Shown here one piece after another: positions 1 to 64,000 of a stretch of 64,000 bases of DNA (the stretch's first letter is position 1; the number at the start of each line of letters is the position of its first letter). The DNA is from Patescibacteria group bacterium (GTDB lineage: Bacteria > Patescibacteriota > Patescibacteriia > UBA1558 > GWA2-36-10): contig JAHJQF010000001.1 of the NCBI GenBank assembly GCA_018819405.1, positions 907,377-971,376 of the forward strand. Direction: 5' to 3'. Below the pieces are notes generated by a model. The model did not search any database. It was not told the origin of the DNA and saw only the letters and a program-made list of their open reading frames with translations. The translations under genes were made by a program, and so were the position numbers.

Positions 1-292
1 AAATGAGCAACCCGTATTCAGGATTTTGATGAGCAAACACTCCATCAACATGAGGTACTAGTTTGATAGCTAGTTTTTGAAAACGCCAAAATTCCCTAAG
101 ACGATTTTTGCCGTTTTCTTTGCCCAGAGAATATACAGACACATTGTCAGGTAGGCCTTCTATATTCCCCTTTTCCAGACAAATCACATCCAGATTTTCT
201 ATATTATTAGCCAATTTTTTGACCCAATTAAAACTAAAACCGGCCAAACCATCGTCTTTATCTACCTTTCTAGTAATCATCAGTAGTCTCAT
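1..292 (-). CDS. glycosyltransferase, N-terminal fragment (gene continues beyond window start)
   Basis: Reverse-strand translation from the ATG at 290-292 reads MRLLMITRKVDKDDGLAGFSFNWVKKLANN..., a typical GT4 N-terminus. The frame stays open to the window edge. It is not in the ORF track because it is partial. Confidence 0.5.
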   Translation of the reverse strand, partial: MRLLMITRKVDKDDGLAGFSFNWVKKLANNIENLDVICLEKGNIEGLPDNVSVYSLGKENGKNRLREFWRFQKLAIKLVPHVDGVFAHQNPEYGLLI

Positions 293-419
293 CCCGTTAG
301 AAATTTATTTTGTTAAACTTTTGTAAAAAATAATACCTATTAGCAAATTATTTTATTATCAACTATATAAATAATCATTTATAATTATAACCTATTGCCC
401 CGTGAATTTCTAACGGGAC

Positions 420-580
420 TCATATTTTTTTACCCCGTTGAATAATATTTAAGCTAAACTTAAATATTAAATTTAAATTATTAAAAAATATATCCAACTT
501 TCTAAATTTTATAAATAATAAATAATATATCAAGTACATATTTTACAGTTATTTAAATTTATTCAACGGGGTAAATCTTA
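420..580. repeat. about 150-bp AT-rich element bounded by 13-bp inverted repeats CCCCGTTGAATAA / TTATTCAACGGGG. Paralog at 25003-25145
   Basis: Direct read. Shared internal TAAGC..CTTAAATATTAAATTTAAATTA..AATTTAAATTTA. Confidence 0.7.
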
Positions 581-1265
581 ATTTAAAAACGTTAATAAAA
601 AATTCTATAGCATCTTTGGCGGACAACTTTGATTTTCCTTTTTCTCTATCCAAAAATACCGAAGGTATTTCTTTTATCCTAAAATTATTTTTTTCAGCAA
701 TATATATCATCTCAATCTGAAAAGCATAACCATTGCTTTTTATTTTTTTGTCTTTCAGAAAATCCAAAAACTTTCTATTGTAACACTTGAATCCAGCAGT
801 GACATCCTTTGTATTTAATGACAATATCAATCTAGAAATTGCCATAGCACCATTACTGGTCAAATGACGCCAAGCGTTCCAACCTACAATCTGGCCACCT
901 TTTATTTTTCTAGAAGCGAGCACTATATCAAAATTTTGACTTTGCTCTACCAACTTTATAATATCTTTTGGATTGTGAGAAAAATCAGCATCCATAGATA
1001 TCACAAAATCATATTTTTTTTCTCTAGCAAACTCAAATGCCTCTTGATAGGCTGAACCAAGACCTAGCTTACCAGGACGTTTTTTTAAAAATAAACTATC
1101 ACTATATTTATTTTGCAAATTTTCTACCAGGCCGGCTGTATTGTCTGGAGAATTATCATCAACTATCAAAATATCCAAAGACAAGGACAAATTTTTGATA
1201 GCTATTATCAAATCAGATATATTTTCTTTTTCATTATAGGTTGGTATAACTACCAAGTATTTCAT
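549..1265 (-). CDS. GT2-family glycosyltransferase (polyprenol/dolichol-phosphate mannosyltransferase-like)
   Basis: Has the VVIPTYNEKENI and DADFSH motifs typical of DPM1-like GT2 enzymes. Length 238 aa. Confidence 0.75.
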   Translation of the reverse strand: MKYLVVIPTYNEKENISDLIIAIKNLSLSLDILIVDDNSPDNTAGLVENLQNKYSDSLFLKKRPGKLGLGSAYQEAFEFAREKKYDFVISMDADFSHNPKDIIKLVEQSQNFDIVLASRKIKGGQIVGWNAWRHLTSNGAMAISRLILSLNTKDVTAGFKCYNRKFLDFLKDKKIKSNGYAFQIEMIYIAEKNNFRIKEIPSVFLDREKGKSKLSAKDAIEFFINVFKLRFTPLNKFK

Positions 1266-2458
1266 AACTGATTATTTACTATTTTAAACCAAAAGTCTTT
1301 TACCTGACCAAATGTCCGACCACGACTATAAGTATCGGCAAACTCCTGTTTGATTTTGATACCAATTAATTTTACCAAATCTTCATTATCCAAGAGGTAT
1401 ACTAATTTAGCAGTAGTATTTTCCAAATCATTTATATCCACCAGCCAGCCATTTTGACCATCTTCTATAATAGCTGAAGGACCTAGTGATCTGGATGCCA
1501 AAGTAGGTGTAGCAGACAAACCTGATTCAATAATCACTTTGCCAAAACTCTCACTAACTGACAAGAGAATAGATAAATAAGCGGCTTGGTAATAAACCAA
1601 TAATTCATTATGCTCTTTGGCTCCCAAAAAAAATACCAAATCCTGCAAATCATTTTGATTAACAAAATTTATTAATTTGTCATGCTCTGTGCCCTCGCCA
1701 ACCAAAAGCAAAACAAAATTATTTCTTTTTTCTTTCAGTTCTTTAATGAGCTCCAAAAGGAAAGTGAGATTTTTTTCTGGCACCAGACGACCGACAAAAA
1801 GTATTATTTTTTTATTGGAATATTTATTTTTTATATCGGATATCTGCTGGTTATCTAGGTCCAATACAAATTTTTCCGTATCAACCGGGGTATTAATCAC
1901 CTGTATTTTACTTTCATTAATACCTGAAAAAACCAGCTTTTCCTTTATTTTTTTGTTTACTACCCTGATAGCATCAGCATTTTTGACTGTTTTTTTCTGC
2001 AAAATATTGAAAATGCGATGTTTAAAAGATAAGGCTAACCAGCGTGGATTGTCCCAAAAATCACCGTGAAAATGAAGCTCAAATTTTATTTTGTATTTCT
2101 TTTTTAAAAACATGCCCAAAAGCCCAGTCAAATGAGGATCCTGAGTGTCAACCAAATCATATTTGTTTTTTTTCATCAAATCTTTGGCCAAAACCCAAGC
2201 TTGATACAAAGACAAAAATTTGTTGCCCACTCCATAGACCTGAAGATTGTCAGATAAAATACTGCCGGAATTATTGGTTTTACCCAAGACAATGATATCC
2301 AGACGTTTGAGGCTCTTGGCATACTCTCGATGACGGCTAATAGAGTCCCCACTACTAGAGCTATTTAAGAGCCCAGTATCAAAACTAATCATTAATATTG
2401 AAATGTCTTTCAAATCTATCACCCCATTAGAAATTATTTTTTGCTCTACTTTTTCCAT
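1262..2458 (-). CDS. glycosyltransferase family 4
   Basis: C-terminal GT4 motif (VGEGTEH... ESFGKVIIESGLSATPTLASR). 398 aa. Confidence 0.75.
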   Translation of the reverse strand: MEKVEQKIISNGVIDLKDISILMISFDTGLLNSSSSGDSISRHREYAKSLKRLDIIVLGKTNNSGSILSDNLQVYGVGNKFLSLYQAWVLAKDLMKKNKYDLVDTQDPHLTGLLGMFLKKKYKIKFELHFHGDFWDNPRWLALSFKHRIFNILQKKTVKNADAIRVVNKKIKEKLVFSGINESKIQVINTPVDTEKFVLDLDNQQISDIKNKYSNKKIILFVGRLVPEKNLTFLLELIKELKEKRNNFVLLLVGEGTEHDKLINFVNQNDLQDLVFFLGAKEHNELLVYYQAAYLSILLSVSESFGKVIIESGLSATPTLASRSLGPSAIIEDGQNGWLVDINDLENTTAKLVYLLDNEDLVKLIGIKIKQEFADTYSRGRTFGQVKDFWFKIVNNQL

Positions 2459-2534
2459 AAAGTGGAATATATAATCATTTATTTATTATTTTGCCAATCT
2501 CCCCTGCTAGAGTGAATTTCTAACGGGGTAAATT

Positions 2535-3647
2535 TTATTTAGCAAAAATAGTTATAGTATCTCTGGCTGCCTGATTATAAGAATAATCATAATTAAGCTC
2601 TGAAATAACTTTTGTATAATCTTGGTAAACTTTTTCATCAAGCAGTTCATCAATGGCCCTAGTCATATCCTGATAACTCAATGGATCAAAAGTTCTAATC
2701 TTATCACGCAACCAAGAAAAACCAATTTCACTGGTACTTAGTATTGGCACATTGAGACTGACTGCTTCAAGCATTGAATTGGGGCTGATATCAGTCAGTG
2801 ACGGCCAGACTAGCAGATAGGCATTGGCAATTCTTTTTTTCAAATCCTGACGAGAAAGTTTTTCTTCCATGTGAATATTATCGGCACCAAGCTCAGCAAT
2901 TAAATTTTGTATATCTTTTTTGAGAGGCCCTTCACCAATGAGTACCAAAGTGTATGAATGATCATGAATATCATGAAAGGCTCTGATAAAATTCAATATA
3001 TTATTTTTGTGAATAAAGCGTCCTGAAAAAATTATTTCTTTACTGACTTGCTCTCTGACAATAGCATCTGATAAGACAATTGGATTTTTGATAATAAAAA
3101 GTTTGTTATCTGCTAATTCATAATATTTTTTAAAAATTTCTTTTTGGAAACTAGTAGTAAAAATAATGCCCGTAGCCTGCCTGAAAATAAATCTTATGAT
3201 TTTGAACCTAAAATTTTCTGCTTGCTTATGAATACCTCGTTTATAAAAATCATGTAAAGTAACCAAGGCACCTGTCATATCCAAATATCTTTCCCAAATA
3301 AAATCACCACCGACCCTAATATAAAATGGCTTTTTATAAATACGGCAAAATAAAGCTGTAGGAATACCGGCACTAAAATGATCAAAACTATATATAATAT
3401 CGGCGTTTTTGGCTATTTTTTGAAGCTTTTGAAAATATCTCCAATAATTAAGCAATTTATTGGCTCGTTTTATCCTAAAAACAGGGTAGCCAAAACCACT
3501 GTCAAAATCATACCTAGCCTTGTCAGAATAAGTAAGTACTTCTACTTTGTGCCCCATTTTTATAAATTCTCTGGCAATATTGGGAGCATAAGTAGCTGGG
3601 CCACCAAGCTCTGGCACAAAAATTCCTGTTGCTATCACTATTTTCAC
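2535..3647 (-). CDS. glycosyltransferase (GT4-like), GTG start
   Basis: N-terminus MKIVIATGIFVPELGGPATYAPN. GT-B fold signature. 370 aa. Confidence 0.65.
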   Translation of the reverse strand: MKIVIATGIFVPELGGPATYAPNIAREFIKMGHKVEVLTYSDKARYDFDSGFGYPVFRIKRANKLLNYWRYFQKLQKIAKNADIIYSFDHFSAGIPTALFCRIYKKPFYIRVGGDFIWERYLDMTGALVTLHDFYKRGIHKQAENFRFKIIRFIFRQATGIIFTTSFQKEIFKKYYELADNKLFIIKNPIVLSDAIVREQVSKEIIFSGRFIHKNNILNFIRAFHDIHDHSYTLVLIGEGPLKKDIQNLIAELGADNIHMEEKLSRQDLKKRIANAYLLVWPSLTDISPNSMLEAVSLNVPILSTSEIGFSWLRDKIRTFDPLSYQDMTRAIDELLDEKVYQDYTKVISELNYDYSYNQAARDTITIFAK

Positions 3648-3678
3648 CCCGTTAGAAATTAATTATTAAATTTATCCT

Positions 3679-3767
3679 TTTGTCATTGCGAGGATCCGCC
3701 AGCTGGCGGAGACGAAGCAATCTACAAGCTTTTAGATTGCCACGCCCTTCGGGCTCGCAATGACAAA
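3679..3767. repeat. 89-bp palindromic element with perfect 14-bp terminal inverted repeats (TTTGTCATTGCGAG / CTCGCAATGACAAA), abutting the GIY-YIG stop codon
   Basis: Terminal inverted repeats (TIRs) read directly. Inner CCGCCAGCTGGCGG hairpin. Conserved core AATCTACAAGCTTTTAGATT, shared with the repeats at 19981-20184. Confidence 0.7.
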
Positions 3768-3769
3768 TA

Positions 3770-4057
3770 TTACAATTTATTATATAAATTAGCCCAATTT
3801 TTATTATATTTTTCTATTAAATCAATCTTTTTCTGTCTTGACCCCGCTTTAATTTGCTTTTCTCTAGATATAGCTTCATAAGCATCTTCATATATTTCAT
3901 AATATACTAATTTATTGATACTATATCGTGATGTAAATGATTTATTATCTAGTTTTTCTTTATGTTGCCATACTCTAACAATTAAATCATTTGTTACTCC
4001 TGTATATAATGTACCCTGTTTATGATTAGCCAAAATATAAACAAAATATTGTCTCAT
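3770..4057 (-). CDS. GIY-YIG nuclease family protein (small, about 95 aa)
   Basis: YFVYILANHKQGTLYTGVTNDLIVRVWQHK = GIY...YIG motif. Confidence 0.8.
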   Translation of the reverse strand: MRQYFVYILANHKQGTLYTGVTNDLIVRVWQHKEKLDNKSFTSRYSINKLVYYEIYEDAYEAISREKQIKAGSRQKKIDLIEKYNKNWANLYNKL

Positions 4058-4083
4058 CGCTTTTCTTCATATTTAATTGTAAA

Positions 4084-5232
4084 TTATTTTCCCAACATTC
4101 TTTGATAAACTCTATCCATCTGACTAGCTACTTTATCCCAAGAATATTTTTCTTTTACTAATTCCTGACCACGCTGGACAATTGATTTGTAAAGCTCTGG
4201 ATTTTTGACATATTTAGATACTGCCTCGGCAATGGAAGCCGGATTTCTGACTTCACAAAATAATCCAGTTTGACCGTCTTGTAAAAAATCAGGAATACCA
4301 CCGACTCTAGTAGCAATGATGGGCGTACCAACTGCCATAGCTTCTACAAAAGAATTACCAAAGCCTTCAGACAATGACGGACGACAAAAAATATCAGCTG
4401 ACTCTACATAAGGCGGTAATTTTTTGTAATCGGTATAGCCCATAAACAAAACATTGTCAGTGACTTTTTTTTCAACAGCCAAATTACGAAGTTTTTGCTC
4501 ATCAGGTCCAGAACCAAAAATAACAAGCTTAGTATTGATACCCATTTTGTAAACCAGAAAATGAACAGCTTTTATCAAATCATCTATTCCATTTTTTAAA
4601 ACCAATCTAGAGGTGGTGACAATCATAGTCTGATCAATCTGCACTCCTAGTTCCTCTCTAATCTTGGCAATACCGTCTTGATCAAGAGTGTTTTTGAAAA
4701 CATTCAAGTCAGCCGCATTTGGCACGAGTAATATTTCACCTTTATTACCCATCCGGCGTGATCTTTCGCCAAGCCACTTGGAAATTACCTGAGTTACTTT
4801 TGGTTCACGATAAATACGTTTGTAATAATAATCCCAAAACCAAGTTCTTTTTCTCAAAAATGCGTCACTGTCTCCGCTCTGCAAGGTAAGTAGATATGGG
4901 ACTTTTGTGTTATACTTAAAAAGTAAAGCTGCCAGACCGGCATAAAAAGCCATCATAGACCAGGCAAAATCAAATTTTATAATTCTATTCAAATTGATAG
5001 CATAAATAGTTGCCCTGAAAGGATAAATATATTTGTCCCATTTTTTACCATTACCAATACGACGGACATTAATATTGCCAATTTTTTCTTCTTTGGACCA
5101 AGTAGCATCAAACTGATTGGTAATCATATAATACTCATAATTTGGCAACCTATCAGTAATTTCTTTAATTGCTACTTCTGCTCCGCCAACATATGGATGG
5201 TAGGCCAGAGAAAAAATAAGAATTTTCTTCAT
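4084..5232 (-). CDS. glycosyltransferase family 4
   Basis: EGFGNSFVEAMAVGTPIIATRVGGIPD motif. Confidence 0.8.
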   Translation of the reverse strand: MKKILIFSLAYHPYVGGAEVAIKEITDRLPNYEYYMITNQFDATWSKEEKIGNINVRRIGNGKKWDKYIYPFRATIYAINLNRIIKFDFAWSMMAFYAGLAALLFKYNTKVPYLLTLQSGDSDAFLRKRTWFWDYYYKRIYREPKVTQVISKWLGERSRRMGNKGEILLVPNAADLNVFKNTLDQDGIAKIREELGVQIDQTMIVTTSRLVLKNGIDDLIKAVHFLVYKMGINTKLVIFGSGPDEQKLRNLAVEKKVTDNVLFMGYTDYKKLPPYVESADIFCRPSLSEGFGNSFVEAMAVGTPIIATRVGGIPDFLQDGQTGLFCEVRNPASIAEAVSKYVKNPELYKSIVQRGQELVKEKYSWDKVASQMDRVYQRMLGK

Positions 5233-5303
5233 AAAACGCTTGCTTTAGACTAATAAATACTATAAAATTATACCAGTATTTACAAAATAAATCAACCAAA
5301 AAA

Positions 5304-6515
5304 ATGACTAAAATTAGCGAAAATGCTAAAAATACACCACATTTAGAAGGCAAAAAAATCCTATATTTGGTCACCCAGACCAAATGGGGCGGTGCCCAAA
5401 AATATGTCCTGCAAATGGCTGGCTATTTCAAAAAGCACAATGAAATACACATTGCCCATGGGAAAAGCTCTACTGATGACCAAAGATTTTTAAATAGTGC
5501 CAAAAAGCTGGACATCAAAACAATAGAACTACCATATCTGGTCAGAAATATAGATTTGAGCAAAGACTATCTAGCAATGATAGACATTTATAAATTACTC
5601 AATAAGGAACAGTACGAAATCATACATCTCAATAGTTCCAAAACCGGACTACTCGGCGCATTAGCTGCCAGACTATACGCTAGCAATCCAATCAACACAA
5701 AAATAAGAGTTGTTTATACTGCCCATGGTTTTGTCTTCAATGAGCCACTTTCCAAAACCAGAAAAAAACTCTACAGATTTTCTGAAAAATTTTCTACTGC
5801 TATCCAAAATGTCATAATTACCGTTTCAGATTATGACAAAGCAAGCGCCATAGAAAACAAAATCACTCCTGACGCTAAGATGATTACTATTCATAATGGA
5901 CTTGATTTTGACAAATACAATTTTTATGAAAAAAAAGAAGCCCTAAAAAAACTGAGCCTGAATCCTGACAAAAAATATTTTGGTACTATTGCCAGTTTTT
6001 ATCCGACCAAAGGCTATCAATATCTGATAGAGGCTATCAAAATGCTACTGGCCAAAGATTCACCTATTATAAAAAATTATAACTGGGCACTAATTGGTGA
6101 CGGACCAGAAATGGAAAATATAAAAAAATTGGCCAAAGACCAGGGTGTAGAAAATTATATAAAATTTTTGGGACAAATTGATAATGCCTATAAATATCTT
6201 CCTGCTTTTGATATTTTTGTTCTGCCATCAGTCAAAGAGGGTCTGCCATTTACAATTTTGGAAGCTGGATTGGCCCAAGTACCTACTATCGCTAGCCGAG
6301 TAGGTGGAATATCTGAAATAATTACTGATCAAAAAACAGGTCTGCTTGTCAGCCCAGCCGATCCCCTATCACTGGTTGAGTCCATGGAAAAAATGTCATC
6401 TGACAATGAATTGGCCAATAACATAGCTCATCAAAATTATCAGAATATAAAAAACAATTTTAACCTTACAAATACTCTGGAAAAAACAGAAAAAATATAC
6501 TTAGGATTGTTCTAA
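5304..6515 (+). CDS. glycosyltransferase family 4
   Basis: KEGLPFTILEAGLAQVPTIASRVGGISEII motif. Only plus-strand gene in this cluster. Confidence 0.8.
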   Translation: MTKISENAKNTPHLEGKKILYLVTQTKWGGAQKYVLQMAGYFKKHNEIHIAHGKSSTDDQRFLNSAKKLDIKTIELPYLVRNIDLSKDYLAMIDIYKLLNKEQYEIIHLNSSKTGLLGALAARLYASNPINTKIRVVYTAHGFVFNEPLSKTRKKLYRFSEKFSTAIQNVIITVSDYDKASAIENKITPDAKMITIHNGLDFDKYNFYEKKEALKKLSLNPDKKYFGTIASFYPTKGYQYLIEAIKMLLAKDSPIIKNYNWALIGDGPEMENIKKLAKDQGVENYIKFLGQIDNAYKYLPAFDIFVLPSVKEGLPFTILEAGLAQVPTIASRVGGISEIITDQKTGLLVSPADPLSLVESMEKMSSDNELANNIAHQNYQNIKNNFNLTNTLEKTEKIYLGLF

Positions 6516-6575
6516 TTTGACAAGTAAATAAGCTATGACTTATAATGAATTAACCTAAATAATTAACAAAAAACT

Positions 6576-7025
6576 ATGAAGAAGAAAAGTGAGATTACTA
6601 ATCAACAGATACTAAAGGCCATACAAGTATTGGATAAAAAGGTCAACAAAAATAGCGCAAATCTTGATAAATTAGCTGGTGCTATTAATATTTTTGCCGA
6701 CGACAACGAAGGACGTTTCAATGGCATTGACCAGCGTTTTGAGAAAATAGACCAACGTTTTGAGAAAATAGACCAGCGTTTTGAGAAAATAGACCAACGT
6801 TTTGAGAAAATAGACCAACGGCTCAATAAAATTGAAACAACAATGGTCAGCAAAGAATATTTGGACGAAAAACTACTTGATCTAAAAGGCGATCTAATAG
6901 TCACCATCCGAAAAGAAGATAAAAAATTGGGTACTTTAGTAAAAATTTTGGAAAATAAAAAGGTAATATCAAAAAAAGAAACTCAAACTATTATGTCACT
7001 AGAGCCTTTTCCCAACAATACTTAA
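6576..7025 (+). CDS. coiled-coil repeat protein (5x FEKIDQR heptad)
   Basis: The 21-bp tandem DNA repeat GACCAGCGTTTTGAGAAAATA at 6729-6833 encodes IDQRFEK x5. Confidence 0.5.
   Translation: MKKKSEITNQQILKAIQVLDKKVNKNSANLDKLAGAINIFADDNEGRFNGIDQRFEKIDQRFEKIDQRFEKIDQRFEKIDQRLNKIETTMVSKEYLDEKLLDLKGDLIVTIRKEDKKLGTLVKILENKKVISKKETQTIMSLEPFPNNT
6729..6833 (+). repeat. 5 tandem copies of a 21-bp repeat inside the CDS
   Basis: Direct reading: gaccagcgttttgagaaaata / gaccaacgttttgagaaaata ... Confidence 0.9.
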
Positions 7026-7026
7026 A

Positions 7027-9489
7027 CTATTTTAAATATAATTTTTTAATCTCCTCTGCATACAGCGGATCCAATACGCGAAGTCTGCCCAAATACTGGG
7101 CAGATTTTTCTTCTTGGCCAAGCTGATGATAATAGAGGGCTAGCTTGGCCAAAAAATTACTCTGAGCTGGATACTTTATCAAAGACTCTTCCAATAAATC
7201 TATACCCTCATCTAAATAAGCAAAGGAAACATAGACATCAGCCAATTGACCCAAGTGAGCAGATACCTTTATATCAGCGTCTAAGGGCGTGTTTTTTAAT
7301 ACCTGTGTATAAAACTGAGCTAGATTTTCTTCCATTTGAGCTACCAACTGACTAGCCGCCTCCAAATCCCCTGCATACAAATAAGCTACAAGTAAATGAA
7401 AGTATGACTCAAATATATATGGCGACATATCTCTAGCTCTCTCAAATTGAGCTACAGCCTCAGGATAATTACCAACCCCTATATAGGAATTACCCAGAGC
7501 ATAATATAATCTAGTTCTGCTTGGGCTATATGGTAATACTTTGTTTATAAAATCTATATTTTTCTGATTATACAAAGGATTGATTTCATAACCTGCCTTT
7601 AGATACAGATTTATCAAAAAACTATCAGAACGCACACTGGCCGGCTGGCTCTGCCAATTTAATAGCAATTGCTCTTCGGCTAAATTCAGTGCCTTTTGTC
7701 TGTCATTAATATAGATATTATCTTTAGACAAAAGATTTTCCACATATTCCCCATAAAGCTGTCTACCTTCAAACTTCCCAAGATAATACTTATTTATATG
7801 CTCTATAAAATCCAAATGATTTTGATAGGAAAATGAAAAAACGTCTTGATAACGCATTTTACTAAAAACTGTAAAAAAATTACGATTGGCCATAGCTCTT
7901 GGCACAGTCAGATAAACACCGAGTGAAATCACCAAAATAAAAACCAATATAGCGGGCAAATATGGTCGCCTCTTGGGAAATTGCAAATCAAAATTTATTT
8001 TATTTTCTTTGTGGCTAATAAAAATAATAATTGCCAAAAATAATACCAATGGTATATAACTGTTTAGGCTGTCAAACACAAAAAAGTTTTGTACCAAATA
8101 AGCAATAATCAAAGAACTAAAAAGCAAAAAAGTTTGAATATCATTGGTTTTTTTGTAATAAAGATATAAAGATTTAAAAGCAAAAATAAAAATAGACAAA
8201 TATGCCAGTAGGCCAAGCAAACCTCCGCTTATAGCGTATTGAATAAATATATTATGAGGCCTATCAAACCAAACTCTGGAATCAGACTCTCTAAGTATTT
8301 CTGTAGGAAAATATTTATTAAAAACTTTGTAATAATTTTCTTCCCCCCAACCCAAAACAGGCTTTTCAACTAGGCCATGCAGAGATGCACTCCAAGTCAA
8401 AATACGAGATTGGGTTGTTGTATCATTGATAGATATACTGGCAATTCTTCCTAAAGTAGGAGTTTGCTGTATATATTTGCTATCCCGTGACACAAAAAAT
8501 ACAGTGGTCATCACCAGCAACAACAATAAAGATAAGGCTGATATTCTTTTATATTGCGTGGAAACTTTTTTTGATAAAAGTAAAAAAAATAAAACAAACA
8601 AAACAGCCAACCCCAACCCCACTATCACTCCTCTGGTTTGACTATAAAATATGGCCAGAAAATTTAAAAAAGCTATTACCAGAAAATAATATTTACTACT
8701 TATTTTTTTTATTTTTTTATCCTGATAATAACAATTTATATTCAGAAATATCTGAGGTATTATAAAAAACATAGCCATCATAAAATTTTTCAAAAAGGAA
8801 AAAATATTACTATCCGATCCAACGATATTGCTAAAAAGAGAAAATATCAACAATATATCTAAAATATAAAAACTGACCAACTCAAAACGCAAAATACTCA
8901 ACCTCTCTTTTAGAAAAAAATACAGGGCAAAGAAAAAATGAAATAAAGCATAAGTAGCTAGATATGCAGGATTACCAAAAAAAGCTGATACTCTACCAGA
9001 CTCTTGAGCAAAGAAAAAACCAAAATTAAAAAATTGACCAAGGGCTACAAAAGAAACCAAAAATGAGACAAAGACTGTAGTCCGAAGCAAAAGCAACCAG
9101 CCTTTTTTGCGATAATATAAGCCCAAAATCACAACAAAAAACGCCAAAAGATGATAAAGAGTAACCAGACCATCCATCCTTTCATAATTACTCCAAAAAC
9201 TAAAAAGAAAATCCCTATTTATTAGACTGGAAACTGTCAAAATAAATGCCAAGACTAAATAAGCTACTAAGATATTACTTTTAAGTGGTTTATATTTTTT
9301 TGGTTGGCGTATAAAAAGAAAAAGATAAAGACCGAGAATAACTGTAACCATTATTCTAAACAAAAAATTGCGTGGTCCAATAAAAGGAAAATAAAAATCA
9401 CTACTTATAAACAAAGGCAAAAAGAAAATAATCGGCATTAGTAATTTAATAACCTTTTCAATCATATTATCCAAATTTTTTACTAACAT
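7027..9489 (-). CDS. O-antigen ligase/Wzy-like polytopic membrane protein with C-terminal TPR repeats
   Basis: 820 aa. Many TM helices. Wzy_C-like loop (SQTRGVIVG). C-terminal TPR-like YY..A...G repeats. Confidence 0.6.
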   Translation of the reverse strand: MLVKNLDNMIEKVIKLLMPIIFFLPLFISSDFYFPFIGPRNFLFRIMVTVILGLYLFLFIRQPKKYKPLKSNILVAYLVLAFILTVSSLINRDFLFSFWSNYERMDGLVTLYHLLAFFVVILGLYYRKKGWLLLLRTTVFVSFLVSFVALGQFFNFGFFFAQESGRVSAFFGNPAYLATYALFHFFFALYFFLKERLSILRFELVSFYILDILLIFSLFSNIVGSDSNIFSFLKNFMMAMFFIIPQIFLNINCYYQDKKIKKISSKYYFLVIAFLNFLAIFYSQTRGVIVGLGLAVLFVLFFLLLSKKVSTQYKRISALSLLLLLVMTTVFFVSRDSKYIQQTPTLGRIASISINDTTTQSRILTWSASLHGLVEKPVLGWGEENYYKVFNKYFPTEILRESDSRVWFDRPHNIFIQYAISGGLLGLLAYLSIFIFAFKSLYLYYKKTNDIQTFLLFSSLIIAYLVQNFFVFDSLNSYIPLVLFLAIIIFISHKENKINFDLQFPKRRPYLPAILVFILVISLGVYLTVPRAMANRNFFTVFSKMRYQDVFSFSYQNHLDFIEHINKYYLGKFEGRQLYGEYVENLLSKDNIYINDRQKALNLAEEQLLLNWQSQPASVRSDSFLINLYLKAGYEINPLYNQKNIDFINKVLPYSPSRTRLYYALGNSYIGVGNYPEAVAQFERARDMSPYIFESYFHLLVAYLYAGDLEAASQLVAQMEENLAQFYTQVLKNTPLDADIKVSAHLGQLADVYVSFAYLDEGIDLLEESLIKYPAQSNFLAKLALYYHQLGQEEKSAQYLGRLRVLDPLYAEEIKKLYLK

Positions 9490-9606
9490 AATTCTATAAA
9501 TTATTCATTAGCCCACTCCTTAGATCTTCCTCTATTTTTATCAAACCCATTAAACATGTTTCTATGTTTTATAGATAATTTTATCTAATAAAGATATGAT
9601 ATAGTA

Positions 9607-11589
9607 CTAATCTATTTTATCTAATAAAAGATCTACTATACCCTGATCATCTTCACCAGGTAAAAATCCTCTATCAACCGCCTTTTGGTAGTAATCATAG
9701 GCCAATTCTATATCTCCCAAAAATATATAAATTTTAGCTAAGTACCAATAGCCATAATAAAGCTCTGGATCATCATTAATAATTTTTTCCATTAAACTTT
9801 TAGCTTCATCAATTCTTTCCTCTTGTATTAAATAATTAAAATACAAAAAATTGAGTTCTTGTTTTTTGTCACTGACTTGACTAGCTCTAGCAAAAACCGA
9901 TTCTATTTTTTTTGTTCTGTCTTCAAAAATATTTAAAATAATATTTACCCGCAACAAAAATAAATAATCAAAAGTATTGTTTGGATTATAGTTTTGCAAA
10001 TTATTATCTACTCTTTCTTCTAAAGAATACAACAAACTTACATAGTCTTCTTTTTGCTCTGCACTGACGCTAGCTCCTATCCAATATTTTATATAGTCTC
10101 TAACTATCTCTCTATGCATTGGCCCCATGGAATCCAAACTATCTTCTGTCAGCTCCATGGCCTCTACAATATTTCGATACTGAATTAACACCCTGACTTT
10201 ATCATCAAGACGATTGGCTTGATAAGTTTTGATATTACCATAAAAAAGTGACCACAATGAAAATACTATTAGTAATAAAGCCAAAATATTTACTAACCAT
10301 ATCTTTGTCTGCGACATCTCTATCTCATTTTGTTTGTGACCATAGCTAGCATAAACTACAAAAGCCAAAGATAAAAATAACCAAAAATAAAAAGCTGGAT
10401 GTAAAAAGGAAAAAAATAATTGAGCTAGTATAGAAATTACCAAAGCCAAAAGTAAACTAAAAAATATTTTATATTGCGATTGCTTTATTTCTCTAATTAA
10501 CTTGATAATAGCTAAAACAAAAATAGATAAAAAAGAAGCAACACCCAAAATACCCAAGCCCACTAAAATATCCAAATAATAGTTATGAGCTGAATCAAAA
10601 AAAGTGTCCCCCCAACCACGACGCAAAAATTCTGCCTTGTAATGCAGATGAAAAGCTGTAGAAAAATTAGCAAAACCCCAACCCAGAGGTCTTTCCTTGA
10701 AAGATTCTAGAGCAATATCAGCTGCCAAAATACGATTAGAGACTGTTTCCCCAAGATTTTTTATATCTGAAAGATTATTTACAATGGGAATATTTTTTAT
10801 CAAAACATTTTCTGGTGAAAATATACCTCCCAAAACCAAAAATATGCCAATGATGATAATTCCCAAAAAGGAAAACTTAATCTGTTTGTTTTTGGCTATA
10901 AAGATATAAAACAAAGAAAACACAGCAAGCCCTAAAACCAAAGACAAAAATGGTCCTCTGCTACCTGAAACAAAAATACCCAATATTGATAAAAAGGCTA
11001 AGGCATAGGCGCTATATCTTTCCCATTTTATCTTGGTTAAAAAAGAAAACAAAATACTAAACCAAAATAAAAATAAAGAATATTCACCAAAATATATTGG
11101 ATTGCCTAGAGTACCAGAGACTCTAGATACTCCCAATGTTTGAGCTTCATAAAATCCTTTTAGTAGTACAAAAATAGAAACTACCAAAAGAGAACGCAAA
11201 AAGATGTACCAGTCTTTCTCACCAAATATAGTAATCAGTAAAATAGTAAAAATAAAATAATGCAGCAAGGAAAATAGGCCATCCATTCGCTCGTGACCAC
11301 CCCAAAAACTAAAATTCCAATCTACTCCAAAATAAGAGACTATTATAGCTAATAGTAAAAACAAAGAAGCACTAATAGTAAAAAAATTAAAGCACGGTAA
11401 ATATTCTTTGTATTTTAAAACTAAAATTAAATAAAAAATAAAAGCCAAATCTACTAAAACCCTAAAATAAATAACTTTTGTAAAGATAAAAGGAAAAATA
11501 ACTTTAGCATCCACTATCAAAGGCATCGCTAATATAGCAAATAGTAAAATTTTTATTAGCAAAAGAATTTTTTGCTTATTAAACATCAA
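9607..11589 (-). CDS. O-antigen ligase/Wzy-like membrane protein with C-terminal TPR (paralog)
   Basis: 660 aa. Same architecture (GSRGPFLSL loop, TPR tail). Confidence 0.6.
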   Translation of the reverse strand: MMFNKQKILLLIKILLFAILAMPLIVDAKVIFPFIFTKVIYFRVLVDLAFIFYLILVLKYKEYLPCFNFFTISASLFLLLAIIVSYFGVDWNFSFWGGHERMDGLFSLLHYFIFTILLITIFGEKDWYIFLRSLLVVSIFVLLKGFYEAQTLGVSRVSGTLGNPIYFGEYSLFLFWFSILFSFLTKIKWERYSAYALAFLSILGIFVSGSRGPFLSLVLGLAVFSLFYIFIAKNKQIKFSFLGIIIIGIFLVLGGIFSPENVLIKNIPIVNNLSDIKNLGETVSNRILAADIALESFKERPLGWGFANFSTAFHLHYKAEFLRRGWGDTFFDSAHNYYLDILVGLGILGVASFLSIFVLAIIKLIREIKQSQYKIFFSLLLALVISILAQLFFSFLHPAFYFWLFLSLAFVVYASYGHKQNEIEMSQTKIWLVNILALLLIVFSLWSLFYGNIKTYQANRLDDKVRVLIQYRNIVEAMELTEDSLDSMGPMHREIVRDYIKYWIGASVSAEQKEDYVSLLYSLEERVDNNLQNYNPNNTFDYLFLLRVNIILNIFEDRTKKIESVFARASQVSDKKQELNFLYFNYLIQEERIDEAKSLMEKIINDDPELYYGYWYLAKIYIFLGDIELAYDYYQKAVDRGFLPGEDDQGIVDLLLDKID

Positions 11590-11593
11590 AAAA

Positions 11594-12268
11594 TTATTTT
11601 AATTTATCTTCTAATTCATCTATAAATACTTGAAACTGTGGATAATTATCTACTAAACTTTCATAAATATCCAAAGCTCCTTGGTAATCACCCGTATCTT
11701 TTAAATAACCAGCCTTCAATTGTAATAATGGCGCTTTTTCTACAGCTCTGGCCAAGGCTCTGTCCAATAAACCAATTATCTCTTCTGGACTTTTATCCAA
11801 TTTATAACGATATAAATCAAATAATCTCTTATTGGTATCAAATTCTGCTGGGCTTATATCAAGGGCTCTCAAATATTGCTCTTCTGCCAAAGCATAATCC
11901 CCTAAAATCTCATAAATAAGGCCTATATTATTTATAGGCAAAATATTAGTGTCGCCTGCCAAATCTTCTGCCTTTTTATAAGCTTCTATGGCATATTGAT
12001 AATCCTGATTATCTTTGGTCACGTCTGCTATTGATTTCCAGGAAAAACCCATTTTGATAAAGTGCCCAATAGCCTCCTCTTCATTATATGAGGAGTTATT
12101 AAGTTCTTTTAGCTCTGCTATAGATTCTGTCGTCCTATCATCGCCTGATAACTCGATAATACGCTGCTCCCCTATAATTCCACTGTCTCTATCTCTGATT
12201 ATAAAAAATACCATTAATACAGCCACTATTAATACTAACAATATAAATCCTATTTTTTTCATACTCAT
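11594..12268 (-). CDS. TPR-repeat protein with N-terminal TM anchor
   Basis: 224 aa. N-terminal hydrophobic helix, TPR-like repeats. Confidence 0.45.
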   Translation of the reverse strand: MSMKKIGFILLVLIVAVLMVFFIIRDRDSGIIGEQRIIELSGDDRTTESIAELKELNNSSYNEEEAIGHFIKMGFSWKSIADVTKDNQDYQYAIEAYKKAEDLAGDTNILPINNIGLIYEILGDYALAEEQYLRALDISPAEFDTNKRLFDLYRYKLDKSPEEIIGLLDRALARAVEKAPLLQLKAGYLKDTGDYQGALDIYESLVDNYPQFQVFIDELEDKLK

Positions 12269-12279
12269 AATTAAATTAA

Positions 12280-14472
12280 TTATAATTTTATATTATTTTG
12301 TTCCAAAAAAGCTTTCGCTTCCTCTACTAAGCTTGGATCAATTTCCACTGCCTTATATATATATTCCACTACTTTATCTTCATTGCCAATGGCTACATAC
12401 ACAGCCGCCAACCTAGCATACCAATCCGCGCTATCTGGTTCACGCTGTATCAACAACTCATATAAAGGCACTATTTTTTCATATTCTTCAAGTTCAGCGT
12501 ATATGTCAATCAAAAACAATATATTATTTTTCTTACTTAGTTCAAAACCTAAATCAATGGCTTGTTCAAAAAAAAGTGCTGCCTGAGACAAATCATCCTT
12601 AGCAAATAAAACAGCTCCCAAGAGCCAGTGTGGTTCGGCCAACATATCATCCTGTTTTATCAAATCACGCAGTACATTCTCCGCTTCATCTATTCTCTGT
12701 AAAGATAATAAATATCTGGACTCAAGAAAAACTACATACTGATGATCATTATTAAAAGTTTTAGCCTTTTCTAAGTGCTCTAAAGCTTTTTCAAAATAAA
12801 TATTACCTGCTCCATATTCCCCTTTATCGCCATAAAGTCTAGCTAACCAAAAATTTATCAAATAATTATCCCCCAAACTATTATTTTTGTCTTCTAAAAC
12901 TAAAATTAAATCATCAGTTATTTCAGATAGATCTACTACAGATCTTAAGCTTCTATCAAATTTTAATAAGTCTACAGATACATGAATGGATTGCTCCCAA
13001 TCATAAGAACCTTTATACTCCAAAGCATTTTTTGCCTGGCTCTGCCATTTTACAATCTCACCAGTTTCCGCATAATTTCTGACGGCGAGTAAATTATTGG
13101 ACATTTTTAATGTGCTACAGCTCCAAAATAAGGACAATACTGCGAGGCATAGTAAGATTGCACCTAAAAAATTCTTATACACATTCTTCCTAAATTCTTT
13201 TTTCTCTCCTTGCCCATACTGTAATCCAGCTAAAAGAATAGTCAACCCCCATAAAGTATTTGATGTCTCCGCAACAAACATAGCTTGAATTATGTAAGCC
13301 ACACCAACTGATACCATCAGAATAAACAAAAATTTATTTTCCTTAAAAATAAGAGTATAAATTCTTTTGAATACCAATATTATAATAAACAAAACTGACA
13401 ACATTGCAAAGATACCACCAGAGACCATAACTTCTAAAAATTCGTTGTGGGGTATATCCCAAACAGTTTCTCCTAAGCCATAATCCAAAAAATCGGGGTT
13501 GTAAAATTTATCAAAAGTATGTTGAAAATTACTAAGCCCCCAACCCATAATAGGCCTATTCAAAAATCCCTGCCAAGCTATATCCCAAGCCATAAGTCGG
13601 GTATTGGCTCCTAAACTGTCTACTGATAAATTAAAAATTTGAGCTATAGTGGCTGGGAGATGCTGTCTGACCGTACTACCCCATGGAGAATAAAGATAAG
13701 CTACTATACTAACCATTATTAATAATGCCGCTATTCCTACCGTCTTTATCTTTTTATTTTTAAAAAGCAATATACAGCCAATAAATAAAAATAATAGCGC
13801 TACAAAAAAAGCTAATACAGCGCCTCTGGAACCAGAAGCAAAGATAGTCGGTACACTGAATATAAGATTCAAATAATAAAAGTATTGCCAATTTTTGGAA
13901 TATTTATCTTTGAATATAGCCAAACAAATTAATAAGATAAAACTCCACAAATAAGAAGCTAAGAATATAGAATTACCAAATATTCCATTTAAACGACTGT
14001 ATCCTCCAACTACTATGCCCTCAAACAAAGGGATCATAGGCCCCAACCAAGCAATGATAATAGATAAAAACCCAACCACTGCTATGATCCTGAAAATCCT
14101 AATCCAGTCTTGAATAACAAAAAATTGCCTGAGTAATAAATAATAAATATAAAAATGAATGAGTATTATAAATCCGTTTGCCCGAACCATGGTACCAAAA
14201 AATGCTCTTTCTACATCAAAAGCAAAAATACTCGACAATAAAAATATACCAAATAAAATAGAAATGGATATATCCAATCTATCAAATGATCTAATTTCTA
14301 ATTCCTTTCTTCTCAAAAAATCTATAACAACTAAAACCACAATAATATCAACTAAAATAACAAACAAAATCGTCTTGCCAAAATGCCAGGGCTGGAACGT
14401 AAAAGAAGTAAAAACAAGCGGCAAAATGGCCGGTATTAGAAGTAAATAGTTTCTTATTTTCTCTAAATTCAT
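12280..14472 (-). CDS. O-antigen ligase/Wzy-like membrane protein with C-terminal TPR (paralog)
   Basis: 730 aa. GSRGAVLAF loop. TPR tail. Confidence 0.6.
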   Translation of the reverse strand: MNLEKIRNYLLLIPAILPLVFTSFTFQPWHFGKTILFVILVDIIVVLVVIDFLRRKELEIRSFDRLDISISILFGIFLLSSIFAFDVERAFFGTMVRANGFIILIHFYIYYLLLRQFFVIQDWIRIFRIIAVVGFLSIIIAWLGPMIPLFEGIVVGGYSRLNGIFGNSIFLASYLWSFILLICLAIFKDKYSKNWQYFYYLNLIFSVPTIFASGSRGAVLAFFVALLFLFIGCILLFKNKKIKTVGIAALLIMVSIVAYLYSPWGSTVRQHLPATIAQIFNLSVDSLGANTRLMAWDIAWQGFLNRPIMGWGLSNFQHTFDKFYNPDFLDYGLGETVWDIPHNEFLEVMVSGGIFAMLSVLFIIILVFKRIYTLIFKENKFLFILMVSVGVAYIIQAMFVAETSNTLWGLTILLAGLQYGQGEKKEFRKNVYKNFLGAILLCLAVLSLFWSCSTLKMSNNLLAVRNYAETGEIVKWQSQAKNALEYKGSYDWEQSIHVSVDLLKFDRSLRSVVDLSEITDDLILVLEDKNNSLGDNYLINFWLARLYGDKGEYGAGNIYFEKALEHLEKAKTFNNDHQYVVFLESRYLLSLQRIDEAENVLRDLIKQDDMLAEPHWLLGAVLFAKDDLSQAALFFEQAIDLGFELSKKNNILFLIDIYAELEEYEKIVPLYELLIQREPDSADWYARLAAVYVAIGNEDKVVEYIYKAVEIDPSLVEEAKAFLEQNNIKL

Positions 14473-14504
14473 AACTATATAATAGCTTAAAATAAGACAA
14501 AAAT

Positions 14505-14540
14505 AAAGCCCCGCCCTCGTAAGAGGGCGGGGCTTTTATC
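14505..14540. terminator. bidirectional intrinsic terminator (AAAGCCCCGCCCTC gtaa GAGGGCGGGGCTTT)
   Basis: Perfect 14-bp stem with an A-run upstream and a T-run downstream. Follows the stop of the 1203-aa gene. Confidence 0.8.
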
Positions 14541-14571
14541 TAGCAACCTAGATACTAAAACTTGGCTAAAA

Positions 14572-17500
14572 TTAGTAAGTCAAAGTATAAGGTGTTAGAG
14601 GTAATGAATTGACAGTAGTGATTGAAGAAGTCACACCATCAGTCCATATAACATCGCCAGCTTCTAAACTAATAGACAAGCTATCAGTTGAAGCAGCGTC
14701 GTTGGTGTCTAAGGTTACCCAGAAGGTCTTAGAAGCACCAGCAGTAATCTCAACATCAATGAAAGTGCTAATGCCTGTATCACTAAAGTTTTGATTAGAT
14801 CCACCACCAAAATTGGTTGTAGCTAAAGCTGTAGTGGCTAGACTGTCTTTATAGATAGTCAAAGCTCGGGTAGTAGCAGCTGGGATTGAAATACCAGTCT
14901 GATCCATACCAACATTCATAGTCTCTATAGTGGCTGAATAAGCTCCTACGTTAGAACTATTTGTTACTACAAACTTGGCTACTGTTTTACCAGTACCACC
15001 TGTGCTTGCACCTGATGGAGAATCAGAGGCAAAGGTAGCTGTTAGTTTGGTTCTGTATACTGTCATTTGGTTAGTAGTGACATCAGCATCTGGAGAAGCT
15101 GAGAAGTCCAAAGTACCACCAGTTAACTCAGTACCAGAACCAACGCCGAAGGCTGTGACGCCCTCATTGCCACTACTGTAGTTGGCCAAAATAGCCAAAG
15201 TGTGTGTGGAAGCAGAAACCGCACCGTCGCTATATGGTGAAACGTCAGCTTTCACAGTAACTATAACAGTAGAAGAAACTGGGATATTGATATCCAAACT
15301 ACTAAATGTGGCATGAACATAAGTAGATGTAGCACTGGTAGTGTCTAACTGCACAGTATTACCAACCTGCTCACCACCAACATAAAGTTTTAGGTTCTTC
15401 AAAGTACCAGTAGCAGCATCAGAAACATTGTCGCTGATTACCAATTCAGTAATATTGACAGCTTCTGAAGCATCGGCGGTCAATCTAAACTTGGCTACTT
15501 CATAACCAGTAGCACCCATGACCAATTGCTGGGCAATGGCTGTATCTGGATCAGCAGTAATGGTCAAATTACCAGCAGCGGCAATATAACCATTTTGCAA
15601 ATTTGTATCAGTTGAATAGCTAGCATCAGCAGAGGTGTTAACACCAGTAGCTGTGATAGAATCCACTATGATGACTGGACTCAAAACTGTAGCCGAGTCT
15701 TGGACTGATGATTTAATGTCAGCATAAACATCAACTACATATTGTTCGCCAGAAGCGATTCTGACAGCTGGGCTTGGTGAGAATGAATATGAAGTGGCTG
15801 TACCACCGGCATTCAAATTACCAATGGTTGTACCCAATTGAGTGCTGCTATGCATCAACTTCAAGTTTTGGAAGTTGTCTCCCATTTGAGAAACAGCTGA
15901 AGCATCCAACATAGCAATTTGAGTGACATCAACAGCTTCACCAGAACCAGCGGTGATGGTGAATGAAGCAATCTTTGCTCCAGTAGCACCAGCTACACCA
16001 GTTGGATTGCTTGAGCTCTTGTCACCAAAGGCTGTATTTTCAGCTACAGAGACTGTACCTGATTTGACAGTCAATAGACGGCCAGCTTGAGCAGTGGTGC
16101 TCAAAGAAGTCAAAGTTGACTGACCAACAGCATTGGATGAACCAGCTTGCAAGTCGATCCTATAAGTATCATTTACGCCAACTGTAGAATCGCTGGTATC
16201 AGCTACTACAGTAACATATTTATACTCACCATTTGGTACTACAAAAGTATTACCAAAACTATAGGTGGTTGAATCAGTACCGTCATCGCACTTCAAAGTG
16301 GAGTCAGTAGTACCGATCTGTGAACCATCCAATAACAATTTTACATTGTCTAAATAACTAACAGCATCAGAACTATAACAATCAATTGTTAAGCTCTCAA
16401 CCTTTACATCCTCGCCAGCAGCATAAAAGCTGTATTTGGCAAGTGTAACTCCACTGGCAGCATCAGCAATGTTGCCTGATGGCGAGTCAGTGGCCAGACC
16501 AACAGTAATGGTTCCACTATCAATAGTGGTACCAGAACCTGTGGTTGGTTGTACTACACCAAAGGCAGTAATAGTGCCAGTGATTGTGAAGGTATTAAAT
16601 ACACCATATTCAGTGTCATAGACTGAAACGTCTGATGATTTCTGAATAGTGAATTTAAAGGTGCGACCAGCACCGCCCATCATATCACCACGTAAAATCA
16701 AAACTTTAGTTTGACCTGAAGTGATTGTTAATGGATCACCAGATAAGTCAAAGACAACTGAGTTGTCAGCGCCAATTTCAACTGTACTACCAACTTGAAC
16801 ACCAGCTACTTCTAACTTCAAATTTTGAATATCAGTAGAAGCAATAGTGCCCACCATAGTCATTCTGATGCGACTTATTTCCATATCCTGATCAGTAGCT
16901 GTCAAATTCATCCTCCAAAGCTCTCTATTGGCTTCGTCGGCTTTAACAGTTGTTGGATAAGTTTTATAAGATGTAGCATGTACATGACCTAGGTCAGCTA
17001 CAGCGGTTGTTTCCATGACATTACCTGTCAATGGAAAACTACCATTAATAGCACCACCGGCAGTAACTACATCTGAAGCGCTATTAAGACCAAAAGCAAT
17101 GGTTTTGCCAGCTACTACAGAAGTAGAGCCTCTGGCCAAATCACCCTTCAAAGTAATAACTTTACTTGAACCAGCAGGCACTGTAAATAGACCGGCTGAA
17201 TTACTGAAAGTAACTACTTTATCACTGAATGAAGTGTACTCAGCTAAACGAGTATCACCTTCATATAGATACAAAGTGCCTAAGTCAGCATCAGAAGCAA
17301 TTCCAGTACGAGTAAACTTAAGAGTGTTTACTTGTGAAGCTTCAGATCCAGCAGTAAATTTTACTGTTGTAAATGGAATTAAAGCTTGTGGATATTCATT
17401 GGCTGTACTATCAGATAAAATCTGACTAGCTCCTGGGGTGTTGTACAAAGCAACACTTACGTCACCACCAATAACTACTGGAGGTTGTGATGTTTCGCCT

Positions 17501-18183
17501 GGCATATAGCCTGACAAAGCGGCTTCTTCACCGGTGATAGATTCACCAGTTGAATAACCTGATACGCTTGATACTGTGACAGCATTGCTGTATACGAAGC
17601 CATTGGCTTCAAAAGCATCTCCGTCAGCAAATGGTCTGACCATTCCACCTTCTACATAATAGTAGTCACTGCCCATTTTGAGCAATGTACCATCTGGATA
17701 GGTGTTTGATAAGTCAGAACCTGAAGTGTAGCTTGATGAAAAGTAGCCTGGAATAGCATCCAAAACTCTTGTATACCAAGTTGCACCGTATAGTGTTTCA
17801 GCTACTTCAGCAGTTGGAATCCAGTGTAGTACTCCGCCTGGACTTACTGCGTAAATTTTAGCTGTATTAGAGTGGGTGATTAGTTTAGTACCTGGTCTAT
17901 AGGTAACAGCACCACCATCTTGATACATATCCAATTCTGAAACTGGAACTCTGACAACATCGTCAAAGTTTGCGTACCAAGTGTAGTATGTCTTCTGATC
18001 TGGGAAGACATATTTCATGCCGTCTGAACCAATGTAGTAAACAGCAGCACCTGAAACTCCTTCTAGAGCAAGCAGTGAGCCTGCTCCATAGTTACCTTCT
18101 GCCTTTACGGTTAATCCACCAAGGGACCATAGGACAGTGGTAACCACTAAAGAAAACACCAATAATTTTTTTACTAAGCTCAT
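14572..18183 (-). CDS. large secreted T/S/G/A-rich repetitive surface protein (adhesin/S-layer-like)
   Basis: 1203 aa. N-terminal signal peptide MSLVKKLLVFSLVVTTVLWSLGGLTVKA. Low-complexity beta-rich repeats. Good SD (AAAAGGAG) upstream. Confidence 0.6.
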   Translation of the reverse strand: MSLVKKLLVFSLVVTTVLWSLGGLTVKAEGNYGAGSLLALEGVSGAAVYYIGSDGMKYVFPDQKTYYTWYANFDDVVRVPVSELDMYQDGGAVTYRPGTKLITHSNTAKIYAVSPGGVLHWIPTAEVAETLYGATWYTRVLDAIPGYFSSSYTSGSDLSNTYPDGTLLKMGSDYYYVEGGMVRPFADGDAFEANGFVYSNAVTVSSVSGYSTGESITGEEAALSGYMPGETSQPPVVIGGDVSVALYNTPGASQILSDSTANEYPQALIPFTTVKFTAGSEASQVNTLKFTRTGIASDADLGTLYLYEGDTRLAEYTSFSDKVVTFSNSAGLFTVPAGSSKVITLKGDLARGSTSVVAGKTIAFGLNSASDVVTAGGAINGSFPLTGNVMETTAVADLGHVHATSYKTYPTTVKADEANRELWRMNLTATDQDMEISRIRMTMVGTIASTDIQNLKLEVAGVQVGSTVEIGADNSVVFDLSGDPLTITSGQTKVLILRGDMMGGAGRTFKFTIQKSSDVSVYDTEYGVFNTFTITGTITAFGVVQPTTGSGTTIDSGTITVGLATDSPSGNIADAASGVTLAKYSFYAAGEDVKVESLTIDCYSSDAVSYLDNVKLLLDGSQIGTTDSTLKCDDGTDSTTYSFGNTFVVPNGEYKYVTVVADTSDSTVGVNDTYRIDLQAGSSNAVGQSTLTSLSTTAQAGRLLTVKSGTVSVAENTAFGDKSSSNPTGVAGATGAKIASFTITAGSGEAVDVTQIAMLDASAVSQMGDNFQNLKLMHSSTQLGTTIGNLNAGGTATSYSFSPSPAVRIASGEQYVVDVYADIKSSVQDSATVLSPVIIVDSITATGVNTSADASYSTDTNLQNGYIAAAGNLTITADPDTAIAQQLVMGATGYEVAKFRLTADASEAVNITELVISDNVSDAATGTLKNLKLYVGGEQVGNTVQLDTTSATSTYVHATFSSLDINIPVSSTVIVTVKADVSPYSDGAVSASTHTLAILANYSSGNEGVTAFGVGSGTELTGGTLDFSASPDADVTTNQMTVYRTKLTATFASDSPSGASTGGTGKTVAKFVVTNSSNVGAYSATIETMNVGMDQTGISIPAATTRALTIYKDSLATTALATTNFGGGSNQNFSDTGISTFIDVEITAGASKTFWVTLDTNDAASTDSLSISLEAGDVIWTDGVTSSITTVNSLPLTPYTLTY

Positions 18184-18387
18184 TTGTTTTCTCCTTTTAA
18201 AAGTTCTCTAGATACCATCTTAACCGTTGAATTATAGACACCCTCTGTACGCGATATATCAGCGGGCTAAAACCATTGACTTTAGCGCCCACGGCATGTG
18301 CCATGCCGACCTTTCTGGTCAACTAAAGTAATAGGCCTACAAATCAAACTGGAAAAAATAAATTATCTAGGAACACTAATTAAATTT

Positions 18388-18414
18388 CCCAATAAGCGTA
18401 CGTACGCTTATGGG
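18388..18414. promoter_or_regulatory. near-perfect 26/27-bp palindrome CCCAATAAGCGTACGTACGCTTATGGG in the 5' region of the surface-protein gene
   Basis: Read directly. Candidate operator or RNA hairpin. Confidence 0.4.
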
Positions 18415-18598
18415 ATACAAACCCTAATTCGCGCGCGATTAGCGATAAGTTAGGGATATCAAACTTCTGTTTTAAAAAATCTGATACCCACAACCTATCG
18501 CGACGCGTCCTACGTGGACACAGGCAAATATAGGGTTTATGTAAGTTATTTAGCTCGGACTCGACTAAGCCTAAGCTTTGTTAATTATTAATATTGAA

Positions 18599-19972
18599 TT
18601 AGTAAAGTTCGTTATCAGTCACAGCCTGTTTGGGATCCAAAAGTGGATCTACCTTTATAGCCGAGGCTTGCAAATCAGTATTTATCTCCGGAGTTTGAGG
18701 CACATCATCTGATTTGGTTTCAGTCTCTGAGTCATTTTCATCTGTACTAGATGTGTTGTCATCACTTGTTTCAAGTAAATCTGCTCCCAAGATATTATTA
18801 TTATTTATGGCATCCTCAATTTCTTTTAATACCACTTCTGCTCTTTGATATTCTTCTTTTATTTGAGCAATCATTTCATAAGCATTGCGCAAAAATCCAT
18901 CTTCTAGCAAAGCTTTGGCCTCATCAAGTATCAAAGCTACTTCTTCTGAATTATTAATATCTAGCCTTTCCAGCTCACCACTAGCTTGATTGACAGCCAT
19001 ATTTTCTTTTTTCAAAGTGGAGCCATCTTCAGCTCCGGCTACCTCAGCCATTTGCTTTACAGTATCAACTTCTTGGCTAGTTTCATCTATTTCTGAAGCA
19101 ATTATTCCTTTGACTAAATTTTTGACTGATTCAGCATCTTTTTCACTGGTAGTATTATGATTGGTGTTGCCAACAAATTCACTGGTAGTAGTCTCATTGT
19201 TTATATTATTTTCAACATCAGTCTTGTCCTGCTCAGCATGACTAGCGGCCAATACTTCTTCGTGAACTTCCAGAGCTAGAGCAACCGCTTTGTCTTTGGA
19301 CACCTTATTGGCTGCTTGTGCACTATTGAGAGCATCGGAAATATTTTGGTCAGCTGAGGCAACTTCTTTTTTCTTTTTTAGATTGTTATCAACTTCTTTA
19401 CTAGCATCAGTGACTTTTTTTACCAATTCCACTACTTCTAGAGGTTTTTTTTCTTCTTTGGCTATTTTTAGTGAGCTATCAACTGCTACCACATCTTTGG
19501 TAAAATGAATCACAGCTTGTTTGATAGCTTTTTCTTGTTTTTCTGGAGTGCTATTTTCAGAGCCCAATATTTTATCAATTTCATTCAAACGCTCATTAAT
19601 ATGTTTGATATAGATTTCAGTTTCTTTGATTGGACTAAAAGTCAAAGTAATTTCGGCTTTTTCTATAGATCTCTTGATTGGCCAAAAAGCCTGACCTGGC
19701 ACAGAAGCCTGAGCAGTGTAGCTAACACCTGTACCCATCACTATGATCAAAAAAACCGCTACCGCTCTACTAAAAGAAGGAGCCAACTTATTTAAAAGTC
19801 TGGAAGCAAACAAATCCAGCTTTTCCTTGCGGTCCAGCTTTTGTGCCTGCATCAGTCTGTTTTGAGAAGCTATTTCTGACAACAGATCAAATTTGGTTGT
19901 GGACTCCCATCTCTTATCCGGTTGAATGGACTTGAGATTTCTAATGTGGGAGATTTTTTTAGTTAAACTCAT
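18599..19972 (-). CDS. membrane-anchored putative anti-sigma factor (DUF5667-like), acidic C-terminal tail
   Basis: 457 aa. Cytoplasmic N-terminus, single TM (AVAVFLIIVMGTGV), then a periplasmic domain. Sits immediately downstream of the ECF sigma gene. Confidence 0.4.
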   Translation of the reverse strand: MSLTKKISHIRNLKSIQPDKRWESTTKFDLLSEIASQNRLMQAQKLDRKEKLDLFASRLLNKLAPSFSRAVAVFLIIVMGTGVSYTAQASVPGQAFWPIKRSIEKAEITLTFSPIKETEIYIKHINERLNEIDKILGSENSTPEKQEKAIKQAVIHFTKDVVAVDSSLKIAKEEKKPLEVVELVKKVTDASKEVDNNLKKKKEVASADQNISDALNSAQAANKVSKDKAVALALEVHEEVLAASHAEQDKTDVENNINNETTTSEFVGNTNHNTTSEKDAESVKNLVKGIIASEIDETSQEVDTVKQMAEVAGAEDGSTLKKENMAVNQASGELERLDINNSEEVALILDEAKALLEDGFLRNAYEMIAQIKEEYQRAEVVLKEIEDAINNNNILGADLLETSDDNTSSTDENDSETETKSDDVPQTPEINTDLQASAIKVDPLLDPKQAVTDNELY

Positions 19973-19980
19973 AGTTTTTA

Positions 19981-20184
19981 TGCGCGATTATTTTATTCAC
20001 TCCTTGTCATTCCGGACTCGCTCCGGAATCTACAAACTTTTAGTTTCCCGCTTGCGCGAGAATGACGAGAAGAGGTTAGCGATTATTTTATGCACTCCTT
20101 GTCATTCCGGACTCGCTCCGGAATCTACAAACTTTTAGTTTCCCGCTTGCGCGAGAATGACGAGAAGAGGTTAGCGATTATTTT
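19981..20184. repeat. about 2.2 tandem copies of a 95-bp structured repeat (CACTCCTTGTCATTCCGGACTCGCTCCGGAATCTACAAACTTTTAGTTTCCCGCTTGCGCGAGAATGACGAGAAGAGGTTAGCGATTATTTT)
   Basis: Exact 95-bp period (19998 and 20093). Internal hairpins. Family member of the element at 3679-3767. Overlaps the last 4 codons of the sigma gene. Confidence 0.85.
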
Positions 20185-20755
20185 TTTCTTGGATAATTTG
20201 CTTTAGCTTGTTTAGAGCCCGATGTAGTGTCACCCTGATATTATTTTTGTCTTTCTGCATTACATCAGATATATCATCAATGGAAAGATCTTCTATATAT
20301 CTTAATATCAAGACTTCTTGATATTCAGGTTTTAGCTTGCGAATCTCTTGGAGTAGGACAGCAGCATCAATGGATTTGTCAACTTCAGTGGTGATACTTT
20401 TGCTCATATCAGCTAATTCACTAATATATTCTAGGGGTAATTCTTGACTATTAGATGCTCTATAATGATCAACTACTGAATTACGAGCTATTCTGAATAT
20501 AAAGGCCTGAAAACTTTTGATATTTTTTTTATCTACCAAATGTTGCCAGACTTTAAGGAAAACCTCTTGAGTCAAATCTTCAGCCAACTGTCTATTAGTT
20601 ACCTTTATATAGATAAATCTATATATGTTTTTTACGTATTTATCGTAAAAAAAACCGAAAGCCTCTGAGTCACCAGATTTGAGCCTTAAAAAAGCTATTT
20701 TTTCTTGTAAACTACTACGTAATGTCTTCATAGATATAGACGCAAAAATAGCCAA
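20171..20755 (-). CDS. ECF-type sigma-70 family RNA polymerase sigma factor
   Basis: Region 2 (YRFIYIKVTNRQLAEDLTQEVFLKVW) and region 4 (LILRYIEDLSIDDISDVM...VTLHRALNKL). Confidence 0.8.
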   Translation of the reverse strand: MAIFASISMKTLRSSLQEKIAFLRLKSGDSEAFGFFYDKYVKNIYRFIYIKVTNRQLAEDLTQEVFLKVWQHLVDKKNIKSFQAFIFRIARNSVVDHYRASNSQELPLEYISELADMSKSITTEVDKSIDAAVLLQEIRKLKPEYQEVLILRYIEDLSIDDISDVMQKDKNNIRVTLHRALNKLKQIIQEKNNR

Positions 20756-21010
20756 AATATTACACCAAGCCGAGGCTTGATAATTTTGGATTTTGCTAGC
20801 TTTATTTATTGGCTAATATTAGCAAAAATAAGCTGTAACTTAATAATTATCGCGCTTGATTTTACTTGAGCTTTAGTAAAAATTTAGATCAAATCCCACC
20901 GATTATAACACTTTTTATACCTACTGTAAAGGTATAAAATCAATATATTCAGGCTTTTTCTGATAAAATCATTGACTCTAGATTTTAGTAACTTTTTACT
21001 CTAAAAATAG

Positions 21011-21019
21011 TTATCCACA
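21011..21019 (+). promoter_or_regulatory. perfect DnaA box TTATCCACA
   Basis: Direct read. Confidence 0.6.
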
Positions 21020-21095
21020 CCTAGTAAAATTGTCTTTCTCCTTACAAGACTACCGACTTATTTATAGTTTTATTTACAGTTTAGATAATCCAAAC

Positions 21096-21104
21096 TTATC
21101 CACA
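21096..21104 (+). promoter_or_regulatory. perfect DnaA box TTATCCACA (second copy)
   Basis: Direct read. Confidence 0.6.
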
Positions 21105-21144
21105 TTTTTGATAAAAGGTGTAGAATAGTGTATACTTAAATTGT

Positions 21145-21162
21145 ATTAATAAGCTTATTAAT
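21145..21162. promoter_or_regulatory. perfect 18-bp palindrome ATTAATAAGCTTATTAAT 12 bp upstream of the HTH gene start (candidate operator)
   Basis: Direct read. Confidence 0.5.
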
Positions 21163-21173
21163 AAGCTAAAGAT

Positions 21174-21485
21174 ATGGAAAATATAATTCGTATATCTGTA
21201 TCTGTGGCCGCCCGACTCTTTGGGGTTTCCTCCAAAACCATCCGACAAACTATCAAAAATGAAGAGCTTCGCTACATTGTAGTCAATGGTCGCTACAAGC
21301 TTAATTTTATTTCTCTGGTAGAATGGTCTCAAAAATCTACCAGACGCAAAAACCAACTAGCCAAAGAAGGTATTGGTCAATATATAGATAAATGGAAAAT
21401 GTCCAATAAAAAATTTAGCCCCAATCCTAAACTGGCTCTGACTAAACAAAATAAAAAAGATAAGCCCGAAAAACTATCGCCCTAG
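21174..21485 (+). CDS. small HTH DNA-binding protein (excisionase/MerR-like HTH_17)
   Basis: ISVSVAARLFGVSSKTIRQ helix-turn-helix. Chosen over the overlapping antisense ORF 21096..21356. Confidence 0.35.
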   Translation: MENIIRISVSVAARLFGVSSKTIRQTIKNEELRYIVVNGRYKLNFISLVEWSQKSTRRKNQLAKEGIGQYIDKWKMSNKKFSPNPKLALTKQNKKDKPEKLSP

Positions 21486-21512
21486 TACAATTTTTTTGAT
21501 ATAATATTATTT

Positions 21513-22364
21513 ATGGAATGGTTTATATATTCAATTAGCTCAATGCTGCTATTTAGCGGTATGACAGGGCTTTACAAACTCCCTACGTATAAAAATCAAA
21601 GCCGACTAGCTACTACATTTTGGATGATGGGCTTTATTTTTTTATGGGCTATTATGATATTCAATAAATTAGCCTTTAGCGTAAACCCAGAAATTTTATT
21701 TTTTGCTCTACTCTGGGGCTGTAGCTTTGCCACCCTTACTGCAATTCAGATATATCTTTTGTCTCGAATAGAAATAAACACCCTTTTTCCTATAAACACT
21801 ATCCTCAGTATGATTTTTGTAGTTGCCTTTGGACTTTTGGTCTTTGCAGAAAAAATTTCTATACTACAGGGTCTAGGCATTAGTATTGCCATAGTCACTC
21901 TGTATTTTTTCCTATTTAGCAGTAGAGGAGCAAAATATTCCCGAGGAACTCTAAAATTTGGTCTAGTGATGATTTTTCTATCAGTATTTTCCAAGGTAGT
22001 CCAAAAAATTGCCGTAGACCATGTCATTGATATAAAAATTTTGATAATATACCAATTTTTATTTGCCAGTTTATTCTTATTGCTAGCCAATATAATGTAC
22101 CACCGAAAATCTTGGGCAAAAAAAATATTTTCTAGGTCATACAAATCAGGGTTAATGATATCAATACCGGCCTTTTTTGGAAATTGGGCTATTATGCATG
22201 CCTTAGCAAAAGGCCCCTTCACACTAGTATATTCTATACATTCTTTTTATATATTTGGTGGATCAATTATTGGCTATTTCTTTTTTAAAGAAAAACTCAC
22301 CAAATACAAAATAAGTTTATTATTTCTGGCTATTTTAGCAATTATATTTATTAGAATTGGCTAA
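21513..22364 (+). CDS. EamA/DMT-like polytopic membrane transporter
   Basis: 283 aa, about 10 TM helices. Confidence 0.45.
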   Translation: MEWFIYSISSMLLFSGMTGLYKLPTYKNQSRLATTFWMMGFIFLWAIMIFNKLAFSVNPEILFFALLWGCSFATLTAIQIYLLSRIEINTLFPINTILSMIFVVAFGLLVFAEKISILQGLGISIAIVTLYFFLFSSRGAKYSRGTLKFGLVMIFLSVFSKVVQKIAVDHVIDIKILIIYQFLFASLFLLLANIMYHRKSWAKKIFSRSYKSGLMISIPAFFGNWAIMHALAKGPFTLVYSIHSFYIFGGSIIGYFFFKEKLTKYKISLLFLAILAIIFIRIG

Positions 22365-22370
22365 ACAAAA

Positions 22371-22410
22371 AACAACCCGACGTATAACCCGTCGGGTTGT
22401 TTTTTTTATT
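22371..22410. terminator. bidirectional intrinsic terminator (AACAACCCGACG...CGTCGGGTTGTTTTTTTTATT)
   Basis: Stem plus T-run between convergent genes. Confidence 0.8.
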
Positions 22411-23494
22411 ATAAACTAAGATTAATATCTATTTCTTGATTATCCCGCAATACTTTAATTATCACCTGATCCCCAGGGCGATAATTTTGTAATATAGAAG
22501 TCAGGCTCCTGGTACTTGTAATAATATCATTATTGACGGCTACTAGCTGATCATTTACTTTTAGACCGGCTTTTTGACCTGGTAGATTATAGGTCAAGGC
22601 AGTTTGCCCAGGATTATATATCAAAACCCCTTTTCTATTAAAACCGCTGTTGTTTTCCATATCCAAATAGCTAATACCCGCTATCACTCTTTCTGTACCA
22701 TTTAGCAAATTTTTGATAGCCTGTTTTAGATATTCGGCTGGAATAAGCAAAGAATCTTCACCTATTTTATATACCAAGCCCAAAAGCTCTCCATTCATAT
22801 TAAAATAAGGTGCCCCCATACTAGCTTTTGAATCAGCTATTTTTAGATAATAATCTATTGAGTCAGTAGACAAGTATTTATTTAAAATAAAATGATTACT
22901 ACTTAAAGTACTGACATAAAAAGCGTGATCAATACTAGTTGGTATATCTATATTACTAAAAAGTGTTTCCCCTACCTTGGCGTCATCTGTAAACTGAAAA
23001 TTGACCGGACTAAGCAGATTGCCATCAATCTTTATAAAAACGACTCCCGAAAATTTATCTTCTTTTAGATCAACAATATCGTAAATCCTATCTCCTAAGA
23101 CCACTTTAGCTTGGCTGTTTTTGACTACTTGGTTGGTAGTCATCAACCAGCCGTCAGAAGTCACCACTATCGCTGAACCCAAAAAATCAGCTTGGGAAAA
23201 AACCGGCTCACCAACAGCGGCAATTGGCTGGACTGCCTTATACACTCCAGCTACGTTGGCTGATTGTTTTTTGGCAAAATTGGTCAACGGTTGCTCCAAA
23301 TTGATTTTTATATCAGTTGGCGTATTTGATGAATTAAAATAATTGACAGAATTTGCTGGTAAAAAATAATTGGCCACCAAATAACCACCAAAACCAGCTA
23401 TTAATCCCACAAAAACTGCCCAAAAAGTCAGATTAAATAAAGATGGCGGACGATTGGTAGTAGGCCTTTCAAAATGCTTTGTTTTCTCTTCCAT
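22409..23494 (-). CDS. HtrA/DegP-like trypsin-fold + PDZ protein, membrane-anchored, catalytic residues apparently substituted
   Basis: N-terminal TM. Core aligns by eye to HtrA. TNQVV aligns to TNNHV (His to Gln). DIVDLK carries the Asp. ASMGAPYF aligns to GNSGGPL (Ser to Met). C-terminal PDZ domain. Confidence 0.45.
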   Translation of the reverse strand: MEEKTKHFERPTTNRPPSLFNLTFWAVFVGLIAGFGGYLVANYFLPANSVNYFNSSNTPTDIKINLEQPLTNFAKKQSANVAGVYKAVQPIAAVGEPVFSQADFLGSAIVVTSDGWLMTTNQVVKNSQAKVVLGDRIYDIVDLKEDKFSGVVFIKIDGNLLSPVNFQFTDDAKVGETLFSNIDIPTSIDHAFYVSTLSSNHFILNKYLSTDSIDYYLKIADSKASMGAPYFNMNGELLGLVYKIGEDSLLIPAEYLKQAIKNLLNGTERVIAGISYLDMENNSGFNRKGVLIYNPGQTALTYNLPGQKAGLKVNDQLVAVNNDIITSTRSLTSILQNYRPGDQVIIKVLRDNQEIDINLSL

Positions 23495-23501
23495 ACTTAA
23501 A

Positions 23502-24224
23502 TTATCTTAGCGAAGTAATTAATAAAAGTGTCACTGACAGCATAAATAAGCCCAAATATAGCTTAAAATACTTCAATTGATTGGCTGTGTTATCTATTAT
23601 AAAGAAAAACCACAAAGTTGCAATAGTGCCGGTCACATAAAAACTAAGTGGGGCAAAATATAAAGCAAAGCTCAGCTGAGCTGACAAAAAGGCAGCAAAA
23701 AAAGCATAATACCAATTAAAATCTTCTCTGGTCCTTATAATCTCCAGAGACCAAAAAAATGACGCCAAAAATACAACTACCAAAGCATAAAGAGCTGGAA
23801 AATTTACAAAAATTATCAGCGAATAAAGACTGGCGGACAAAAACCAGAAAGATAAATAATAGAAAAATTTGTTGACAGCTAAATACTCCCTACTTTGTAT
23901 ATCTTTTATATCTCTAAAATATTTTTTTAAAATATGCCACACCAGAAGCCAGGCCGCAGATAAGATAAAAGATAAAACATAACGTAAAGCATCTGAATCT
24001 AAAATAATTAAAAACAAAAACTGAGAAATATAAGCCACCAGTAGATTTAGCCACAACAATTTAAAATTAAAAAATCTAGACCTAGCCAATATACGTCCGA
24101 CAAATAATATAGACAAACATGAAATCGCAACAAACCACCAAATACCATCTTGATTTTTAAAAAACAACCAAAAAGTAAATAAGATTACTAGCGGACTAAA
24201 AAATGGTGCTAAATATCTAAACAT
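23502..24224 (-). CDS. hypothetical polytopic membrane protein
   Basis: 240 aa, hydrophobic. Confidence 0.4.
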   Translation of the reverse strand: MFRYLAPFFSPLVILFTFWLFFKNQDGIWWFVAISCLSILFVGRILARSRFFNFKLLWLNLLVAYISQFLFLIILDSDALRYVLSFILSAAWLLVWHILKKYFRDIKDIQSREYLAVNKFFYYLSFWFLSASLYSLIIFVNFPALYALVVVFLASFFWSLEIIRTREDFNWYYAFFAAFLSAQLSFALYFAPLSFYVTGTIATLWFFFIIDNTANQLKYFKLYLGLFMLSVTLLLITSLR

Positions 24225-24651
24225 TTGATAAAATATTTCTTAGATTTTCTATTTCTACTGACAACTGTGGCAAAGCAGTTGATATCTCCAATAAATTTTC
24301 TTGCGCCAAAGTCTTCATCTGCACCTGATTAGTCAAAAGATAATTCTCCCAAGCGTCTATAGCCAAAAATAATTTGATATGCACCTGACCGATATCTTTG
24401 TTGTTTGAGCGAAAATCCAAAAGATCCTGCTTGGTCTGAGAAATATTCTCCAAAGATGGATCTTGCGATATTCTGGTCAACCACGGTCTGATATGCTCTG
24501 CATAATCCTCAACTGAAACCAAAGGCGGCAAATTTTCTATTTTATTGTTAAAAACTTGTCCACTTTCGTGCGTAACTAAAACAATAATCAGCCCAGCGGC
24601 CATAAAAAATAAAAATAATATAAAAACTTTTTTTGTTTTTGAAAATTTCAT
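24217..24651 (-). CDS. hypothetical protein with N-terminal TM
   Basis: 144 aa. Confidence 0.4.
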   Translation of the reverse strand: MKFSKTKKVFILFLFFMAAGLIIVLVTHESGQVFNNKIENLPPLVSVEDYAEHIRPWLTRISQDPSLENISQTKQDLLDFRSNNKDIGQVHIKLFLAIDAWENYLLTNQVQMKTLAQENLLEISTALPQLSVEIENLRNILSNV

Positions 24652-24684
24652 AATTTCGTACCCTTATTATACCTTGTCAGGTTT

Positions 24685-25002
24685 TTAAAATAAAGACTCA
24701 TTATTTAGCTTGTCCCAAGACTCTGATGACTCCTGCCACTGGTATATTTCCAAATGAGAAACAAATTCATCTTCAGAATATACATAATCAACTGTAATAG
24801 CTGAACCCGGTCGGTTGGAATAGCTGGTTTTTTTATCCAACACTTTTGGCCGAGTTACAAATTTGACCATCATTTTTCCGCTTGGACCTGAAAATTCAAT
24901 AACCTCTACTGTACCAGGAGCCAAATCCTCCTGATATTCATTTTCAAAACCAAAAGTTTGTCTTATTTGTATTTTTAACTCCTTCCAACGATCTTTGGTC
25001 AT
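24685..25002 (-). CDS. hypothetical protein
   Basis: 105 aa. Confidence 0.35.
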   Translation of the reverse strand: MTKDRWKELKIQIRQTFGFENEYQEDLAPGTVEVIEFSGPSGKMMVKFVTRPKVLDKKTSYSNRPGSAITVDYVYSEDEFVSHLEIYQWQESSESWDKLNNESLF

Positions 25003-25145
25003 ATATTTACCCCGTTAAATAATATTAAGCCATTAGCTTAATATTAAATTTAAATTAAACAAATATTTTATTAATATAATTTTTATTTTTTATATATAAA
25101 TACATAATAATATAACTAAAATTTAAATTTATTTAACGGGGTGAA
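25003..25145. repeat. about 135-bp AT-rich element bounded by inverted repeats CCCCGTTAAATAA / TTATTTAACGGGG
   Basis: Direct read. Confidence 0.7.
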
Positions 25146-25597
25146 AATTTAATAATATCACCTTTTTTTATTCCTAAAGAATCTATGGTTCCAGCTGGTA
25201 ACTCCATAACCTTGTCTACTTCTAAAACCGGATAATATCTCCTGAGTTCAAAATCATTGGCCACCGCCGGCATATTTTTTTCATAATCTACAATTGTCTG
25301 ATTATCAATCCATAAAAGATCAATATCAAATTTCATGCCTTTCATCCAAAATGCTGGTTTGCTTTTTTCCGGAAAGATAAATAGCATTGCCTGATTGTCG
25401 GCCAAAAAATCACGCCCAGCTAGACCCAATCGGCGACTTTGATTGTCGCTGGCAATCTCCAGATCAAAGGCTTGGCCGGCTATATAAGCTTTGGGCAAAT
25501 TTTCTTCTGACTTATCAGAATCAGACCAATAGTATATACCAACCACAAAAAAGATAAACAAAAACCACAAAATACTAATTTTTTTCATCAGCTCCAT
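25133..25597 (-). CDS. DUF192 domain protein
   Basis: GLAGRDFLADNQAMLFIFPEKSKPAFWMKGMKFDIDLLWID matches DUF192/COG1430. Confidence 0.55.
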   Translation of the reverse strand: MELMKKISILWFLFIFFVVGIYYWSDSDKSEENLPKAYIAGQAFDLEIASDNQSRRLGLAGRDFLADNQAMLFIFPEKSKPAFWMKGMKFDIDLLWIDNQTIVDYEKNMPAVANDFELRRYYPVLEVDKVMELPAGTIDSLGIKKGDIIKFSPR

Positions 25598-26663
25598 TCA
25601 ATTTATAATTTAACCAGCTTGATAATATAAACATAAGAGCCAATATCATAAACAAAGCTCCTATTTTTGCTTTGGTAGTAAAGACAATTGATATCAAACC
25701 AAAACAGAGACTAACTACTATAAAAAATAAAACTACCTGCTTTTGAGAAAATCCAGATCTAAGTAAACGAAAATGTAAATGATCTTGATCACCCTGCCAA
25801 ATTGCTTGTTTTCTTTTTAGCCTTCTAATAATAACCCAAAAGATATCCAAAACTGGCAAACCCATGACTAAAAGTGCAGTAGCAATTTTGCTGCCCGATA
25901 TTATAGATAAAACTCCCAAAGCAAAGCCTATAAAAGTACTACCGCCTTCCCCCAAAAATATTTTGGCTGGATGCCAATTGAAAATCAAAAATCCAAAAAT
26001 AGATCCGCCCAAAGCCAAAGACAATATAGAAGTAGTAGAGCCGACTACATCCCAAGAAAGACTAACAATAAAAATTACTAAACTGGCTATCAGACCAATA
26101 CTTGACGCCAGACCATCTATACCGTCTAAAAGCTTGGTCGTATAAGTAATACCCAAAAGCCAGATAAATGTCAGAACAATAGGTATAAAATCCAAAGGAA
26201 ATATATACTCCAAATATAAAATCCCACCAGCTGGATTGGTAATATAGGCAATTTTTAAGCCAGCCAGCACTATCAATAAACAAGCCAAAATAGGCCCCAA
26301 AATACTAATATAGGGTGGTAGAGACATCTTATCATCCAAAAAGCCTCCTAGAGCCAAAATAAGGCCTGAAATAAGGAAAATCCAGACTAAATTCATGTCC
26401 ATACGAGGATCTAGAAGCTGGCCTTTTTGCCATAAAATCAAAACAGTCAAAACAAAAGCTATATAAACAGCCATACCTCCCAAAAGAGGTATGGGTTTTT
26501 GATGTATCTTTCTTTCCAAATGTGGCCTATCTAAAATATTAAATCTATTGGCTAAAAATATAAACAGTCTGGAAAATATAAAAGATAGCACAAAAGATAA
26601 AAAGAAAACGAAAAAAAATTTTTCAATATTAACTGGCATTATTTTTGGATAAATAAGTATCAA
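25575..26663 (-). CDS. MraY/WecA-family polyprenyl-phosphate N-acetylhexosamine-1-phosphate transferase
   Basis: Ten TM helices. DDKMSLPP and GLDGLASSIGLIASL motifs. Confidence 0.7.
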   Translation of the reverse strand: MILIYPKIMPVNIEKFFFVFFLSFVLSFIFSRLFIFLANRFNILDRPHLERKIHQKPIPLLGGMAVYIAFVLTVLILWQKGQLLDPRMDMNLVWIFLISGLILALGGFLDDKMSLPPYISILGPILACLLIVLAGLKIAYITNPAGGILYLEYIFPLDFIPIVLTFIWLLGITYTTKLLDGIDGLASSIGLIASLVIFIVSLSWDVVGSTTSILSLALGGSIFGFLIFNWHPAKIFLGEGGSTFIGFALGVLSIISGSKIATALLVMGLPVLDIFWVIIRRLKRKQAIWQGDQDHLHFRLLRSGFSQKQVVLFFIVVSLCFGLISIVFTTKAKIGALFMILALMFILSSWLNYKLNGADEKN

Positions 26664-27015
26664 GTATAGCTGTAGCCGAATGCTTATCTATATCTTTTTT
26701 GACTCCCATCCTCTCATATAGCTTGGAAGTCATCTGCTCATCAATTGTTTCCACAGGAATATCCAAATCATTTCTTAAAGTATCAACAAAATTTTGAGTA
26801 ATCTCCAATCTGTCGTTGTGCTGCCCCGACAAGCTATGTGGCAAACCAACTACCACTATATCTATATTTTCTGCCTTGATAATATCTTTTATATTTTGCA
26901 AAATATTTTGGCTATTTTCTAGAATCTTAAAAGGCAAGGCTGGCCCCAGCTCATCAGCAAGCGCCAGACCTAATCTCTTATCTCCATAGTCAATGCCCAA
27001 AAGTCTTTTTTGCAT
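26629..27015 (-). CDS. ruvX: Holliday junction resolvase-like RuvX/YqgF
   Basis: LLGIDYGDKRLGLALAD N-terminal motif. Confidence 0.8.
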   Translation of the reverse strand: MQKRLLGIDYGDKRLGLALADELGPALPFKILENSQNILQNIKDIIKAENIDIVVVGLPHSLSGQHNDRLEITQNFVDTLRNDLDIPVETIDEQMTSKLYERMGVKKDIDKHSATAILDTYLSKNNAS

Positions 27016-27019
27016 TATA

Positions 27020-27766
27020 TCATTCGGTAATAATAATAGGCCCGTCTTTGGTCACAGCTACTGTGTGCTCAAAATGGGCAGTCATAGTTTTATCTTTTGA
27101 TACAACATCCCATCTATTTGGGTGAGTAGTAACCTGACCATCTCCTCCCAATATAATCATTGGTTCAATAGCAATGACCAAACCTGCAAACATTTTTTCT
27201 GTTTTTCTACCAGGATTAAAATTGGGAACTGTCGGGTCTTCATGAATCTCACGACCGACACCATGTCCCGCCAAATCTCGCACTATACCATATCCATATG
27301 GCTTTATAAATTTTTCAATCGCTTTACCAATATCGGAAATATAGCCACCTACCTTTACCTGCTCTATACCAATGTCCAGTGCTTTTTTGGTAGCAAATAA
27401 AAGTCTTTCTGATTCCGGACTGACCCTAGCTACTCCGACAGTCAAAGCTGTATCAGTATATAAATTTCTATATTTCATACCAATATCCAAACCTACCAAA
27501 TCTCCTTCTGCAAAAGGTGTGTCATTTGGAATACCGTGGACTACTGTACTGTTTACAGAAACACACAAAGCAGCCGGAAAACCATGATAATTTTTAAAAG
27601 CCGGAATACCACCGGCTTTGTGGATCAAGTCCTCGGCCAGTTTATTCAAATTTTTGCCAGTCTGACCAACTTTAGTTTCTCTGGCCAACTGTCTTAATAT
27701 ATCTCCTAGTATTTTTCCGCCCTGACGAAGAATTTTTATTTCTTCAGGACTTTTCTGATCCAACAT
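27020..27766 (-). CDS. map: methionine aminopeptidase type I
   Basis: Pita-bread motifs VHGIPNDTPFAEGDLVGLDIG. 248 aa. Confidence 0.9.
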   Translation of the reverse strand: MLDQKSPEEIKILRQGGKILGDILRQLARETKVGQTGKNLNKLAEDLIHKAGGIPAFKNYHGFPAALCVSVNSTVVHGIPNDTPFAEGDLVGLDIGMKYRNLYTDTALTVGVARVSPESERLLFATKKALDIGIEQVKVGGYISDIGKAIEKFIKPYGYGIVRDLAGHGVGREIHEDPTVPNFNPGRKTEKMFAGLVIAIEPMIILGGDGQVTTHPNRWDVVSKDKTMTAHFEHTVAVTKDGPIIITE

Positions 27767-28406
27767 ATTTTTTCAAATAGTTTAATATATCTTGAGATAA
27801 CATTTCAATTGGCTTTTCACCATCAAAAACTTTTAGTTTACCTTGTTTGGAATAATAAGCCAAAAGCTGCTCTGTCTGGTCACGATAAATTGCCAATCTT
27901 TTTTTGACTACATCTTCTTTATCATCTTCTCTTTGAAATAATTCTCCCTGACAAATATCACAAATATCACCTTGACTAGAAGGTTTGTATTCAGTATGAA
28001 ATACATGACCTTCACGGCAAATACGCCTGCCCGAAATACGACGGATTGCTTCATTATCGGATATATCAATACTAAAAACCATATCTACACCACAACTATC
28101 ATCCAGAGCTTTGGCTTGAACCAAATTTCTAGGAAAACCATCCAGCAAAAAACCACGTAAACAACTCGGTGCATTAAGCTGACCTAAAACTAGATTGATG
28201 ACATGTTCATCAGGGACCAGGTCTCCTCTGTCCATAATAACTTCTATTTTTTTGCCCATTTCACTACCCTTTTCTACCACATCACGCAAGACCTGACTAG
28301 TTGAAATAGCTGGAACACCCAAAAAATCAGTAATTACTTTGGTTTGGGTGCTTTTTCCGGAAGCCTGAGGACCCATTAAAACTATTTTTTTTAAGTTCTT
28401 TTCCAT
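27744..28406 (-). CDS. adk: adenylate kinase with zinc lid
   Basis: P-loop GPQASGKSTQ. Cys4 lid CREG...CDIC. Confidence 0.9.
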   Translation of the reverse strand: MEKNLKKIVLMGPQASGKSTQTKVITDFLGVPAISTSQVLRDVVEKGSEMGKKIEVIMDRGDLVPDEHVINLVLGQLNAPSCLRGFLLDGFPRNLVQAKALDDSCGVDMVFSIDISDNEAIRRISGRRICREGHVFHTEYKPSSQGDICDICQGELFQREDDKEDVVKKRLAIYRDQTEQLLAYYSKQGKLKVFDGEKPIEMLSQDILNYLKKYVGSEKS

Positions 28407-28471
28407 ATATTTATTTTACCTTTACCAACCAAAATTATAACAAATAAAGGCTTCTAAAGCAAAGTCCTAAT

Positions 28472-28516
28472 AAAAAAACAACCTTCGAGGTTAATCTAAC
28501 CTCGAAGGTTGTTTTA
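28472..28516. terminator. hairpin terminator after secY (AACCTTCGAGGTT-n5-AACCTCGAAGGTT plus T-run). Same hairpin recurs at 42026-42067
   Basis: Direct read. Confidence 0.7.
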
Positions 28517-28524
28517 TACTATTT

Positions 28525-29802
28525 TTAAAATCCTTCGTAATCTCTCATTACCAATTGAGCATCAATTTGTTTTACTGTCTCAATAACTACAGCGACTGTA
28601 ATCAACAAGCTAGTGCCGCCGATAGACAAAGTGGCAATGCCGGTCAAAGGTCCGACAATCAAAGGAAGTATAGCTATCAGACCCAAAAATATAGCCCCAG
28701 CCAAAACAATCTTCAACATGACAGAGTTTAAATAATCAGAAGTATAACGTCCTGGACGAATGCCCGGTATAAAACCTCCCTGTTTCTGCAAATTTTCTGC
28801 AATCTGAGTTGGTTTGAATATTACTGAAGTATAAAAGAAAGTAAATAATACAACCATTATAAAATAGAACACTCCATAAAAAAGACCATTGGCAAACAAA
28901 TCTTTTATCCATAGAGAAGAGCTGGCTATCCAAGCAACCTGTGATCTCTCAAAAAATTGAGCAACCATTGGCGGAAATATAATAACTGAAATAGCAAAAA
29001 TGATTGGGATGACTCCGGCTTGGTTTACGCGAAGTGGTAAATGAGTATTTACTCCTCCCACATTTCTCTGACCGACCACGTGTCTAGCATAAGACACTGG
29101 GATATTTCTAGTACCTTCAGTAATAATAACAATAGCGGCAATGGTTATCAAAGAGATAATAACAAAAACCAATAAACTTAATACCATGGTATTGTCAAAG
29201 GCAATAAAAGTATTCCTGATGGACTGCGGTAAGCTACTCACAATACCAGCAAAAATAATCAGTGATATGCCATTACCAATATGACGTTCAGTAATAAGCT
29301 CACCTAACCACATCAAAAATATAGTGCCAGCCGTAATAATAATTATAGTAGTTATCAATTGAAAAGCAGTAATATCTGCCAAAAGTCTGCCCTGAGTCTG
29401 GTTGGAAATAAGTCTAATAAATGAATAACCCTGTATAGCAGCCAAAGGTATAGTAAGCATCCTTGTCCATTGGTTTATTTTTTGTGATCCGGCTTCTCCT
29501 TCTTTTTGGATAGCTTCTAATTTTGGTACAATCATAACCAGAAGCTGAAATATAATTGAGGCCGTAATATAAGGACCAACCCCAAGCATAACTACAGAAA
29601 AATTCTGCATGGCACCGCCTGAAAACAAATCAAGCATACCCAAAACCTGATTGCCCTGGAAATACTGCTCCAAATCACTGGCATTAATACCAGGCACAGG
29701 AATATGAGCAGCAATTCTAAAAACAACCAACAGGGCTAAAACATAAAAAATACTGTTTCTGACATCTTTGGCCTTCCAAATTTGTTGTAGTTTAGCTAAC
29801 AT
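28525..29802 (-). CDS. secY: preprotein translocase SecY
   Basis: 425 aa, 10 TM, conserved SecY blocks. Confidence 0.9.
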   Translation of the reverse strand: MLAKLQQIWKAKDVRNSIFYVLALLVVFRIAAHIPVPGINASDLEQYFQGNQVLGMLDLFSGGAMQNFSVVMLGVGPYITASIIFQLLVMIVPKLEAIQKEGEAGSQKINQWTRMLTIPLAAIQGYSFIRLISNQTQGRLLADITAFQLITTIIIITAGTIFLMWLGELITERHIGNGISLIIFAGIVSSLPQSIRNTFIAFDNTMVLSLLVFVIISLITIAAIVIITEGTRNIPVSYARHVVGQRNVGGVNTHLPLRVNQAGVIPIIFAISVIIFPPMVAQFFERSQVAWIASSSLWIKDLFANGLFYGVFYFIMVVLFTFFYTSVIFKPTQIAENLQKQGGFIPGIRPGRYTSDYLNSVMLKIVLAGAIFLGLIAILPLIVGPLTGIATLSIGGTSLLITVAVVIETVKQIDAQLVMRDYEGF

Positions 29803-29807
29803 ATTTT

Positions 29808-29845
29808 TAGTTTAAAGTTTAAAGTTAGAAAGTTTCAAAATTATT
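29808..29845. repeat. AAAGTTT-repeat element between L15 and secY
   Basis: tagtttaaagtttaaagttagaaagtttcaaaatt. Confidence 0.6.
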
Positions 29846-30353
29846 TATTTTTTTCATCTTTAGAGACACCCTCATCTTTTGGCTTTTCAACTTTTGAACT
29901 TTTTAACTTTCCAACTATTATGGCTTTACCGCCGGCTGACTCAATCTTTTCTTTGGCACTTTGAGAAAAAGCATTAGCTTCTACTGTCAAATTTTTGGTG
30001 AGTTTACCAGAAGATAATATTTTAATACCTTTGTCAATATTTTCTACAATTCCGGCTTTTAATATTGCCCTATCGTTGACAGTCTGACCATTTTTGAAAG
30101 CCTTCTCCAAATCACCAATATTTACTGTAGCCATTGATTTGTAGATTGACTTAAATCCACGTACTTTTGGAATACGAAGCAAATAGCTCTTGATACTTCT
30201 ACCAGCTATACCTGCCCTTCCGCCTGAACGCGCCTTTTGGCCTTTCAAACCTTTTCCTGAATAAGTTCCTAAACCAGAAGAATTACCGCGTCCCAGTCTT
30301 CTCTTGGGCTTACGATTGGCTTTTGGTTTTTCTAAATTATGCAGACTCAACAT
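29841..30353 (-). CDS. rplO: 50S ribosomal protein L15 (C-terminally extended)
   Basis: KRRLGRGNSSGLGTYSGKGLKGQKARSG. Confidence 0.85.
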   Translation of the reverse strand: MLSLHNLEKPKANRKPKRRLGRGNSSGLGTYSGKGLKGQKARSGGRAGIAGRSIKSYLLRIPKVRGFKSIYKSMATVNIGDLEKAFKNGQTVNDRAILKAGIVENIDKGIKILSSGKLTKNLTVEANAFSQSAKEKIESAGGKAIIVGKLKSSKVEKPKDEGVSKDEKNK

Positions 30354-30355
30354 AG

Positions 30356-31075
30356 TTATTTATTGATTTTATCTTTTTTAACTGGCTTATGATTATCAGT
30401 TTTTCTTACTTCATTTTTATTATCAATTACCTTGACTGACCTCTTCCTAGAAGCATCAACAGCTTTTGGTACAAATGATTGCAGTGCCTCGATAGTAGCT
30501 TTAGCATTGTTTATTTTGTTGTTGGTGCCCAAAATTTTGGCAACTACATCTTTGATACCAGCCAACTCCAAAACAATACGAACAACACCACCAGCTTTGA
30601 TACCACTACCAGCTTTAGCTGGTCTAATCATTATATTGGCCGAATTTTGTCTGATATTTACCTGATGAGGAATAGTGCCTTCTATAATAGGTACTTCAAA
30701 CATATTTTTTCTGGCTTTGGAGACAGCTTTGGAAATTGCCTGAGATACATCCACTCCCTTGGCAATACCAACGCCTACTTTACCTTTTTTATCACCAATA
30801 ATCATAGTGGCCCTAAACTTCATACGTTTGCCACCAGCCATTACACGAGTAACACGAGCCAAGTCAACTATCTTCTGTTCAAAATCATCAGCCGGCTTGT
30901 CTGACCTCTTTCTGGTCTTTGGGCCACGTTTATTACCGAAGTTTCGTTTACCACGATTAGCCCCTCTTTTATCTGAACCAACAAAATTTTGACCTCTAGA
31001 TTCAGGCTGACTCTTTTTTTCTATTGTTTGATTACCCTCGACTTTACTCGGGGTCTTTGATTTATCATCTACCAT
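30356..31075 (-). CDS. rpsE: 30S ribosomal protein S5 with about 70-aa N-terminal extension. No L30 gene between S5 and L15
   Basis: S5 core LARVTRVMAGGKRMKF...GTIPHQV. Confidence 0.85.
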   Translation of the reverse strand: MVDDKSKTPSKVEGNQTIEKKSQPESRGQNFVGSDKRGANRGKRNFGNKRGPKTRKRSDKPADDFEQKIVDLARVTRVMAGGKRMKFRATMIIGDKKGKVGVGIAKGVDVSQAISKAVSKARKNMFEVPIIEGTIPHQVNIRQNSANIMIRPAKAGSGIKAGGVVRIVLELAGIKDVVAKILGTNNKINNAKATIEALQSFVPKAVDASRKRSVKVIDNKNEVRKTDNHKPVKKDKINK

Positions 31076-31078
31076 ATT

Positions 31079-31435
31079 TTAAAATTTTACACCTGATTTT
31101 CTGATGCCTTCAGCTAGAGCCTTGACTCTACCATGATATTTATAAGCACCTTTATCAAAAACTATTTTATCAATTTTTTTGTCCATCAATTTTTTGCCAA
31201 TAGCTTCACCTACCAAAGCAGCTTTTTCAGTCTTATTACCCTTGGCCTTGATTTCTTTATCACTGATAGCCGTCAAAGTCTTGCCAGCTATATCATCAAT
31301 AGCTTGAGCACTAATGTGCATCAAACTTCTAAAAACTGACAATCGTGGTTTTTCTGGAGTACCTGTCATTTTGACACGAGTACGACGCTGTCTTCTGATA
31401 AATTTATCTTTTTTTAATTTGGCTTTATCTTTCAT
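31079..31435 (-). CDS. rplR: 50S ribosomal protein L18
   Basis: Order and sequence. Confidence 0.85.
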   Translation of the reverse strand: MKDKAKLKKDKFIRRQRRTRVKMTGTPEKPRLSVFRSLMHISAQAIDDIAGKTLTAISDKEIKAKGNKTEKAALVGEAIGKKLMDKKIDKIVFDKGAYKYHGRVKALAEGIRKSGVKF

Positions 31436-31547
31436 CCCGTTAGAAATTACTTTTGTAAAATATCTAATTGTTCTTTATATATTATCTAAATATACTTTTC
31501 CTAATTTATTACTCCCGTTGTCTATCATCTAATTTCTATAGGGAATA

Positions 31548-32102
31548 TTATGATTTGACAACCTTACCAGCTTTTCTTCTGATTTGCTCGTCAACATACT
31601 TTATACCCTTTCCTTTATAAGGTTCTGGTTTTTTAATTGATCTGATTTCTGCCGCAGTCTGCCCAACTAACTGTTTATCAATTCCAATAATTTTAATCCG
31701 GTTTTTCTCTACTTCGGCACTAATCCTTTCTGGCAACGGATAATTTACCGGGTGAGAAAAGCCTACATTTAAAACAAGATTTTTACCCTGCAAAGCCACC
31801 TTGAAACCAACTCCATTTATTTCCAGTTCTTTAGAAAAACCTTCAGTAACTCCTAATACTGCATTTTGTACCAAAGTACGACTCAGGCCCCAAAGAGCTT
31901 TTTCTTGTCCGGAATCAGGATTGTTTACAGAAAAAATTATCTGGTCATTTTCTGATTTGACTGAAACGCCTTTTGGCAAATCAACACTCAAGTTGCCCTT
32001 TGGGCCCTTGATTGCTACTTGGGCATTACCCAAATCATTGGTGCTAACCTTTACTTCTACACCTTTGGTTATTTCAATTGGTTTTTTTCCTACTCTTGAC
32101 AT
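31548..32102 (-). CDS. rplF: 50S ribosomal protein L6
   Basis: Sequence and position. Confidence 0.9.
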   Translation of the reverse strand: MSRVGKKPIEITKGVEVKVSTNDLGNAQVAIKGPKGNLSVDLPKGVSVKSENDQIIFSVNNPDSGQEKALWGLSRTLVQNAVLGVTEGFSKELEINGVGFKVALQGKNLVLNVGFSHPVNYPLPERISAEVEKNRIKIIGIDKQLVGQTAAEIRSIKKPEPYKGKGIKYVDEQIRRKAGKVVKS

Positions 32103-32107
32103 AAAAT

Positions 32108-32186
32108 TTAGTTTAAAGTTTAAAGTTTAAAGTTTCAAGTTCATATTATACAAATCTTTGAACTTTTAACTTAGAACTTTTTACTA
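32108..32186. repeat. AAAGTTT-repeat element between S8 and L6. On the mRNA strand it contains an extended -10 TGTATAAT
   Basis: agtttaaagtttaaagtttaaagtttcaagttcatattatacaaatctttgaacttttaac. Confidence 0.6.
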
Positions 32187-32573
32187 CCATATTTCACACA
32201 TTAATTCTCCACCAATATTTTGGCGTCTAGCTTCTTTGTTGGTCATAATACCTTTGGAAGTTGATAGTATAGCGATACCATAACCGTTTAATACATGTGG
32301 CAATTCTTTACCAGAAGCATAAATACGTTGTCCCGGCTTAGAAATCTTTTTGATGTGACGAATAGTCGGGCCATGATTGGTATATTTTAATTCAATATTT
32401 AACTCATCAAATTTGCCGTTTTTTACTTTGGATACTTTGCCAATATAATTTTCTGATTCTAAAATTTTGGCAACATTAAATTTCAAATTTGAGTAAGGCA
32501 AAACCACCTCTGGCTTTTTGACTGCCACGGCATTCCTGATTCTTGTTAGCATGTCTGCAATAGGATCTGTCAT
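32184..32573 (-). CDS. rpsH: 30S ribosomal protein S8
   Basis: Sequence and position. Confidence 0.9.
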   Translation of the reverse strand: MTDPIADMLTRIRNAVAVKKPEVVLPYSNLKFNVAKILESENYIGKVSKVKNGKFDELNIELKYTNHGPTIRHIKKISKPGQRIYASGKELPHVLNGYGIAILSTSKGIMTNKEARRQNIGGELMCEIW

Positions 32574-32592
32574 GTTATTTTATTTAAATTAA

Positions 32593-32778
32593 TTACCAAC
32601 TTGATTTTTTAATACCTGGGATTTCTCCCTTGTCAGCCAACTCTCTAAAACAAATACGGCATAAATCAAATTTTCTCATATAAGAACGTTGTTTACCACA
32701 TCGCCAACAGCGTCTGACGACACGTGTAGAATATTTTGGCTTTTTTTTGGATTTTACAATTTGTGCTTCTGTTGCCAT
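32593..32778 (-). CDS. rpsZ: 30S ribosomal protein S14 type Z (zinc-binding)
   Basis: CWRCGKQRSYMRKFDLCRICFRE. Confidence 0.85.
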   Translation of the reverse strand: MATEAQIVKSKKKPKYSTRVVRRCWRCGKQRSYMRKFDLCRICFRELADKGEIPGIKKSSW

Positions 32779-32783
32779 AGTGA

Positions 32784-33338
32784 TTATTTTTTCTTATCTT
32801 TTTTAAAAGGAAATCCCAAGGCTCTCAATAGCGCTAGATTATCCTGATTATTTTTAGCGTTACTGACTACTGTCAGTTCCATACCATGAGTTCTATCTAC
32901 ATCATCCATACTAATTTCCGGAAAAACAATGTGTTCTTTAAAACCAATGGTATAGTTACCGTGATTATCAAAACCTTTTTTCAAATCCAAACCATAGAAA
33001 TCTCTAATTCTAGGCAAGGTAATGTTGACCAGTCTTTCTAAAAAATCATACATTCTGTCTCCACGTAAAGTTACTTTAGTGCCAACTACCATTCCTTCAC
33101 GAACTTTAAAGTTGGAGATAGCCTTGCGAGCCTTATTTTTAATTGGTTTTTGTCCAGAGATTCTTTCCAAAATAGAAGTGGCAATATCAATCCATTGCTT
33201 ATCTTGAGTAGCACGTCCAATACCAATATTGAGAACTACCTTTTCTACCTTAGGCACAGCCATAATATTTTTTAGGCCTAGAGTATTTTTGAGTTCACTT
33301 CTGATCTCTTTGTTATATTTTTCTTTTAAATAAGCCAT
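32784..33338 (-). CDS. rplE: 50S ribosomal protein L5
   Basis: Sequence and position. Confidence 0.9.
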   Translation of the reverse strand: MAYLKEKYNKEIRSELKNTLGLKNIMAVPKVEKVVLNIGIGRATQDKQWIDIATSILERISGQKPIKNKARKAISNFKVREGMVVGTKVTLRGDRMYDFLERLVNITLPRIRDFYGLDLKKGFDNHGNYTIGFKEHIVFPEISMDDVDRTHGMELTVVSNAKNNQDNLALLRALGFPFKKDKKK

Positions 33339-33346
33339 ATATCAAA

Positions 33347-33667
33347 TTAATCAATTACTTCTTTACATTTTTTACAAAATCTAGCCTTGGCTTTTCTGTT
33401 TTCACCAAGTTTTACGCCTACTTTGGAGGCTTTGTTGCACTTTGGACAAATCAACATTATATTGCTCAAATCAAGAGGGCCATTAAACTGAATACGTTGA
33501 CCTTTTTCTCCTTTTTTTTGAGAACGAATATGTTTGTACATTACATTTATACCTTCAACGACAATCTTTTTCATTTCTGGCAAAATTTGAATAACCTTGC
33601 CGGTTTTACCTTTGTCTTTGCCGGTAGTTACTTGTACTTTATCATTTACTTTTATCTTGATATCCAT
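33347..33667 (-). CDS. rplX: 50S ribosomal protein L24 (KOW) with C-terminal Cys4 zinc-ribbon tail
   Basis: KOW N-terminus. CPKC...CKKC tail. Confidence 0.8.
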   Translation of the reverse strand: MDIKIKVNDKVQVTTGKDKGKTGKVIQILPEMKKIVVEGINVMYKHIRSQKKGEKGQRIQFNGPLDLSNIMLICPKCNKASKVGVKLGENRKAKARFCKKCKEVID

Positions 33668-33671
33668 ATTT

Positions 33672-34043
33672 TTATAATACCTCCGGTGCCAAGGAAATAA
33701 GTTTGGTATATCCTTTGGCTCTTAATTCACGAGCAACTGGTCCAAAAATACGAGTTCCTTTTAGCTCTTTATTTTTTTTATCTACAATAACTACAGCGTT
33801 ATCATCAAAACGGATATAAATACCGCTAGGACGACGTATTTCTTTTCTCTGTCTGACAATCACTGCGTGTAAAACCTGACCTTTTTTGACGGCGCTATGT
33901 GGCTGAGCGGATTTCACAGTAATAGTAATTAGATCACCAATACGGGCATATCTTTTTTTATAACCACCTAAAACCCTGATGCACTGTACCAATTTTGCAC
34001 CAGAATTATCAGCAACCTTTAACATGGATCTCTCTTGAATCAT
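33672..34043 (-). CDS. rplN: 50S ribosomal protein L14
   Basis: [17 protein letters not shown]. Confidence 0.9.
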
Positions 34044-34053
34044 ATCAGTATTG

Positions 34054-34302
34054 TTATTTTACTTTTTTAATAACACGCCATCTTTTGTCTTTGGAAAGTG
34101 GACGACATTCTTCTATCACAACTTTATCACCTGTTTTGTACTCATTTTTTTCATCATGAGCCTTGTATTTCTTGGATGACTTATATTGTTTTTTATACTT
34201 ACTGTGAGTTTTGATACTGGTGACAAGCACTACGACAGTTTTGTCCATCTTGTCACTCATTATCTCTCCTTCCAGCTTTCTTTTAGTTATTTTTTTATCC
34301 AT
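34054..34302 (-). CDS. rpsQ: 30S ribosomal protein S17
   Basis: [18 protein letters not shown]...[13 protein letters not shown]. Confidence 0.85.
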
Positions 34303-34313
34303 ATCTTAAAATA

Positions 34314-34550
34314 TTATTTCTTTTCCTCTGACACTTCTTCTTTGGCTGGAGCAACATTTTTACCCAACCTTTTTTCATTTAAAACAGTCAAAATCTTGGC
34401 AATATCTTGTTTGGCAACCCTCAAATCTCTGACTTTTTTCAATTGATTGTTGGCAATAGAAAATCTAAACTCACGGGTTTTGTTGCGCAGCTCTGCTAAT
34501 TTTTCATTTAGCTTAGCATTATCCAATTTTCTTAATTCTTTGATTTTCAT
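34314..34550 (-). CDS. rpmC: 50S ribosomal protein L29 (true start at the internal Met MKIKELRKL)
   Basis: L29 N-terminus. The ORF track start lies 21 codons upstream in non-homologous sequence. Confidence 0.8.
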   Translation of the reverse strand: MKIKELRKLDNAKLNEKLAELRNKTREFRFSIANNQLKKVRDLRVAKQDIAKILTVLNEKRLGKNVAPAKEEVSEEKK

Positions 34551-34627
34551 CCTGTTAGAAATTATAGTGAAATTAACTCTTTGTCCTTTATTTTTAGCCC
34601 CGCCAGTAAACATAAATTTCTAACGGG
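34551..34627. repeat. inverted pair of the CCCGTTAGAAAT-family motif (CCTGTTAGAAATT ... AAATTTCTAACGGG) filling the L16-L29 intergenic gap
   Basis: Direct read. Confidence 0.7.
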
Positions 34628-34637
34628 ATTCATGATT

Positions 34638-35054
34638 TTATATTAATTCTTTGCTTACAAATTTAGTCTTGACCGACAATTTATAACCAGCCAATTGCAT
34701 TGCTCTACGAGCAGTGGCCTCATCAACACCTTTCATCTCAAACATAACAGTACCTGGTTTGACTACAGCAATATAATGGTCAACTGCGCCTTTACCTTTA
34801 CCCATTGGCATTTCATTACCTTTGGCCGTAATAGGCTTGTCTGGAAAAATGCGAATATATATTTCTCCACCACGTTGGATATGACCTACCATGGCACGAC
34901 GGGCAGATTCAATTTGACGGGCTGTAACCCAACCAGTAGTCAAGCTCTTTAATCCGTATTCGCCAAAAGAAACCTTGGTCATTCGCGTTGCTTTGCCCTT
35001 GACCTTGTCTCCTCTTTGCCATTTTCTGTGTTTTACTTTCTTTGGTGCTAACAT
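34638..35054 (-). CDS. rplP: 50S ribosomal protein L16
   Basis: Sequence. Confidence 0.9.
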
Positions 35055-35078
35055 AATTATACTAAAATTACTCTAAAA

Positions 35079-35834
35079 TTATTTCTTTTCTTTGCTTTTC
35101 CTTACGCCAGGCTTTTCCATAGATTGAACTTCAAATTTTGCCCCAAAAAGCTTGGCGCTCTTGGTAGGCACTTTGACCTTAGAGTCTGTCTTTGCTTTTT
35201 TGTCAAAGTATTCCCCTTTATAAATCCATACTTTAATACCAATTGCTCCATACATAGTCCTGGCTACACCACGACTATAATCAATGTTTGATCTCAAAGT
35301 CTGAAGAGGAATTTTTCCATCTACCAATTTTTCTCTTCTGGCAATATCAACACCATTCAACCTTCCGGCTACCATGATTTTTACTCCTTTAGCTCCGGCT
35401 TTCATGACTTTGTCAATATTTTGCTTCATTACTCTACGGAATGGTATACGTTTTTCAATATCATTTCTGATAGAATCTACCACTACGTTGGCTGATAGAT
35501 TTGGTACAGAAACTTCAGTAATGTTGATATTTAATTTAATATTCTTGTCCAAAAATTTGTCTCTGATCTTTTTCTTCAAATCTTCAATACCACTACCGCC
35601 ACGTCCGATTATTAACCCTGGCTTGGCAGCTGAGACATTGATAGTGAGTTCTCCACGGTTTCTTTCTATATCAATACGGTCAATAGAGGCATCTCTCAAA
35701 GTAACCTTCAAAAACTTTCTGATAGTAATATCCTCTTCCAAAAATTTGGCAAAATCACGACCAGCATACCAGCGAGATCTCCATTTCTCACTCATGCCCA
35801 GACGAAATACTGTTGGATTTATTTTTTTTCCCAT
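35079..35834 (-). CDS. rpsC: 30S ribosomal protein S3
   Basis: KH domain, sequence. Confidence 0.9.
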   Translation of the reverse strand: MGKKINPTVFRLGMSEKWRSRWYAGRDFAKFLEEDITIRKFLKVTLRDASIDRIDIERNRGELTINVSAAKPGLIIGRGGSGIEDLKKKIRDKFLDKNIKLNINITEVSVPNLSANVVVDSIRNDIEKRIPFRRVMKQNIDKVMKAGAKGVKIMVAGRLNGVDIARREKLVDGKIPLQTLRSNIDYSRGVARTMYGAIGIKVWIYKGEYFDKKAKTDSKVKVPTKSAKLFGAKFEVQSMEKPGVRKSKEKK

Positions 35835-35838
35835 ACTA

Positions 35839-36363
35839 TTAACCTTTTTTTACTTTACTATTATCTTTGGCCTTACCCATTTTGGTTTCTTTGAATGATT
35901 TCTTTTCTTCTTTTGGCTTGGCGCTCTTTTTATTATCAACTTTAGTTGTTGGTTTCTTATCAGTTTTTGTCAGATCAACAGTCTCAACTTCTTCTTTCTT
36001 TTTGTCTTTTAGAGTTGCTTTGACACCTTCTTTGGTGACAAGCATAATCTCTACATGAGAAGAATGTTTTTTATATGGATGAGCGCGTCCAAAAGCCGCT
36101 GGCTTCCAACGTTTCAAATCAACACCTTGATTTACAATGATGCTTTTGATACGTAAATCTTCTTCCTTTACATCGTATCTATCAATAGCGTTGGCTACTG
36201 CTGATTTTAGAAGCTTACTGATTATAGGAGCTGATCTTTTAAATGTAACCGGTAATTTCTCAAAAGCTTCAGTGACAGTTAAGCCACGTACAAGATCAGC
36301 CACCAAACGCATTTTCTTTGGTGAAATCCTGACATGTTTCAATTTTGCTTTTACTTCAACCAT
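35839..36363 (-). CDS. rplV: 50S ribosomal protein L22 with K-rich C-terminal extension
   Basis: Sequence. Confidence 0.85.
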   Translation of the reverse strand: MVEVKAKLKHVRISPKKMRLVADLVRGLTVTEAFEKLPVTFKRSAPIISKLLKSAVANAIDRYDVKEEDLRIKSIIVNQGVDLKRWKPAAFGRAHPYKKHSSHVEIMLVTKEGVKATLKDKKKEEVETVDLTKTDKKPTTKVDNKKSAKPKEEKKSFKETKMGKAKDNSKVKKG

Positions 36364-36392
36364 ATTTGTATATTGTCTTTTTTAAAATTATT

Positions 36393-36677
36393 TTATTTGG
36401 CCTTGGACTGTGTCTTTGCCATTTTACCACCATGAGAAATAAATTTTCTGGTTGGAGAAAATTCTCCCAAATGATGACCGACCATATTTTCTATTACATA
36501 AACATTTATATGATCCTTGCCATTATGGACTGCGAAAGTAAAACCTACCATCTCAGGAGTAATAACTGAAGACCTTGACCAAGTTTTAATTGGTTTAGTG
36601 CTTTCTGGTTTTTTGCCCTCTAATTTTTTGAGCAATTTGGGATCAGTAAATGGTCCTTTTTTTAAACTTCTTGACAT
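36393..36677 (-). CDS. rpsS: 30S ribosomal protein S19
   Basis: Sequence. Confidence 0.9.
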
Positions 36678-36684
36678 AACTTAT

Positions 36685-37539
36685 TTAATTTACTTTTCTA
36701 CGAGTCTTTGATGGACGACGTTTTACAATTAAATGATCGGAAAGCCTATTTTTCTTTCTTGTCTTGACACCATAGGCTGGTTTACCTTTGTAGGTTTTAG
36801 GATGTTTCATACCAATTGGGTTACTTCCTTCACCACCACCATGAGGGTGATCTACCGGATTCATAACCTTACCACGAACAGTTGGTTTGATACCCATATG
36901 ACGTTTACGTCCAGCTTTACCTACTCTTACATTTCTGGCTTCTGGATTACTCGGCACACCAATAGTGGCCATACAGTCTGCCGATACAAATCTGACCTCA
37001 CCACTTGGCATTTTGAGTTGTGCTTTGCCTTCAAAAATAGCCATCAGCACCAATCCATTACCAGCGCTTCTAGCCAACTGACCGCCTTTGGCTGGTGACA
37101 TTTCTACATTATAGACAGTCGTACCAGTTGGTATATTTTTCAAATTTAATCTATTACCTATTTTGATACTAATTTTCTTTTGTGAAGAGATTACTTTATC
37201 GCCGACTTTCAAACCATCGGGGGCTAAAATATATCTTCTTTCGCCATCTGGATAAAGCACCAAGGCAATATTAGCATTTCTGTTTGGGTCATACTCCAAA
37301 TGTTCTACTTTGGCTGGCATATCAAATTTTTCTCTCTTGAAATCAACCAATCTAATCATCCTTTTGGCTCCGCCGCCTTTGTGCCTAACTGAAATTTTGC
37401 CCTGGTTGTTACGTCCAGAATATTTTTTTCTTTTGGTAACCAAATATCTCTCAGGACGTTTCTTGGATAATTCCTTATTGATTACTACGCTAGTCCTACG
37501 ACGAGCTGGAGTGGTTGGTTTGTAAACTTTAATTGGCAT
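36685..37539 (-). CDS. rplB: 50S ribosomal protein L2
   Basis: Sequence. Confidence 0.9.
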
Positions 37540-37550
37540 GATTAGATATA

Positions 37551-37997
37551 TTAAATTCCTTCATAAAGCTTGATACTGTCACCTTTTTTCAAAGTAACAA
37601 TAGCTTTTTTTGTGTCACTTTTGCGACCAAATTTTCGACCAAAGCGGACACTCTTACCTTTTTGATTAACAATATTTACGCTTACCGGAATTACTCCATA
37701 AGCTTCTTCAATTGCTTTTTTTATTTGTACTTTGTTGGAAAATCCGGCTACTTCAAAAGTATATTTGTTTAAAGATGCACCAATAGTAGCTTTTTCAGAA
37801 ATAACGGGTTTAATAAGTACACGATAGGCAGCCTTGGCAACTTTATTGTCAACAGCCCTAGCTACTTTACCAATATCTTTTTTGACATTGTCACTTTTTT
37901 TGACAACCGTCTTTTTTTCTGGTTTTTTATCAGCCTCTTTTTTGGCTTCGGTATTTTTTTTATTAAATAATCCCATATTATTTCTTGTAATGCTCAA
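37551..37997 (-). CDS. rplW: 50S ribosomal protein L23 (K-rich N-terminal extension. True start may be the Met at 37976)
   Basis: Core [14 protein letters not shown]. Confidence 0.8.
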
Positions 37998-38616
37998 CCA
38001 CTTTTTTTAGTAGCTCCTTATTAACAATCAAATATTCTCTTTTTAACAAATCAACAACATTTAAACTGCCAAAATTGATAGTGTCTACTTTAGTCAAATT
38101 CTTAGCAGCCTTAACTAAATTTTCCTGAGCGTTTTTGGTAATTACTAATACTGATTTTCCTTTGATAGGCAGTGCATCCAAGGAAGATTTCAGACTCTTG
38201 GTCTTGGCTTCTGGTAAATTATATGAATCTACCAAAACTAATTTTTCATTTTTTACCTTATCAGATAAAACCATTGCCAAAGCTTTGCTTTTTACTTTCT
38301 TATTCACTTTGACGGAAAAATTACGTTCTTTAGTAGGACCAAAAGTGATACCACCACCTACCCACAACGGGGAACGGATAGAACCGTGACGAGCACGACC
38401 AGTGCCTTTTTGACGCCATGGTTTTTTACCACCACCTCTGACTTCAGCTCTACCTTTGGTATGAGCCAAAACCTGACGAGCGTTTTTCTCTTGGGCAATT
38501 ACCACTTCCTGAACCAAAACCGGATCCAATTCTAATCCAAACAATGCTGGATCAAGTGACTCGGTACCAACTTCTTTTCCTTTGAAATCGTATAATTTTA
38601 CTTTAATATCTGCCAT
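37978..38616 (-). CDS. rplD: 50S ribosomal protein L4
   Basis: Sequence. Confidence 0.85.
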   Translation of the reverse strand: MADIKVKLYDFKGKEVGTESLDPALFGLELDPVLVQEVVIAQEKNARQVLAHTKGRAEVRGGGKKPWRQKGTGRARHGSIRSPLWVGGGITFGPTKERNFSVKVNKKVKSKALAMVLSDKVKNEKLVLVDSYNLPEAKTKSLKSSLDALPIKGKSVLVITKNAQENLVKAAKNLTKVDTINFGSLNVVDLLKREYLIVNKELLKKVVEHYKK

Positions 38617-38642
38617 ATTATTATCCTGAATTTATTGAAGGA

Positions 38643-39506
38643 TTATTTCTTTTCCCCCTCGACTTCGCTCAGGGTCTTTGATTCTTTATTTTCTGCTATA
38701 TTATCAGCCTGAATTTTAGTTGAAGGTTCTTCTTCGGCCTTTGGTTCTTCCCCTTCGGTCTTGCTCGGGGTTTCTGATTTTACTTCTTTTGGTTTATCCT
38801 CAGCTAGTTTATCTTCTTTGACTTCACTATCCTGTTTAGCCTCAACTGGCTGTTCTTTAACTTCTTCTTTGACAGCCTTTGATTCTGCAAATTTGATATC
38901 ACCATCAGCTAAAATAAATACTAAAGCATTTCTTCCACCTGGAACTGCTCCTTTTATATATAAAAGGTTTTTATCATTATCTACTTCTACCAACTCTAGA
39001 TTAGCTACGGTCACTGTATCACCACCCATACGACCACCCATACGAGTACCTTTAAAAACTCTAGCTGAATCAGTGGCGCCGATAGAACCTGGCATCCTCA
39101 ATTGGTCTTTATGACCATGACTAGCTGGTGAACCGTGAAAACCATGACGCTTAACAACGCCTTGGAAGCCTTTTCCTTTGGATGTAGAAGTAATTTTCAA
39201 TTTATCACCAGCTTCAAAGCTAGTAAGATCTATTACTTTGCCTCTTTCAAAACCTTCTGCATTTTCTAACCTAAATTCTTTCAAGTATCTAAAAGTATTT
39301 AAACCTTTTAGATGACCTGCCATTGGTTTATTTGCTTTTTTCTTGGTGCCAAAGCCTAACTGAACAGCTTGATAGCCGTCCTTTTCACCTTTTACCTGGA
39401 CAACTGTACATGGTCCAGCTTCTACTACAGTGACTGGGACAACACGGCCGTCTTGGCTAAACTTTTGGCTCATATTCAATTTTTTTCCTAAAATAAACTT
39501 GGCCAT
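38643..39506 (-). CDS. rplC: 50S ribosomal protein L3 with about 80-aa acidic/lysine-rich C-terminal extension
   Basis: Sequence. Confidence 0.85.
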   Translation of the reverse strand: MAKFILGKKLNMSQKFSQDGRVVPVTVVEAGPCTVVQVKGEKDGYQAVQLGFGTKKKANKPMAGHLKGLNTFRYLKEFRLENAEGFERGKVIDLTSFEAGDKLKITSTSKGKGFQGVVKRHGFHGSPASHGHKDQLRMPGSIGATDSARVFKGTRMGGRMGGDTVTVANLELVEVDNDKNLLYIKGAVPGGRNALVFILADGDIKFAESKAVKEEVKEQPVEAKQDSEVKEDKLAEDKPKEVKSETPSKTEGEEPKAEEEPSTKIQADNIAENKESKTLSEVEGEKK

Positions 39507-39730
39507 ATAATTTAATCTTTGTTAAATAAAATCGCGACTTTATTCTCAAAAAATTTAAGGACAAAATCGCGACTACTATACAAAATGATAGTAAATTGTC
39601 TGATTTGTTTATTTTGCGATTTTTAATCCTTCTAGAACACTATATCTATCTGTGTACTTCCTTAATAATAGGGTTGCACGGACAAATATAATTTTCTTAA
39701 TTTCGTTACACCCCGAGCGAAGTCGAGGGG

Positions 39731-40069
39731 TTACATTTTTATTTCTAAATCTACACCAGCTGGCAAATTCAAATTTTGCAAAGCATCAATAGTCTGTGAG
39801 GTTGGGTTGATTATATCCAGCAGCCTCTTATGAACCCTCATTTCATATTGGTCACGAGCATCTTTGTGGACAAAAGTTGATCTAAGCACTGTAAACTTTT
39901 TCTTTTCAGTTGGCAGTGGGATAGGACCAATCACTTTTGCACCACTACGATCAACAGTATCAATAATAGTCTTGGTAGACTGATCAATGATTTTGTGGTC
40001 ATAGGCTCTGATTTTGATACGAATCCTAGACTGAATTTCTTCTTTTACTTCTTTATCTTTGGCTGACAT
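39731..40069 (-). CDS. rpsJ: 30S ribosomal protein S10
   Basis: Sequence. Confidence 0.9.
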
Positions 40070-40113
40070 TTAATTTGTACGAATTAAATTTACTTAAATG
40101 GACAATTTTATAA

Positions 40114-40140
40114 CCCAGCCCCTCGCGAGGGGCTGGGAAA
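40114..40140 (-). terminator. GC palindrome CCCAGCCCCTCGCGAGGGGCTGGG after tuf / in the S10 leader
   Basis: Perfect 10-bp stem. Weak U-run on the minus strand. Confidence 0.6.
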
Positions 40141-40146
40141 ATAAAT

Positions 40147-41334
40147 TTACTTTAAAATTTTGGTTACTACAGCAGCACCAACAGTACGTCCGCCTTCGCG
40201 GATAGCAAACTTGGATTTTTCTTCCAAAGCTACTGGAGCTATCAATTTGATCTTCAAATTGATAGTATCTCCTGGCATAACCATCTCAGTACCTTCTGGT
40301 AATTCAACTTCACCGGTTACATCAGTAGTACGGATATAAAACTGTGGCTTGTATCCTTTGAAAAATGGAGTGTGACGTCCACCTTCTTCTTTACTCAAGA
40401 TATAAGCTTCAGCTTCAAATTCAGTGTGAGGAGTGATAGAACCTGGTTTGGCCAAAACTTGTCCACGTTGTATTTCATCTTTTTTGGTACCACGTAACAA
40501 AATTCCAGCATTGTCTCCTGCCCTACCTTCTTCCAACTGCTTATTAAACATCTCAATACCAGTAACAACAGTCTTGCTAGTGTCTTGTAGACCGACCATT
40601 TCAACTTCGTCATTTAGTTTGACAACTCCTCTTTCAATACGTCCGGTAACTACAGTACCACGACCTTCAATTGAAAAGATGTCTTCAATAGGCATTAAGA
40701 ATGCGTGTTCAGTATCACGTTTTGGTTCTGGGATATACTCATCCAAAGATTTGATCAAATCCAAAATTGGTTTTGAATCATCACCTGATGGATTTTCCAA
40801 GGCTTTCAAAGCGGTACCTCTGATAATTGGAGTTTCATCGCCTGGGAATTCATATTTCTTTAACAAATCTCTAATTTCTTCCTCAACTAGATCTACGAGT
40901 TCTGGATCATCAACTTGGTCCATTTTGTTCAAAAATACAACAATGTATGGGACACCAACCTGACGAGCAAGTAAAATATGTTCTCTAGTCTGAGGCATTG
41001 GACCATCAGCAGCTGATACTACCAAAATAGCACCATCCATCTGAGCGGCACCAGTAATCATGTTTTTGACATAGTCAGCGTGACCTGGACAGTCTACGTG
41101 AGCGTAATGTCTTTTTTCTGACTCATACTCAACATGAGCAGTGGCAATAGTAATACCACGTTCTCTTTCTTCAGGAGCATTATCAATCTGATCAACGTCC
41201 TTTTGCTGAGCAACACCACCATGAGCGGCTAATACCTTCAAAATGGCGGCAGTCAGGGTAGTTTTACCGTGGTCTACGTGACCAATAGTACCCACATTTA
41301 TGTGTGGCTTTTCTCTTTTAAAAGCTTCTGCCAT
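40147..41334 (-). CDS. tuf: elongation factor Tu (start at [18 protein letters not shown]-track start is an upstream TTG)
   Basis: [11 protein letters not shown]-loop. Full EF-Tu. Confidence 0.9.
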
Positions 41335-41435
41335 TTTTATTCTTTCTCCTATGATAGCCCCCCGCAAAAATGTGGGGTTTGTGAGCCAGCTATCTTGATT
41401 AAAATTACTTAATTATCGTTATTTAAAACACACAG

Positions 41436-41464
41436 ATTATAGCACTGTTTTTTGATTTTGGCAA
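41436..41464 (-). promoter_or_regulatory. sigma70-type promoter TTGCCA-17-TATAAT for tuf
   Basis: Direct read on the minus strand. Confidence 0.6.
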
Positions 41465-41521
41465 GCCCCTAAGCGCAGTATATCTATTTTTTTGTTATAT
41501 TGACTAATATTAGCAAAAAAA

Positions 41522-41887
41522 CTAGTCAACTGGCTCTATATAATACCTATCATCATCACCCACTGCTGACTTATCAACAGTAGTTTTGTCATCAGTATTT
41601 TCTGGCTTTTTTTCATCCTTTCTTAGAGTGTCCACACGGAAATTTTCCAGGCTATAGTCATCTAAGTGCTCTTGAGAAGCTTTCCAGACGGCAATGTCAC
41701 GATTTATCTTGTCCAAAAGCTCGTCTTCAGACAATCCTTTGACTGATGACGGACCAGCCAACAAAGCCTCATATTCTTTGACGGTCATGATTACATAGGG
41801 TTCATGGTTGTCTGACAAAACAATAACTTTGTCACCGGTTTTGGCCGCTAGTTCCAAAACTTTGTCTATTTGTTTGTAATTTGGCAT
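41522..41887 (-). CDS. hypothetical protein, N-terminal Phd/YefM-antitoxin-like fold, acidic C-terminus
   Basis: KVIVLSDNHEPYVIMTVKEYEALL resembles the YefM/Phd N-domain. Weak. Confidence 0.3.
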   Translation of the reverse strand: MPNYKQIDKVLELAAKTGDKVIVLSDNHEPYVIMTVKEYEALLAGPSSVKGLSEDELLDKINRDIAVWKASQEHLDDYSLENFRVDTLRKDEKKPENTDDKTTVDKSAVGDDDRYYIEPVD

Positions 41888-41894
41888 ATATTTT

Positions 41895-41972
41895 CAGTTT
41901 AAAGTTTGAAAGTTATAAAATTTAAAGTCATTTTTTCTACTTTTTAACTTTGAACTTTTTAACTTTTTACTG
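41895..41972. repeat. AT-rich AAAGTTT/AACTTT repeat element. Family with 29808-29845 and 32108-32186
   Basis: Direct read. Confidence 0.6.
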
Positions 41973-42025
41973 ATTAAAGTGCTAGTATTTTATAGTAAAA
42001 TTAAGGCTTTTGTCAAATTTTAATC

Positions 42026-42067
42026 TAACCTTCGAGGTTAGATTTAACCTCGAAGGTTGCTTTTTTC
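42026..42067 (+). terminator. hairpin AACCTTCGAGGTT-n6-AACCTCGAAGGTT plus T-run. Insulates the promoter at 42070
   Basis: Near-identical to the secY terminator at 28472-28516. Confidence 0.65.
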
Positions 42068-42069
42068 TA

Positions 42070-42098
42070 TTGACAAAATAATAAATATGTGATATAAT
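42070..42098 (+). promoter_or_regulatory. consensus sigma70 promoter TTGACA-17-TATAAT
   Basis: Perfect hexamers and spacing. Confidence 0.7.
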
Positions 42099-42324
42099 AT
42101 TACATTACTATAAAAAGTTCTTTAAAAGTGGGATTTCCCAGGTACAAACTTGGAGGTTGGAGAGCAGATAAACTAGCTAGATTTTATTGGGTCTCTACTC
42201 AACAATTTCAGCCTAATTATCTGGTCTAAGCTGGCTTCGGCCAAAAGCTAGACATCTCTCCTCCAAATTTGTGCCTGGAAAAATACTCCTGGTACAGCTC
42301 AACCCATCCAAGGAAGGAAACGCC

Positions 42325-42471
42325 ATGTTGGTACTGGCTTACTGCCTCTGCAAGCAGGCTCCCCGAGCCGCGGCCAAGGTCTCCTACCTGATGCTCTGCA
42401 CCATGGTCGGCCCGACCCTGATTCTCCTGTCCGCCATGATCGCAGGGATGATCTACTCCCTGCACCTCTAA
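42325..42471 (+). CDS. 48-aa hydrophobic Cys-rich peptide (MLVLAYCLCKQAPRAAAKVSYLMLCTMVGPTLILLSAMIAGMIYSLHL) with strong SD AAGGAAGGAAA
   Basis: SD 6 nt upstream. One predicted TM helix. GC-rich codons. Confidence 0.4.
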   Translation: MLVLAYCLCKQAPRAAAKVSYLMLCTMVGPTLILLSAMIAGMIYSLHL

Positions 42472-42586
42472 AGATCTGAACACAACACCAACACCCGCCA
42501 GGATCCCACCTTTCAAAGACCTATCTCGAATAGGCCCCCTCCTAAGTCTATAAAAAATTATAGATTTGGGAGGGATATAATAAGGC

Positions 42587-42625
42587 CCGGTAATTATTTA
42601 CCGGTCTTTATTTTATTTTTAAAAA
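42587..42625 (+). terminator. intrinsic terminator CCGGTAA ttat TTACCGG plus long T-run
   Basis: Direct read. Confidence 0.75.
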
Positions 42626-42678
42626 AATATATAATAAAATTAGTTCTTTCCACCACCCACACCTGAGGAGGTGAAACC

Positions 42679-42879
42679 ATGCTGGGCATAAAACAAAAAC
42701 AATGTTTAATCGAAGGCCTGACAAGGCAAATCCGAGAAATTCGTATCAAAAAAATAACTAATCCAGTACAGATAGAAAAAATTATCCTGTACGCTATGCA
42801 AATGCGCCGAGAAAATATAATAAATGATTTCCAAGAAATCGGCACAACCAACGCTGAATTATTATCCTGGCTACCCTAA
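42679..42879 (+). CDS. 66-aa hypothetical protein with strong SD (GAGGAGGTGA)
   Basis: SD. Followed by the terminator at 42922-42962. Confidence 0.5.
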   Translation: MLGIKQKQCLIEGLTRQIREIRIKKITNPVQIEKIILYAMQMRRENIINDFQEIGTTNAELLSWLP

Positions 42880-42921
42880 GGAGAAAGGCCTAAACATGTT
42901 ACCAACAACCTAAAACCACCT

Positions 42922-42962
42922 ACTTCACGGAAGATTGGGTGGTTTTATATTTGAAGATATCT
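42922..42962 (+). terminator. intrinsic terminator AAAACCACC...GGTGGTTTT plus T-run
   Basis: Direct read. Confidence 0.7.
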
Positions 42963-42984
42963 TAAATAAAATAACTTTTATTAG

Positions 42985-43013
42985 TTGACAAAAACTATAC
43001 AATATACTATGAT
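42985..43013 (+). promoter_or_regulatory. sigma70 promoter TTGACA-17-TATGAT. Downstream near-palindrome TGTCAATTGATA in the leader
   Basis: Direct read. Confidence 0.6.
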
Positions 43014-43069
43014 AACTCTCTGTAATGTTCCCTGTCAATTGATAACCTCAGACTCAAAGGAGTGAGTTC

Positions 43070-43480
43070 ATGCCACTTGAATTTCAGCTTTTGTCACTGA
43101 TTGAGCTACGCCAATACGTGGCTCAGCTCAACGAAAATTCTCATCCCGGGTTTGTGTTTCGTATCTTGGTACAGTGTCTGTGCCAGATAAAGGCCGGTGC
43201 TTGCTGGCCACAAATTGGCACGACCCAAGTCGACATGCAGACGCTGATGCGCGTCTGTCACAAAAACCAGGTGAGACGTGAACTTCAGGCCATCCTGGCC
43301 AAAAATGAGTACACACCGCTGAATTTTGATGACGCGGAAAAACTGAGCTGCATCATGGAGGAGATCCAGCAATGTCACATCAATTGGAATGATCTTCCTG
43401 TATCTGAGAATGTATTGAGACAAATCATCAATATGGCCGCTTGCGGCTATGAACACTGCAATCAGCAAAAAATGGCCTGA
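43070..43480 (+). CDS. 136-aa Cys-rich hypothetical protein (about 50% GC), SD AAGGAG
   Basis: Good RBS. Own promoter and terminator. No recognisable domain. Confidence 0.55.
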   Translation: MPLEFQLLSLIELRQYVAQLNENSHPGFVFRILVQCLCQIKAGACWPQIGTTQVDMQTLMRVCHKNQVRRELQAILAKNEYTPLNFDDAEKLSCIMEEIQQCHINWNDLPVSENVLRQIINMAACGYEHCNQQKMA

Positions 43481-43482
43481 GT

Positions 43483-43530
43483 CTCGCCCCGCCGAACGCT
43501 ATCAAGCGTGAGGCGGGGTTTCTTTTTTAT
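43483..43530 (+). terminator. intrinsic terminator CTCGCCCCGCC...GGCGGGGTTTCTTTTTTATTTT
   Basis: Direct read. Confidence 0.8.
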
Positions 43531-43689
43531 TTTAATTTTTGAGTAAAGACTTTTTGTAATACTTTTCAAAATTACTTTCAGCAAAAAAATCCCAGCCTCT
43601 TAGCCATATTTTTATTTTTCTTTTTAGCATAAACATATATTTTAATTAGCTATAATATACAACGAAAAAATAAAATAAAAGTAACAAAA

Positions 43690-43713
43690 AAGGAGCGGAC
43701 TGATGCCCGCTCC
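43690..43713 (-). terminator. terminator hairpin GGAGCGG..CCGCTCC plus T-run (minus strand) after cdd
   Basis: Direct read. Confidence 0.6.
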
Positions 43714-43724
43714 CGACCGAATCC

Positions 43725-44237
43725 TCACCTGAGGGTGAAAACATGAGGCAAAAGCACCCCGATACTTGCCCGAAAAACAAAGCCCTCGGTGTTGACCGAC
43801 AGAATCGGCACTCTATTGTCGCCGTTGCAGTGCTCGCTGATAATCTGACGACAATCGCCACATGATGTGACCATACTACTGACATTAATCTTGCCCAGAT
43901 CAATGTCTTTGGGTGTCAGATTGAACTCACGATCAGCAGTCGCACCAGCCAAAACCAACATCCTAATATTGAGTTGTCCGCTGACTACCATGGCCGCTAG
44001 AGCTGAACGCTCGGCATGAGTGACTTTGTAGTGGGCGTACTCCACATTGCATCCGTAAAAAACGACGTTACTCTGACTGACCAGAGCACAGCCCACCTTG
44101 AAACCGGAATACGGAGCATAGGCATTACGCCTAGCATTGATAGCCTGCTGAACCAGGCCACGCCCGTCTGCTGACGACATGTCAGAAAAATGGAAAATTT
44201 CCACATCCCCGACCCGATGAATCTTGCTTGCCTGCAT
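43725..44237 (-). CDS. cdd: cytidine deaminase (start at MQASKIHRV with SD GAGGAGG)
   Basis: NAYAPYSGFKVGCAL, GCNVEYAHY, HAERSAL, SCGDCRQII zinc-ligand motifs. About 50% GC. Confidence 0.8.
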   Translation of the reverse strand: MQASKIHRVGDVEIFHFSDMSSADGRGLVQQAINARRNAYAPYSGFKVGCALVSQSNVVFYGCNVEYAHYKVTHAERSALAAMVVSGQLNIRMLVLAGATADREFNLTPKDIDLGKINVSSMVTSCGDCRQIISEHCNGDNRVPILSVNTEGFVFRASIGVLLPHVFTLR

Positions 44238-44320
44238 GACTAGCCTCCTCGTTTGTGCCATATACCTCTGGACAGAACTAAACTGGCTATAAATTAGCAA
44301 TAAAATATTTTTCTGTCAAA

Positions 44321-44349
44321 CCGCGTTAGAAAAATTTTTTCTAACGCGG
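44321..44349. repeat. palindrome CCGCGTTAGAAAAA/TTTTTTCTAACGCGG (CCCGTTAGAAAT-family variant)
   Basis: Direct read. Confidence 0.7.
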
Positions 44350-44350
44350 T

Positions 44351-44405
44351 AAACAAAAAACCCAGTCCTTCCTGCCTACCGATAGGCAAAGCACGAAGAA
44401 CTGGG
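44351..44405 (-). terminator. fusA terminator (CCCAGTCCTTC...GAAGAACTGGG plus U-run on minus strand)
   Basis: Direct read. Confidence 0.7.
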
Positions 44406-44419
44406 TAAATTTATATAAT

Positions 44420-46513
44420 CTAATTTTTCTTAATTATCTCTTCAGCAACATTGTGAGGCACCTGAGCATATTTTTTGAACTCCATAGAATAACTAGCTCG
44501 TCCCTGAGTCATAGATCTTAGAGCGGTAGCATAACCAAACATCTCAGATAGTGGCACTTCGGCATCAATAACCTTGGCACCAGCTCTATCGCTCATTTCA
44601 TGAACCTGTCCTCTCTTGGAATTCAAATCACCAATCACATCGCCCATGTATTGTTCGGGAGTGACTACTTCTACCGCCATGACTGGCTCTAAAATAACCG
44701 GGGTAGCTTTTTTGAAAGCTTCTTTAAAAGCCATTGAACCAGCTACTTTAAAAGCAGCTTCAGAAGAGTCAACATCATGGTAACTTCCATCATAAACAGC
44801 TACTTTAACATCTTGTATTTGATAACCAGCCAATATTCCGTTGTCCATGGTTTCTTTGATACCTTTTTCAATAGCCGGAATATATTCTTTTGGAATAACG
44901 CCACCTTTGATTTCTTCTTCAAACTCAAATCCAGTACCTCTTTCAAGTGGTTCCAATCTCAACCAACAATGACCATACTGACCACGACCACCAGATTGTT
45001 TGATATATTTTCCTTCTGCCTCGGCAGTAGCCGTAATGGTTTCTTTGTAAGCGACTTGTGGGGCACCGACATTGGCCTCAACCGAAAACTCACGCTTCAT
45101 ACGATCCACAATAATATCCAAATGAAGCTCTCCCATACCACCAATAATAGTTTGATTTGTTTCTTCATCTGATCGGACAGTAAAGGTTGGGTCTTCTTCG
45201 GCTAATTTTGCCAGAGCCATACCCATCTTTTCTTGATCAGCTTTGGTTTTTGGTTCAACTGCCACATGAATAACTGGTTCTGGGAAATCCATACTTTCAA
45301 GGACTACTTCTCTTTTTTCATCACAAAGAGTCTGACCAGTAGTTGTATCTTTTAGGCCAACAACAGCTACGATATCACCAGTAAATATTTCAGATACTTC
45401 TTCACGAGAGTTGGCGTGCATTCTAAGAATTCTTCCAATCCTCTCTCTTTTCTCGGTATTGGCATTAAAAACATAAGAGCCGGATTTTAATGTACCAGAA
45501 TAAACTCTTACAAAAGTCAGTTTACCAACATAAGGATCAGTCGCCACTTTAAAAGCCAAACCTACAAAAGGATCCTCATCTTTAGCCAAGACCGTGATAT
45601 GATTTTCTTCATTTCTTGGTTCGTGTCCGACAATTTCTGGTACATCAAGTGGAGATGGTAAATACGCAACAATGGCATCTAGCAAAAACTGAACTCCTTT
45701 GTTTTTTAAAGCTGAACCGACAAAAACTGGCACAATCTTGTTGCCAATAACGGCCTGTCTCAAAACTTTTTTCAAATCTTCAATAGCTGGTTCTTCTCCG
45801 CCAAGATATTTTTCCATCAAGGCTTCATCGTTTTCTACAATCGCTTCAATAAGTTTTCCACGGAATTCTTCTACCTTATCTTTCATGTCAGCTGGTACTT
45901 CACGTTTTTCAAATTGTTTACCGTCTTCATCAAGATAATACCAAGCTTCTCTTTCTAAAAGATTGATAATGCCTTCAAAAGTTTCAGCTGCTCCAATTGG
46001 CAACTGCATTGGATGGGCAGATTTTGTCAATCTATCATGAATAGTTTTTAAATCATAATAAAAATCCGCACCCATTCTATCCATCTTGTTTACAAAGGCT
46101 AGGCGGGGCACATGATATTTGTCAGCCTGTCTCCAGACAGTCTCCGACTGTGGTTCTACTCCAGCTACTCCATCAAAAACAATCACACCACCATCAAGCA
46201 CGCGCAATGATCTTTCTACTTCTACAGTAAAATCTACGTGACCTGGGGTATCAATAATATTGATATTGGCTTTGTCACCACCCAACCAGTCAGGTAAATT
46301 CCAAAAACAAGTAGTCGCGGCAGAAGTAATGGTAATACCTCTTTCCTTTTCCTGTTCCATCCAATCCATTTCAGCTTGCCCTTCATGGACTTCACCGATT
46401 TTATGTTTTTTTCCTGTATAAAAAAGAATACGCTCCGTCACGGTAGTCTTACCAGCATCAATATGAGCAATAATTCCAATGTTTCTTATTTTTTCAAGTG
46501 GATGTCGAGGCAT
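44420..46513 (-). CDS. fusA: elongation factor G
   Basis: AHIDAGKTT, full-length EF-G. Confidence 0.95.
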
Positions 46514-46587
46514 AGTTTTGTTTACAACTTAGATTTTTTAAAAAATAAAAGGCGGCTAAAGCGCCTAATATTTAAATTAATAACTGT

Positions 46588-47052
46588 TTAGGCGAAGTGA
46601 GCAAAAGCTTTGTTTGATTCGGCCATACGTTGCACATCTTCACGTTTTTTCATAGCAGCACCCTCACCGCCGGCAGCAGCAATAAGCTCTTCACCTAAGC
46701 GGACAGCCATGGAAGCTCCTTTTCTAGCTTTGGCAGCTTCAATGAGCCAACGATGTGCTAAAGTCATTTTTCTATCGCCAGTCACTACTATTGGTACTTG
46801 ATAGTTAGCGCCACCAATACGCTTACCTTTTACTTCTAGGTTTGGGGAAATATTTCTAATAGCAGCATCATAAATAGCTATAGGGTCTTGTTTGGTTTTT
46901 TTTGATATATGTTCAAAAGCTCCATAAACTACTTTTTGAGCTGTGGTTTTTTTACCACGTTCCATGATCTTGTTTATCAGCTTGGCAATATCTAATCTCT
47001 GAAATTTTGGATCTGGATTGATAGGTCTTTTTGGTGCTGGTTTTCCTCTCAT
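46588..47052 (-). CDS. rpsG: 30S ribosomal protein S7
   Basis: Sequence. Confidence 0.9.
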   Translation of the reverse strand: MRGKPAPKRPINPDPKFQRLDIAKLINKIMERGKKTTAQKVVYGAFEHISKKTKQDPIAIYDAAIRNISPNLEVKGKRIGGANYQVPIVVTGDRKMTLAHRWLIEAAKARKGASMAVRLGEELIAAAGGEGAAMKKREDVQRMAESNKAFAHFA

Positions 47053-47083
47053 AATTTTATAATGATTTTATCAAAATATTAAT

Positions 47084-47512
47084 TTATTTTTTAGCTGCTC
47101 TTTCTCTTTTGGCGCCATAAATTGAGCGACCTTGCTTTCTATTGGCTACGCCCTGAGTATCAAAAATACCACGAACAATATGATAACGGACACCTGGCAA
47201 ATCTTTTACCCTACCGCCGCGAATCATAACAATACTGTGCTCCTGCAAATTGTGGCCTTCACCTGGAATATAAGCAGTCACTTCCATACCATTTGACAAT
47301 CTAACCCTGGCAATTTTTCGAAGAGCTGAGTTTGGTTTCTTAGGTGTTGTGGTAGTAACTTTTAAACATACTCCACGTTTAAAAGGAGAGCCTTGTGGCA
47401 TTTCTCTTTTTCTTCTTTTCAAACTATTTAAAACAGTTTTTAAAGCCGGGGTAGTGCCCTTGGCCTTTTGCTGTTTTCTAGGTTTTTTGATTAATTGATT
47501 TACTGTTGGCAT
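47084..47512 (-). CDS. rpsL: 30S ribosomal protein S12
   Basis: [14 protein letters not shown]. Confidence 0.95.
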
Positions 47513-47546
47513 ATTTAACTTAAAAAATAAAAAATACGACTGTTCT

Positions 47547-47576
47547 TCCCGCGTAGCGGGATCCCGCTACGCGGGA
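47547..47576. promoter_or_regulatory. perfect 30-bp GC palindrome TCCCGCGTAGCGGGA|TCCCGCTACGCGGGA in the rpsL leader, followed by a U-run on the mRNA strand (attenuator/terminator or operator)
   Basis: Direct read. Confidence 0.6.
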
Positions 47577-47638
47577 AAAGTCCCCAATAAAATAGCATAA
47601 AAAAATATATAAGTCAAGAATAATAGCCAAAATTAATA

Positions 47639-47681
47639 CCCCTCCCCCTTAGATTTTGTGAATCTTTGGAGGAGGGGCGGG
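47639..47681 (-). terminator. hairpin CCCCTCCCCC...GGAGGAGGGG after the GC-rich lipoprotein gene
   Basis: Direct read, one mismatch. Confidence 0.5.
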
Positions 47682-47706
47682 TTTCAGGCCCTAATGAGAG
47701 ACCTGA

Positions 47707-48360
47707 CTAGTCGATCAGGACGTAGTCGGTGATGTCGCCGTTGTAGACATCGCGGACCTTGATATTGTCCTCATCCCAGGCTCCGACAAAGGTCGGAGGC
47801 GTGCCGAACTGAGTGTTGTTGCGCACTTCAAACCAGGCGTACTCGCCGCGAGTAGTCCAGGTCGGGTAATCCCCTCCGATCTTGACGTGATCACCGAATG
47901 GCACACCATTCGATTCTCCCGTGTAGCCCCAAGGATAGCCCGGCTCAGTGCTGTAGACAGCCCCTAAACCACTGTCGACGAGAGTCCAGCCATTGACATC
48001 GCTGGTGGTCACGGTGAAAGGTAGCTGGTAGCCCCGAGCTTCGCCAGAAGGATAGACCTTCTGGTAAAACATCACTGCCCAGTAGCCAGTGGCGTAACCG
48101 TAGGGCGAACGGGAGCGAGTCAGAATGATTGTGTCAGGATCGGCAGTTTTCAGAACGGACTGAATACCCTGCCAGGTCGAACTGTCCTCCGCACTCCGAG
48201 AGGCCACGTTCATGACATCCTCGAAGCCGCCGCTCTGGTTGGTCGCGTTGACCTGATCGACGATCGAGGTCTCCGGAGCCGTGGTCTGGTCCATGTTGCT
48301 GCAGCCGGTCAGCCAGGCGAGGCAAACCAGCATTAAAGTGATTGCGATGATTCGCTTCAT
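47707..48360 (-). CDS. GC-rich (about 58%) lipoprotein (lipobox LTGCS), unknown function
   Basis: Signal peptide MKRIIAITLMLVCLAWLTGCSN. Protein-like composition. GC content strongly atypical for the genome. Confidence 0.6.
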   Translation of the reverse strand: MKRIIAITLMLVCLAWLTGCSNMDQTTAPETSIVDQVNATNQSGGFEDVMNVASRSAEDSSTWQGIQSVLKTADPDTIILTRSRSPYGYATGYWAVMFYQKVYPSGEARGYQLPFTVTTSDVNGWTLVDSGLGAVYSTEPGYPWGYTGESNGVPFGDHVKIGGDYPTWTTRGEYAWFEVRNNTQFGTPPTFVGAWDEDNIKVRDVYNGDITDYVLID

Positions 48361-48640
48361 GGTTAGACTTCTCCTTGTCTCAGATACAATAGTTTTGCCT
48401 CATTGAGGCGCTTCGAAAAACTGCAGGTGTGAATACACTGCTGTTCATGCTCTTACGGGTAGCGCAACCCCCCTTAACGCTTTTTAACTCCTTTACAAGG
48501 CAAATCAATTTCCATGTTCAAGGCAAGTTGTCGAGCAAAAGTTGCGTGAAATCTATAAATTAATCCTGTGACCAGGAAAAAATGCAACGAACTTTTACAA
48601 ACAATTATAAAAAATACACTAAAAATAAATTCTTGTCAAT

Positions 48641-48673
48641 AAAAAGAGCCCCCGCAGCATAAGCCGTGGGGGC
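48641..48673 (-). terminator. GC hairpin terminator (GCCCCCGCAGC...GCCGTGGGGGC plus U-run)
   Basis: Direct read. Confidence 0.6.
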
Positions 48674-48716
48674 CTGTCGATCACTCTACGACCACGTGAG
48701 GCCAATGCGGCCTGGG

Positions 48717-48827
48717 TCAGGCGATCGTCACCTCGCTCGCCGTCGTCTTCTTGACGGTCTTCTTCTTGGTAGCCTTCTTGGCGACCATCTTCATCTGCAT
48801 CTGGACACTGGGTCTTCGTCGATTCAT
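48717..48827 (-). CDS. 36-aa lysine-rich peptide MNRRRPSVQMQMKMVAKKATKKKTVKKTTASEVTIA with SD AAGGAGGA
   Basis: Strong SD 8 nt upstream. Flanked by terminators on both sides. The upstream 43 codons of the track ORF are AT-rich non-coding-like. Confidence 0.45.
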   Translation of the reverse strand: MNRRRPSVQMQMKMVAKKATKKKTVKKTTASEVTIA

Positions 48828-48929
48828 ATTGGGAATCCTCCTTATGGTATCACAATGACAGACAAATGTGCTGACTATGATAGCCAGCACGCGAGTATAT
48901 TTATAATAACATAAGCAAAAAAAACAAAC

Positions 48930-49006
48930 AATAAAAAAGAGCCCCCGCGGAAGCACCTCACTGGGCGCGATACTGAGATCGCGTGCAGAGGGTGCCCCGC
49001 GGGGGC
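48930..49006 (-). terminator. compound GC hairpin terminator (GCCCCCGCGG...CCGCGGGGGC) plus U-run
   Basis: Direct read. Confidence 0.6.
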
Positions 49007-49082
49007 CAGCAGCCTGATTGGCCAGCTTGGCGATGGGCGTATAGCCCGTGAAGACGCTGGCGACAGGCCGAAGCGCGTCACC

Positions 49083-49175
49083 TTACTGGGTCTCCAGCCC
49101 AGGGGTGACAGGCGTGGTCATCGGAGGCGCGTCGGACGCCTCGGCAGGAACATCGGGCAGGGTCCAGAAGAGCAT
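49083..49175 (-). CDS. 30-aa peptide MLFWTLPDVPAEASDAPPMTTPVTPGLETQ (SD GGAAAGGAG). Start overlaps the upstream stop (ATGATG)
   Basis: Paralogous N-terminus to 49175..49330. Confidence 0.3.
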   Translation of the reverse strand: MLFWTLPDVPAEASDAPPMTTPVTPGLETQ

Positions 49176-49330
49176 CATCGCTCCTTTCCGGCAACTGCCG
49201 AAGGTTGTCTGTAGCGCTCGGTCCATACGCCGGCCTCAACGGCGCGGTACCACCTGTGGCACGAACTGTTTCCGACGAGCTTAGTCGCCGGGTTCGCACC
49301 CGAATCGTCGGGAAGGAGCCAGTAGAGCAC
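49175..49330 (-). CDS. 51-aa peptide (GTG start) VLYWLLPDDSGANPATKLVG... (SD GAAAGGAG)
   Basis: DNA around the start about 80% identical to the next ORF start. The SD region is also palindromic, so it may be RNA structure instead. Confidence 0.25.
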   Translation of the reverse strand: MLYWLLPDDSGANPATKLVGNSSCHRWYRAVEAGVWTERYRQPSAVAGKER

Positions 49331-49415
49331 TGCTTCTCCTTTCGACTGGTTGTGTAGCTCCGAAGTGGAGCTACATGGTGCGGCTAGCTAGCCGCCGGGG
49401 CGCTGGCGCCCAGGT

Positions 49416-49523
49416 CTAGCTGCCGCGCCGCCGGCCGCGGACGTCGGTCGTGGAGGTGTTGCCCATGAGCACGAAATAGTTCGTGTAAGTGGCGACCGGA
49501 CGGCCGCGGATGTGGATCGACAT
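49416..49523 (-). CDS. 35-aa peptide MSIHIRGRPVATYTNYFVLMGNTSTTDVRGRRRGS (SD GGGAGGA). Member of the M-x-I-R-x-R-G-R-P short-ORF family
   Basis: SD 6 nt upstream. DNA about 80% identical over the first 10 codons to 54092..54136. Confidence 0.4.
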   Translation of the reverse strand: MSIHIRGRPVATYTNYFVLMGNTSTTDVRGRRRGS

Positions 49524-49678
49524 TGGGATCCTCCCGTCGTTGCATCATGGCAGGTTTTGTCCAGACTAGCTGGACGCTACATCCCACTTGGGGATACCAT
49601 TTTCCGTTGCTTAGACTTGTTGCGTATTCACTAGGAAATGATCGGGCGACTAAAAATATTTTTTAATCACGATTTTGT

Positions 49679-49706
49679 ATTATAGCACAAATAAAAAATT
49701 TGTCAA
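49679..49706 (-). promoter_or_regulatory. sigma70 promoter TTGACA-16-TATAAT whose -35 is embedded in the palindrome TTTGTCA-n8-TGACAAA (49699-49720)
   Basis: Direct read on the minus strand. Confidence 0.65.
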
Positions 49707-49739
49707 GAGCCCCTGACAAACCTTTTAAAAATACCAAAA

Positions 49740-50378
49740 ATGGGTATTTTATATAAATCTAGAAATAAAATTGATAAAAAAGTCAAAAATATGCCCAAAA
49801 ATATTAATGTTCATAAAATTATCCAAAATTATCAAAACTATCAATATCCAAGGCCCATTTATAGTAAATTTACGCTTAAATTCGTCAAAATGAGCTGGCA
49901 AAAAGGCAAAAAGCACTTTGGAGCCATCAAGTGGTGGAATAGGTATAAGATTAAAAACTCCCAATATAAGATTGACTAATATCAAATAAAACAAAAATAT
50001 AAAAACTAGATTATCAATAGGCAAAAACTTGAGCAAAAAATTAGCAATTATTATAAATAAAGCTACATTAATAAAGTTGGAAAGCGGACCAGCCAGTGAC
50101 ACAAAAGCATCTCCCCAACGACGCCAACGAAGATTATAAGTATTGACCGGTACTGGTTTGCCCCAACCAAAACCGGCGAAAAGGAGCATCAAGGTACCCA
50201 AAAACTCCATATGAGCCAAAGGATTGAGAGTCAAACGACCATTTTGACTAGGGGTATTGTCTCCCAAATAATGAGCCGCCAAAGCATGAGCAAACTCATG
50301 AATAGTTAAAGCATATATAATAGATAAAATAACTATTAAAAATATTTTTGGATCGCTAAATAATGTGGAAATTAACAT
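49740..50378 (-). CDS. M50-family site-2 protease (HEFAH zinc motif), AT-rich native gene
   Basis: HEFAHALAAH. Multi-TM. Confidence 0.7.
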
Positions 50379-50467
50379 ATATTATTGACAAAATTATAAA
50401 TTGATGGTAGCATAATCAAAGCTTAATAATAGTATTATAGCCTAATTAACATAGAAATTCAAAGTAT

Positions 50468-50659
50468 ATGGCCAAAGTATGTGAAATTTGTAATAGAGGT
50501 AAACTAAGTGCTAATACCCGCAGTCATTCCAATATTGCTAGCAAGAGAACCATGAAGCTGAATTTGCAATCCAAAAAAATTGGCAACAGCAAAATGACTG
50601 TTTGCACTTCTTGTTTGAAAACTCTAAACAAACTTAGAAAAAATCAAACTATAAAATAA
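50468..50659 (+). CDS. rpmB: 50S ribosomal protein L28
   Basis: MAKVCEICNRGKLSANTRSHSNIASKR. Confidence 0.85.
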   Translation: MAKVCEICNRGKLSANTRSHSNIASKRTMKLNLQSKKIGNSKMTVCTSCLKTLNKLRKNQTIK

Positions 50660-50673
50660 ATTATTTTTTTCAA

Positions 50674-50712
50674 CCGTCCCCTCATAGCAGGGGGCGGTTT
50701 TTTAATTTTTTG
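50674..50712 (+). terminator. rpmB terminator (CCGTCCCC..GGGGCGG plus T-run)
   Basis: Direct read. Confidence 0.7.
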
Positions 50713-50765
50713 AATAAAAATAAAGCGGGCGCCTGATGACATACATGATGCAAAAGTGGCGCCCG
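50712..50765 (-). terminator. terminator of the GC-rich gene (GCGGGCGCC...GGCGCCCG plus U-run)
   Basis: Direct read. Confidence 0.6.
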
Positions 50766-50785
50766 GAAAAGGGTCTTGGGCCAAA

Positions 50786-51085
50786 CTACCTGCTACTAGC
50801 GCAGGCCATGACGATCTTCTTGATCAGTCTCCTGACAGGGTGAGCCCTGATCAGCTCATCGCCGATGATCTGGTAGTGTCTTCCCTCACCATGAGGATCG
50901 AGATAGACCAGACGGGTCCGCGTATCCCAGATGGGCCAAGGTTGGCCTGCTCTGCGCAGACGACCGGTCGAGACATAGTCTCTTCCATCATAGCTCTGCT
51001 CTTCCACCAGTTCAACCGATGAAAAATTGTTGGGAAAAGGCACCCAACGGCGTCCGTCAATCGTCGCCCCAGCTTGTTTCGACAC
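50786..51085 (-). CDS. GC-rich (about 55%) hypothetical protein, about 100 aa, GTG start with SD GGAGG
   Basis: SD plus GTG. Own terminator. No recognisable domain. Confidence 0.4.
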   Translation of the reverse strand: MSKQAGATIDGRRWVPFPNNFSSVELVEEQSYDGRDYVSTGRLRRAGQPWPIWDTRTRLVYLDPHGEGRHYQIIGDELIRAHPVRRLIKKIVMACASSR

Positions 51086-51486
51086 AAGTAACCTCCAGTG
51101 TTTGTTTGGGCCAATATATGTGGCTGATAAAGCCACGGGATGAACAAAATATATTTTACAATACCACTCTTTGCAATTTTGGTCAATTATAAAAACCCCT
51201 GGCCTAAACTCGGGGTAAAAACAAAAAGGCGTTGTTATAGTTTGAAAAACTAATAAAACACCTTTTTGCTAGCCATTTTGTTGCATGAATTTGTGCCTTA
51301 GTAATTAATGACTATTGTAGCTTTGCTTTTTTATATGTATAACCCCTTTGTAAAAGGGTGGTGCTCGCAGACTAAAGGCCCCAGCCCAAGACAATATAAA
51401 GCACCAAGGCAATAATGTTGTAGAGTTACATATGTTAAAAAGAAGCTACATTTATAATATAACATCTTTTAAAAATCATTGCAAAA

Positions 51487-51513
51487 CCCGTTAGAAATAT
51501 TATTTCTAACGGG
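51487..51513. repeat. perfect palindrome CCCGTTAGAAAT att ATTTCTAACGGG
   Basis: Direct read. Confidence 0.8.
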
Positions 51514-51521
51514 TCAAAAAC

Positions 51522-51551
51522 AAACCAAAAAAAGAGCTAGACTTAGCTCTT
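51522..51551 (-). terminator. ndk terminator (AGAGCTAgactTAGCTCT plus U-run)
   Basis: Direct read. Confidence 0.7.
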
Positions 51552-51584
51552 TTTAAATTGATTATTTTAAAACTCGTCGAGAGA

Positions 51585-52094
51585 TTATTTTTCCAACAGT
51601 GTATGCCTAGTATAATCAGGCTGATGATCACATAATTCAAAATCCTGAAACCAATAACTTATCTCCATCTTAGCTTCTTCTACGCTTGAAGAGGCGTGAA
51701 TGAGATTAAAAACTGCTTTGTTGCTTTTGTCAGCATGAGAAAAAGACAAGTGAGCATAATCACCTCTGATAGTACCTGGAGCCGCACTTTTTGGCTCAGT
51801 CTCTCCGACCATCTTGCGTACAATGGTCACTGCCTCCACGCCTTCGATAGCAATGGCTACTACTGGTCCGGAAGTAATCATCTCCACCATCATATCTCTT
51901 ACTTTTTGTCCGCGTCTCTTTGCCAAATCTTCACTATAATGTTTGAGGGCAGTATCTTGATCAGACAGGACAAGTTTTAGTCCGGCAATTTTGAGTCCAG
52001 TTCTTTCAAAACGATGTAGTATTTCCCCTATCAAGCCTCTGTTGATAGCATCGGGTTTGAGTAATATTAAACTTCTTTCTAATTTATCATTCAT
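51585..52094 (-). CDS. ndk: nucleoside diphosphate kinase (C-terminally extended)
   Basis: LILLKPDAINRGLIGEIL... Confidence 0.85.
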   Translation of the reverse strand: MNDKLERSLILLKPDAINRGLIGEILHRFERTGLKIAGLKLVLSDQDTALKHYSEDLAKRRGQKVRDMMVEMITSGPVVAIAIEGVEAVTIVRKMVGETEPKSAAPGTIRGDYAHLSFSHADKSNKAVFNLIHASSSVEEAKMEISYWFQDFELCDHQPDYTRHTLLEK

Positions 52095-52115
52095 ATTTAC
52101 AAATTTATAAAATAA

Positions 52116-52496
52116 TTATTTAGCCATTTTCTTTTTAACTTCTGCCACTACTTCCGATGGGGTAATATTTGCCTTGACTAAATAGCCAACTGACCCCAAC
52201 TCTTTACCACGCTCAATATCCTCATCCTGCCCTAGGTTGGTCAACAACATTACAGGAATATCTTTGGTAGCGGCATCCTCCTTGAGAGATTTCAAAACTG
52301 AAAAACCATCCATCTTTGGCATAATAATATCAAGTAAAATAAAATCCGGATGAATAGTTTTGGCTTTTTCCAAACCGTCTGCTCCATCAAGAGCCTTGGT
52401 CAAATCAAAGCCTTCGTTGTTAAACTTTACTTCATACATATTGGCGAGCATTTCCTCGTCCTCAATAAGCAAAATTTTTGTTTTATTATCTGCCAT
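52116..52496 (-). CDS. single-domain response regulator (CheY-like receiver). Start at MADNKTKILLIEDEE
   Basis: DEEM...LDIIMPKMDG...K receiver residues. The upstream 41 codons of the track ORF run into GC-rich terminator hairpins. Confidence 0.75.
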   Translation of the reverse strand: MADNKTKILLIEDEEMLANMYEVKFNNEGFDLTKALDGADGLEKAKTIHPDFILLDIIMPKMDGFSVLKSLKEDAATKDIPVMLLTNLGQDEDIERGKELGSVGYLVKANITPSEVVAEVKKKMAK

Positions 52497-52560
52497 AACG
52501 CTTAAAAATTTAATGTTTATGCCTATATTATATGCTAAGTGAATATAAAAATCAAGGTAA

Positions 52561-52592
52561 TAAAAAGAGGGGGCAACGCACGCGCTGCCCCC
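52561..52592 (-). terminator. terminator GGGGGCAACGCACGCGCTGCCCCC plus U-run for the GC-rich lipoprotein gene
   Basis: Direct read. Confidence 0.65.
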
Positions 52593-52672
52593 TGGCGAGC
52601 GTCCCATCTTTGGGTTCAATTGGGGCAGTGTCTGCCCCTTTTATAGCTCGCTGAGACCCGCCGGTTTTGGTG

Positions 52673-53167
52673 TTAGGCCGCCATCAGGCGGCCAGGCCTA
52701 TTGCCGGGCGGGACGTCTTCCCTGCCGCCGTAATGGCCGAGGATGGAGCTCTTGTTCATCGTCACCTGGTAGTAGTCCCAGATGGCATCACCGGCCGAAG
52801 CCGACACACACAGTGCGCTCAGTGAGCTGGGAATCTTGATATATACCGGATCCAGATTGCTGACGACGCTGGAGCTCTTGTAGTAGAGCCCAACGGCATC
52901 ACCGGCCGAAGCCGCCACACACAGTGCGCTCATGTTACAGGACTCGTTGATCTTCTTCAGGACGACGGTCGTAGTGTTCGCCGTCGTGTCCATGTGATTG
53001 GCGATCGCCACGGCGATGTCCGTGCCGTCGGTGACCGCATACCACAGGTCGTTCTTCGCGTAACTGACCTGGCTGGCCATCGCGCCGCAAGCAAGCAGCA
53101 TGATGACGGCCACCAGAGCCAGAGCGGCGCCCATCATCAGACGCGAGGGTCCACGAATGTGATGCAT
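52673..53167 (-). CDS. GC-rich (about 62%) lipoprotein with internal duplicated motif SALCV(A/S)ASAGDA(V/I)..YY
   Basis: Signal peptide and lipobox ALALVAVIMLLACGAMA. SD GGGAGGAAG. Confidence 0.55.
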   Translation of the reverse strand: MHHIRGPSRLMMGAALALVAVIMLLACGAMASQVSYAKNDLWYAVTDGTDIAVAIANHMDTTANTTTVVLKKINESCNMSALCVAASAGDAVGLYYKSSSVVSNLDPVYIKIPSSLSALCVSASAGDAIWDYYQVTMNKSSILGHYGGREDVPPGNRPGRLMAA

Positions 53168-53409
53168 GTCTTCCTCCCTGAATGGGGACTAAAATGACTA
53201 CCTAAGGTAGCCGGCGAATGATACTCGGTTAAAAAACCTCCTTGGCTTTTGGTCTCACTATAATGAGTATACTTCCATAGGAAATATACTCGTGAAATTG
53301 TACAATACATATTTGAACATACAATATTTTGTAAATTCTGTCAATAACTATAAAAAATTCTACCCTGACCCAAGCTACTAAGTTTTATAGCTAATCTTCA
53401 TCACTTTTG

Positions 53410-53467
53410 GATAAAATCTATAAAAGAAAACCGGGCGAAACTCACTATGTGAAGCTTGTCTCGCCCG
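53410..53467 (-). terminator. cassette unit-1 terminator (CCGGGCGA..TCGCCCGG plus U-run)
   Basis: Direct read. Confidence 0.6.
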
Positions 53468-53661
53468 GTCAGGTGGTTGGCCCGAAGGCCACCGGATCGC
53501 TGTGCGATCATTTTTTGAGCCATTGGGCTCGAAGAAAAGAATATTGGGATTTTTGGAGATGGGCCTTGAGTCGCTTAAGTGCCCGGTCAGTTGGCCCGAT
53601 TACTCTGGCCGAGCTAAAGGTGGAATCGAAGCTTCATCGGCGACCTCGCTGGTCAGGCGGT

Positions 53662-53739
53662 TCATGCGGCCTTCGTGGCTGTACGGCGACGCAGCTCGGC
53701 GACGGTCTCCCTCGGGGGTCCAGTGTTTCGAATCTTCAT
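53662..53739 (-). CDS. 25-aa peptide MKIRNTGPPRETVAELRRRTATKAA (SD GGAAGGAG). Short-ORF family member
   Basis: SD 7 nt upstream. RBS region homologous to 49524-49545 and 54137-54160. Confidence 0.35.
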   Translation of the reverse strand: MKIRNTGPPRETVAELRRRTATKAA

Positions 53740-53876
53740 GATCAGACTCCTTCCTCGAGTCGCTTCAGAAAATTCCCGCCAAAATTAGCGGCATAGGAGA
53801 TGTGGCTCCTTCCAATATCGGCTGGGCTCCTGCCCTCCCCTATAGACCAACAGATCTAGCGAGAACGGCTGTTTTT

Positions 53877-53905
53877 ATGATACCAAGTGCCCTAAAATTA
53901 GTCAA
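53877..53905 (-). promoter_or_regulatory. sigma70 promoter TTGACT-17-TATCAT inside the conserved ATTGACTAATTT box
   Basis: Direct read. Confidence 0.55.
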
Positions 53906-53915
53906 TATAATAATC

Positions 53916-53969
53916 TAAACAAAAAAATACCGGACAAAACTCGCTCTTGGAGCTAAGTCTTGCCCGGCT
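53916..53969 (-). terminator. cassette unit-2 terminator (CCGGACAA..CTTGCCCGG plus U-run)
   Basis: Homologous to 53430-53467. Confidence 0.55.
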
Positions 53970-54091
53970 TGCATCGCTGTAGATAGTCTCACCTGACCCC
54001 AGGTAATATTCCCCTACGAGGGGATCGTGAGAGTTGACTGGTTCGTAAGCGAAGGTCATCCTCTCCAACTAACGCTGGGAACTTTAGGAAG

Positions 54092-54136
54092 TCAGGCGTT
54101 GTCCCCGATGGGACGTCCACGGATGCGGATAGCCAC
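54092..54136 (-). CDS. 14-aa peptide (GTG) MAIRIRGRPIGDNA (SD GAAAGGAG). Truncated paralog of 49416..49523
   Basis: 17/20-nt identity with the start of 49416..49523. Confidence 0.3.
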   Translation of the reverse strand: MAIRIRGRPIGDNA

Positions 54137-54204
54137 GATATGGCTCCTTTCGTCGAGTCACTTCATACGTCGTTCCCACCATTACTGGCAGGAGTGGCTC
54201 TCTT

Positions 54205-54233
54205 AAGATATCAATCGCTATTAAATTAGTCAA
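54205..54233 (-). promoter_or_regulatory. promoter TTGACT-17-TATCTT (ATTGACTAATTT box, second copy)
   Basis: Direct read. Confidence 0.4.
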
Positions 54234-54239
54234 TAAATT

Positions 54240-55037
54240 TTAAAAACTAAAACTAATAGTACCTAAGTCCTGAGTATTTTCTATTTCACACCCTACTTTT
54301 TTCAATCTTTCTATTGCTTCCTGATGCGGGTGGCCAAATTTATTGTCCAAGCCAGATTGAATAATACAAAATTCGGGCTGTACAGCCTGCAAAAACTCTA
54401 GTGATGAAGAATATTTACTACCATGATGGCCGACTTTTAGATACTGGGAATTTAAATCAAAACCACCGGACAATAACTTTTGTTCCCCTTCTATTGGCAA
54501 ATCTCCCATCAATAAAACATTTTTATCTTTATAGCTTAGTTTTATAACTACTGAGTTTTCATTGAAATCTTCATGCCAGTAGTCAGCTAAAAGAACCCTA
54601 AAATATAAATCATCGGAAAACATAAAACTCTCGCCTGCTTGTACAATTTGTGGTTGGATATTATTTTCTTGTAATTTTTGGGTAAAGATATTATACAAAA
54701 AATGATCGGGCTGGTGATTACTCACCAAAACATGTTTTACTTCGTACTTTTCTAAAAGCTCTACAAAACCCATCATATGATCATCATGCCAATGAGTAAT
54801 AATCAAATAATCAATCGTGTCCTCCCACCAAGGAAGTTTGTCGGCCATTTGGGACAAGAGCAGATTGTCCGGCCCGCCGTCTATCAAAATATTTTGACCA
54901 TCAGGAGTACGAATTAAAATTGCATCACCTTGCCCAACATCCAAAAAATTAATCGCTAGTTTATTTTCTATTCTATAAAAAGAAAAAAATAAAGCTGACA
55001 AAATTATTAGGGTTATAAAAAATATTGTTTTATTCAT
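54240..55037 (-). CDS. ComEC C-terminal metallo-beta-lactamase domain protein (separate ORF with N-terminal TM)
   Basis: THWHDDHMMG motif, GHHGSKYSS. Confidence 0.75.
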   Translation of the reverse strand: MNKTIFFITLIILSALFFSFYRIENKLAINFLDVGQGDAILIRTPDGQNILIDGGPDNLLLSQMADKLPWWEDTIDYLIITHWHDDHMMGFVELLEKYEVKHVLVSNHQPDHFLYNIFTQKLQENNIQPQIVQAGESFMFSDDLYFRVLLADYWHEDFNENSVVIKLSYKDKNVLLMGDLPIEGEQKLLSGGFDLNSQYLKVGHHGSKYSSSLEFLQAVQPEFCIIQSGLDNKFGHPHQEAIERLKKVGCEIENTQDLGTISFSF

Positions 55038-55069
55038 ATGTTTATATAAATTAACCCACTATACCAAAT

Positions 55070-55182
55070 TTATATTTGTCATCCTGAACTTGTTTCAGGA
55101 TCTCCGATTGGAGATGCCGAAATACCCGCCTGCCATGACTACTGTCAGGCATGTCGGGCAGGAATTCGGCATAACAAAAATA
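55070..55182. repeat. structured GC-richer element (TTTGTCATCC plus hairpin ATCCTGAActtgTTCAGGAT ...) immediately 3' of the second GIY-YIG gene
   Basis: Same architecture as 3679-3767. Confidence 0.5.
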
Positions 55183-55473
55183 TCACAAAAAATCATCGCT
55201 AATATCCTCCCATTTTTTATTAACCGATTCCACTAAATTGTTCTTCCAATCTCTATGCCAATTTTTTAATTGTTTTTCTCTACAAATAGCATCATGCATA
55301 TGCTGATATACCTCATAATAAACCAGCTTTATAACATTATATGGCTTAGTAAAACCAATAATATCTTTATTTTTGTGTTGTTTTATCCTATTTATTAAAT
55401 CGCCAGTGACACCAATATACATAACATTATTATTTTGATTAGTTAAAATATAAACATAATATTCTTTATTCAT
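55183..55473 (-). CDS. GIY-YIG nuclease family protein (paralog of 3770..4057)
   Basis: YYVYILTNQNNNVMYIGVTGDLINRIKQHK. Confidence 0.8.
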   Translation of the reverse strand: MNKEYYVYILTNQNNNVMYIGVTGDLINRIKQHKNKDIIGFTKPYNVIKLVYYEVYQHMHDAICREKQLKNWHRDWKNNLVESVNKKWEDISDDFL

Positions 55474-56782
55474 AATTTTGAGGCTTAATTATAAAAGTCA
55501 AAATAAACATAAAACAAAGAAAAAAAATCATATAAAAACTACTGAAATCTTGTACTTCAATATAAGCCCTGGGTAATTGGGAAAGATAAAAAGATAAGAC
55601 AACAATTATCTTTAAAATAATAAAAAGCGGCCAAGCTAATAATTTTGCCAAAAATGGCCAAAAACCAAACCCCGCTAAAAACAGACTAAATACCAAAACC
55701 AATGGCAAAAAGGGCAAAATCAAAAAATTAGCCAAGGGCGCTACAATTGACACAATACCAAAATAATAAACAATCAAAGGCCAGGTAAATATTTGAGCGG
55801 CTAGGGTCACAGACATTACTTCTCTCAACTTAAATTTTTGGGGTACAAAAAACAAAACTTTCTGGAAAAATTTTACATAATAAAGCAAACCCAAGACTGC
55901 CAAAAATGACAATTGAAAACCTATATCATATAAAAGTAAATATGGATTGAGTAAGACAAATATATCAGCAGCCAAAACAAGGCTATATATAGATTCTGTA
56001 TCCCTGCCCAAAAAAGGCCCTAACATTAATATAGATAGCATCAAACTGGCTCGAACTGCCGAAGCTGGAAATCCTATCAAATATAAATATAAAAATAATA
56101 TTAAAATTAAAAACCAAAAGGCTTTTTTTCTAGACAAACCAATAGCAAACAAAAAACTCCTGACTAGCCAAACTATAATAGCCATATGCAGTCCGGAAAT
56201 AGCTACCACATGACTCAGGCCCACTTGAGCAAAAATATTTCTGGTATCACCAGGTATTTCCCGACGACTGGCCAGAAGCATAGCCTTGGCTAGTGATGAA
56301 GCCGGCTCACGAAGATAAATGTCAAGATTTTTCCAAAAATAATTTTTGGCTTGAAAAATATAAAAAGAAATACCTTTATCTTGAGAAATATATTTTACCT
56401 TTGGACGAAAACAAGTAGCATATATATTGTCCTTGGCTAAATATTTATCATAAAAAAATGTTTTGCCTTCATCATCCTCTATTGGCTCTGGTTTGTAAAC
56501 TTTGCCTGATAGTTCTAAAACATCACCATAATAATACTCTGGATACAAAGGAATATAGACTAAAATATTTCCGGAAAAATTATCTAAATCCAAAGGCTCT
56601 ACTAATATATTCCAACCATCTATCTTTTTGTCGGTATTTATTACTTTAGCTTTAAAACTATAAAAATTATCAAAAATAAAACCGGGATTATTTTCCCGAT
56701 TGTCAAAATATAGCAACCAAACAAAATTGAGTGCCAAAAAAATAAAACTAACCCCTAAAAAGCCTTGGCTTTTGCTCATCAA
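55466..56782 (-). CDS. comEC: ComEC N-terminal (DUF4131/OB) plus competence membrane domain
   Basis: GLSHVVAISGLHMAII and SFLAV motifs. Stop overlaps the GIY-YIG start. Confidence 0.75.
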   Translation of the reverse strand: MMSKSQGFLGVSFIFLALNFVWLLYFDNRENNPGFIFDNFYSFKAKVINTDKKIDGWNILVEPLDLDNFSGNILVYIPLYPEYYYGDVLELSGKVYKPEPIEDDEGKTFFYDKYLAKDNIYATCFRPKVKYISQDKGISFYIFQAKNYFWKNLDIYLREPASSLAKAMLLASRREIPGDTRNIFAQVGLSHVVAISGLHMAIIVWLVRSFLFAIGLSRKKAFWFLILILFLYLYLIGFPASAVRASLMLSILMLGPFLGRDTESIYSLVLAADIFVLLNPYLLLYDIGFQLSFLAVLGLLYYVKFFQKVLFFVPQKFKLREVMSVTLAAQIFTWPLIVYYFGIVSIVAPLANFLILPFLPLVLVFSLFLAGFGFWPFLAKLLAWPLFIILKIIVVLSFYLSQLPRAYIEVQDFSSFYMIFFLCFMFILTFIIKPQNYE

Positions 56783-56903
56783 AATCGCTTAATTCTTCTG
56801 AACTATATTTAAACCTATTTTAAAAAATTTGTCAAAAATTAACCTGTGCCGGCCTCTTGACCCTAAGCTCGAGACCGAAGGGACATAGACCGAGAAATCA
56901 AAA

Positions 56904-58394
56904 TCAATAAGACAAAATACTCGGCTCTAAAGGCAAATATGGAAGCATATAAGAATTGAAAAATATATCACCTGATGACCATATAATATTACCATTTCTA
57001 TCTTCAGAAATTGGCTGATCGTCAGTCAATAATCTAGCACTCAACTTGGCTGAACTATCTAGATTATCTACTTTGACAAGCAATGAAATTTCATTTCCTT
57101 TGTCTGATATTTTTATTGGGTTTTGTATGTCTGACTTTATTATTATTTTGTTATTTTCTATTACTATATCAGCTATATATGGTTCATCATCAATTAAAAC
57201 ATCTACCCGACTAATATCCAAACCATATTTATCTACAGCAAAAGTTAATTTATTTAACTCCAAACTATCAACACCTCTAGCTGTTAATTTCATTCTATAA
57301 AGCTCGTTCCAACCTTGGGAAAGTCTTTTATTTTGATCTGGTGAATTGATTTGTAAAAAGTAGTCCCGACTATCAACTGTGCTTAAATACAAATCTTTAT
57401 GGAGACTCAAATCCTGACCAGAGACTGAGCCAGTAGCGCTGACATTTTTTAGATAAAATTTGTATTGACCAGTCGGTAGAGCCAAAGTGTGCAAATCAAA
57501 ATACTCCAAACCATTGTTTTGTATAAAAATCGGTTTGTTTAAATAAAAGATTATATCTGATGATTGATCATCGAGACTAGCTTGGGATAGAAGCTGACCA
57601 TCTTTTAGTAAAACAAAGTCAGCTTTATCTATAGTCCGAGTATCTCCAAGGGCTTCATAAGCTACTATTACTTTATAAACATCAAAAGTTTCACTATCAG
57701 TAGTCAATGAAAATCTAGATAACTGCTGGGGTATATTAGTATTTATCAAAAAATTGTTGTCAATATATTGATTACTAGCCAGTATCTGGCCTTTTTCTAC
57801 AAAAGATATCAAACCACTCTGAACAGGGAATTGTCCGTCAGGAGTAAATAAATGCTCCTGATAACTCAAGAAAACATCCCAATCATTTTCAATACTTAAT
57901 TGCAAAACATCGCCAGTATTTACTACATTATTATTTGGTAATAAAAATCTAAACAAATTTTGACCTTTTTTAAGAGGATAATCTTCAAGGTCAAAATATA
58001 TATGTCCACTCTGATCAATTTCCTTTACTTCACCCAATTGCATACCATCATGGAAAATTTTAAGATCGTCTATAAGGCTAAGGTCATACAAACCATCAAC
58101 TCTTACTTCTAATTTTTGCAAAGAAATATTATCTTTTTCTGTTTCAATAATAAAATCAAAAACCGAAAAATTGTTGGCCTGATAAACTATTTTTTTGTCT
58201 GCTGTGTTAGCTAAAACTTTGGCTGAGAGTCTAGCCGAGTCTACACCATAAGCACCGGAGACCGGACCTTCTTTGAGGCTGAGGGAAAAAACAAAAACAA
58301 AAATAGCCATCAATAATAAAGATAAATACACTTTAAAATTTGTGACTTTTTTTTGTCTGTATGTTTCTGGTGTGGGTCCTAGATGCTCAAACAT
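56904..58394 (-). CDS. hypothetical membrane-anchored exported protein
   Basis: 496 aa, N-terminal TM. Confidence 0.4.
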   Translation of the reverse strand: MFEHLGPTPETYRQKKVTNFKVYLSLLLMAIFVFVFSLSLKEGPVSGAYGVDSARLSAKVLANTADKKIVYQANNFSVFDFIIETEKDNISLQKLEVRVDGLYDLSLIDDLKIFHDGMQLGEVKEIDQSGHIYFDLEDYPLKKGQNLFRFLLPNNNVVNTGDVLQLSIENDWDVFLSYQEHLFTPDGQFPVQSGLISFVEKGQILASNQYIDNNFLINTNIPQQLSRFSLTTDSETFDVYKVIVAYEALGDTRTIDKADFVLLKDGQLLSQASLDDQSSDIIFYLNKPIFIQNNGLEYFDLHTLALPTGQYKFYLKNVSATGSVSGQDLSLHKDLYLSTVDSRDYFLQINSPDQNKRLSQGWNELYRMKLTARGVDSLELNKLTFAVDKYGLDISRVDVLIDDEPYIADIVIENNKIIIKSDIQNPIKISDKGNEISLLVKVDNLDSSAKLSARLLTDDQPISEDRNGNIIWSSGDIFFNSYMLPYLPLEPSILSY

Positions 58395-58431
58395 ATATCA
58401 TATTATAGCACAAAATATACACAAAAACTAC

Positions 58432-59517
58432 TTATATTTTGACGTCTGATTCCAACTTGGCTTTTATAAAAGGCATCAAATCACCATCTAATACCTTATC
58501 TGGATCAGTGGATTCAAAACCAGTTCGATGATCTTTTACCATTTTATAAGGATGTAAAACATAAGAACGAATCTGATTACCCCAAGCAGCTTCTGTATAT
58601 TCACCTTTTAGAGATTTTTTTTCTTCATCTTTTTCGGCTTCAAAATATTTTTGCAGCTTGCTCCTGAGGTGGCTCATTGCCTGTTTTTTATTTTGCATCT
58701 GTGAGCGCTCATTTTGACATGAAACCACAATACCAGTCGGTAAATGAGTGATACGAACAGCACTGTCACTTTTATTGACTGACTGGCCACCATGCCCTGA
58801 AGCTCTAAAAGTGTCTATCTTTAGATCATCTTCATTAATAATAAAATCAACTTCTGATAACTCAGGTAATACTTCCACCATAGCAAAGGAAGTGTGACGA
58901 GCATGATCAGCATCATAAGGCGAAAGTCTAACTAATCTATGCACACCAGCCTCATTTTTTATATACCCATAGGTCTGTGGACCATCTATTTTAAAAGTAA
59001 CACTTTTTACACCAGCCTCGGCACCAGCCGAACGGAATAAAATATTTGTTTTCCAATCTTTTTGCTCGGCTAATCTAAAATACATACGCTCCAGCATAGC
59101 TGCCCAATCTTGAGCGTCCACTCCCCCGGCTCCAGCGTTGATAGTCAATATCGCTGGAAAATTATCATACTTTCCTGACAAATAAAGCTCGTCTGACAGA
59201 TCTATATATTTTTTTTCTAGGTCATCAAAACCAGAACTTATGTCTTTGATCAAACTAGCCGCATCTTTATCCTTTACTAAAGACATCAGACTATCCACAG
59301 CTTGGGACAACTCCTGCCAATCGTGTATAGAATTTTCCAAAAAACTAGCTTTAGTACTAATATTCCTAGCCCTGTCTTGATCAGACCAAAAATCAGGAGC
59401 TGACATATAAATTTTTAATTCTTCCAAATCTTTTTTCTTCTTGTCTAAAGACAGGATAGACAAGGCCTTATCTATCTTTATTTTAAGTTCTTCTATTTTT
59501 TGACGGAGTTCTTCCAC
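58432..59517 (-). CDS. prfB: peptide chain release factor 2, uninterrupted (no programmed frameshift)
   Basis: GGQ motif. SPY (SPF-type) tripeptide. 361 aa in one frame. Confidence 0.85.
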   Translation of the reverse strand: MEELRQKIEELKIKIDKALSILSLDKKKKDLEELKIYMSAPDFWSDQDRARNISTKASFLENSIHDWQELSQAVDSLMSLVKDKDAASLIKDISSGFDDLEKKYIDLSDELYLSGKYDNFPAILTINAGAGGVDAQDWAAMLERMYFRLAEQKDWKTNILFRSAGAEAGVKSVTFKIDGPQTYGYIKNEAGVHRLVRLSPYDADHARHTSFAMVEVLPELSEVDFIINEDDLKIDTFRASGHGGQSVNKSDSAVRITHLPTGIVVSCQNERSQMQNKKQAMSHLRSKLQKYFEAEKDEEKKSLKGEYTEAAWGNQIRSYVLHPYKMVKDHRTGFESTDPDKVLDGDLMPFIKAKLESDVKI

Positions 59518-59521
59518 AATA

Positions 59522-59866
59522 TTATTGACACAGCTGGTTGATTAGCGCATCTCTAGCTTCGGGGTCACAAAACACTTCAATTGCAAAATCATTCTGACTA
59601 GCATTGGAGTTATTTATAGGTACTATTCCCGCTGCCCTTTCTTTAAAGGGATCCAATAGAGGATCAAAAATTTTAATATAGTCTTTTAAGACTGGGGTAA
59701 AATAAATTATACCCGCAATAATCGGACCCCAGATTACCAAAAATTTTAAAAATCCAAAAATAGTATTCCAGATAAATTTTTTCTCAATTCTGTGCAATCT
59801 CTGATCAAGCCTTGCTAAGGTTTCTTTATTTTCTATTATTGCTTTTTTAAGCTCTTCATCAATCAT
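59522..59866 (-). CDS. hypothetical membrane protein
   Basis: 114 aa, one TM. Confidence 0.35.
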   Translation of the reverse strand: MIDEELKKAIIENKETLARLDQRLHRIEKKFIWNTIFGFLKFLVIWGPIIAGIIYFTPVLKDYIKIFDPLLDPFKERAAGIVPINNSNASQNDFAIEVFCDPEARDALINQLCQ

Positions 59867-59949
59867 ATGATGTCAAAATTAATATTTAAATTCTCTTAAA
59901 TTATAACAAAAAAACAGCAATTAGTTAACTGCCGTCTTTTTGGGGATTT

Positions 59950-60510
59950 TTACCAAAGTTTATACCATTTTTTATGTTTTTTTAACAAATTGGAGGATAA
60001 AAAATGTTTTTTCCTTTTAAAATGTCTGATGATTATAAATAACAAATTATATATTCCCAGTAAAAGTAAAATACCAAAAAATACTCCTACAAAAACTGCT
60101 TCCTTGGTCCAATAAAAAAATGACTTTGTAACATAGACAGTGGTTGGAATCTTGAGTCCGGAAAAAGCATTGAAACTTTTTTTATCCAAAGCCTTAGTAA
60201 GAACAGAGATATTGGTATATTTTAGACCTTCGGGACTATTTTTGAAATCTACAGACAAAGCAACACGACTAATCTCTTCTGGGTAAAGTTCCATTTCTTG
60301 TACATTAAACACAAAATTATCCTTATAATCATCAGTATAAATATAAACTACTATGGGTTCTTCTGATATATTTTGGATATCAATATAGCTATCACCCACC
60401 GAAGGATAAAACATTTCCAGAGACGAAGGACTAACTGAAATTCCGACTGCCTGACAAGAAAAAGGAAAAATTAAAAATATAAACAAAAAATATTCTATAA
60501 AATTTGTCAT
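59950..60510 (-). CDS. hypothetical exported protein with C-terminal TM and basic tail
   Basis: Signal peptide. C-terminal TM plus KRKKH. Confidence 0.35.
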   Translation of the reverse strand: MTNFIEYFLFIFLIFPFSCQAVGISVSPSSLEMFYPSVGDSYIDIQNISEEPIVVYIYTDDYKDNFVFNVQEMELYPEEISRVALSVDFKNSPEGLKYTNISVLTKALDKKSFNAFSGLKIPTTVYVTKSFFYWTKEAVFVGVFFGILLLLGIYNLLFIIIRHFKRKKHFLSSNLLKKHKKWYKLW

Positions 60511-60512
60511 AA

Positions 60513-62291
60513 CTATTGGTTAACCGCCCAAAATATCAACTGGCCGTTTTTTTGACCACTAGCTGTGTAGCTACTAGGCACACTCAAACCAACGTTGACA
60601 GGTTGATTTTGAGAAACAGGCAAATTGAGATTATATTCTGTCCAAGTAAAATGATTCAAACTAGTATAATCAGTAAAAATATCCTGACCTATCACACTGG
60701 CTTCAATATATATATCGACATTGCCGGTATTGGACAATGTAAGAATTGTCTCAGACGACTGTCCAGGGTATAAGTCTCCAAAATTTATGTTGGACTGATC
60801 CAGAGAAAAAGCAATAGTGTCATCGTTGTCATTATCCTCTCCTCCGTCTGTCTGGACATTGACACTCAAATCCACTGTCTCTGATATGCCACTGCCAACT
60901 GTCAGATATAACTTGTTGCTCCTTATCCTCTCTATATCATCATCAGACCAGATGGAATAAACACCACCTATTGGCATAGTAACAATTAATTGTCCGGCAC
61001 TATCTGCTTGAAATTGATCCTGACCAATATAAACAGGTGCTTGCGACCAAGGCTGCCAGTTTTGTCCATCATAGTAAGAGGCTTCAATAGTAGCCTGACC
61101 TCCCAATTCTATACGATTACTACTGATTTCTATCTTAGAAGCATAAAGTGGCCAAGCACCATAGCCCCATAAAACTCTTTCATTGCCTGTCAGCTGATAA
61201 TCTGCCACAGCCACGGCTCCACCCAAATCATTGACAAAATATTGCCAGCCATCCATACTTTGAGCTGCCACGCCATCTATAGATGAAACATAAACTCCAT
61301 AAGCACTATTTTCTGTAGTATATTCAAAGTTACAAACACTAGAGGCTGCTTCCAAAAGCTCCAAAACATTTTCAGCTTCCAAATTACTGGCTAGACAAAT
61401 TGTTTGACTAGGCCCTTCTATACGTATATCATGGCCACTTAGTGGTAATTCTTCTTCAGTTATTTCAATATAATTTATTGGGTAGGAGCTATTTGTTAAG
61501 GCCACCAAAGCATAGGCGGTGACCATGGCCGAACCTTGTTCATCGCTAGACATCCATAAAAATGAACCATTGTCTTGTCTTAAGCTTTCCAAAAAAATAA
61601 CTGGATTATTTTCACCCTTTTGCCAAGTATTAGCATCTTCACCCGCCTTATTTAAAGCGCTGATGAGCCAAGCAGTTGATGCCCCGTCTGATTGACTACC
61701 AGCATCATATCCAATACCGCCATCCTCATTCTGCAAACTCCTCAAATAAGCCAAGGCACTCTGTATTTCAGCGCTAGAAGAATTTAAGCCAGTATCCAAA
61801 AGAGCCATCACAGCTGCAGCCGTATCGTTACTATCTGAAGCACCTGTAGTGGCCCAAGACCAACCCCCATCGTTGTTTTGATGACTCAAAATAAAACTTT
61901 TTATTGTTTCTATATTACTTGAATGCCCAACAGAACTCAGAGCCATCAATCCCCAAAAATCATCATTTAAAAGATCTATTGATCCAATTTGTCCGTTGTT
62001 TATATTGGCTTCCAAGGTACTTAATAATGTATTTAGGCTATCTGTCTCCTGACTGCCAACTGCTGCCAAAACTAAAATATTTTTGACTACTGTCATCAAA
62101 TCCTGATTCTCAACCTCTATATAACTAATATCTGGATCAACTACCTGAGCCGCTATCAAAGCTTGAGTAATCCAAGCATTTTGATTTTGACCCTGCAAAT
62201 AAACAACGCTATCATCATATTGGGCAAAAATTAGGTTAGGACTAAATGCCAATAAACAGACTAGAATTAAAAATAAAATTTTATTTTTCAT
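60513..62291 (-). CDS. secreted protein with prenyltransferase/squalene-oxidase-like (alpha/alpha toroid) DGGW repeats
   Basis: Signal peptide. Repeated NDGGWSW / EDGGIGY motifs. Confidence 0.45.
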   Translation of the reverse strand: MKNKILFLILVCLLAFSPNLIFAQYDDSVVYLQGQNQNAWITQALIAAQVVDPDISYIEVENQDLMTVVKNILVLAAVGSQETDSLNTLLSTLEANINNGQIGSIDLLNDDFWGLMALSSVGHSSNIETIKSFILSHQNNDGGWSWATTGASDSNDTAAAVMALLDTGLNSSSAEIQSALAYLRSLQNEDGGIGYDAGSQSDGASTAWLISALNKAGEDANTWQKGENNPVIFLESLRQDNGSFLWMSSDEQGSAMVTAYALVALTNSSYPINYIEITEEELPLSGHDIRIEGPSQTICLASNLEAENVLELLEAASSVCNFEYTTENSAYGVYVSSIDGVAAQSMDGWQYFVNDLGGAVAVADYQLTGNERVLWGYGAWPLYASKIEISSNRIELGGQATIEASYYDGQNWQPWSQAPVYIGQDQFQADSAGQLIVTMPIGGVYSIWSDDDIERIRSNKLYLTVGSGISETVDLSVNVQTDGGEDNDNDDTIAFSLDQSNINFGDLYPGQSSETILTLSNTGNVDIYIEASVIGQDIFTDYTSLNHFTWTEYNLNLPVSQNQPVNVGLSVPSSYTASGQKNGQLIFWAVNQ

Positions 62292-62363
62292 AATTATTTT
62301 ATAAATTATTAATCAAATTTTTCAATGTGGGTAATTTTTTAACTACCCACATTGAGAACCAGA

Positions 62364-62810
62364 CTATCGTTCCTGTTTCGTGATATGAGGACGTGTTCTG
62401 ATATCAAGACACGGTGGCGGGCTGTATCTCCAAACTGTCTGGCCGAAACGGGTAATTCTCATTCGTTGTAAGCAGGAATTAAAAGGCACAACATTTATGG
62501 CTGTCGGTATATATTGTCCGTCAACATACACCTCATAACCATAAAGACCATGCCCCTCAAAATTCGTGATAAACAGTAGCCCACTGAAATCACCCTGGGG
62601 AAAACTCCAATCAGTGTTATGGTCAAACACTAGATCCAAAGATTCGGATTGCATAAAAGCCGCTATACTGCCAGCCATTATAAAATCCTGAATCTGTGCT
62701 TTGGTTTCAGAGGTGTCTGATGCCTCCGGTTCTAAAATTCTACGACCGCAACCGACTAAAGGCGCCGAAAAAAACAACGCCACAAGAGTCAGAAACTTTC
62801 GCCTGTACAT
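62364..62810 (-). CDS. lipoprotein (lipobox LVGC), start at MYRRKF with SD AAGGAGG
   Basis: SD 8 nt upstream. Moderately GC-rich. Long structured 5' leader. Confidence 0.5.
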   Translation of the reverse strand: MYRRKFLTLVALFFSAPLVGCGRRILEPEASDTSETKAQIQDFIMAGSIAAFMQSESLDLVFDHNTDWSFPQGDFSGLLFITNFEGHGLYGYEVYVDGQYIPTAINVVPFNSCLQRMRITRFGQTVWRYSPPPCLDIRTRPHITKQER

Positions 62811-63096
62811 GCCATCTACCTCCTTGAAAAGAACAAACTTTGAAACTATCAAAAAAACTCTCACTAAGGAGAGTGGTGACAAAATTATTAAGCTTTAATA
62901 AATTCATCCTTTTGCTCCTTAGGCAAAGAATAAAACTCAGGTGTCGGACTTGTTCTCCCTACATTGGAGACTTACCGTAGCTAGGACTGCGGAGGATTTG
63001 CACCTCACTTCCCTGATTGAATTGTCAAAGTGAATTTATCTTAACACAGAGTAAAACGATTGACAACTGTCTGTGACCTTATACATTGTTGATAAG

Positions 63097-63348
63097 TTAT
63101 TGGCTAAATTCATCATTACAACTAGCCTGACAGCTTGATTGATCCTCTTGTTCGGACATAATACAAAGTCTAAGACAATTTTCTAAACCAAATTTTCTAG
63201 TAGTCTCGTTAACATAATTTATATTGTCTGCAGGTGTTTCTACATTTTCGGGTATTAAAATAGGGTCATTCCACCAGCCTTTGGATATATATTGATAAAA
63301 TAAAAAGGCTATAATAGCCAATAATATAATCAAAATAGAAATTCTCAT
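63097..63348 (-). CDS. hypothetical small membrane protein with Cys-rich C-terminus
   Basis: 83 aa. Confidence 0.35.
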   Translation of the reverse strand: MRISILIILLAIIAFLFYQYISKGWWNDPILIPENVETPADNINYVNETTRKFGLENCLRLCIMSEQEDQSSCQASCNDEFSQ

Positions 63349-63350
63349 AA

Positions 63351-63815
63351 TTATTTCTTACCCTTCTTTTTTAAGAGCTCGTTTAACTCCTTTTGAAAAG
63401 TCTTGGCATCTTTAAATGACCTATAAACTGAAGCATACCTGATATAAGCCACCTGATCAAAACTTTTTAACCTTTTCATTACTATTTCTCCTATTTGCTT
63501 GGAGGTTATCTCTCCGTGGGCTTTCTTTTGTATGTCCCTTTCTATTTCGTTTATTAATTTATGAAAATCTTCTTCTAAATATTGTCTTTTCTCCAGTGAT
63601 GTTCTCATGCCCCGAATCAACTTGTCTCTACTATAATTTTCACGATGACCATCACGCTTTATTACTGCCAAATCAAGAATTTCCATGTCTTCCATGGTAG
63701 AAAATCTAAACTGACATTTCTGGCAAGCCCGACGGCGACGAATACTAAAACCCCCGCCACCTAAACGGGAGTCTACTACTTTGGTATCTTTTGCATTACA
63801 AACAGGACAATTCAT
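63351..63815 (-). CDS. nrdR: transcriptional repressor NrdR
   Basis: CPVC..CQKC zinc ribbon plus ATP-cone. Confidence 0.85.
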   Translation of the reverse strand: MNCPVCNAKDTKVVDSRLGGGGFSIRRRRACQKCQFRFSTMEDMEILDLAVIKRDGHRENYSRDKLIRGMRTSLEKRQYLEEDFHKLINEIERDIQKKAHGEITSKQIGEIVMKRLKSFDQVAYIRYASVYRSFKDAKTFQKELNELLKKKGKK

Positions 63816-63835
63816 CCAATTAGAAATTCATAGGC

Positions 63836-64000
63836 CTATCGGCCCTTTAATTTTTTTCTTAAAAATGCCGGAATATCAAGCTCCTCTTCTTCTTTAGATT
63901 TTGGCACATCAATGATTTCTTCTTCAGTCTCTTGCTTTGGTTTTTCAAAAGCTCTTTTAACTTTCCTTTCTTCTTCTTTTTTGGCAAAAGCCTCTGGATA
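63836..64000 (-). CDS. ftsZ: cell division protein FtsZ, C-terminal end (partial, continues beyond window)
   Basis: Reverse translation ends ...EEELDIPAFLRKKLKGR*, the conserved FtsZ C-terminal peptide. Confidence 0.6.
   Translation of the reverse strand, partial: YPEAFAKKEEERKVKRAFEKPKQETEEEIIDVPKSKEEEELDIPAFLRKKLKGR

Follow-up and report, generated by a model that had tools for sequence, protein, structure and literature searches.

The window analysed here, a stretch of 64,000 nucleotides, comes from a tiny-genome Patescibacteria/CPR bacterium in which fusA and tuf, two usually adjacent genes, are 3,085 bp apart. What occupies this gap, and did it arrive as one horizontally acquired cassette island, as an initial annotation of the sequence had proposed? 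We read the 3 kb as a permissive accessory slot, specific to this lineage and situated where the str operon is naturally interrupted, made up of three layers and not of one acquired island, and give this reading a probability of about 0.7. It is based on gene order, synteny, RNA covariation, sequence motifs and composition; all biochemical functions and transcription boundaries given below are predictions.

The fusA–tuf gap in the window and in related bacteria

The minus-strand order is rpsL (47512–47084), rpsG (47052–46588), fusA (46513–44420), the gap, tuf (41334–40147) and rpsJ (40069–39731), and rpsL, rpsG, fusA, tuf, rpsJ and rplC are ordered and oriented as in the canonical str operon (rpsL-rpsG-fusA-tuf) and S10 operon. 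The upstream anchor, fusA, encodes a 697-aa EF-G with the expected Pfam domains that is 75–88% identical to EF-G of Patescibacteria MAGs; the downstream anchor, tuf, encodes an EF-Tu, likewise recognized by its Pfam domains, that is 75–89% identical to its relatives. Unlike in the canonical operon, fusA has a terminator of its own, and tuf and the small gene directly 5' of it, here called p121, have promoters of their own. The fusA terminator is an intrinsic-terminator-like hairpin with a T-run (44355–44405, minus strand; a CCCAG...CTGGG stem, then TTTTTT), which would end the rpsL-rpsG-fusA transcript. The promoter-like site of tuf (41436–41464, minus strand; TTGCCA, 17 nt, TG-TATAAT) matches the consensus at 11 of 12 positions.

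Five units were found in the gap, each where the initial annotation had located it: p121 on the minus strand, an RNA transcript containing a short ORF (p48), p66 and p136 on the plus strand, and a cytidine deaminase gene (cdd) on the minus strand. The suggestion that each has its own promoter and/or terminator was supported by the site counts. There were 16 promoter-like sites in the gap (8.1 ± 2.6 in shuffled sequences) and nine terminator-like sites (3.2 ± 1.8 in shuffles), an excess that supports independent units.

The premise that the fusA–tuf junction is normally contiguous does not apply to this lineage. In CPR-like loci the median gap was 628 bp (range 92–6,727; n = 41) and holds a p121 homologue, whereas in other bacteria, including Bacillales and Acidobacteria, the spacer of the canonical operon had a median of 136 bp (40–251; n = 20). 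This CPR group thus has, in addition to the canonical genes, a conserved p121 and a variable slot of 0.4–6.7 kb. The larger inserts always lay between fusA and p121 (loci L014, with 6.7 kb, L021, L033, L043, L022 and L030).

Units conserved at the locus

p121 (41522–41887, minus strand) is a native gene of this locus. In 25 of 33 related CPR loci the gene that immediately precedes tuf is a p121 homologue, as it is in L089, L091 and L093. Its promoter-like site (41987–42016, minus strand; TTGACA, 18 nt, TAAAAT) matches at 11 of 12 positions. The N-terminal ~45 aa align to the YefM fold region of the Phd/YefM type II antitoxins (PF02604); the profile score of 23.5 bits (E = 4.7e-5) is nevertheless below the 29.8-bit cutoff, a weak match was seen in 10 of 26 family members, and YefM structures matched at E of only ~0.1. 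p121 differs from these antitoxins also in having no adjacent toxin gene, the downstream gene always being tuf, and in an additional conserved helix, GL(T/S)EDELLDKINRDIAxWK, and an acidic-aromatic C-terminal tail, DDRYYIEPV. Whereas toxin-antitoxin loci are patchily distributed, p121 is single-copy and syntenic across many genomes. The family is modestly novel.

The RNA unit lies on the plus strand, with a predicted transcript of ~42105–42612. Its promoter (42070–42098; TTGACA, 17 nt, TG-extended TATAAT) agrees with the consensus at 12 of 12 positions and carries the TG; L083/84 and L093 share it, and part of it is seen where L094 begins. Behind it, a 145-nt core (42136–42280) forms a long closing helix and a three-way junction. 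The core was found in L083/84, L093 and L094, and in an alignment of four distinct sequences (window, L083, L093 and L094) 16 of its 49 pairs showed compensatory double changes. Pairing was retained in 98% of the alignment cells as against 31–44% in slid controls, the observed value was reached in none of 500 shuffles, and covariance-model matches scored 148–163 bits. No Rfam family, riboswitches included, matched the core, and we regard the structured RNA as modestly novel. The transcript would end with a conserved 3' hairpin (42537–42574; 14 pairs, with one compensatory and one half change relative to L083) and an intrinsic terminator (42587–42604, with a T-run).

Between the core and the 3' hairpin lies a GC-rich (56%) segment (42283–42534); in L083 the same position holds an unrelated 110-nt stretch without an ORF. 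It carries p48 (42325–42471), a hydrophobic ORF of 48 codons with a GC3 of 0.86 and GC1/GC2 of 0.53/0.41, a coding-like periodicity. No p48 homologue was found among 5.8 billion proteins, and the orthologous RNA gene of L083 lacks it. The segment therefore looks like a later addition to the RNA unit, and p48 may be translated.

Stand-alone structured sRNAs and dual-function sRNAs that carry a small ORF, such as SR1, RNAIII and SgrS, are known from other bacteria. The window RNA resembles them in being a separate unit with a strong promoter, an intrinsic terminator and a conserved structured core, and in having a short ORF on the same transcript in some genomes; it differs in matching no sequence or structure family in Rfam. 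Different genomes carry unrelated ORFs, on one side of the core or the other, and these thus look like secondary insertions and not like a conserved second function. It is rather unlikely that the RNA, instead of being a stand-alone sRNA, acts in cis as a leader (riboswitch or attenuator) of a downstream small ORF and/or p66-p136. In favour of a leader, p66 in the window, L093 and L094 lies downstream of the core, in the same orientation and beyond an intrinsic terminator, and the core is followed by small ORFs with a hydrophobic N-terminus, p48 in the window and one of 36 aa in L093. However, in L094 the shared promoter is followed by a different GC-rich ORF and only then by the core; in L083 the RNA is accompanied by neither an ORF nor p66; p66 of L093 has its own TTGACA -35 box after the terminator; L091 has p66 but not the RNA; and none of the Rfam riboswitches was matched.

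p66 (42679–42879, plus strand) belongs to a Patescibacteria family and is predicted by structure modelling to be a small three-helix bundle. It is followed by a terminator (42912–42950) in which the hairpin AAAACCACC...GGTGGTTTT precedes a T-run. Homologues were found in the slot of L090, L091/92 and L093; L094 has p66 after the RNA domain, on a contig without a fusA, p121 or tuf anchor. Two overlapping divergent promoter-like sites (42985–43038), each with 11 of 12 consensus positions, come next: one (42985–43013, plus strand) would serve p136 and the other (43038–43009, minus strand) runs antisense to p66. This block is conserved at 72% in L083–L088. p136 (43070–43480, plus strand) is a helical protein of a clade-specific family, also modelled as a three-helix bundle, although its similarity to p66 was statistically insignificant. 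Its gene is convergent with fusA or cdd in the window as in L083/84, L088, L089 and L091, and its terminator (43484–43530) is a GC-rich hairpin, CGCCCCGCC...GGCGGGG, with a T-run. The description of p136 as Cys-rich has a weak basis, with a single invariant Cys among the family members.

As the RNA and p66/p136 are neighbours, they may work jointly, perhaps as an RNA-protein pair or with one regulating the other. The RNA is absent from L089 and L091, which do have p66/p136-type proteins, and L083 lacks p66 but has the RNA. In all, these plus-strand units recur in the slot in varying combinations in at least five related lineages, a presence/absence pattern drawn from a handful of related contigs, mostly 0.7–7 kb long and often ending mid-slot.

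The cdd cassette

cdd (43725–44237, minus strand) encodes a cytidine deaminase of 170 aa, or 178 aa from an upstream ATG. Its promoter-like region and 5' leader (44238–44319; TTGACA, 17 nt, TGcTAATTT) were recognized from the sequence and its alignment with L089; the -10 box is weak (3 of 6 positions) and was missed by the promoter scan. Between the window and L089, identity is ~96% over the stretch that runs from the -35 box up to the ATG, as against ~79% in the coding DNA, and the homology starts exactly at the -35 box; the fusA terminator stretch just upstream is unalignable. A perfect 15-bp inverted repeat (44320–44350) that abuts the -35 box is absent in L089 and is a candidate operator or hairpin. 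The terminator (43691–43714, minus strand) consists of a ten-pair stem with seven GC pairs, followed by a T-run.

The protein scored 52 bits with PF00383 (cutoff 25), 84.4 with PRK05578 (cutoff 74) and 93.1 with TIGR01354, below the equivalog cutoff of 113.65. It shares with homotetrameric-type Cdd the (H/C)AE zinc-ligand/catalytic motif, here HAE, the CxxC in (S/P)CGDCRQ, here SCGDCRQ, and the nucleoside-binding motifs NVE and YAPYSGF. In contrast to that type, its first zinc ligand is His and not Cys, it has an N-terminal extension of ~20 aa and an insertion of ~15–20 aa before the CxxC, and it is 42% identical to its nearest outgroup. Of the two nearest outgroup Cdds whose contigs were read, one is encoded in a deoC/PNP/phosphopentomutase-type salvage operon and the other beside a carbohydrate-kinase gene, whereas cdd in the window is solitary, has its own promoter and is next to fusA. 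Judged by its motifs, the protein is most likely an ordinary-looking zinc-dependent cytidine/deoxycytidine deaminase that would feed pyrimidine salvage.

Only two of the five lineages with a visible fusA-proximal side, the window and L089, have cdd. Identity at 4-fold sites between these two was 0.66 for cdd (71 sites; chance 0.27) and 0.48 for fusA (chance 0.36). Because of this restricted occurrence and the lower synonymous divergence, cdd is probably a later gain in this slot.

Origin of the 3-kb region

The contrast in composition is smaller than first described. The background GC content is 36% and not 30%, and that of the whole 3-kb region is 40.6%. Relative to native genes (GC3 0.287 ± 0.029; 52 genes), cdd (0.54), p136 (0.55) and p48 deviate, whereas p66 (0.36) and p121 (0.39) are near-native. 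High GC3 was found in every orthologue of cdd and p136 (0.51–0.55, and 0.75 in L091; fusA 0.26–0.35), so that it cannot simply be taken as a sign of recent transfer. Nor is it explained by purely vertical descent of a native module; repeated external replacement or biased gene conversion is possible. Synonymous sites of p136 were few (15–34) and near saturation.

It is improbable that the whole 3 kb was acquired recently and horizontally as an island in an otherwise contiguous junction. The three deviant units do lie 5.6–8.1 SD above native genes in GC3, each unit has its promoter and terminator, and cdd, p136, p66 and p48 were found near fusA in none of 80 GTDB representative loci (EF-G at most 75% identical). 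Against this, fusA and tuf are natively split in relatives, p121 is conserved at the site across the wider group, and the RNA, p66 and p136 occupy the same site in the at least five lineages described above; p66 and p121 are also near-native in composition. No tRNA gene or flanking or direct repeat was found at the region, nor was an integrase gene noticed there; its DNA had no phage or plasmid similarity, and the slot genes had no viral relatives. Gene order in relatives makes p121, the RNA, p66 and p136 conserved neighbours, and the island interpretation is largely refuted for these four of the five units; what stands of it is that cdd and p48 look added.

A toxin-antitoxin or anti-phage module, another idea of the initial annotation, finds little in its favour. 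In such a module, p121 would be the Phd/YefM antitoxin, the deaminase an effector, and p48 a type I membrane toxin encoded on a structured mRNA. The weak PhdYeFM match of p121 is in line with this, as is p48 itself. In hok/sok-like type I toxin-antitoxin systems, the toxin is made from a structured mRNA; p48 is likewise a short hydrophobic ORF behind a long structured 5' region, and in the minimum-free-energy fold the 5' and 3' flanks pair around it. Nevertheless, the module is highly improbable: PADLOC gave no match for nine proteins, and PHROGs only a sub-threshold one for cdd (E = 0.056); p121 falls below the Pfam cutoff, with tuf and not a toxin downstream in every genome; p48 is unconserved even in the orthologous RNA gene, the conserved part being the noncoding core, and the promoter scan gave no convincing antisense promoter over it, nor was an antisense RNA gene detected; and Cdd keeps the motifs of nucleoside deaminases, one of the two outgroup Cdds lying in a salvage operon.

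An assembly chimera of CPR sequence with GC-richer DNA of another organism can practically be dismissed: GC does shift sharply over 200-bp scales, but a Logan contig of run SRR6514730, from a second assembler, matches the window at 100% identity along 5,360 bp that include both junctions, AT-rich native-type promoters, RBSs and terminators surround the GC-rich ORFs at sub-kb scale, and the synteny is conserved, with orthologous arrangements present in other samples. The largest contigs in the protein tables (1,035,872 bp and 1,035,212 bp) suggest that yet another assembly of this genome exists, with slight differences.

In the three-layer slot that we favour, the native layer would consist of fusA, closed by its own terminator, and of p121 just 5' of tuf, p121 and tuf each having a promoter of its own. 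The clade layer, on the opposite strand, would be a strongly promoted, terminator-bounded sRNA with p66 and p136, parts that appear to have been gained and lost and to have diverged quickly at one place in related lineages. Two additions would form the third layer: cdd as a self-contained cassette with its own promoter, leader and terminator, and the GC-rich segment of 250 nt with p48, which may have landed inside the RNA transcription unit, so that the consensus promoter of the RNA would express p48. We infer the timing of these gains from the comparisons above. With fusA ended by its own terminator and p121 and tuf driven by their own promoters, inserts between fusA and p121 would spare the expression of the essential genes on both sides.

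Gene order at the fusA–tuf junction and the p121 family

The 1.04-Mb contig carrying the window is also deposited as ENA ERZ27247117 k141_591135, and its NCBI locus tags are KKH39_049xx. The EF-G encoded in the window was at most 75% identical to those of species representatives in GTDB that bear the labels Falkowbacteria, Kerfeldbacteria or Patescibacteria, and 86–88% identical to those on four short metagenome contigs or contig pairs (L083/84, L088, L089 and L090). On the minus strand, the gene order was rpsL, rpsG, fusA (end 44420), a gap of 3,085 bp, tuf (from 41334), rpsJ and rplC. Read from the fusA side, the gap contained the fusA terminator; a cytidine deaminase gene, cdd (44237–43725, minus strand), flanked by a promoter-like region and a terminator; two small plus-strand genes, p136 (43070–43480) and p66 (42679–42879); a transcript of some 500 nt on the plus strand, which ran from a perfect consensus promoter (42070–42098) to a terminator (42587–42604) and held a 48-codon ORF, p48 (42325–42471); and p121 (41887–41522, minus strand), which had its own promoter and was followed by the tuf promoter. 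Promoter-like and terminator-like sites in the slot were about 2 and 3 times as frequent, respectively, as in shuffled sequence. A Logan contig from another run was identical across 5,360 bp and covered both junctions, and the coordinates and anatomy given for the slot in the initial annotation were right. A plus-strand hairpin with a 15-bp stem and a T-run (42026–42059) lay amid the divergent p121 and RNA promoters, with no plus-strand gene upstream of it.

The gap was compared across 80 loci fetched around EF-G relatives. The fusA–tuf spacer had a median length of 136 bp (range, 40–251) in 20 non-CPR genomes, versus 628 bp (92–6,727) in 41 CPR-like genomes. Therefore, the view of the slot as an insertion into a conserved junction holds only relative to non-CPR bacteria; within the CPR group the junction is natively split. 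An iterative profile search found a p121 homologue in 25 of the 33 CPR spacers analysed. In these 25 loci (L003–L057), the gene was always on the fusA/tuf strand, with tuf immediately downstream except in one (L004). p121 is a native gene. Larger inserts elsewhere, carrying unrelated genes, sat between fusA and p121 (6.7 kb in L014, 5.5 kb in L021, 3.4 kb in L033 and 2.5 kb in L043), and thus insertions have recurred throughout the group at the break between fusA and p121–tuf.

Members of the p121 family had an N-terminal region of the form KTGDxxIVfD...fVvMxLxEYExL, a helix GL(T/S)EDELLDKINRDIAxWK and an acidic-aromatic tail ending in EDRxY(L/I)EP, and the family as such had no entry in Pfam or NCBIfam. 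The N-terminus weakly resembled Phd/YefM proteins: p121 scored 23.5 bits against PF02604, below the gathering cutoff of 29.8, weak matches to this profile were seen in 10 of 26 family members (best E 1.3e-6), and YefM structures were recovered at E ~0.1. No cognate toxin gene (YoeB, Doc or RelE-like) was found beside p121 in the window or in 25 related loci, the downstream gene being tuf and the upstream neighbour variable. The under-cutoff score and the absent toxin partner give no support to a Phd/YefM type II antitoxin. Doc, the partner of Phd, targets and modifies EF-Tu; by this analogy p121 might be an EF-Tu-directed factor, which is speculation only.

A structured RNA and the small ORFs on its transcript

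Comparison of the plus-strand RNA unit with its counterpart on L083 showed that the promoter, a 145-nt 5' domain (42136–42280, plus strand) and a 3' hairpin with the terminator were conserved. The 145-nt domain was 83% identical, which was above the identity of adjoining coding DNA, and the minimum-free-energy z-scores of the RNA were −7.6 in the window and −12 in L083. The consensus of four sequences (the window and the contigs L083, L093 and L094) consisted of a long closing helix leading into a three-way junction with 49 pairs, and compensatory double changes were observed in 16 of them. In this alignment, 98% of cells were paired, versus 31–44% when the partners were slid by 1–3 columns, and none of 500 column shuffles reached the observed values.

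Across ~0.97 Mb of CPR loci, two covariance models (R1 and R2) recovered no homologue outside these four lineages. In gathering mode, Rfam gave no match to the slot RNA, and its only match in the window was a cobalamin riboswitch elsewhere (RF00174; 62919–63050, minus strand; 35.5 bits; gathering score, 31.5). Run in E-value mode on the island and L083, it gave chance-level matches only (all ≤22.7 bits and far under the cutoffs). A pattern scan of viral contigs for the motif returned 0 matches. Exact-pattern matching against JGI metagenome contigs also returned none and missed even L084, a known JGI contig, which evidently was not in that collection. Literature searches found nothing relevant.

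A terminator bounded the RNA unit in each of the four genomes, and p66 of L093 was preceded by a −35 box (TTGACA); these features favour a putative stand-alone small RNA rather than a leader. The palindromic core had also prompted an integron-cassette reading, which was set aside because the loops were conserved in sequence and the units had their own promoters.

p48 lies 3' of the RNA core and showed coding-type periodicity (GC3 0.86; GC1/GC2 0.53/0.41), and a protein search found no homologue of it. In L083, an unrelated 110 nt stands in place of the GC-rich 250-nt stretch that bears p48, and the L083 RNA unit holds no ORF. The L093 unit carried an AT-rich 36-codon ORF 3' of the core, and in L094 a GC-rich 119-codon ORF separated the same promoter from the core. 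The ORFs of the window, L093 and L094 were mutually unrelated, and because they lie on both sides of the core, they look like independent secondary insertions into a strongly transcribed unit. A minus-strand ORF of 96 aa overlapping p48 was rejected as a gene, since GC periodicity favoured the plus-strand frame and no Pfam match was obtained.

p66, p136 and cdd, and the origin of the slot

p136 had only a few relatives among 5.8 billion proteins, and each relative with visible context was convergent to fusA or cdd. Its identity to these relatives was 73% in L083/84, 69% in L088, 29% in L089 (pairwise E 7e-16) and 20% in L091 (E 4e-9); when metagenome and viral contigs were scanned with a p136 alignment, no match was confirmed. 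For p66, an exhaustive HMMER search found four relatives with 41–58% identity. Their contexts were rpsJ, tuf and p121 followed by divergent RNA and p66 (L093); p121, then divergent p66, an ORF of 157 aa and a p136-like gene, then the fusA end (L091/92); fusA and then cold-shock, pilin-like and CarboxypepD_reg genes, p66 being convergent (L090); and the RNA followed by p66 (L094). The motif IGTT..L was common to p66 and p136; a profile comparison of the two was not significant (E 0.027). Searches of p48, p66 and p136 against Pfam and NCBIfam gave chance-level matches only, and fold searches with models of p136 and p66 recovered only generic helical bundles. The plus-strand units (RNA, p66 and p136) are a clade-specific module.

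Minus-strand ORFs of 85 and 120 aa over p66 and p136 were rejected as genes, since the plus-strand genes have conserved homologues and the ORFs had no Pfam match. A promoter-like site on the minus strand (43009–43038; 11 of 12 positions) overlaps the p136 promoter and points antisense into p66, from which an antisense p66 transcript may arise. On L085 (143–879), a contig of 1.1 kb, a p136 identical to that of L083 was followed by an inverted gene for ribosomal protein L28 instead of fusA, which suggests either that the segment from fusA to L28 is inverted in that strain or that the contig is misassembled.

The deaminase passed the cutoffs of PF00383 (52.0 bits; cutoff, 25) and PRK05578 (84.4; cutoff, 74) and did not reach that of the stricter equivalog TIGR01354 (93.1; cutoff, 113.65). 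In an alignment with ten relatives, its HAERSAL and SCGDCRQ motifs fell opposite CAE and PCGxCRQ, indicating that the zinc ligands and the catalytic Glu are kept. The nucleoside-binding motifs YAPYSGF and NVE, in columns that were invariant or nearly so, were also kept; we take their residues to be ribose or base contacts, as in B. subtilis CDA. The protein also has an extension at its N-terminus and an insertion in its interior that only two relatives (84% and 69% identical) share, and the next-best homologues were at most 42% identical. On two contigs of the latter that were read, the gene lay beside deoC, purine/uridine phosphorylase and phosphopentomutase-type genes in one and adjoined a carbohydrate-kinase gene in the other. 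Family membership points to a probable role in pyrimidine salvage, and PADLOC and PHROGs revealed no signature of a toxin or of defence in cdd.

The cdd gene was present in two of five lineages (the window and L089) and absent from the fusA end of L083/84, L088 and L091. Identity between the window and L089 at 4-fold degenerate sites was 0.66 for cdd (71 sites; chance, 0.27), versus 0.48 for fusA (186 sites; chance, 0.36), and nucleotide homology of cdd began exactly at the −35 box, with ~96% identity in the leader. The patchy presence, the identity at 4-fold sites relative to fusA and the start of homology are consistent with a self-contained cassette that either postdates the species split or was swapped between lineages.

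The window has 36% GC, and native GC3 was 0.287 ± 0.029 (52 genes). cdd, p136 and p48 deviated from this value (z 5.6–8.1), and p66 and p121 were near native (z 1.1–2.1); the high GC content reported for all the units in the initial annotation thus applies to cdd, p136 and the p48 segment only. GC3 of cdd and p136 was 0.51–0.55 in every lineage, that of the L091 p136-like gene was 0.75, and that of adjacent fusA was 0.26–0.35. Few 4-fold sites were available for p136 (15–34), with identity near chance, and synonymous sites were near saturation. Because the raised GC3 of cdd and p136 is kept in every orthologue, a simple recent transfer without amelioration fails as an explanation. Candidate explanations are repeated replacement from a gene pool richer in GC, selection, and biased gene conversion in a slot prone to recombination.

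The same annotation had read the region as one horizontally acquired island. Related lineages carried p121, the RNA, p66 and p136 at this site as conserved neighbours, and for these units the island reading fails; it is plausible for cdd and p48, the only patchy units (p48 being unique to the window). There was no tRNA gene across the 64 kb, a repeat search found no flanking repeat family bounding the slot, and no mobility-family match was obtained among the small proteins scanned. The island had no blastn match in phage and plasmid collections, and scans of viral contigs found neither p66 nor cdd. The most fitting description of the region is a permissive accessory slot, located where the operon naturally breaks, that contains a new family of structured RNA and new families of small proteins.

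A more specific reading is that the RNA and the helical bundles of p66 and p136 form an undescribed, Patescibacteria-restricted RNA–protein module tied to the translation-factor locus, whose consensus-promoter transcription unit foreign small ORFs rich in GC have repeatedly used as a platform for landing and expression; these would be p48 in the window, the 119-aa ORF in L094 and the 157-aa ORF in L091. We consider it unlikely, at roughly one chance in seven. The proposal of a toxin or defence module was unsupported: PADLOC matched 0 families among the five island proteins and four other GC-rich ORFs, PHROGs gave nothing meaningful for the slot proteins, p121 had no toxin partner, and p48 was not conserved. 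A type I toxin–antitoxin system was likewise unsupported, as p48 has no homologue and is absent at the orthologous L083 locus, and a promoter scan found no strong antisense promoter overlapping it.

Further units in the window and implications

Several other GC-rich small-ORF units lay between conserved genes within 12 kb in the same genome, and at least two of them were missing from L088. The spacer between rpsL and an M50 peptidase gene (47620–49749) is ~2.1 kb long; its L088 counterpart is only ~0.5 kb. On its minus strand were a lipoprotein-like ORF of 217 aa (47707–48360; GC3 0.71), a basic ORF of 36 codons (~48716–48826) and a transcript of ~700 nt (~49710 down to 48950; ~60% GC by eye) with the consensus promoter TTGACA-17-TGcTATAAT. 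This transcript contained several mini-ORFs with Shine-Dalgarno sequences, two of which start alike (LYWLLPD and LFWTLPD). In L088, the spacer (4230–4470, minus strand) held a tandem pair of ~120-nt elements with complementary ends (CCCCATTAGAAAT...ATTTCTAAACGGGG), after which a consensus promoter led to a tiny terminator-bounded transcript. The upstream leader of rpsL contained a perfect 16+16-nt palindrome (47546–47577; TTCCCGCGTAGCGGGA / TCCCGCTACGCGGGAA).

Orphan ORFs of 116 aa (50786–51136, minus strand), 164 aa (52673–53167, minus strand) and 129 aa (53407–53796, plus strand) with GC3 of 0.52–0.78 lay amid native genes (L28/NDK, response regulator); the 164-aa ORF has a 56-nt internal direct repeat (52766–52821 and 52877–52932). 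None had a Pfam or PADLOC match, and PHROGs matches were weak (E 0.019–0.086) and restricted to the 164-aa ORF. Two minus-strand ORFs of ~95 aa (3770–4057 and 55183–55473), both starting Y(F/Y)VYIL(A/T)N...YIG/YTGVT..L..R...H, look by eye like stand-alone GIY-YIG nuclease domains.

For annotation, these results mean that a fusA–tuf gap is normal in this CPR group, and that GC-rich small genes within it, by composition alone, are no evidence of a recent island or of contamination. The persistent high GC3 of specific genes in a genome of 36% GC, if general, bears on composition-based inference of gene transfer. CPR lineages usually depend on external nucleosides, and the cdd cassette is a plausible case of salvage capacity gained by a bacterium with a probable dependence of this kind. 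For CPR biology, in organisms whose regulation is almost unknown, the locus offers three testable objects, all adjoining core translation genes: a new structured RNA, well supported and behind a consensus promoter; the widespread, tuf-locked p121; and a fast-evolving pair of helical proteins.

Follow-up and report, generated by a model that had tools for sequence, protein, structure and literature searches.

Moron-like cassettes, probably acquired from a GC-richer source, between housekeeping genes of a Patescibacteria genome

Morons are defined as extra DNA situated between genes that relatives have side by side, differing from its surroundings in base composition and equipped with its own promoter and terminator (PMC3594210). 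In bacterial chromosomes, hotspots of horizontal gene transfer (HGT) devoid of mobile elements are over-represented in transformable species (Oliveira et al. 2017, PMC5635113), whilst HGT in Patescibacteria takes place mostly within the phylum (PMC12455944). Here we describe a locus of a Patescibacteria (CPR) genome in which features of these systems appear to be combined.

The window (the whole stretch of DNA analysed, 64 kb) has a GC content of 36.4%, and DNA of at least 50% GC is confined to 42.2-54.2 kb. GC-rich segments were defined by 120-nt windows at 50% GC or above and a minimum length of 200 nt; nine were found: 42229-42554, 43090-43526, 43672-44281, 47621-48400, 48608-49653, 50712-51152, 51723-51925 (weak at 0.478, and within ndk), 52531-53249 and 53390-54226. 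By the same definition, none was found in the remainder of the window or in approximately 14 kb of additional DNA from the same genome. Native ORFs have a third-position GC (GC3) of 0.21-0.41 (median 0.29) compared with 0.54-0.92 for ORFs of the GC-rich blocks. The GC-rich and AT-rich mosaic reported by the first-pass annotation was thus recovered from both the segments and the codon usage. The five GC blocks that it counted are indeed GC-rich; however, they resolve into approximately 11 small transcription units (cassettes A-K), of which B is not GC-rich.

Between the blocks lie AT-rich genes: tuf, fusA, rpsG, rpsL, rpmB and ndk, a Phd-like gene, and the genes for an M50 peptidase, a response regulator (RR) and an MBL-fold protein. 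On the minus strand, tuf (40147-41367) and the Phd/YefM-like gene (41522-41887) span 40147-41887 at GC3 0.28-0.39, and fusA, rpsG and rpsL span 44420-47512 at GC3 0.26-0.27; the rpsL promoter region (47576-47625) is kept in relatives. The M50 peptidase gene (49749-50378, minus strand) and rpmB (50468-50659, plus strand) occupy 49749-50659, and ndk (51585-52094) and the response regulator gene (52116-52496) occupy 51585-52496 on the minus strand. The flank at 54240-56782, also on the minus strand, comprises the MBL-fold ORF (54240-55037), a GIY-YIG ORF (55183-55473) and a ComEC channel ORF (55466-56782), placing DNA-uptake machinery next to the cassettes.

The cassettes lie in four intergenic gaps: fusA/phd-tuf, M50/rpsL, ndk/rpmB and MBL/response regulator. 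A typical unit consists of a sigma-70-like promoter in a spacer of 26% GC, a Shine-Dalgarno site, a short ORF and, in most units, a hairpin terminator. Cassette A (42070-42612, plus strand) has a promoter at 42070-42098 (TTGACA-17-TATAAT with a TG extension), a leader of approximately 225 nt with a long hairpin, an ORF (42325-42471) for a 48-aa hydrophobic peptide (GC3 0.86) and terminator hairpins downstream of it. Cassette B (42640-42945, plus strand) is AT-rich (GC 0.36); no family match was returned for its 66-aa ORF (42679-42879), which has a terminator as well as a Shine-Dalgarno site. Cassette C (42985-43530, plus strand) has a promoter (42985-43013), a terminator and an ORF (43070-43480) for a helical protein of 136 aa (GC3 0.55). 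Cassette D (43691-44318, minus strand) holds cdd (43725-44237; 170 aa; GC3 0.55), encoding a cytidine deaminase with HAE and CxxC zinc motifs and an insertion of approximately 20 aa; its terminator lies at 43714-43691 and only weak -35/-10 elements precede it. Cassette E (47638-48639, minus strand) has a promoter (48639-48611), a leader of approximately 245 nt and an ORF (47707-48360) for a 217-aa lipoprotein with the lipobox LTGC (GC3 0.71).

The remaining cassettes are likewise on the minus strand. In cassette F (48649-48900), a Shine-Dalgarno site accompanies a lysine-rich ORF of 36 aa (48717-48827; GC3 0.81-0.83), and the terminator hairpin is near 48649-48676. Cassette G (48941-49706) has the highest GC content of all (0.61-0.66); its promoter (49706-49679) matches the consensus at 12/12 positions and is followed by a leader of approximately 150 nt, three short ORFs, all with Shine-Dalgarno sites (G1, 49416-49523, 35 aa, GC3 0.92; G2, 49175-49330, 51 aa, GC3 0.69; G3, 49083-49178, 31 aa, GC3 0.78) and a terminator (48954-48941). 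Cassette H (50712-51186) has a promoter (51186-51158), a 99-aa ORF with a GTG start (50786-51085; GC3 0.59) and a hairpin with T-run 3' of the ORF. Cassette I (52568-53344) has a promoter (53344-53316), a leader of approximately 140 nt, an ORF (52673-53167) for a 164-aa putative lipoprotein (LLAC; GC3 0.78), a 56-nt repeat inside that ORF, and a terminator (52593-52568). Cassette J (53431-53905) comprises a promoter (53905-53877), a structured transcript of approximately 450 nt with a 25-aa ORF (53662-53739), and a terminator near 53431-53470 similar to that of K. Cassette K (53925-54233) comprises a promoter (54233-54205), a highly structured transcript of approximately 280 nt with a 14-aa ORF (54092-54136; VAIRIRGRPIGDNA), and a terminator. 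J and K are tandem paralogues that differ in the middle while sharing a conserved promoter, 5' module and terminator; the pair arose by in-place duplication, not by separate capture. In blocks G, J and K the transcripts are strongly structured and the ORFs are all very short. The cassettes are predicted to yield structured RNAs, several peptides (14-51 aa), two putative lipoproteins and, for nucleoside salvage, a cytidine deaminase.

Promoters and terminators were called by consensus match alone. Consensus promoters, each matching at least 9/12 positions and two matching 12/12, precede eight units (54 promoter-like sites were found against 25 expected), hairpin and T-run terminators lie 3' of most units, and every cassette ORF has a strong Shine-Dalgarno site. 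The proposal that each block has its own promoter and terminator therefore holds, as predicted signals, for most units, and each cassette apparently carries its own pair. Being AT-rich like the recipient, the promoters are not obviously part of the imported DNA: the spacers bearing them have a GC content of 0.26, compared with 0.47-0.61 for the predicted transcript bodies of 10 of the 11 cassettes (0.40 for B). Across cassettes GC is graded from 0.36 to 0.66. The shift extends beyond synonymous sites to GC2 and amino-acid composition, as the GARP/FYMINK ratio averages 0.61 in native proteins but lies at 1.0-2.6 in D, E, G1-G3, H and I. Third-position GC periodicity is strong in G1, F and A (0.83-0.92).

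The gene backbone that hosts the cassettes is conserved and compact among related Patescibacteria. The MBL-RR gap, 1743 nt here, measures approximately 100 nt in 11 of the 11 relatives having both genes. The M50-rpsL (2236 nt), fusA-phd (2532 nt) and ndk-rpmB (925 nt) gaps vary across relatives, at 93-3168, 28-4084 and 75-8402 nt, respectively; in compact relatives the gaps filled here by cassettes measure 28-110 nt. Most relatives lack the cassettes, and F, G, H, I, J and K were found in this genome alone. The closest homologues of cdd, C and E are in related low-GC CPR genomes, at equivalent positions and with similarly raised GC: cdd has orthologues in L006 (84% identity) and L007 (69%), the fast-evolving C has a counterpart in L006 (29%), and E has an orthologue beside M50 in P0002/L004 (49%). 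Sister contig L006 lacks A and B. Both cdd and E are functional genes, judging from the purifying selection on cdd (dN/dS approximately 0.15) and its intact catalytic motifs, and from the conservation of E in a sister lineage. The GC3 of cdd is maintained at 0.54-0.59 across three lineages, and its synonymous divergence is low (dS 0.59) relative to that of adjacent fusA (dS 1.42). Polarised substitutions in cdd are nevertheless skewed, with 22 GC-to-AT against 8 AT-to-GC changes at third positions (n = 30) and 33 against 15 overall.

Abrupt composition shifts spaced a few hundred bases apart could resemble mis-joins of contaminating high-GC reads into a CPR contig, a reading that deserves next to no credence. 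Three Logan contigs (7556, 5360 and 1046 nt), drawn from two sequencing runs, cross more than 20 AT/GC junctions at 100% identity, with two of the contigs covering cassettes A-D and E-K; the same mosaic is present on a 1.04-Mb ENA contig (MEGAHIT) and an 847-kb JGI contig; and different samples have yielded other organisms with orthologous fusA-cdd and M50-lipoprotein junctions. The promoters, Shine-Dalgarno sites and terminators also frame the blocks in register with the AT-rich spacers. The mosaic thus represents real insertions and chimeric assembly is effectively excluded; the first-pass annotation had taken the fine-scale interleaving as an argument against simple chimerism, subject to confirmation. 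Its proposed source, repeated recent capture by an episymbiont directly from a high-GC host such as an actinobacterium, fared less well and is quite improbable. Block G, with GC3 up to 0.92, the order GC3 > GC1 > GC2 and GTG starts, would suit such a donor, as would the six cassettes unique to this genome and the adjoining comEC. However, no actinobacterial or other high-GC homologue was found for any cassette protein searched; the lipoproteins E and I and the 99-aa H are ORFans, with no homologues outside their own lineage among 5.8 and 1.8 billion proteins. Phage and plasmid collections hold many actinobacterial records. Searches of phage, plasmid and IMG/VR collections returned zero matches to the cassette proteins. 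The nearest non-CPR homologues of cdd share at most 42% identity, have Firmicutes-like neighbours and come from contigs of 39-55% GC. J and K are local duplicates, and cdd, C and E predate the split from sister CPR lineages; that the closest homologues of these three are similarly GC-raised genes of low-GC CPR genomes counts against the high-GC-host proposal. As protein, phage, plasmid and IMG/VR searches returned no donor for any cassette, the case for foreign origin is made by composition and distribution alone.

Alternatively, the cassettes might be native and lineage-specific genes and RNAs, kept GC-rich by selection, for instance for stable structured transcripts or special translational control, without any transfer. 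We consider this rather unlikely, even though it would accommodate the missing donor homologues, the raised GC of cdd, C and E in sister lineages, the low dS of cdd, and the transcripts of A, J and K, which fold better than shuffled controls (z -4.1, -3.7 and -5.4). Against it, the GC-to-AT excess implies that cdd is not at equilibrium, GC2 and amino-acid composition have moved too, most relatives lack the cassettes, and the GC-rich units all fall inside 12 kb of approximately 78 kb sampled. These strongly negative fold scores would also suit a reading in which the blocks poor in ORFs (G, J, K, and the A and E leaders) are genes for structured non-coding RNA, rich in GC as rRNA and tRNA are in AT-rich genomes, with incidental short ORFs. 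The pattern of conservation between J and K would agree, as would ORF-less promoter-to-terminator units within the M50-rpsL gap of relatives L010 and L011. Yet no tRNA, rRNA or Rfam family accounts for any GC-rich block, even at a relaxed Rfam threshold, the third-position GC of G1, F and A and their good Shine-Dalgarno sites suggest coding, and the reading leaves C, D, E, H and I, which are protein genes, unexplained; this too is improbable.

We favour the view that approximately 11 accessory transcription units were probably added at different times, into four permissive gaps, from one or several GC-richer outside sources; moron-like cassettes in HGT hotspots without mobile elements is likely their best description. 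With a native GC3 of 0.29, nearly any incoming DNA would look GC-rich. ComEC-dependent DNA uptake may have brought the DNA in, with illegitimate or flank-guided recombination then placing it after a native terminator and ahead of the following native promoter, which would leave adjacent operons undisturbed. No integrase, tRNA gene, attachment-site repeat or flanking direct repeat marks integration at the cassette region. After arrival, sister CPR lineages would have inherited or exchanged cdd, C and E, J/K was duplicated in place, and the cassettes would be slowly losing GC. Foreign origin is supported, at the level of sequence comparison, by insertion polymorphism, GC-type amino acids, the GC-to-AT excess in cdd and absence from most relatives; that part of the earlier HGT reading is upheld by the gaps and the composition. 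The slow synonymous divergence and retained GC3 of cdd could be explained by compositional selection as well as by recent exchange.

Amelioration of horizontally acquired genes was reportedly described by Lawrence and Ochman in 1997. The graded GC of the cassettes and the substitution bias of cdd resemble that process, but GC decays here more slowly than the neutral expectation calibrated on fusA, so that selection or later within-clade exchange is needed in the model. As in phage morons of the HK97/HK022 type, extra DNA of distinct GC lies between genes that are neighbours in relatives, with an apparent promoter and terminator allowing expression without disturbing the flanking operon (PMC3594210). 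Unlike morons, the cassettes reside among translation genes of a bacterial chromosome, not in a phage or prophage, are GC-richer rather than AT-richer than their host, and are packed several side by side, with one pair duplicated in place. The likeness to hotspots free of mobile elements (PMC5635113) lies in the few core-gene intervals whose content varies between relatives, the absence of integrase and transposase genes, the presence of comEC, and a cdd less diverged than the flanking core gene, as expected under exchange by recombination. The differences are the scale, much smaller than in those hotspots (one gene per unit of 0.3-1 kb, in an approximately 1-Mb genome), the str/ribosomal-protein neighbourhood and an unusually strong contrast in composition. 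The study of islands and transferred genes in Patescibacteria covers larger islands and annotated functions, and a sub-kb mosaic of ORFan promoter-terminator units among housekeeping genes is not described in it (PMC12455944). What the cassettes share with those islands and genes is foreign DNA in a streamlined CPR genome and, in line with exchange mostly between Patescibacteria, the occurrence of cdd, C and E in sister lineages, a pattern that the low divergence of cdd relative to fusA also fits (PMC12455944).

The mean GC content of the window is 36.4%, and all segments of at least 200 nt with a GC content of at least 50% (120-nt windows) reside inside 42.2-54.2 kb, at 42229-42554, 43090-43526, 43672-44281, 47621-48400, 48608-49653, 50712-51152, 52531-53249 and 53390-54226. 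No such segment was observed in a further ~14 kb of sequence from the same genome outside the window. The first-pass annotation had described five GC-rich blocks interleaved with housekeeping genes. Its block coordinates and gene list were correct and the blocks are real, but they resolve into approximately 11 small transcription units, referred to here as cassettes A to K. These differ markedly in composition from native genes, for which a greedy ORF map gave GC3 values of 0.21-0.41 (median 0.29); the corresponding values for cassette ORFs were 0.55 (C), 0.55 (D), 0.59 (H), 0.71 (E), 0.78 (I), 0.81-0.83 (F), 0.86 (A), 0.92 (G1), 0.69 (G2) and 0.78 (G3). Besides GC3, both GC1 and GC2 were raised, and the GARP/FYMINK ratio was 1.0-2.6 in D, E, G1-G3, H and I versus a native mean of 0.61. 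Predicted transcript bodies had a GC content of 0.47-0.61 in 10 of the 11 units, the exception being the AT-rich unit B (66 aa; 0.40), while the promoter-bearing spacers (1.6 kb in total) had a GC content of 0.26. Elsewhere, a mild rise in GC at 15-18 kb results from the odd amino-acid composition of a 1203-aa ORF (14572-18183, minus strand; no Pfam match), whose GC2 of 0.49 is unusual and whose GC3 of 0.28 is native.

Each block had been said to possess its own promoter and terminator. Sigma-70-type promoter matches of at least 9/12 were found directly upstream, within AT-rich spacer, in eight of the 11 units, with perfect 12/12 matches at A (42070-42098) and G (49706-49679); matches for D, B and F are weak. 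Terminators, predicted as a hairpin followed by a T-run, end most units. A GGAGG-type Shine-Dalgarno sequence lies 5-9 nt before the start codon of all cassette ORFs, and the periodicity of third codon positions favours translation of F, G1, G2, G3 and A, all of them short ORFs. Nine of the 11 units point in the same direction as the backbone and are insulated by predicted terminators. Perfect palindromic terminator-like hairpins are also re-used, at 28475-28515 and 42027-42058, at 44320-44350 and 51486-51514, and at 47546-47577; the arm AACCTTCGAGGTTA is common to two copies and CCGCGTTAGAAA / CCCGTTAGAAA to two. With the exception of the copy at 28475-28515, these hairpins lie precisely where backbone and cassette meet (phd|A, fusA|D, ndk|H and rpsL|E).

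A mosaic of this kind might have arisen by chimeric assembly, the alternative raised in the first-pass annotation. However, a 7556-nt Logan contig (SRR6514730) is 100% identical to 47548-55103, from E through the MBL gene, and a 1046-nt contig (SRR10598174) matches 47548-48593; the palindrome at 47546-47577 is the break point of both Logan contigs. A 5360-nt Logan contig covers everything between the 3' end of tuf and fusA, both included; genes are called on it for B, C and D, and a 96-aa ORF is called over cassette A on the other strand. The same genes are present on a 1,035,872-nt ENA contig (ERZ27247117 k141_591135) and an 847,426-nt JGI contig. Orthologous junctions exist in different organisms from other samples: that from fusA to a GC-rich cdd in the sister-lineage contigs L006 and L007, and that from M50 to a GC-richer lipoprotein in loci L003-L005. 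Chimerism is therefore excluded for practical purposes. Mosaics of this sort do exist, and tools for MAG cleaning ought not to cut them out as contamination.

The nearest species representatives are MAGs labelled Komeilibacteria, Nomurabacteria and Falkowbacteria, with identities of 50-70% for M50 and up to 86% for fusA; a metagenome scan with M50 revealed nothing closer than 64% identity. Backbone order (MBL, response regulator, ndk, rpmB, M50, rpsL, rpsG, fusA, phd-like) is kept across relatives, and the cassettes are inserted between these core genes. The MBL-response regulator gap is ~100 nt in all 11 relatives with both genes and 1743 nt here, where it holds K, J and I. The gap between M50 and rpsL (G, F and E) is 2236 nt here and 93-3168 nt in relatives; that between fusA and the phd-like gene (D, C, B and A) is 2532 nt versus 28-4084 nt, and that between ndk and rpmB (H) is 925 nt versus 75-8402 nt. 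Since gap sizes vary in the same intervals, a few intervals are variable spots in many relatives. Their content there is often AT-rich and sometimes includes GC3-outlier ORFans, for which Pfam returned nothing convincing, or ORF-less units running from promoter to terminator. Within the M50-rpsL gap, promoter-to-terminator units whose GC is moderately raised lie at 10830-11130 and 11130-11330 in L011, 2750-3130 in L010 and 10640-10880 in L009. One L011 unit encodes a 41-aa Q/R/E-rich peptide; most have no convincing ORF, which suggests candidate small RNAs. The fusA-cdd stretch of L006 is 79% identical to the window at the nucleotide level, with cdd and C present and A and B absent. Orthology between G and a cassette downstream of the L004 lipoprotein was considered and set aside as weak, with just a consensus-like promoter and ~25 nt around the start codon aligning. 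The Phd/YefM-like gene (121 aa; 41522-41887, minus strand) lies between fusA and tuf and keeps that position in at least 10 related loci, namely the contig L006 and nine MAGs of relatives, and the classical str operon is thus split in this clade.

Cassette D encodes a 170-aa cytidine deaminase (cdd) of the tetrameric CDA kind, whose zinc-binding and catalytic motifs (HAE and CxxC) are intact and which carries an insertion of ~20 aa. It possesses the CDA fold by Pfam (PF00383 at 7e-14, also PF08211), and the HAE and CGDC motifs are present when aligned to the B. subtilis CDA structure 1ux1; its score of 93 bits against TIGR01354 falls below the cutoff of 113.65 because of the insertion. The gene is under purifying selection (dN/dS ~0.15). 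E (217 aa) and I (164 aa) are putative lipoproteins on the basis of lipoboxes read directly from their translations, MKRIIAITLMLVCLAWLTGC in E and ...VIMLLACGAMA in I; their AlphaFold2 models have a mean pLDDT of 38-39. Within gene I lies a direct repeat of 56 nt (52766-52821 and 52877-52932; 88% identical, 111 nt apart) encoding a repeated SALCV(S/A)ASAGDA motif. Neither C (136 aa) nor H (99 aa) could be assigned to a family. C (43070-43480) is 29% identical to its syntenic counterpart in L006 (2542-2958), the adjacent convergent cdd being 84% identical; by this comparison, C is a case of very fast protein evolution beside a deaminase. The possibility that B is a paralogue of C received no BLASTP support.

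The remaining products are small. A is a hydrophobic 48-aa peptide downstream of a long leader hairpin. It was considered as a candidate type I toxin-antitoxin system, in which an antisense RNA acts as antitoxin to a small hydrophobic peptide with a long, structured 5' leader; the one antisense promoter match is weak (9/12, 42244-42216), and no homologues are known. F is a basic 36-aa peptide, and G is one unit with three short ORFs, G1 to G3. The first residues of G2 and G3 (49083-49330, minus strand) are alike (LYWLLPDD and MLFWTLPDV), and the two may be small tandem paralogues within one predicted transcript. J (25-aa ORF; fold z -3.7) and K (14-aa ORF; fold z -5.4) are predicted structured transcripts; they are tandem paralogues, duplicated in place, with promoter, 5' module and terminator in common. 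G1, I, J and K share ~14-20 nt at their starts (motif ATYCGYGGACSYCC; start codons at 49523, 53167, 53739 and 54136, minus strand) and the start peptide M-x-I-R-(I)-R-G-(R/P)-(P/S). In 2.16 Mb (the window and 174 fetched loci), the M-x-I-R-I-R-G-R-P start was found in this genome only. ARAGORN revealed no tRNA or tmRNA, and Rfam 15 returned nothing in the cassette region at the gathering threshold (chance-level matches only at E<=5) and no match on nine related loci; the GC-rich blocks were thereby ruled out as tRNA, rRNA or Rfam-family genes. Outside the cassette region, a cobalamin riboswitch (62919-63050, minus strand) scored 35.5 bits, which exceeds the gathering score; downstream of it are a 172-aa ORF (62364-62882; no family match) and a 592-aa protein (60513-62291) carrying a prenyltransferase-like toroid domain as well as DUF4430. 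Together they may form an operon for the binding or uptake of B12, here in a CPR genome.

The source of the cassettes was sought by homology. In a search of 5.8 billion proteins, the sole homologue of E was its syntenic copy in the sister lineage, and I had none. For H, HMMER run exhaustively against 1.8 billion representatives returned spurious weak matches only, which fall on unrelated proteins without a common Pfam family. No cassette matched IMG/VR, INPHARED phages or PLSDB plasmids. For cdd, the 5.8-billion-protein search revealed sister-lineage orthologues at 84% and 69% identity, with the next best matches at 42% or below; three of the closest outside matches (P0006, P0007 and P0012; 38-42% identity) reside on contigs of 39-55% GC and have Firmicutes-like neighbours (acetate kinase, DUF896 and UPF0122). 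As judged by homology, no donor is indicated for any cassette. Capture from an actinobacterial host, as originally proposed, is unsupported and, for cdd, C and E, is contradicted by what the first-pass annotation itself took to count against it, namely closest homologues of similar GC in related low-GC genomes.

We polarised the substitutions in cdd using L007 as outgroup. At third positions there were 22 GC-to-AT versus eight AT-to-GC changes, and 33 versus 15 at all positions. By our own estimate, a parsimony artefact at this composition could inflate the ratio only ~1.1-fold, and thus cdd is losing GC. However, dS was 0.59 for cdd versus 1.42 for the adjacent fusA (0.34 versus 0.51 at four-fold sites), and cdd GC3 stays at 0.54-0.59 in three lineages, values that neutral decay by plain vertical descent from the time of the species split cannot account for. 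Pure decay of this kind since the L006 split was rejected for cdd, as a back-of-envelope estimate calibrated on fusA requires an ancestral GC3 above 1. Either cdd was exchanged among lineages after the split, or its composition is partly constrained. Post-split exchange fits reports that HGT in Patescibacteria mostly stays inside the phylum (PMC12455944) and that recombination is seen at the core genes flanking hotspots devoid of mobile elements (PMC5635113). Between E and its orthologue, synonymous sites are saturated, and GC3 is 0.72 and 0.50, both above the background of ~0.3.

Foreign origin of the cassettes is the best reading and, in our view, a reasonably probable one, favoured by the raised GC1, GC2, GC3 and GARP/FYMINK ratio. 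A serious rival, that the cassettes are native ORFans whose GC-richness is maintained by selection, we regard as unlikely. Under foreign origin, DNA would have entered through the ComEC pathway and been integrated by illegitimate or flank-guided recombination, from native terminator to next promoter. The ComEC channel gene adjoins the cassette region, as do a GIY-YIG ORF and an MBL domain encoded on its own. The comEC locus is apparently split (54240-56782, minus strand): an ORF with DUF4131 and Competence domains (55466-56782) is overlapped at its end by a 96-aa GIY-YIG nuclease ORF (55183-55473), and a 265-aa MBL ORF (54240-55037) is separate. A more elaborate scheme would make the str/ribosomal-protein neighbourhood beside comEC a dedicated landing pad, where imported GC-rich DNA (possibly the host's) is again and again turned into domesticated minigenes, each with a promoter and terminator to itself, supplying surface lipoproteins, tiny peptides and structured RNAs for episymbiosis; I, G1, J and K would be a locally expanding family with a common 5' module and M-x-I-R-I-R-G-R-P start, and with GC-richness partly held by selection as opposed to being simply a fading transfer scar. 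Taken as a whole, this scheme is distinctly improbable.

CPR bacteria, with their minimal genomes, are believed to rely on partner organisms, and little is known of how they acquire new surface and accessory functions. Here, down to the base pair, single-gene units that are apparently self-sufficient for expression can be seen to accumulate between core translation genes beside a DNA-uptake channel gene and without a recognisable mobile element. Of most interest, in our view, are the slow GC decay and a family of structured, tiny-ORF transcripts that may be expanding locally. Should the pattern prove general, GC3 outliers would offer a cheap list of recently gained, probably interaction-related genes in AT-rich CPR genomes, and slow GC decay would bear on selection for composition in these organisms.

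Phage morons are defined as extra DNA of deviant GC with its own promoter and terminator (PMC3594210). The cassettes are extra DNA between genes adjacent in relatives, as judged from gap sizes and the absence of A and B from L006, and deviate in GC; their promoters (consensus at eight of 11) and terminators (after most) are predicted. Unlike morons, however, they reside outside any phage or prophage, being flanked by tuf, fusA, rpsG, rpsL, rpmB and ndk with no phage matches, and are hence moron-like rather than morons. With classical genomic islands they share deviant composition and patchy distribution in relatives, but not a mobility gene, tRNA flank or direct repeats: the cassette region contains no integrase or other mobility domain, tRNA gene, flanking repeat, or att-like or attC-like repeat. 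Integron arrays comprise promoterless cassettes with attC beside an integron integrase, whereas the units here have their own apparent promoters, are interleaved with housekeeping genes and have no common attC-like inverted repeat. The cassettes are neither classical islands nor integron arrays, and the intervals that they occupy match the HGT hotspots without mobile elements described in transformable bacteria (PMC5635113).

Follow-up and report, generated by a model that had tools for sequence, protein, structure and literature searches.

Several described systems invite comparison with the locus analysed here. Dual-function RNAs, which regulate and also code for a peptide, include RNAIII/hld of Staphylococcus aureus, SR1/SR1P of Bacillus and SgrS/SgrT of E. 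coli; RNAIII carries C-rich seed motifs. Type I toxin mRNAs are represented by the hok/sok, aapA/isoA and tisB/istR families. Phage "morons" are autonomous promoter-gene-terminator units of deviant base composition, and tRNA-like modules are found in the bacterial RNAs tmRNA and YrlA/Y RNA. Genomes of the CPR/Patescibacteria are tiny and contain little non-coding DNA, and few regulatory RNAs of the group have, to our knowledge, been characterised.

Here we describe a structured transcription unit in a stretch of 64,000 nt (the window; 36% GC) from a ~1.03-Mb contig of a Patescibacteria/Parcubacteria genome (locus tags KKH39_*). A sequence-only reading of this DNA had proposed a GC-rich RNA with an embedded hydrophobic 48-aa ORF, either similar to a type I toxin mRNA or a novel non-coding RNA. 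Comparison with relatives revealed two conserved structured modules, here called the scaffold, on either side of a segment that differs from genome to genome.

Results

A predicted transcription unit in the str/S10 cluster

The unit lies inside the str/S10 cluster of translation-factor and ribosomal-protein genes, on the strand opposite to the cluster. It occupies part of a ~2.5-kb interval with fusA on one side and a Phd/YefM-like gene (phd) and tuf on the other; the flanks comprise fusA, a cytidine deaminase gene, phd and tuf. Within the window, blastn-short, nhmmer and covariance model (CM) searches found a single copy of the element. The coordinates of all features are given in Table 1.

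Table 1. Features of the unit and of its neighbours, in window coordinates
Feature	Position	Strand	Remarks
tuf (EF-Tu gene)	40147-41367	minus	
Phd/YefM-like gene (phd)	41522-41887	minus	
Upstream hairpin AACCUUCGAGGUUA / UAACCUCGAAGGUU, then GCUUUUUU	42026-42066	+	perfect 14-bp inverted repeat; hairpin of 15 pairs; stem 42026-42059 plus CTTTTTT
Sigma-70 promoter TTGACA-17-(TGa)TATAAT	42070-42098	+	12/12 consensus matches plus TG extension (extended -10)
5' box AAAAGUUCUUUAAAA	42113-42127	+	single-stranded 5' tail; alignment A1; one exact occurrence in window
GUGGGAU, 5' half of end pairing	42128-42134	+	variable-length part of A1; missing in relatives
5' module, three-way junction	42136-42280	+	~145 nt; CM R1 187.6 bits at window copy
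P1, 24 bp	42136-42162/42256-42280	+	invariant UGGAG/CUCCA core
P2	42165-42171/42217-42223	+	
P2a hairpin	42180-42209	+	sequence-invariant in 15 genomes
P3, UUCG hairpin with AAA bulge	42224-42253	+	
Cargo segment, GC-rich (58%), non-conserved	42285-42497	+	other sequence in its place in all relatives
Shine-Dalgarno AAGGAAGGA	42310-42318	+	6 nt 5' of ATG
48-codon ORF MLVLAYCLCKQAPRAAAKVSYLMLCTMVGPTLILLSAMIAGMIYSLHL	42325-42471	+	one predicted TM helix; orphan
Unpaired C/A-rich stretch CCAGGAUCCCACCUUUCAAAG	42498-42517	+	start of 3' module; blastn conservation from 42498
Hairpin A GACCUAUCUCGAAUAGGCC	42518-42536	+	abuts hairpin B; hairpin of variable sequence here in 12/12 folded 3' modules
Hairpin B CCCUCCUAAGUCUAUAA-AAAA-UUAUAGAUUUGGGAGGG, 17 bp	42537-42574	+	94% paired (outer 14 positions, 12 sequences)
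Intrinsic terminator CCGGUAA-UUAU-UUACCGG plus U-rich tail	42587-42620	+	stem 42587-42604; U run to 42620
fusA	44420-46513	minus	

The perfect promoter picked out in the sequence-only reading is the top-scoring site of the 3.1 kb scanned, and TTGACA-17-TGnTAnnnT occurs at the equivalent position in all 15 aligned copies. We infer a transcription start at ~42105, which gives a predicted transcript of ~510 nt (~42105 to ~42615). The strong intrinsic terminator claimed downstream is also there; relatives have a terminator at the equivalent place, with a different stem sequence. The hairpin before the promoter had been called an insulating terminator. Hairpin and T run are present, between the divergent phd and RNA promoters, but they are not kept in relatives, and the hairpin is therefore probably no core part of the unit. 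It could be an insulator, a terminator or an operator.

The 521-nt stretch folds with a minimum free energy (MFE) of -185 kcal/mol versus -132 ± 6 kcal/mol for shuffled sequences (z = -8.8; 0/100 shuffles as low). The predicted MFE fold includes the long helix, the UUCG hairpin and the hairpin before the terminator. Together with the covariation described below, this bears out the earlier proposal that a truly structured RNA lies between promoter and terminator. The GC content had been put at ~55% between these two points. We measured 47% from the promoter end to the terminator, and only the non-conserved part, 42285-42497, is GC-rich (58%; the ORF, 60%). The conserved parts have 39% (5' tail and module, 42105-42284) and 37% (3' module and terminator).

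The RNA scaffold is conserved and covaries

Since the 48-aa peptide has no relatives (see below), we anchored the search for homologues on the Phd-like gene next to the unit, a gene with hundreds of Parcubacteria homologues. The order fusA, variable region, phd, tuf was kept in all loci fetched in this way (designated by L numbers). When the window was compared with these loci by blastn, the promoter and 42059-42281 were conserved (79% in L003, 73% in L004), as was 42498/42534-42597 (84-88%); the intervening GC-rich ORF part, 42282-42497, gave no alignment to L003 or L004. More copies were retrieved with a pattern drawn from the most conserved hairpin, GATTNTATNGGGN{4,9}CTCAANNATTTCA, in a single scan each of species-representative genomes and metagenome contigs. 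In all, 15 other distinct Parcubacteria loci carry the 5' module at the same chromosomal site: 14 aligned relatives and L043, a more distant copy found by the covariance model at 69 bits. Alignment A1 consists of 15 distinct sequences, the window included and L043 not among them. Wherever flanks were available, the element had fusA on one side and phd-tuf on the other and was encoded on the strand opposite to them. As far as sampled, the RNA is confined to one Parcubacteria clade.

Standard pairs occupy 94.2% of the pairing cells of A1, and 31 of the 53 pairs show compensatory double changes, with a covariation of 0.398. None of 500 shuffles matched the observed values. When the 3' partners were shifted by 1-3 columns, this reduced the covariation to ≤0.069 and the covarying pairs to ≤9. 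The sequences of A1 are related, so the covariation counts do not represent independent events; the slid controls argue that the signal is real. Identity of the core to the window was 0.74-0.85, whereas four-fold degenerate sites in the flanking genes, phd and fusA, reached only 0.39-0.53. The scaffold is conserved and covarying, and it is under purifying selection. The sequence-only reading had called for this comparison with homologues, naming absence of conservation as evidence against itself; the structure proved both conserved and covarying. The long-range helix that it had drawn (UUGGAGG.../...CCUCCAA, our P1) and its UUCG-tetraloop hairpin (P3) each covary in the homologues. The invariance of P2a points to a specific partner over generic stability. 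Judged from comparative sequence evidence, the 5' module is a real and selected structured RNA, with a predicted strong promoter. CM searches also found P1-only "mini-leaders" in L004, L021 and L022, where they precede additional genes of the locus.

For the 3' module we compared 12 non-redundant modules from 11 loci. The layout is an unpaired C/A-rich stretch, then two directly abutting hairpins, then the terminator, and the twin hairpins are conserved and covarying. Relatives have a related C/A-rich stretch (..CCCGCC..CCCACACACAAGG) before hairpin A. Compensatory variants of hairpin B read CCACC/GGUGG in L012, CUCUC/GAGAG in L029 and CCCGCC/GGCGGG in L043. This is the hairpin that had been described as a 14-bp stem before the terminator; it exists and covaries, but it has 17 pairs. 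Pairing of the SD-like P1 helix (UUGGAGG/CCUCCAA) with hairpin B (CCUCC/GGAGG) was considered and rejected, because hairpin B is altered in L012 and L029 with P1 unchanged. A hairpin resembling hairpin B is also found 3' of another accessory gene of the window, at 47640-47676.

A search of the whole window against Rfam 15 at gathering level gave no match in the region of the element. At E ≤ 10 over 41900-43100, the sole match overlapping the structured core was a sub-threshold one to tsr24 on the minus strand (42057-42207; 11.7 bits versus a gathering score of 50), which covers part of the 5' module; the remaining weak matches were located in the flanks. ARAGORN, run on the window and 13 loci, called no tRNA or tmRNA at the element, and Rfam left the element unmatched in four relatives. 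The Rfam check proposed in the sequence-only reading thus returned no known RNA such as RNase P or tmRNA, and with no Rfam, tRNA or tmRNA match the objection that the element is a known RNA does not apply. Hammerhead, pRNA, 5S and SRP-like three-way junctions were considered and dropped for want of an Rfam score. A full-text literature search found no description of the RNA. We conclude that the structured RNA is real and apparently undescribed, and that it apparently forms a new family with good comparative support, one that is unusually modular. This agrees with the "novel ncRNA" option of the sequence-only reading, whose hand-picked helices are those that covary.

The segment between the modules is exchanged

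No trace of the window's cargo was detected in any fetched locus, either as DNA or as protein. Several slots hold membrane ORFs that are mutually unrelated (48 aa in the window, 55 aa in L003, 79 and 71 aa in the distant L043, where scaffold and membrane ORFs thus recur together). In L004 and L033 the membrane ORFs are 47 and 50 aa long, and behind them come a second mini-leader, of P1 only, and an ORF of 44 aa; L010 has a 29-aa peptide ORF (family D) with a hydrophobic N-terminal half. The slot of L012, L018, L029 and L038 is occupied by a tRNA-like element with an acceptor stem and a T arm, which in L029 ends in ACCA. These elements were recognised by neither ARAGORN nor Rfam. We rejected their identification as a tmRNA, permuted or standard, or as a genuine tRNA: the acceptor strands lie within ~90 nt and there was no CM or ARAGORN call. 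L015, L021 and L022 have no plausible ORF in a linker of ~90-115 nt; L021 and L022 keep the promoter and still end in the terminator, and would therefore give ORF-less RNAs of ~340 nt. A plausible ORF between the modules is missing from 7 of the 13 loci that have both. The cargo is unrelated between genomes and absent in some of them. The ORF-less scaffolds of relatives could be decaying remnants instead of functional RNAs.

These arrangements bear on the main alternative, an ordinary small-protein mRNA in which both modules are cis-acting UTR elements of whatever gene fills the slot. The modules could then stabilise the 5' end, signal processing of the RNase III type, block 3' exonucleases or control translation. 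A UTR role fits three loci that have the 5' module without the 3' module: in L037 and L039 it stands directly before larger protein genes, and in L023 before a 42-aa membrane ORF, as it stands before membrane ORFs in the window, L003, L004 and L043. The mini-leaders of L004, L021 and L022 and the hairpin-B-like structure behind an accessory gene can be read in the same way. However, this alternative leaves the ORF-less loci to be explained, two of which retain promoter and terminator, as well as the invariant sequence of P2a. Moreover, ~30 nt separate the first hairpin from the inferred 5' end, an unusual distance for a 5' stabiliser. We regard a purely cis-acting role as possible, though well short of probable.

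A leader of the riboswitch or protein-sensing type would have the three-way junction bind a ligand or a protein and so control the downstream genes. A conserved junction of this size with invariant nucleotides, placed directly 3' of the promoter and often followed by a membrane protein as the first ORF, is what such a leader might look like. But neither an alternative pairing for the long, stable P1 helix nor an expression platform is conserved, there is no conservation from P1 to the SD, no Rfam riboswitch matched, and what follows the junction is heterogeneous (membrane ORFs, tRNA-like RNA or nothing) and sometimes non-coding. We consider this the least probable of the explanations weighed here.

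The 48-codon ORF of the window has coding features

The sequence-only reading had described a single-TM, Cys-rich 48-aa ORF with a strong SD. The ORF, its SD and the hydrophobic segment are present (Kyte-Doolittle maximum 2.09 at residues 22-40; one TM segment), but "Cys-rich" was an overstatement, with 3 Cys in 48 residues. The NCBI annotation has instead a 66-aa hypothetical protein starting from GTG at 42271 (KKH39_04920). The GC contents of the three codon positions in the 48-aa frame are 0.53/0.41/0.86; GC3 is 0.27 in fusA and tuf. An antisense 96-aa ORF that overlaps the 48-aa ORF was called by one pipeline. Its values are 0.69/0.42/0.54, and we rejected it as coding because the frame is without periodicity. 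In the predicted ensemble the mean unpaired probability of the SD is 0.46, versus a transcript mean of 0.36, so that the SD appears accessible and not sequestered. Coding periodicity and a predicted accessible SD are thus both found for the 48-codon ORF, and on these sequence features its translation is likely.

The earlier argument that structured GC-rich patches in AT-rich genomes are usually functional RNAs does not hold for this locus: only the GC-rich patch lacks conservation, and it looks coding. With its coding signature and non-host codon usage, the patch does not owe its high GC to RNA helices. Other accessory genes of this genome and of relatives have a GC3 of 0.5-0.95, compared with 0.18-0.27 for the core genome, and an orthologous lipoprotein pair with 65% amino acid identity has GC3 values of 0.71 (window) and 0.86 (L003). 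Because high GC3 is common to accessory genes, this orthologous pair included, it is a persistent property of the gene class and not proof of one recent transfer. A phage origin was rejected: no viral contig contained the 5' module or the 3' module, and none of the three neighbouring genes tested had a PHROG match.

Among 5.8 billion protein clusters, a word-indexed search returned only the 48-aa peptide itself, under its annotation as a 66-aa hypothetical protein, and an exhaustive phmmer search of 1.84 billion representatives only the peptide and compositional artefacts. P0122 (E = 4.6e-15) was discarded as such an artefact; it gave no BLASTP alignment. There was no homologue by tblastn of all fetched loci, nor in Pfam, NCBIfam or PADLOC, and exact-protein look-ups found neither the 48-aa nor the 66-aa version on record. 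The ORF is an orphan. Recurrent families of small ORFs in relatives have dN<dS (e.g. 0.115/0.562 for L029-L038), which indicates that small proteins are genuinely encoded in the locus; ORFs in the analogous slot carry SDs.

Could the transcript be a purely non-coding RNA, with the 48-codon ORF untranslated and the GC-rich insert a captured gene fragment or filler? Relatives do have the scaffold without an ORF, and the peptide is an orphan. GC-rich DNA also yields ORFs easily by chance, which counts against a dual-function reading, and the antisense 96-aa ORF illustrates how long such ORFs can be. However, the sense frame is strongly periodic (GC3 0.86 versus GC2 0.41) and the antisense frame is not. 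The canonical SD at 6 nt from the ATG and its accessibility, the hydrophobic TM segment, and the SD-bearing, dN<dS ORFs in the slot of relatives likewise speak against an untranslated insert. We consider a purely non-coding transcript unlikely.

A type I toxin-antitoxin reading is not supported

In a type I toxin-antitoxin-like system, the peptide would be a membrane toxin encoded by an mRNA that a 5'-3' fold-back keeps inert and an antisense RNA controls. Consistent with such a system are the small size and hydrophobicity of the ORF, the highly structured mRNA and, in the window, a duplex of the 5' tail and the 3' region (z = -3.6 at -17 kcal/mol). The adjacent phd gene is annotated as a Phd/YefM-type antitoxin, yet with a Pfam score of 23.5 bits it misses the gathering threshold of 29.8 bits. 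The hok-like end pairing of the sequence-only reading is thus present in the window, between GUGGGAU and AUCCCAC (42503-42509, inside the C/A-rich stretch), but it is not a feature of the family: nine relatives lack the fold-back, with z values of -0.6 to +0.6.

The remaining evidence also argues against such a system. The SD is not sequestered. The sequence-only reading had found no antisense promoter by eye, and our scan changes little: the minus-strand promoter-like sites overlapping the unit (42622..42593 and 42244..42216) match at 9/12 positions each, which is at chance frequency (14 such sites found versus 7.6 ± 3.2 expected). Their hexamers are not kept in L003 and L004, and by inspection the sites are not conserved in relatives. 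Pfam, NCBIfam and PADLOC gave no toxin-family match for the peptide. The peptide is not conserved and has no homologue, hence it is not a conserved toxin, and the slot is empty or tRNA-like in some relatives. Because relatives carry the same RNA frame without any ORF, the conserved entity is the RNA frame and not a toxin mRNA. The type I architecture suggested earlier is not borne out, and we judge a toxin-antitoxin system very unlikely.

Discussion

Since the scaffold is conserved and the linker carries an SD and ORF cassette, the transcript is most likely a dual-function RNA: a structured RNA with a role of its own that doubles, in this genome, as the mRNA of a small membrane peptide. We hold this interpretation with roughly even confidence. 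The conserved scaffold is made up of the 5' three-way-junction domain and the 3' module with its C/A-rich stretch, two stacked hairpins and terminator. The linker between them tolerates replacement, the ORF being a replaceable passenger. In the window, the linker holds a self-contained cassette of an SD and a single-pass membrane-peptide ORF with foreign-looking, GC3-rich codons, and this ORF would be translated. The scaffold itself would act as a riboregulator, a protein-binding RNA or a stabilising frame, and not merely serve the ORF.

A bolder proposal, which we rate as rather doubtful, is that the scaffold represents a new and abundant class of RNA in this Parcubacteria clade, with the linker a recurrent landing and expression site and the scaffold a trans-acting riboregulator or ribonucleoprotein RNA. 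In such an "RNA-framed cassette slot" the linker would take up foreign small genes and tRNA-like modules, and the invariant P2a and the C-rich stretch would work in trans. If a trans function of the scaffold is true, the locus would define a new ncRNA class for a large uncultivated radiation. The exchanged middle (membrane ORFs, tRNA-like element or nothing) offers a defined system for the gain and expression of small genes in reduced genomes. The locus also reveals a class of accessory genes with a GC3 far above that of the core genome.

How does the unit compare with the described systems? In its possible working, the closest analogues may be coding sRNAs of the RNAIII/hld type. Like the dual-function RNAs, the unit is ~0.5 kb long, strongly structured and predicted to be transcribed independently, with a short hydrophobic-peptide ORF and conserved 5' and 3' domains, and like RNAIII it has an unpaired C-rich stretch near 3' hairpins and a terminator. 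By Rfam, however, it shares no sequence or structural homology with RNAIII/hld and the other dual-function RNAs, and its ORF is not conserved: relatives have a different ORF, none, or a tRNA-like element in its place. With type I toxin mRNAs the unit shares a small hydrophobic ORF in a folded mRNA and, in the window genome only, 5'-3' pairing; it differs in having no antisense RNA gene, SD sequestration, conserved end pairing or conserved peptide.

The resemblance to phage morons lies in a stand-alone unit with its own promoter and terminator and a deviant coding composition, inserted here between fusA and tuf. In contrast to morons, the unit lies outside a prophage, and the RNA structures on either side of its cargo are conserved throughout a bacterial clade, at one fixed site of the chromosome. 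Finally, as in RNAs with tRNA modules, four relatives have an acceptor stem and T arm beside the long-stem 5' module, and L029 encodes ACCA. Unlike tmRNA and YrlA, however, the window copy has no tRNA-like element, and in the relatives this element is found outside the long stem rather than within it.

Gene families downstream of the structured RNA

Both genes downstream of the structured RNA (66 and 136 codons; see the table) belong to lineage-specific families that occupy the same locus in relatives (L015, L023 and L003, loci of related Parcubacteria), one of ∼ 70 aa with the motif ELGTTEEEL and the other of ∼ 125 to 176 aa. A third family, a 30-aa peptide (MK.FI..LRM..CDFSW..), recurs in six relatives 3' of hairpin B, the 17-bp hairpin of the conserved 3' module. 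Tested members of these families had no match in Pfam, PHROGs, NCBIfam or PADLOC. The overlapping promoter pair lies upstream of the 136-aa gene; its minus-strand member would direct transcription back towards the 66-aa gene and the terminator of that gene.

Features in the window and in related loci (L numbers; coordinates in their own contigs)
Feature	Location	Position	Strand	Remarks
66-aa gene	window	42679-42879		downstream of the structured RNA
136-aa gene	window	43070-43480		downstream of the structured RNA
Overlapping promoter pair	window	42985-43038	both	near-consensus, 11/12 each
Hairpin much like hairpin B	window	47640-47676		CCCCUCCUCCAAAGAUU...AAUCUAAGGGGGAGGGG
Stretch of very high GC	window	48601-49710	-	∼ 1 kb, GC up to 69%
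GC-rich islands	window	43101-43375, 43676-44275, 47626-48425, 48601-49650
Further GC-rich islands	window	50726-51100, 52551-53250, 53426-53875, 53926-54225
Perfect 15-bp inverted repeat	window	44320-44350		ACCGCGTTAGAAAAA / TTTTTCTAACGCGGT; between fusA and cytidine deaminase gene
Cobalamin riboswitch aptamer	window	62919-63050	-	35.5 bits versus gathering score of 31.5
Mini-leaders (P1-type long hairpin)	L004	7143-7239, 6230-6345	-	found with model R1
Mini-leader (P1-type long hairpin)	L021	1662-1792	-	found with model R1
tRNA-like element	L012	∼ 4045-4115	-
tRNA-like element	L029	∼ 1235-1325	+
tRNA-like elements	L018, L038

GC-rich islands

The window contains many islands of 50-69% GC within a 36% GC genome. 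The GC3 of island ORFs was 0.52-0.78 versus 0.27 for fusA and tuf. A high GC3 (up to 0.95) is also seen in the homologous accessory genes that related genomes carry, so the GC3-rich island genes form, in composition, a persistent class that evolves fast and consists mostly of orphans. The stretch at 48601-49710, where GC reaches 69%, lacks a long ORF. It contains a 12/12 extended -10 promoter (49706..49679, minus strand) and several tiny ORFs of about 35, 51, 31 and 36 aa with strong SDs, two of which have similar N-termini (LYWLLPDD and LFWTLPDV); long GC hairpin terminators follow.

Scaffold-like hairpins outside the structured RNA

The hairpin resembling hairpin B is preceded by an ACCCGCC motif and lies directly 3' of a GC-rich lipoprotein gene (47707-48360, minus strand). 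The mini-leaders scored 31-42 bits with model R1, the covariance model of the 5' module. They consist of the P1-type long hairpin only, lacking P2 and P3, and precede further genes in the same accessory locus. The L004 and L033 contigs are identical over > 1 kb of the locus except for 18 differences, all of which fall within the 35 nt that separate P1 from the -10 box (L004 7795-7830, minus strand). Such clustering may reflect strain mosaicism or a patch of local recombination.

tRNA-like elements

In L012, L018, L029 and L038, an element directly 3' of the 5' module was neither called by ARAGORN nor matched by the Rfam tRNA and tmRNA models. All four elements combine an acceptor stem of 7 bp with a T arm whose loop reads UUCRANU, and their predicted fold is cloverleaf-like; the L029 element ends in ACCA.
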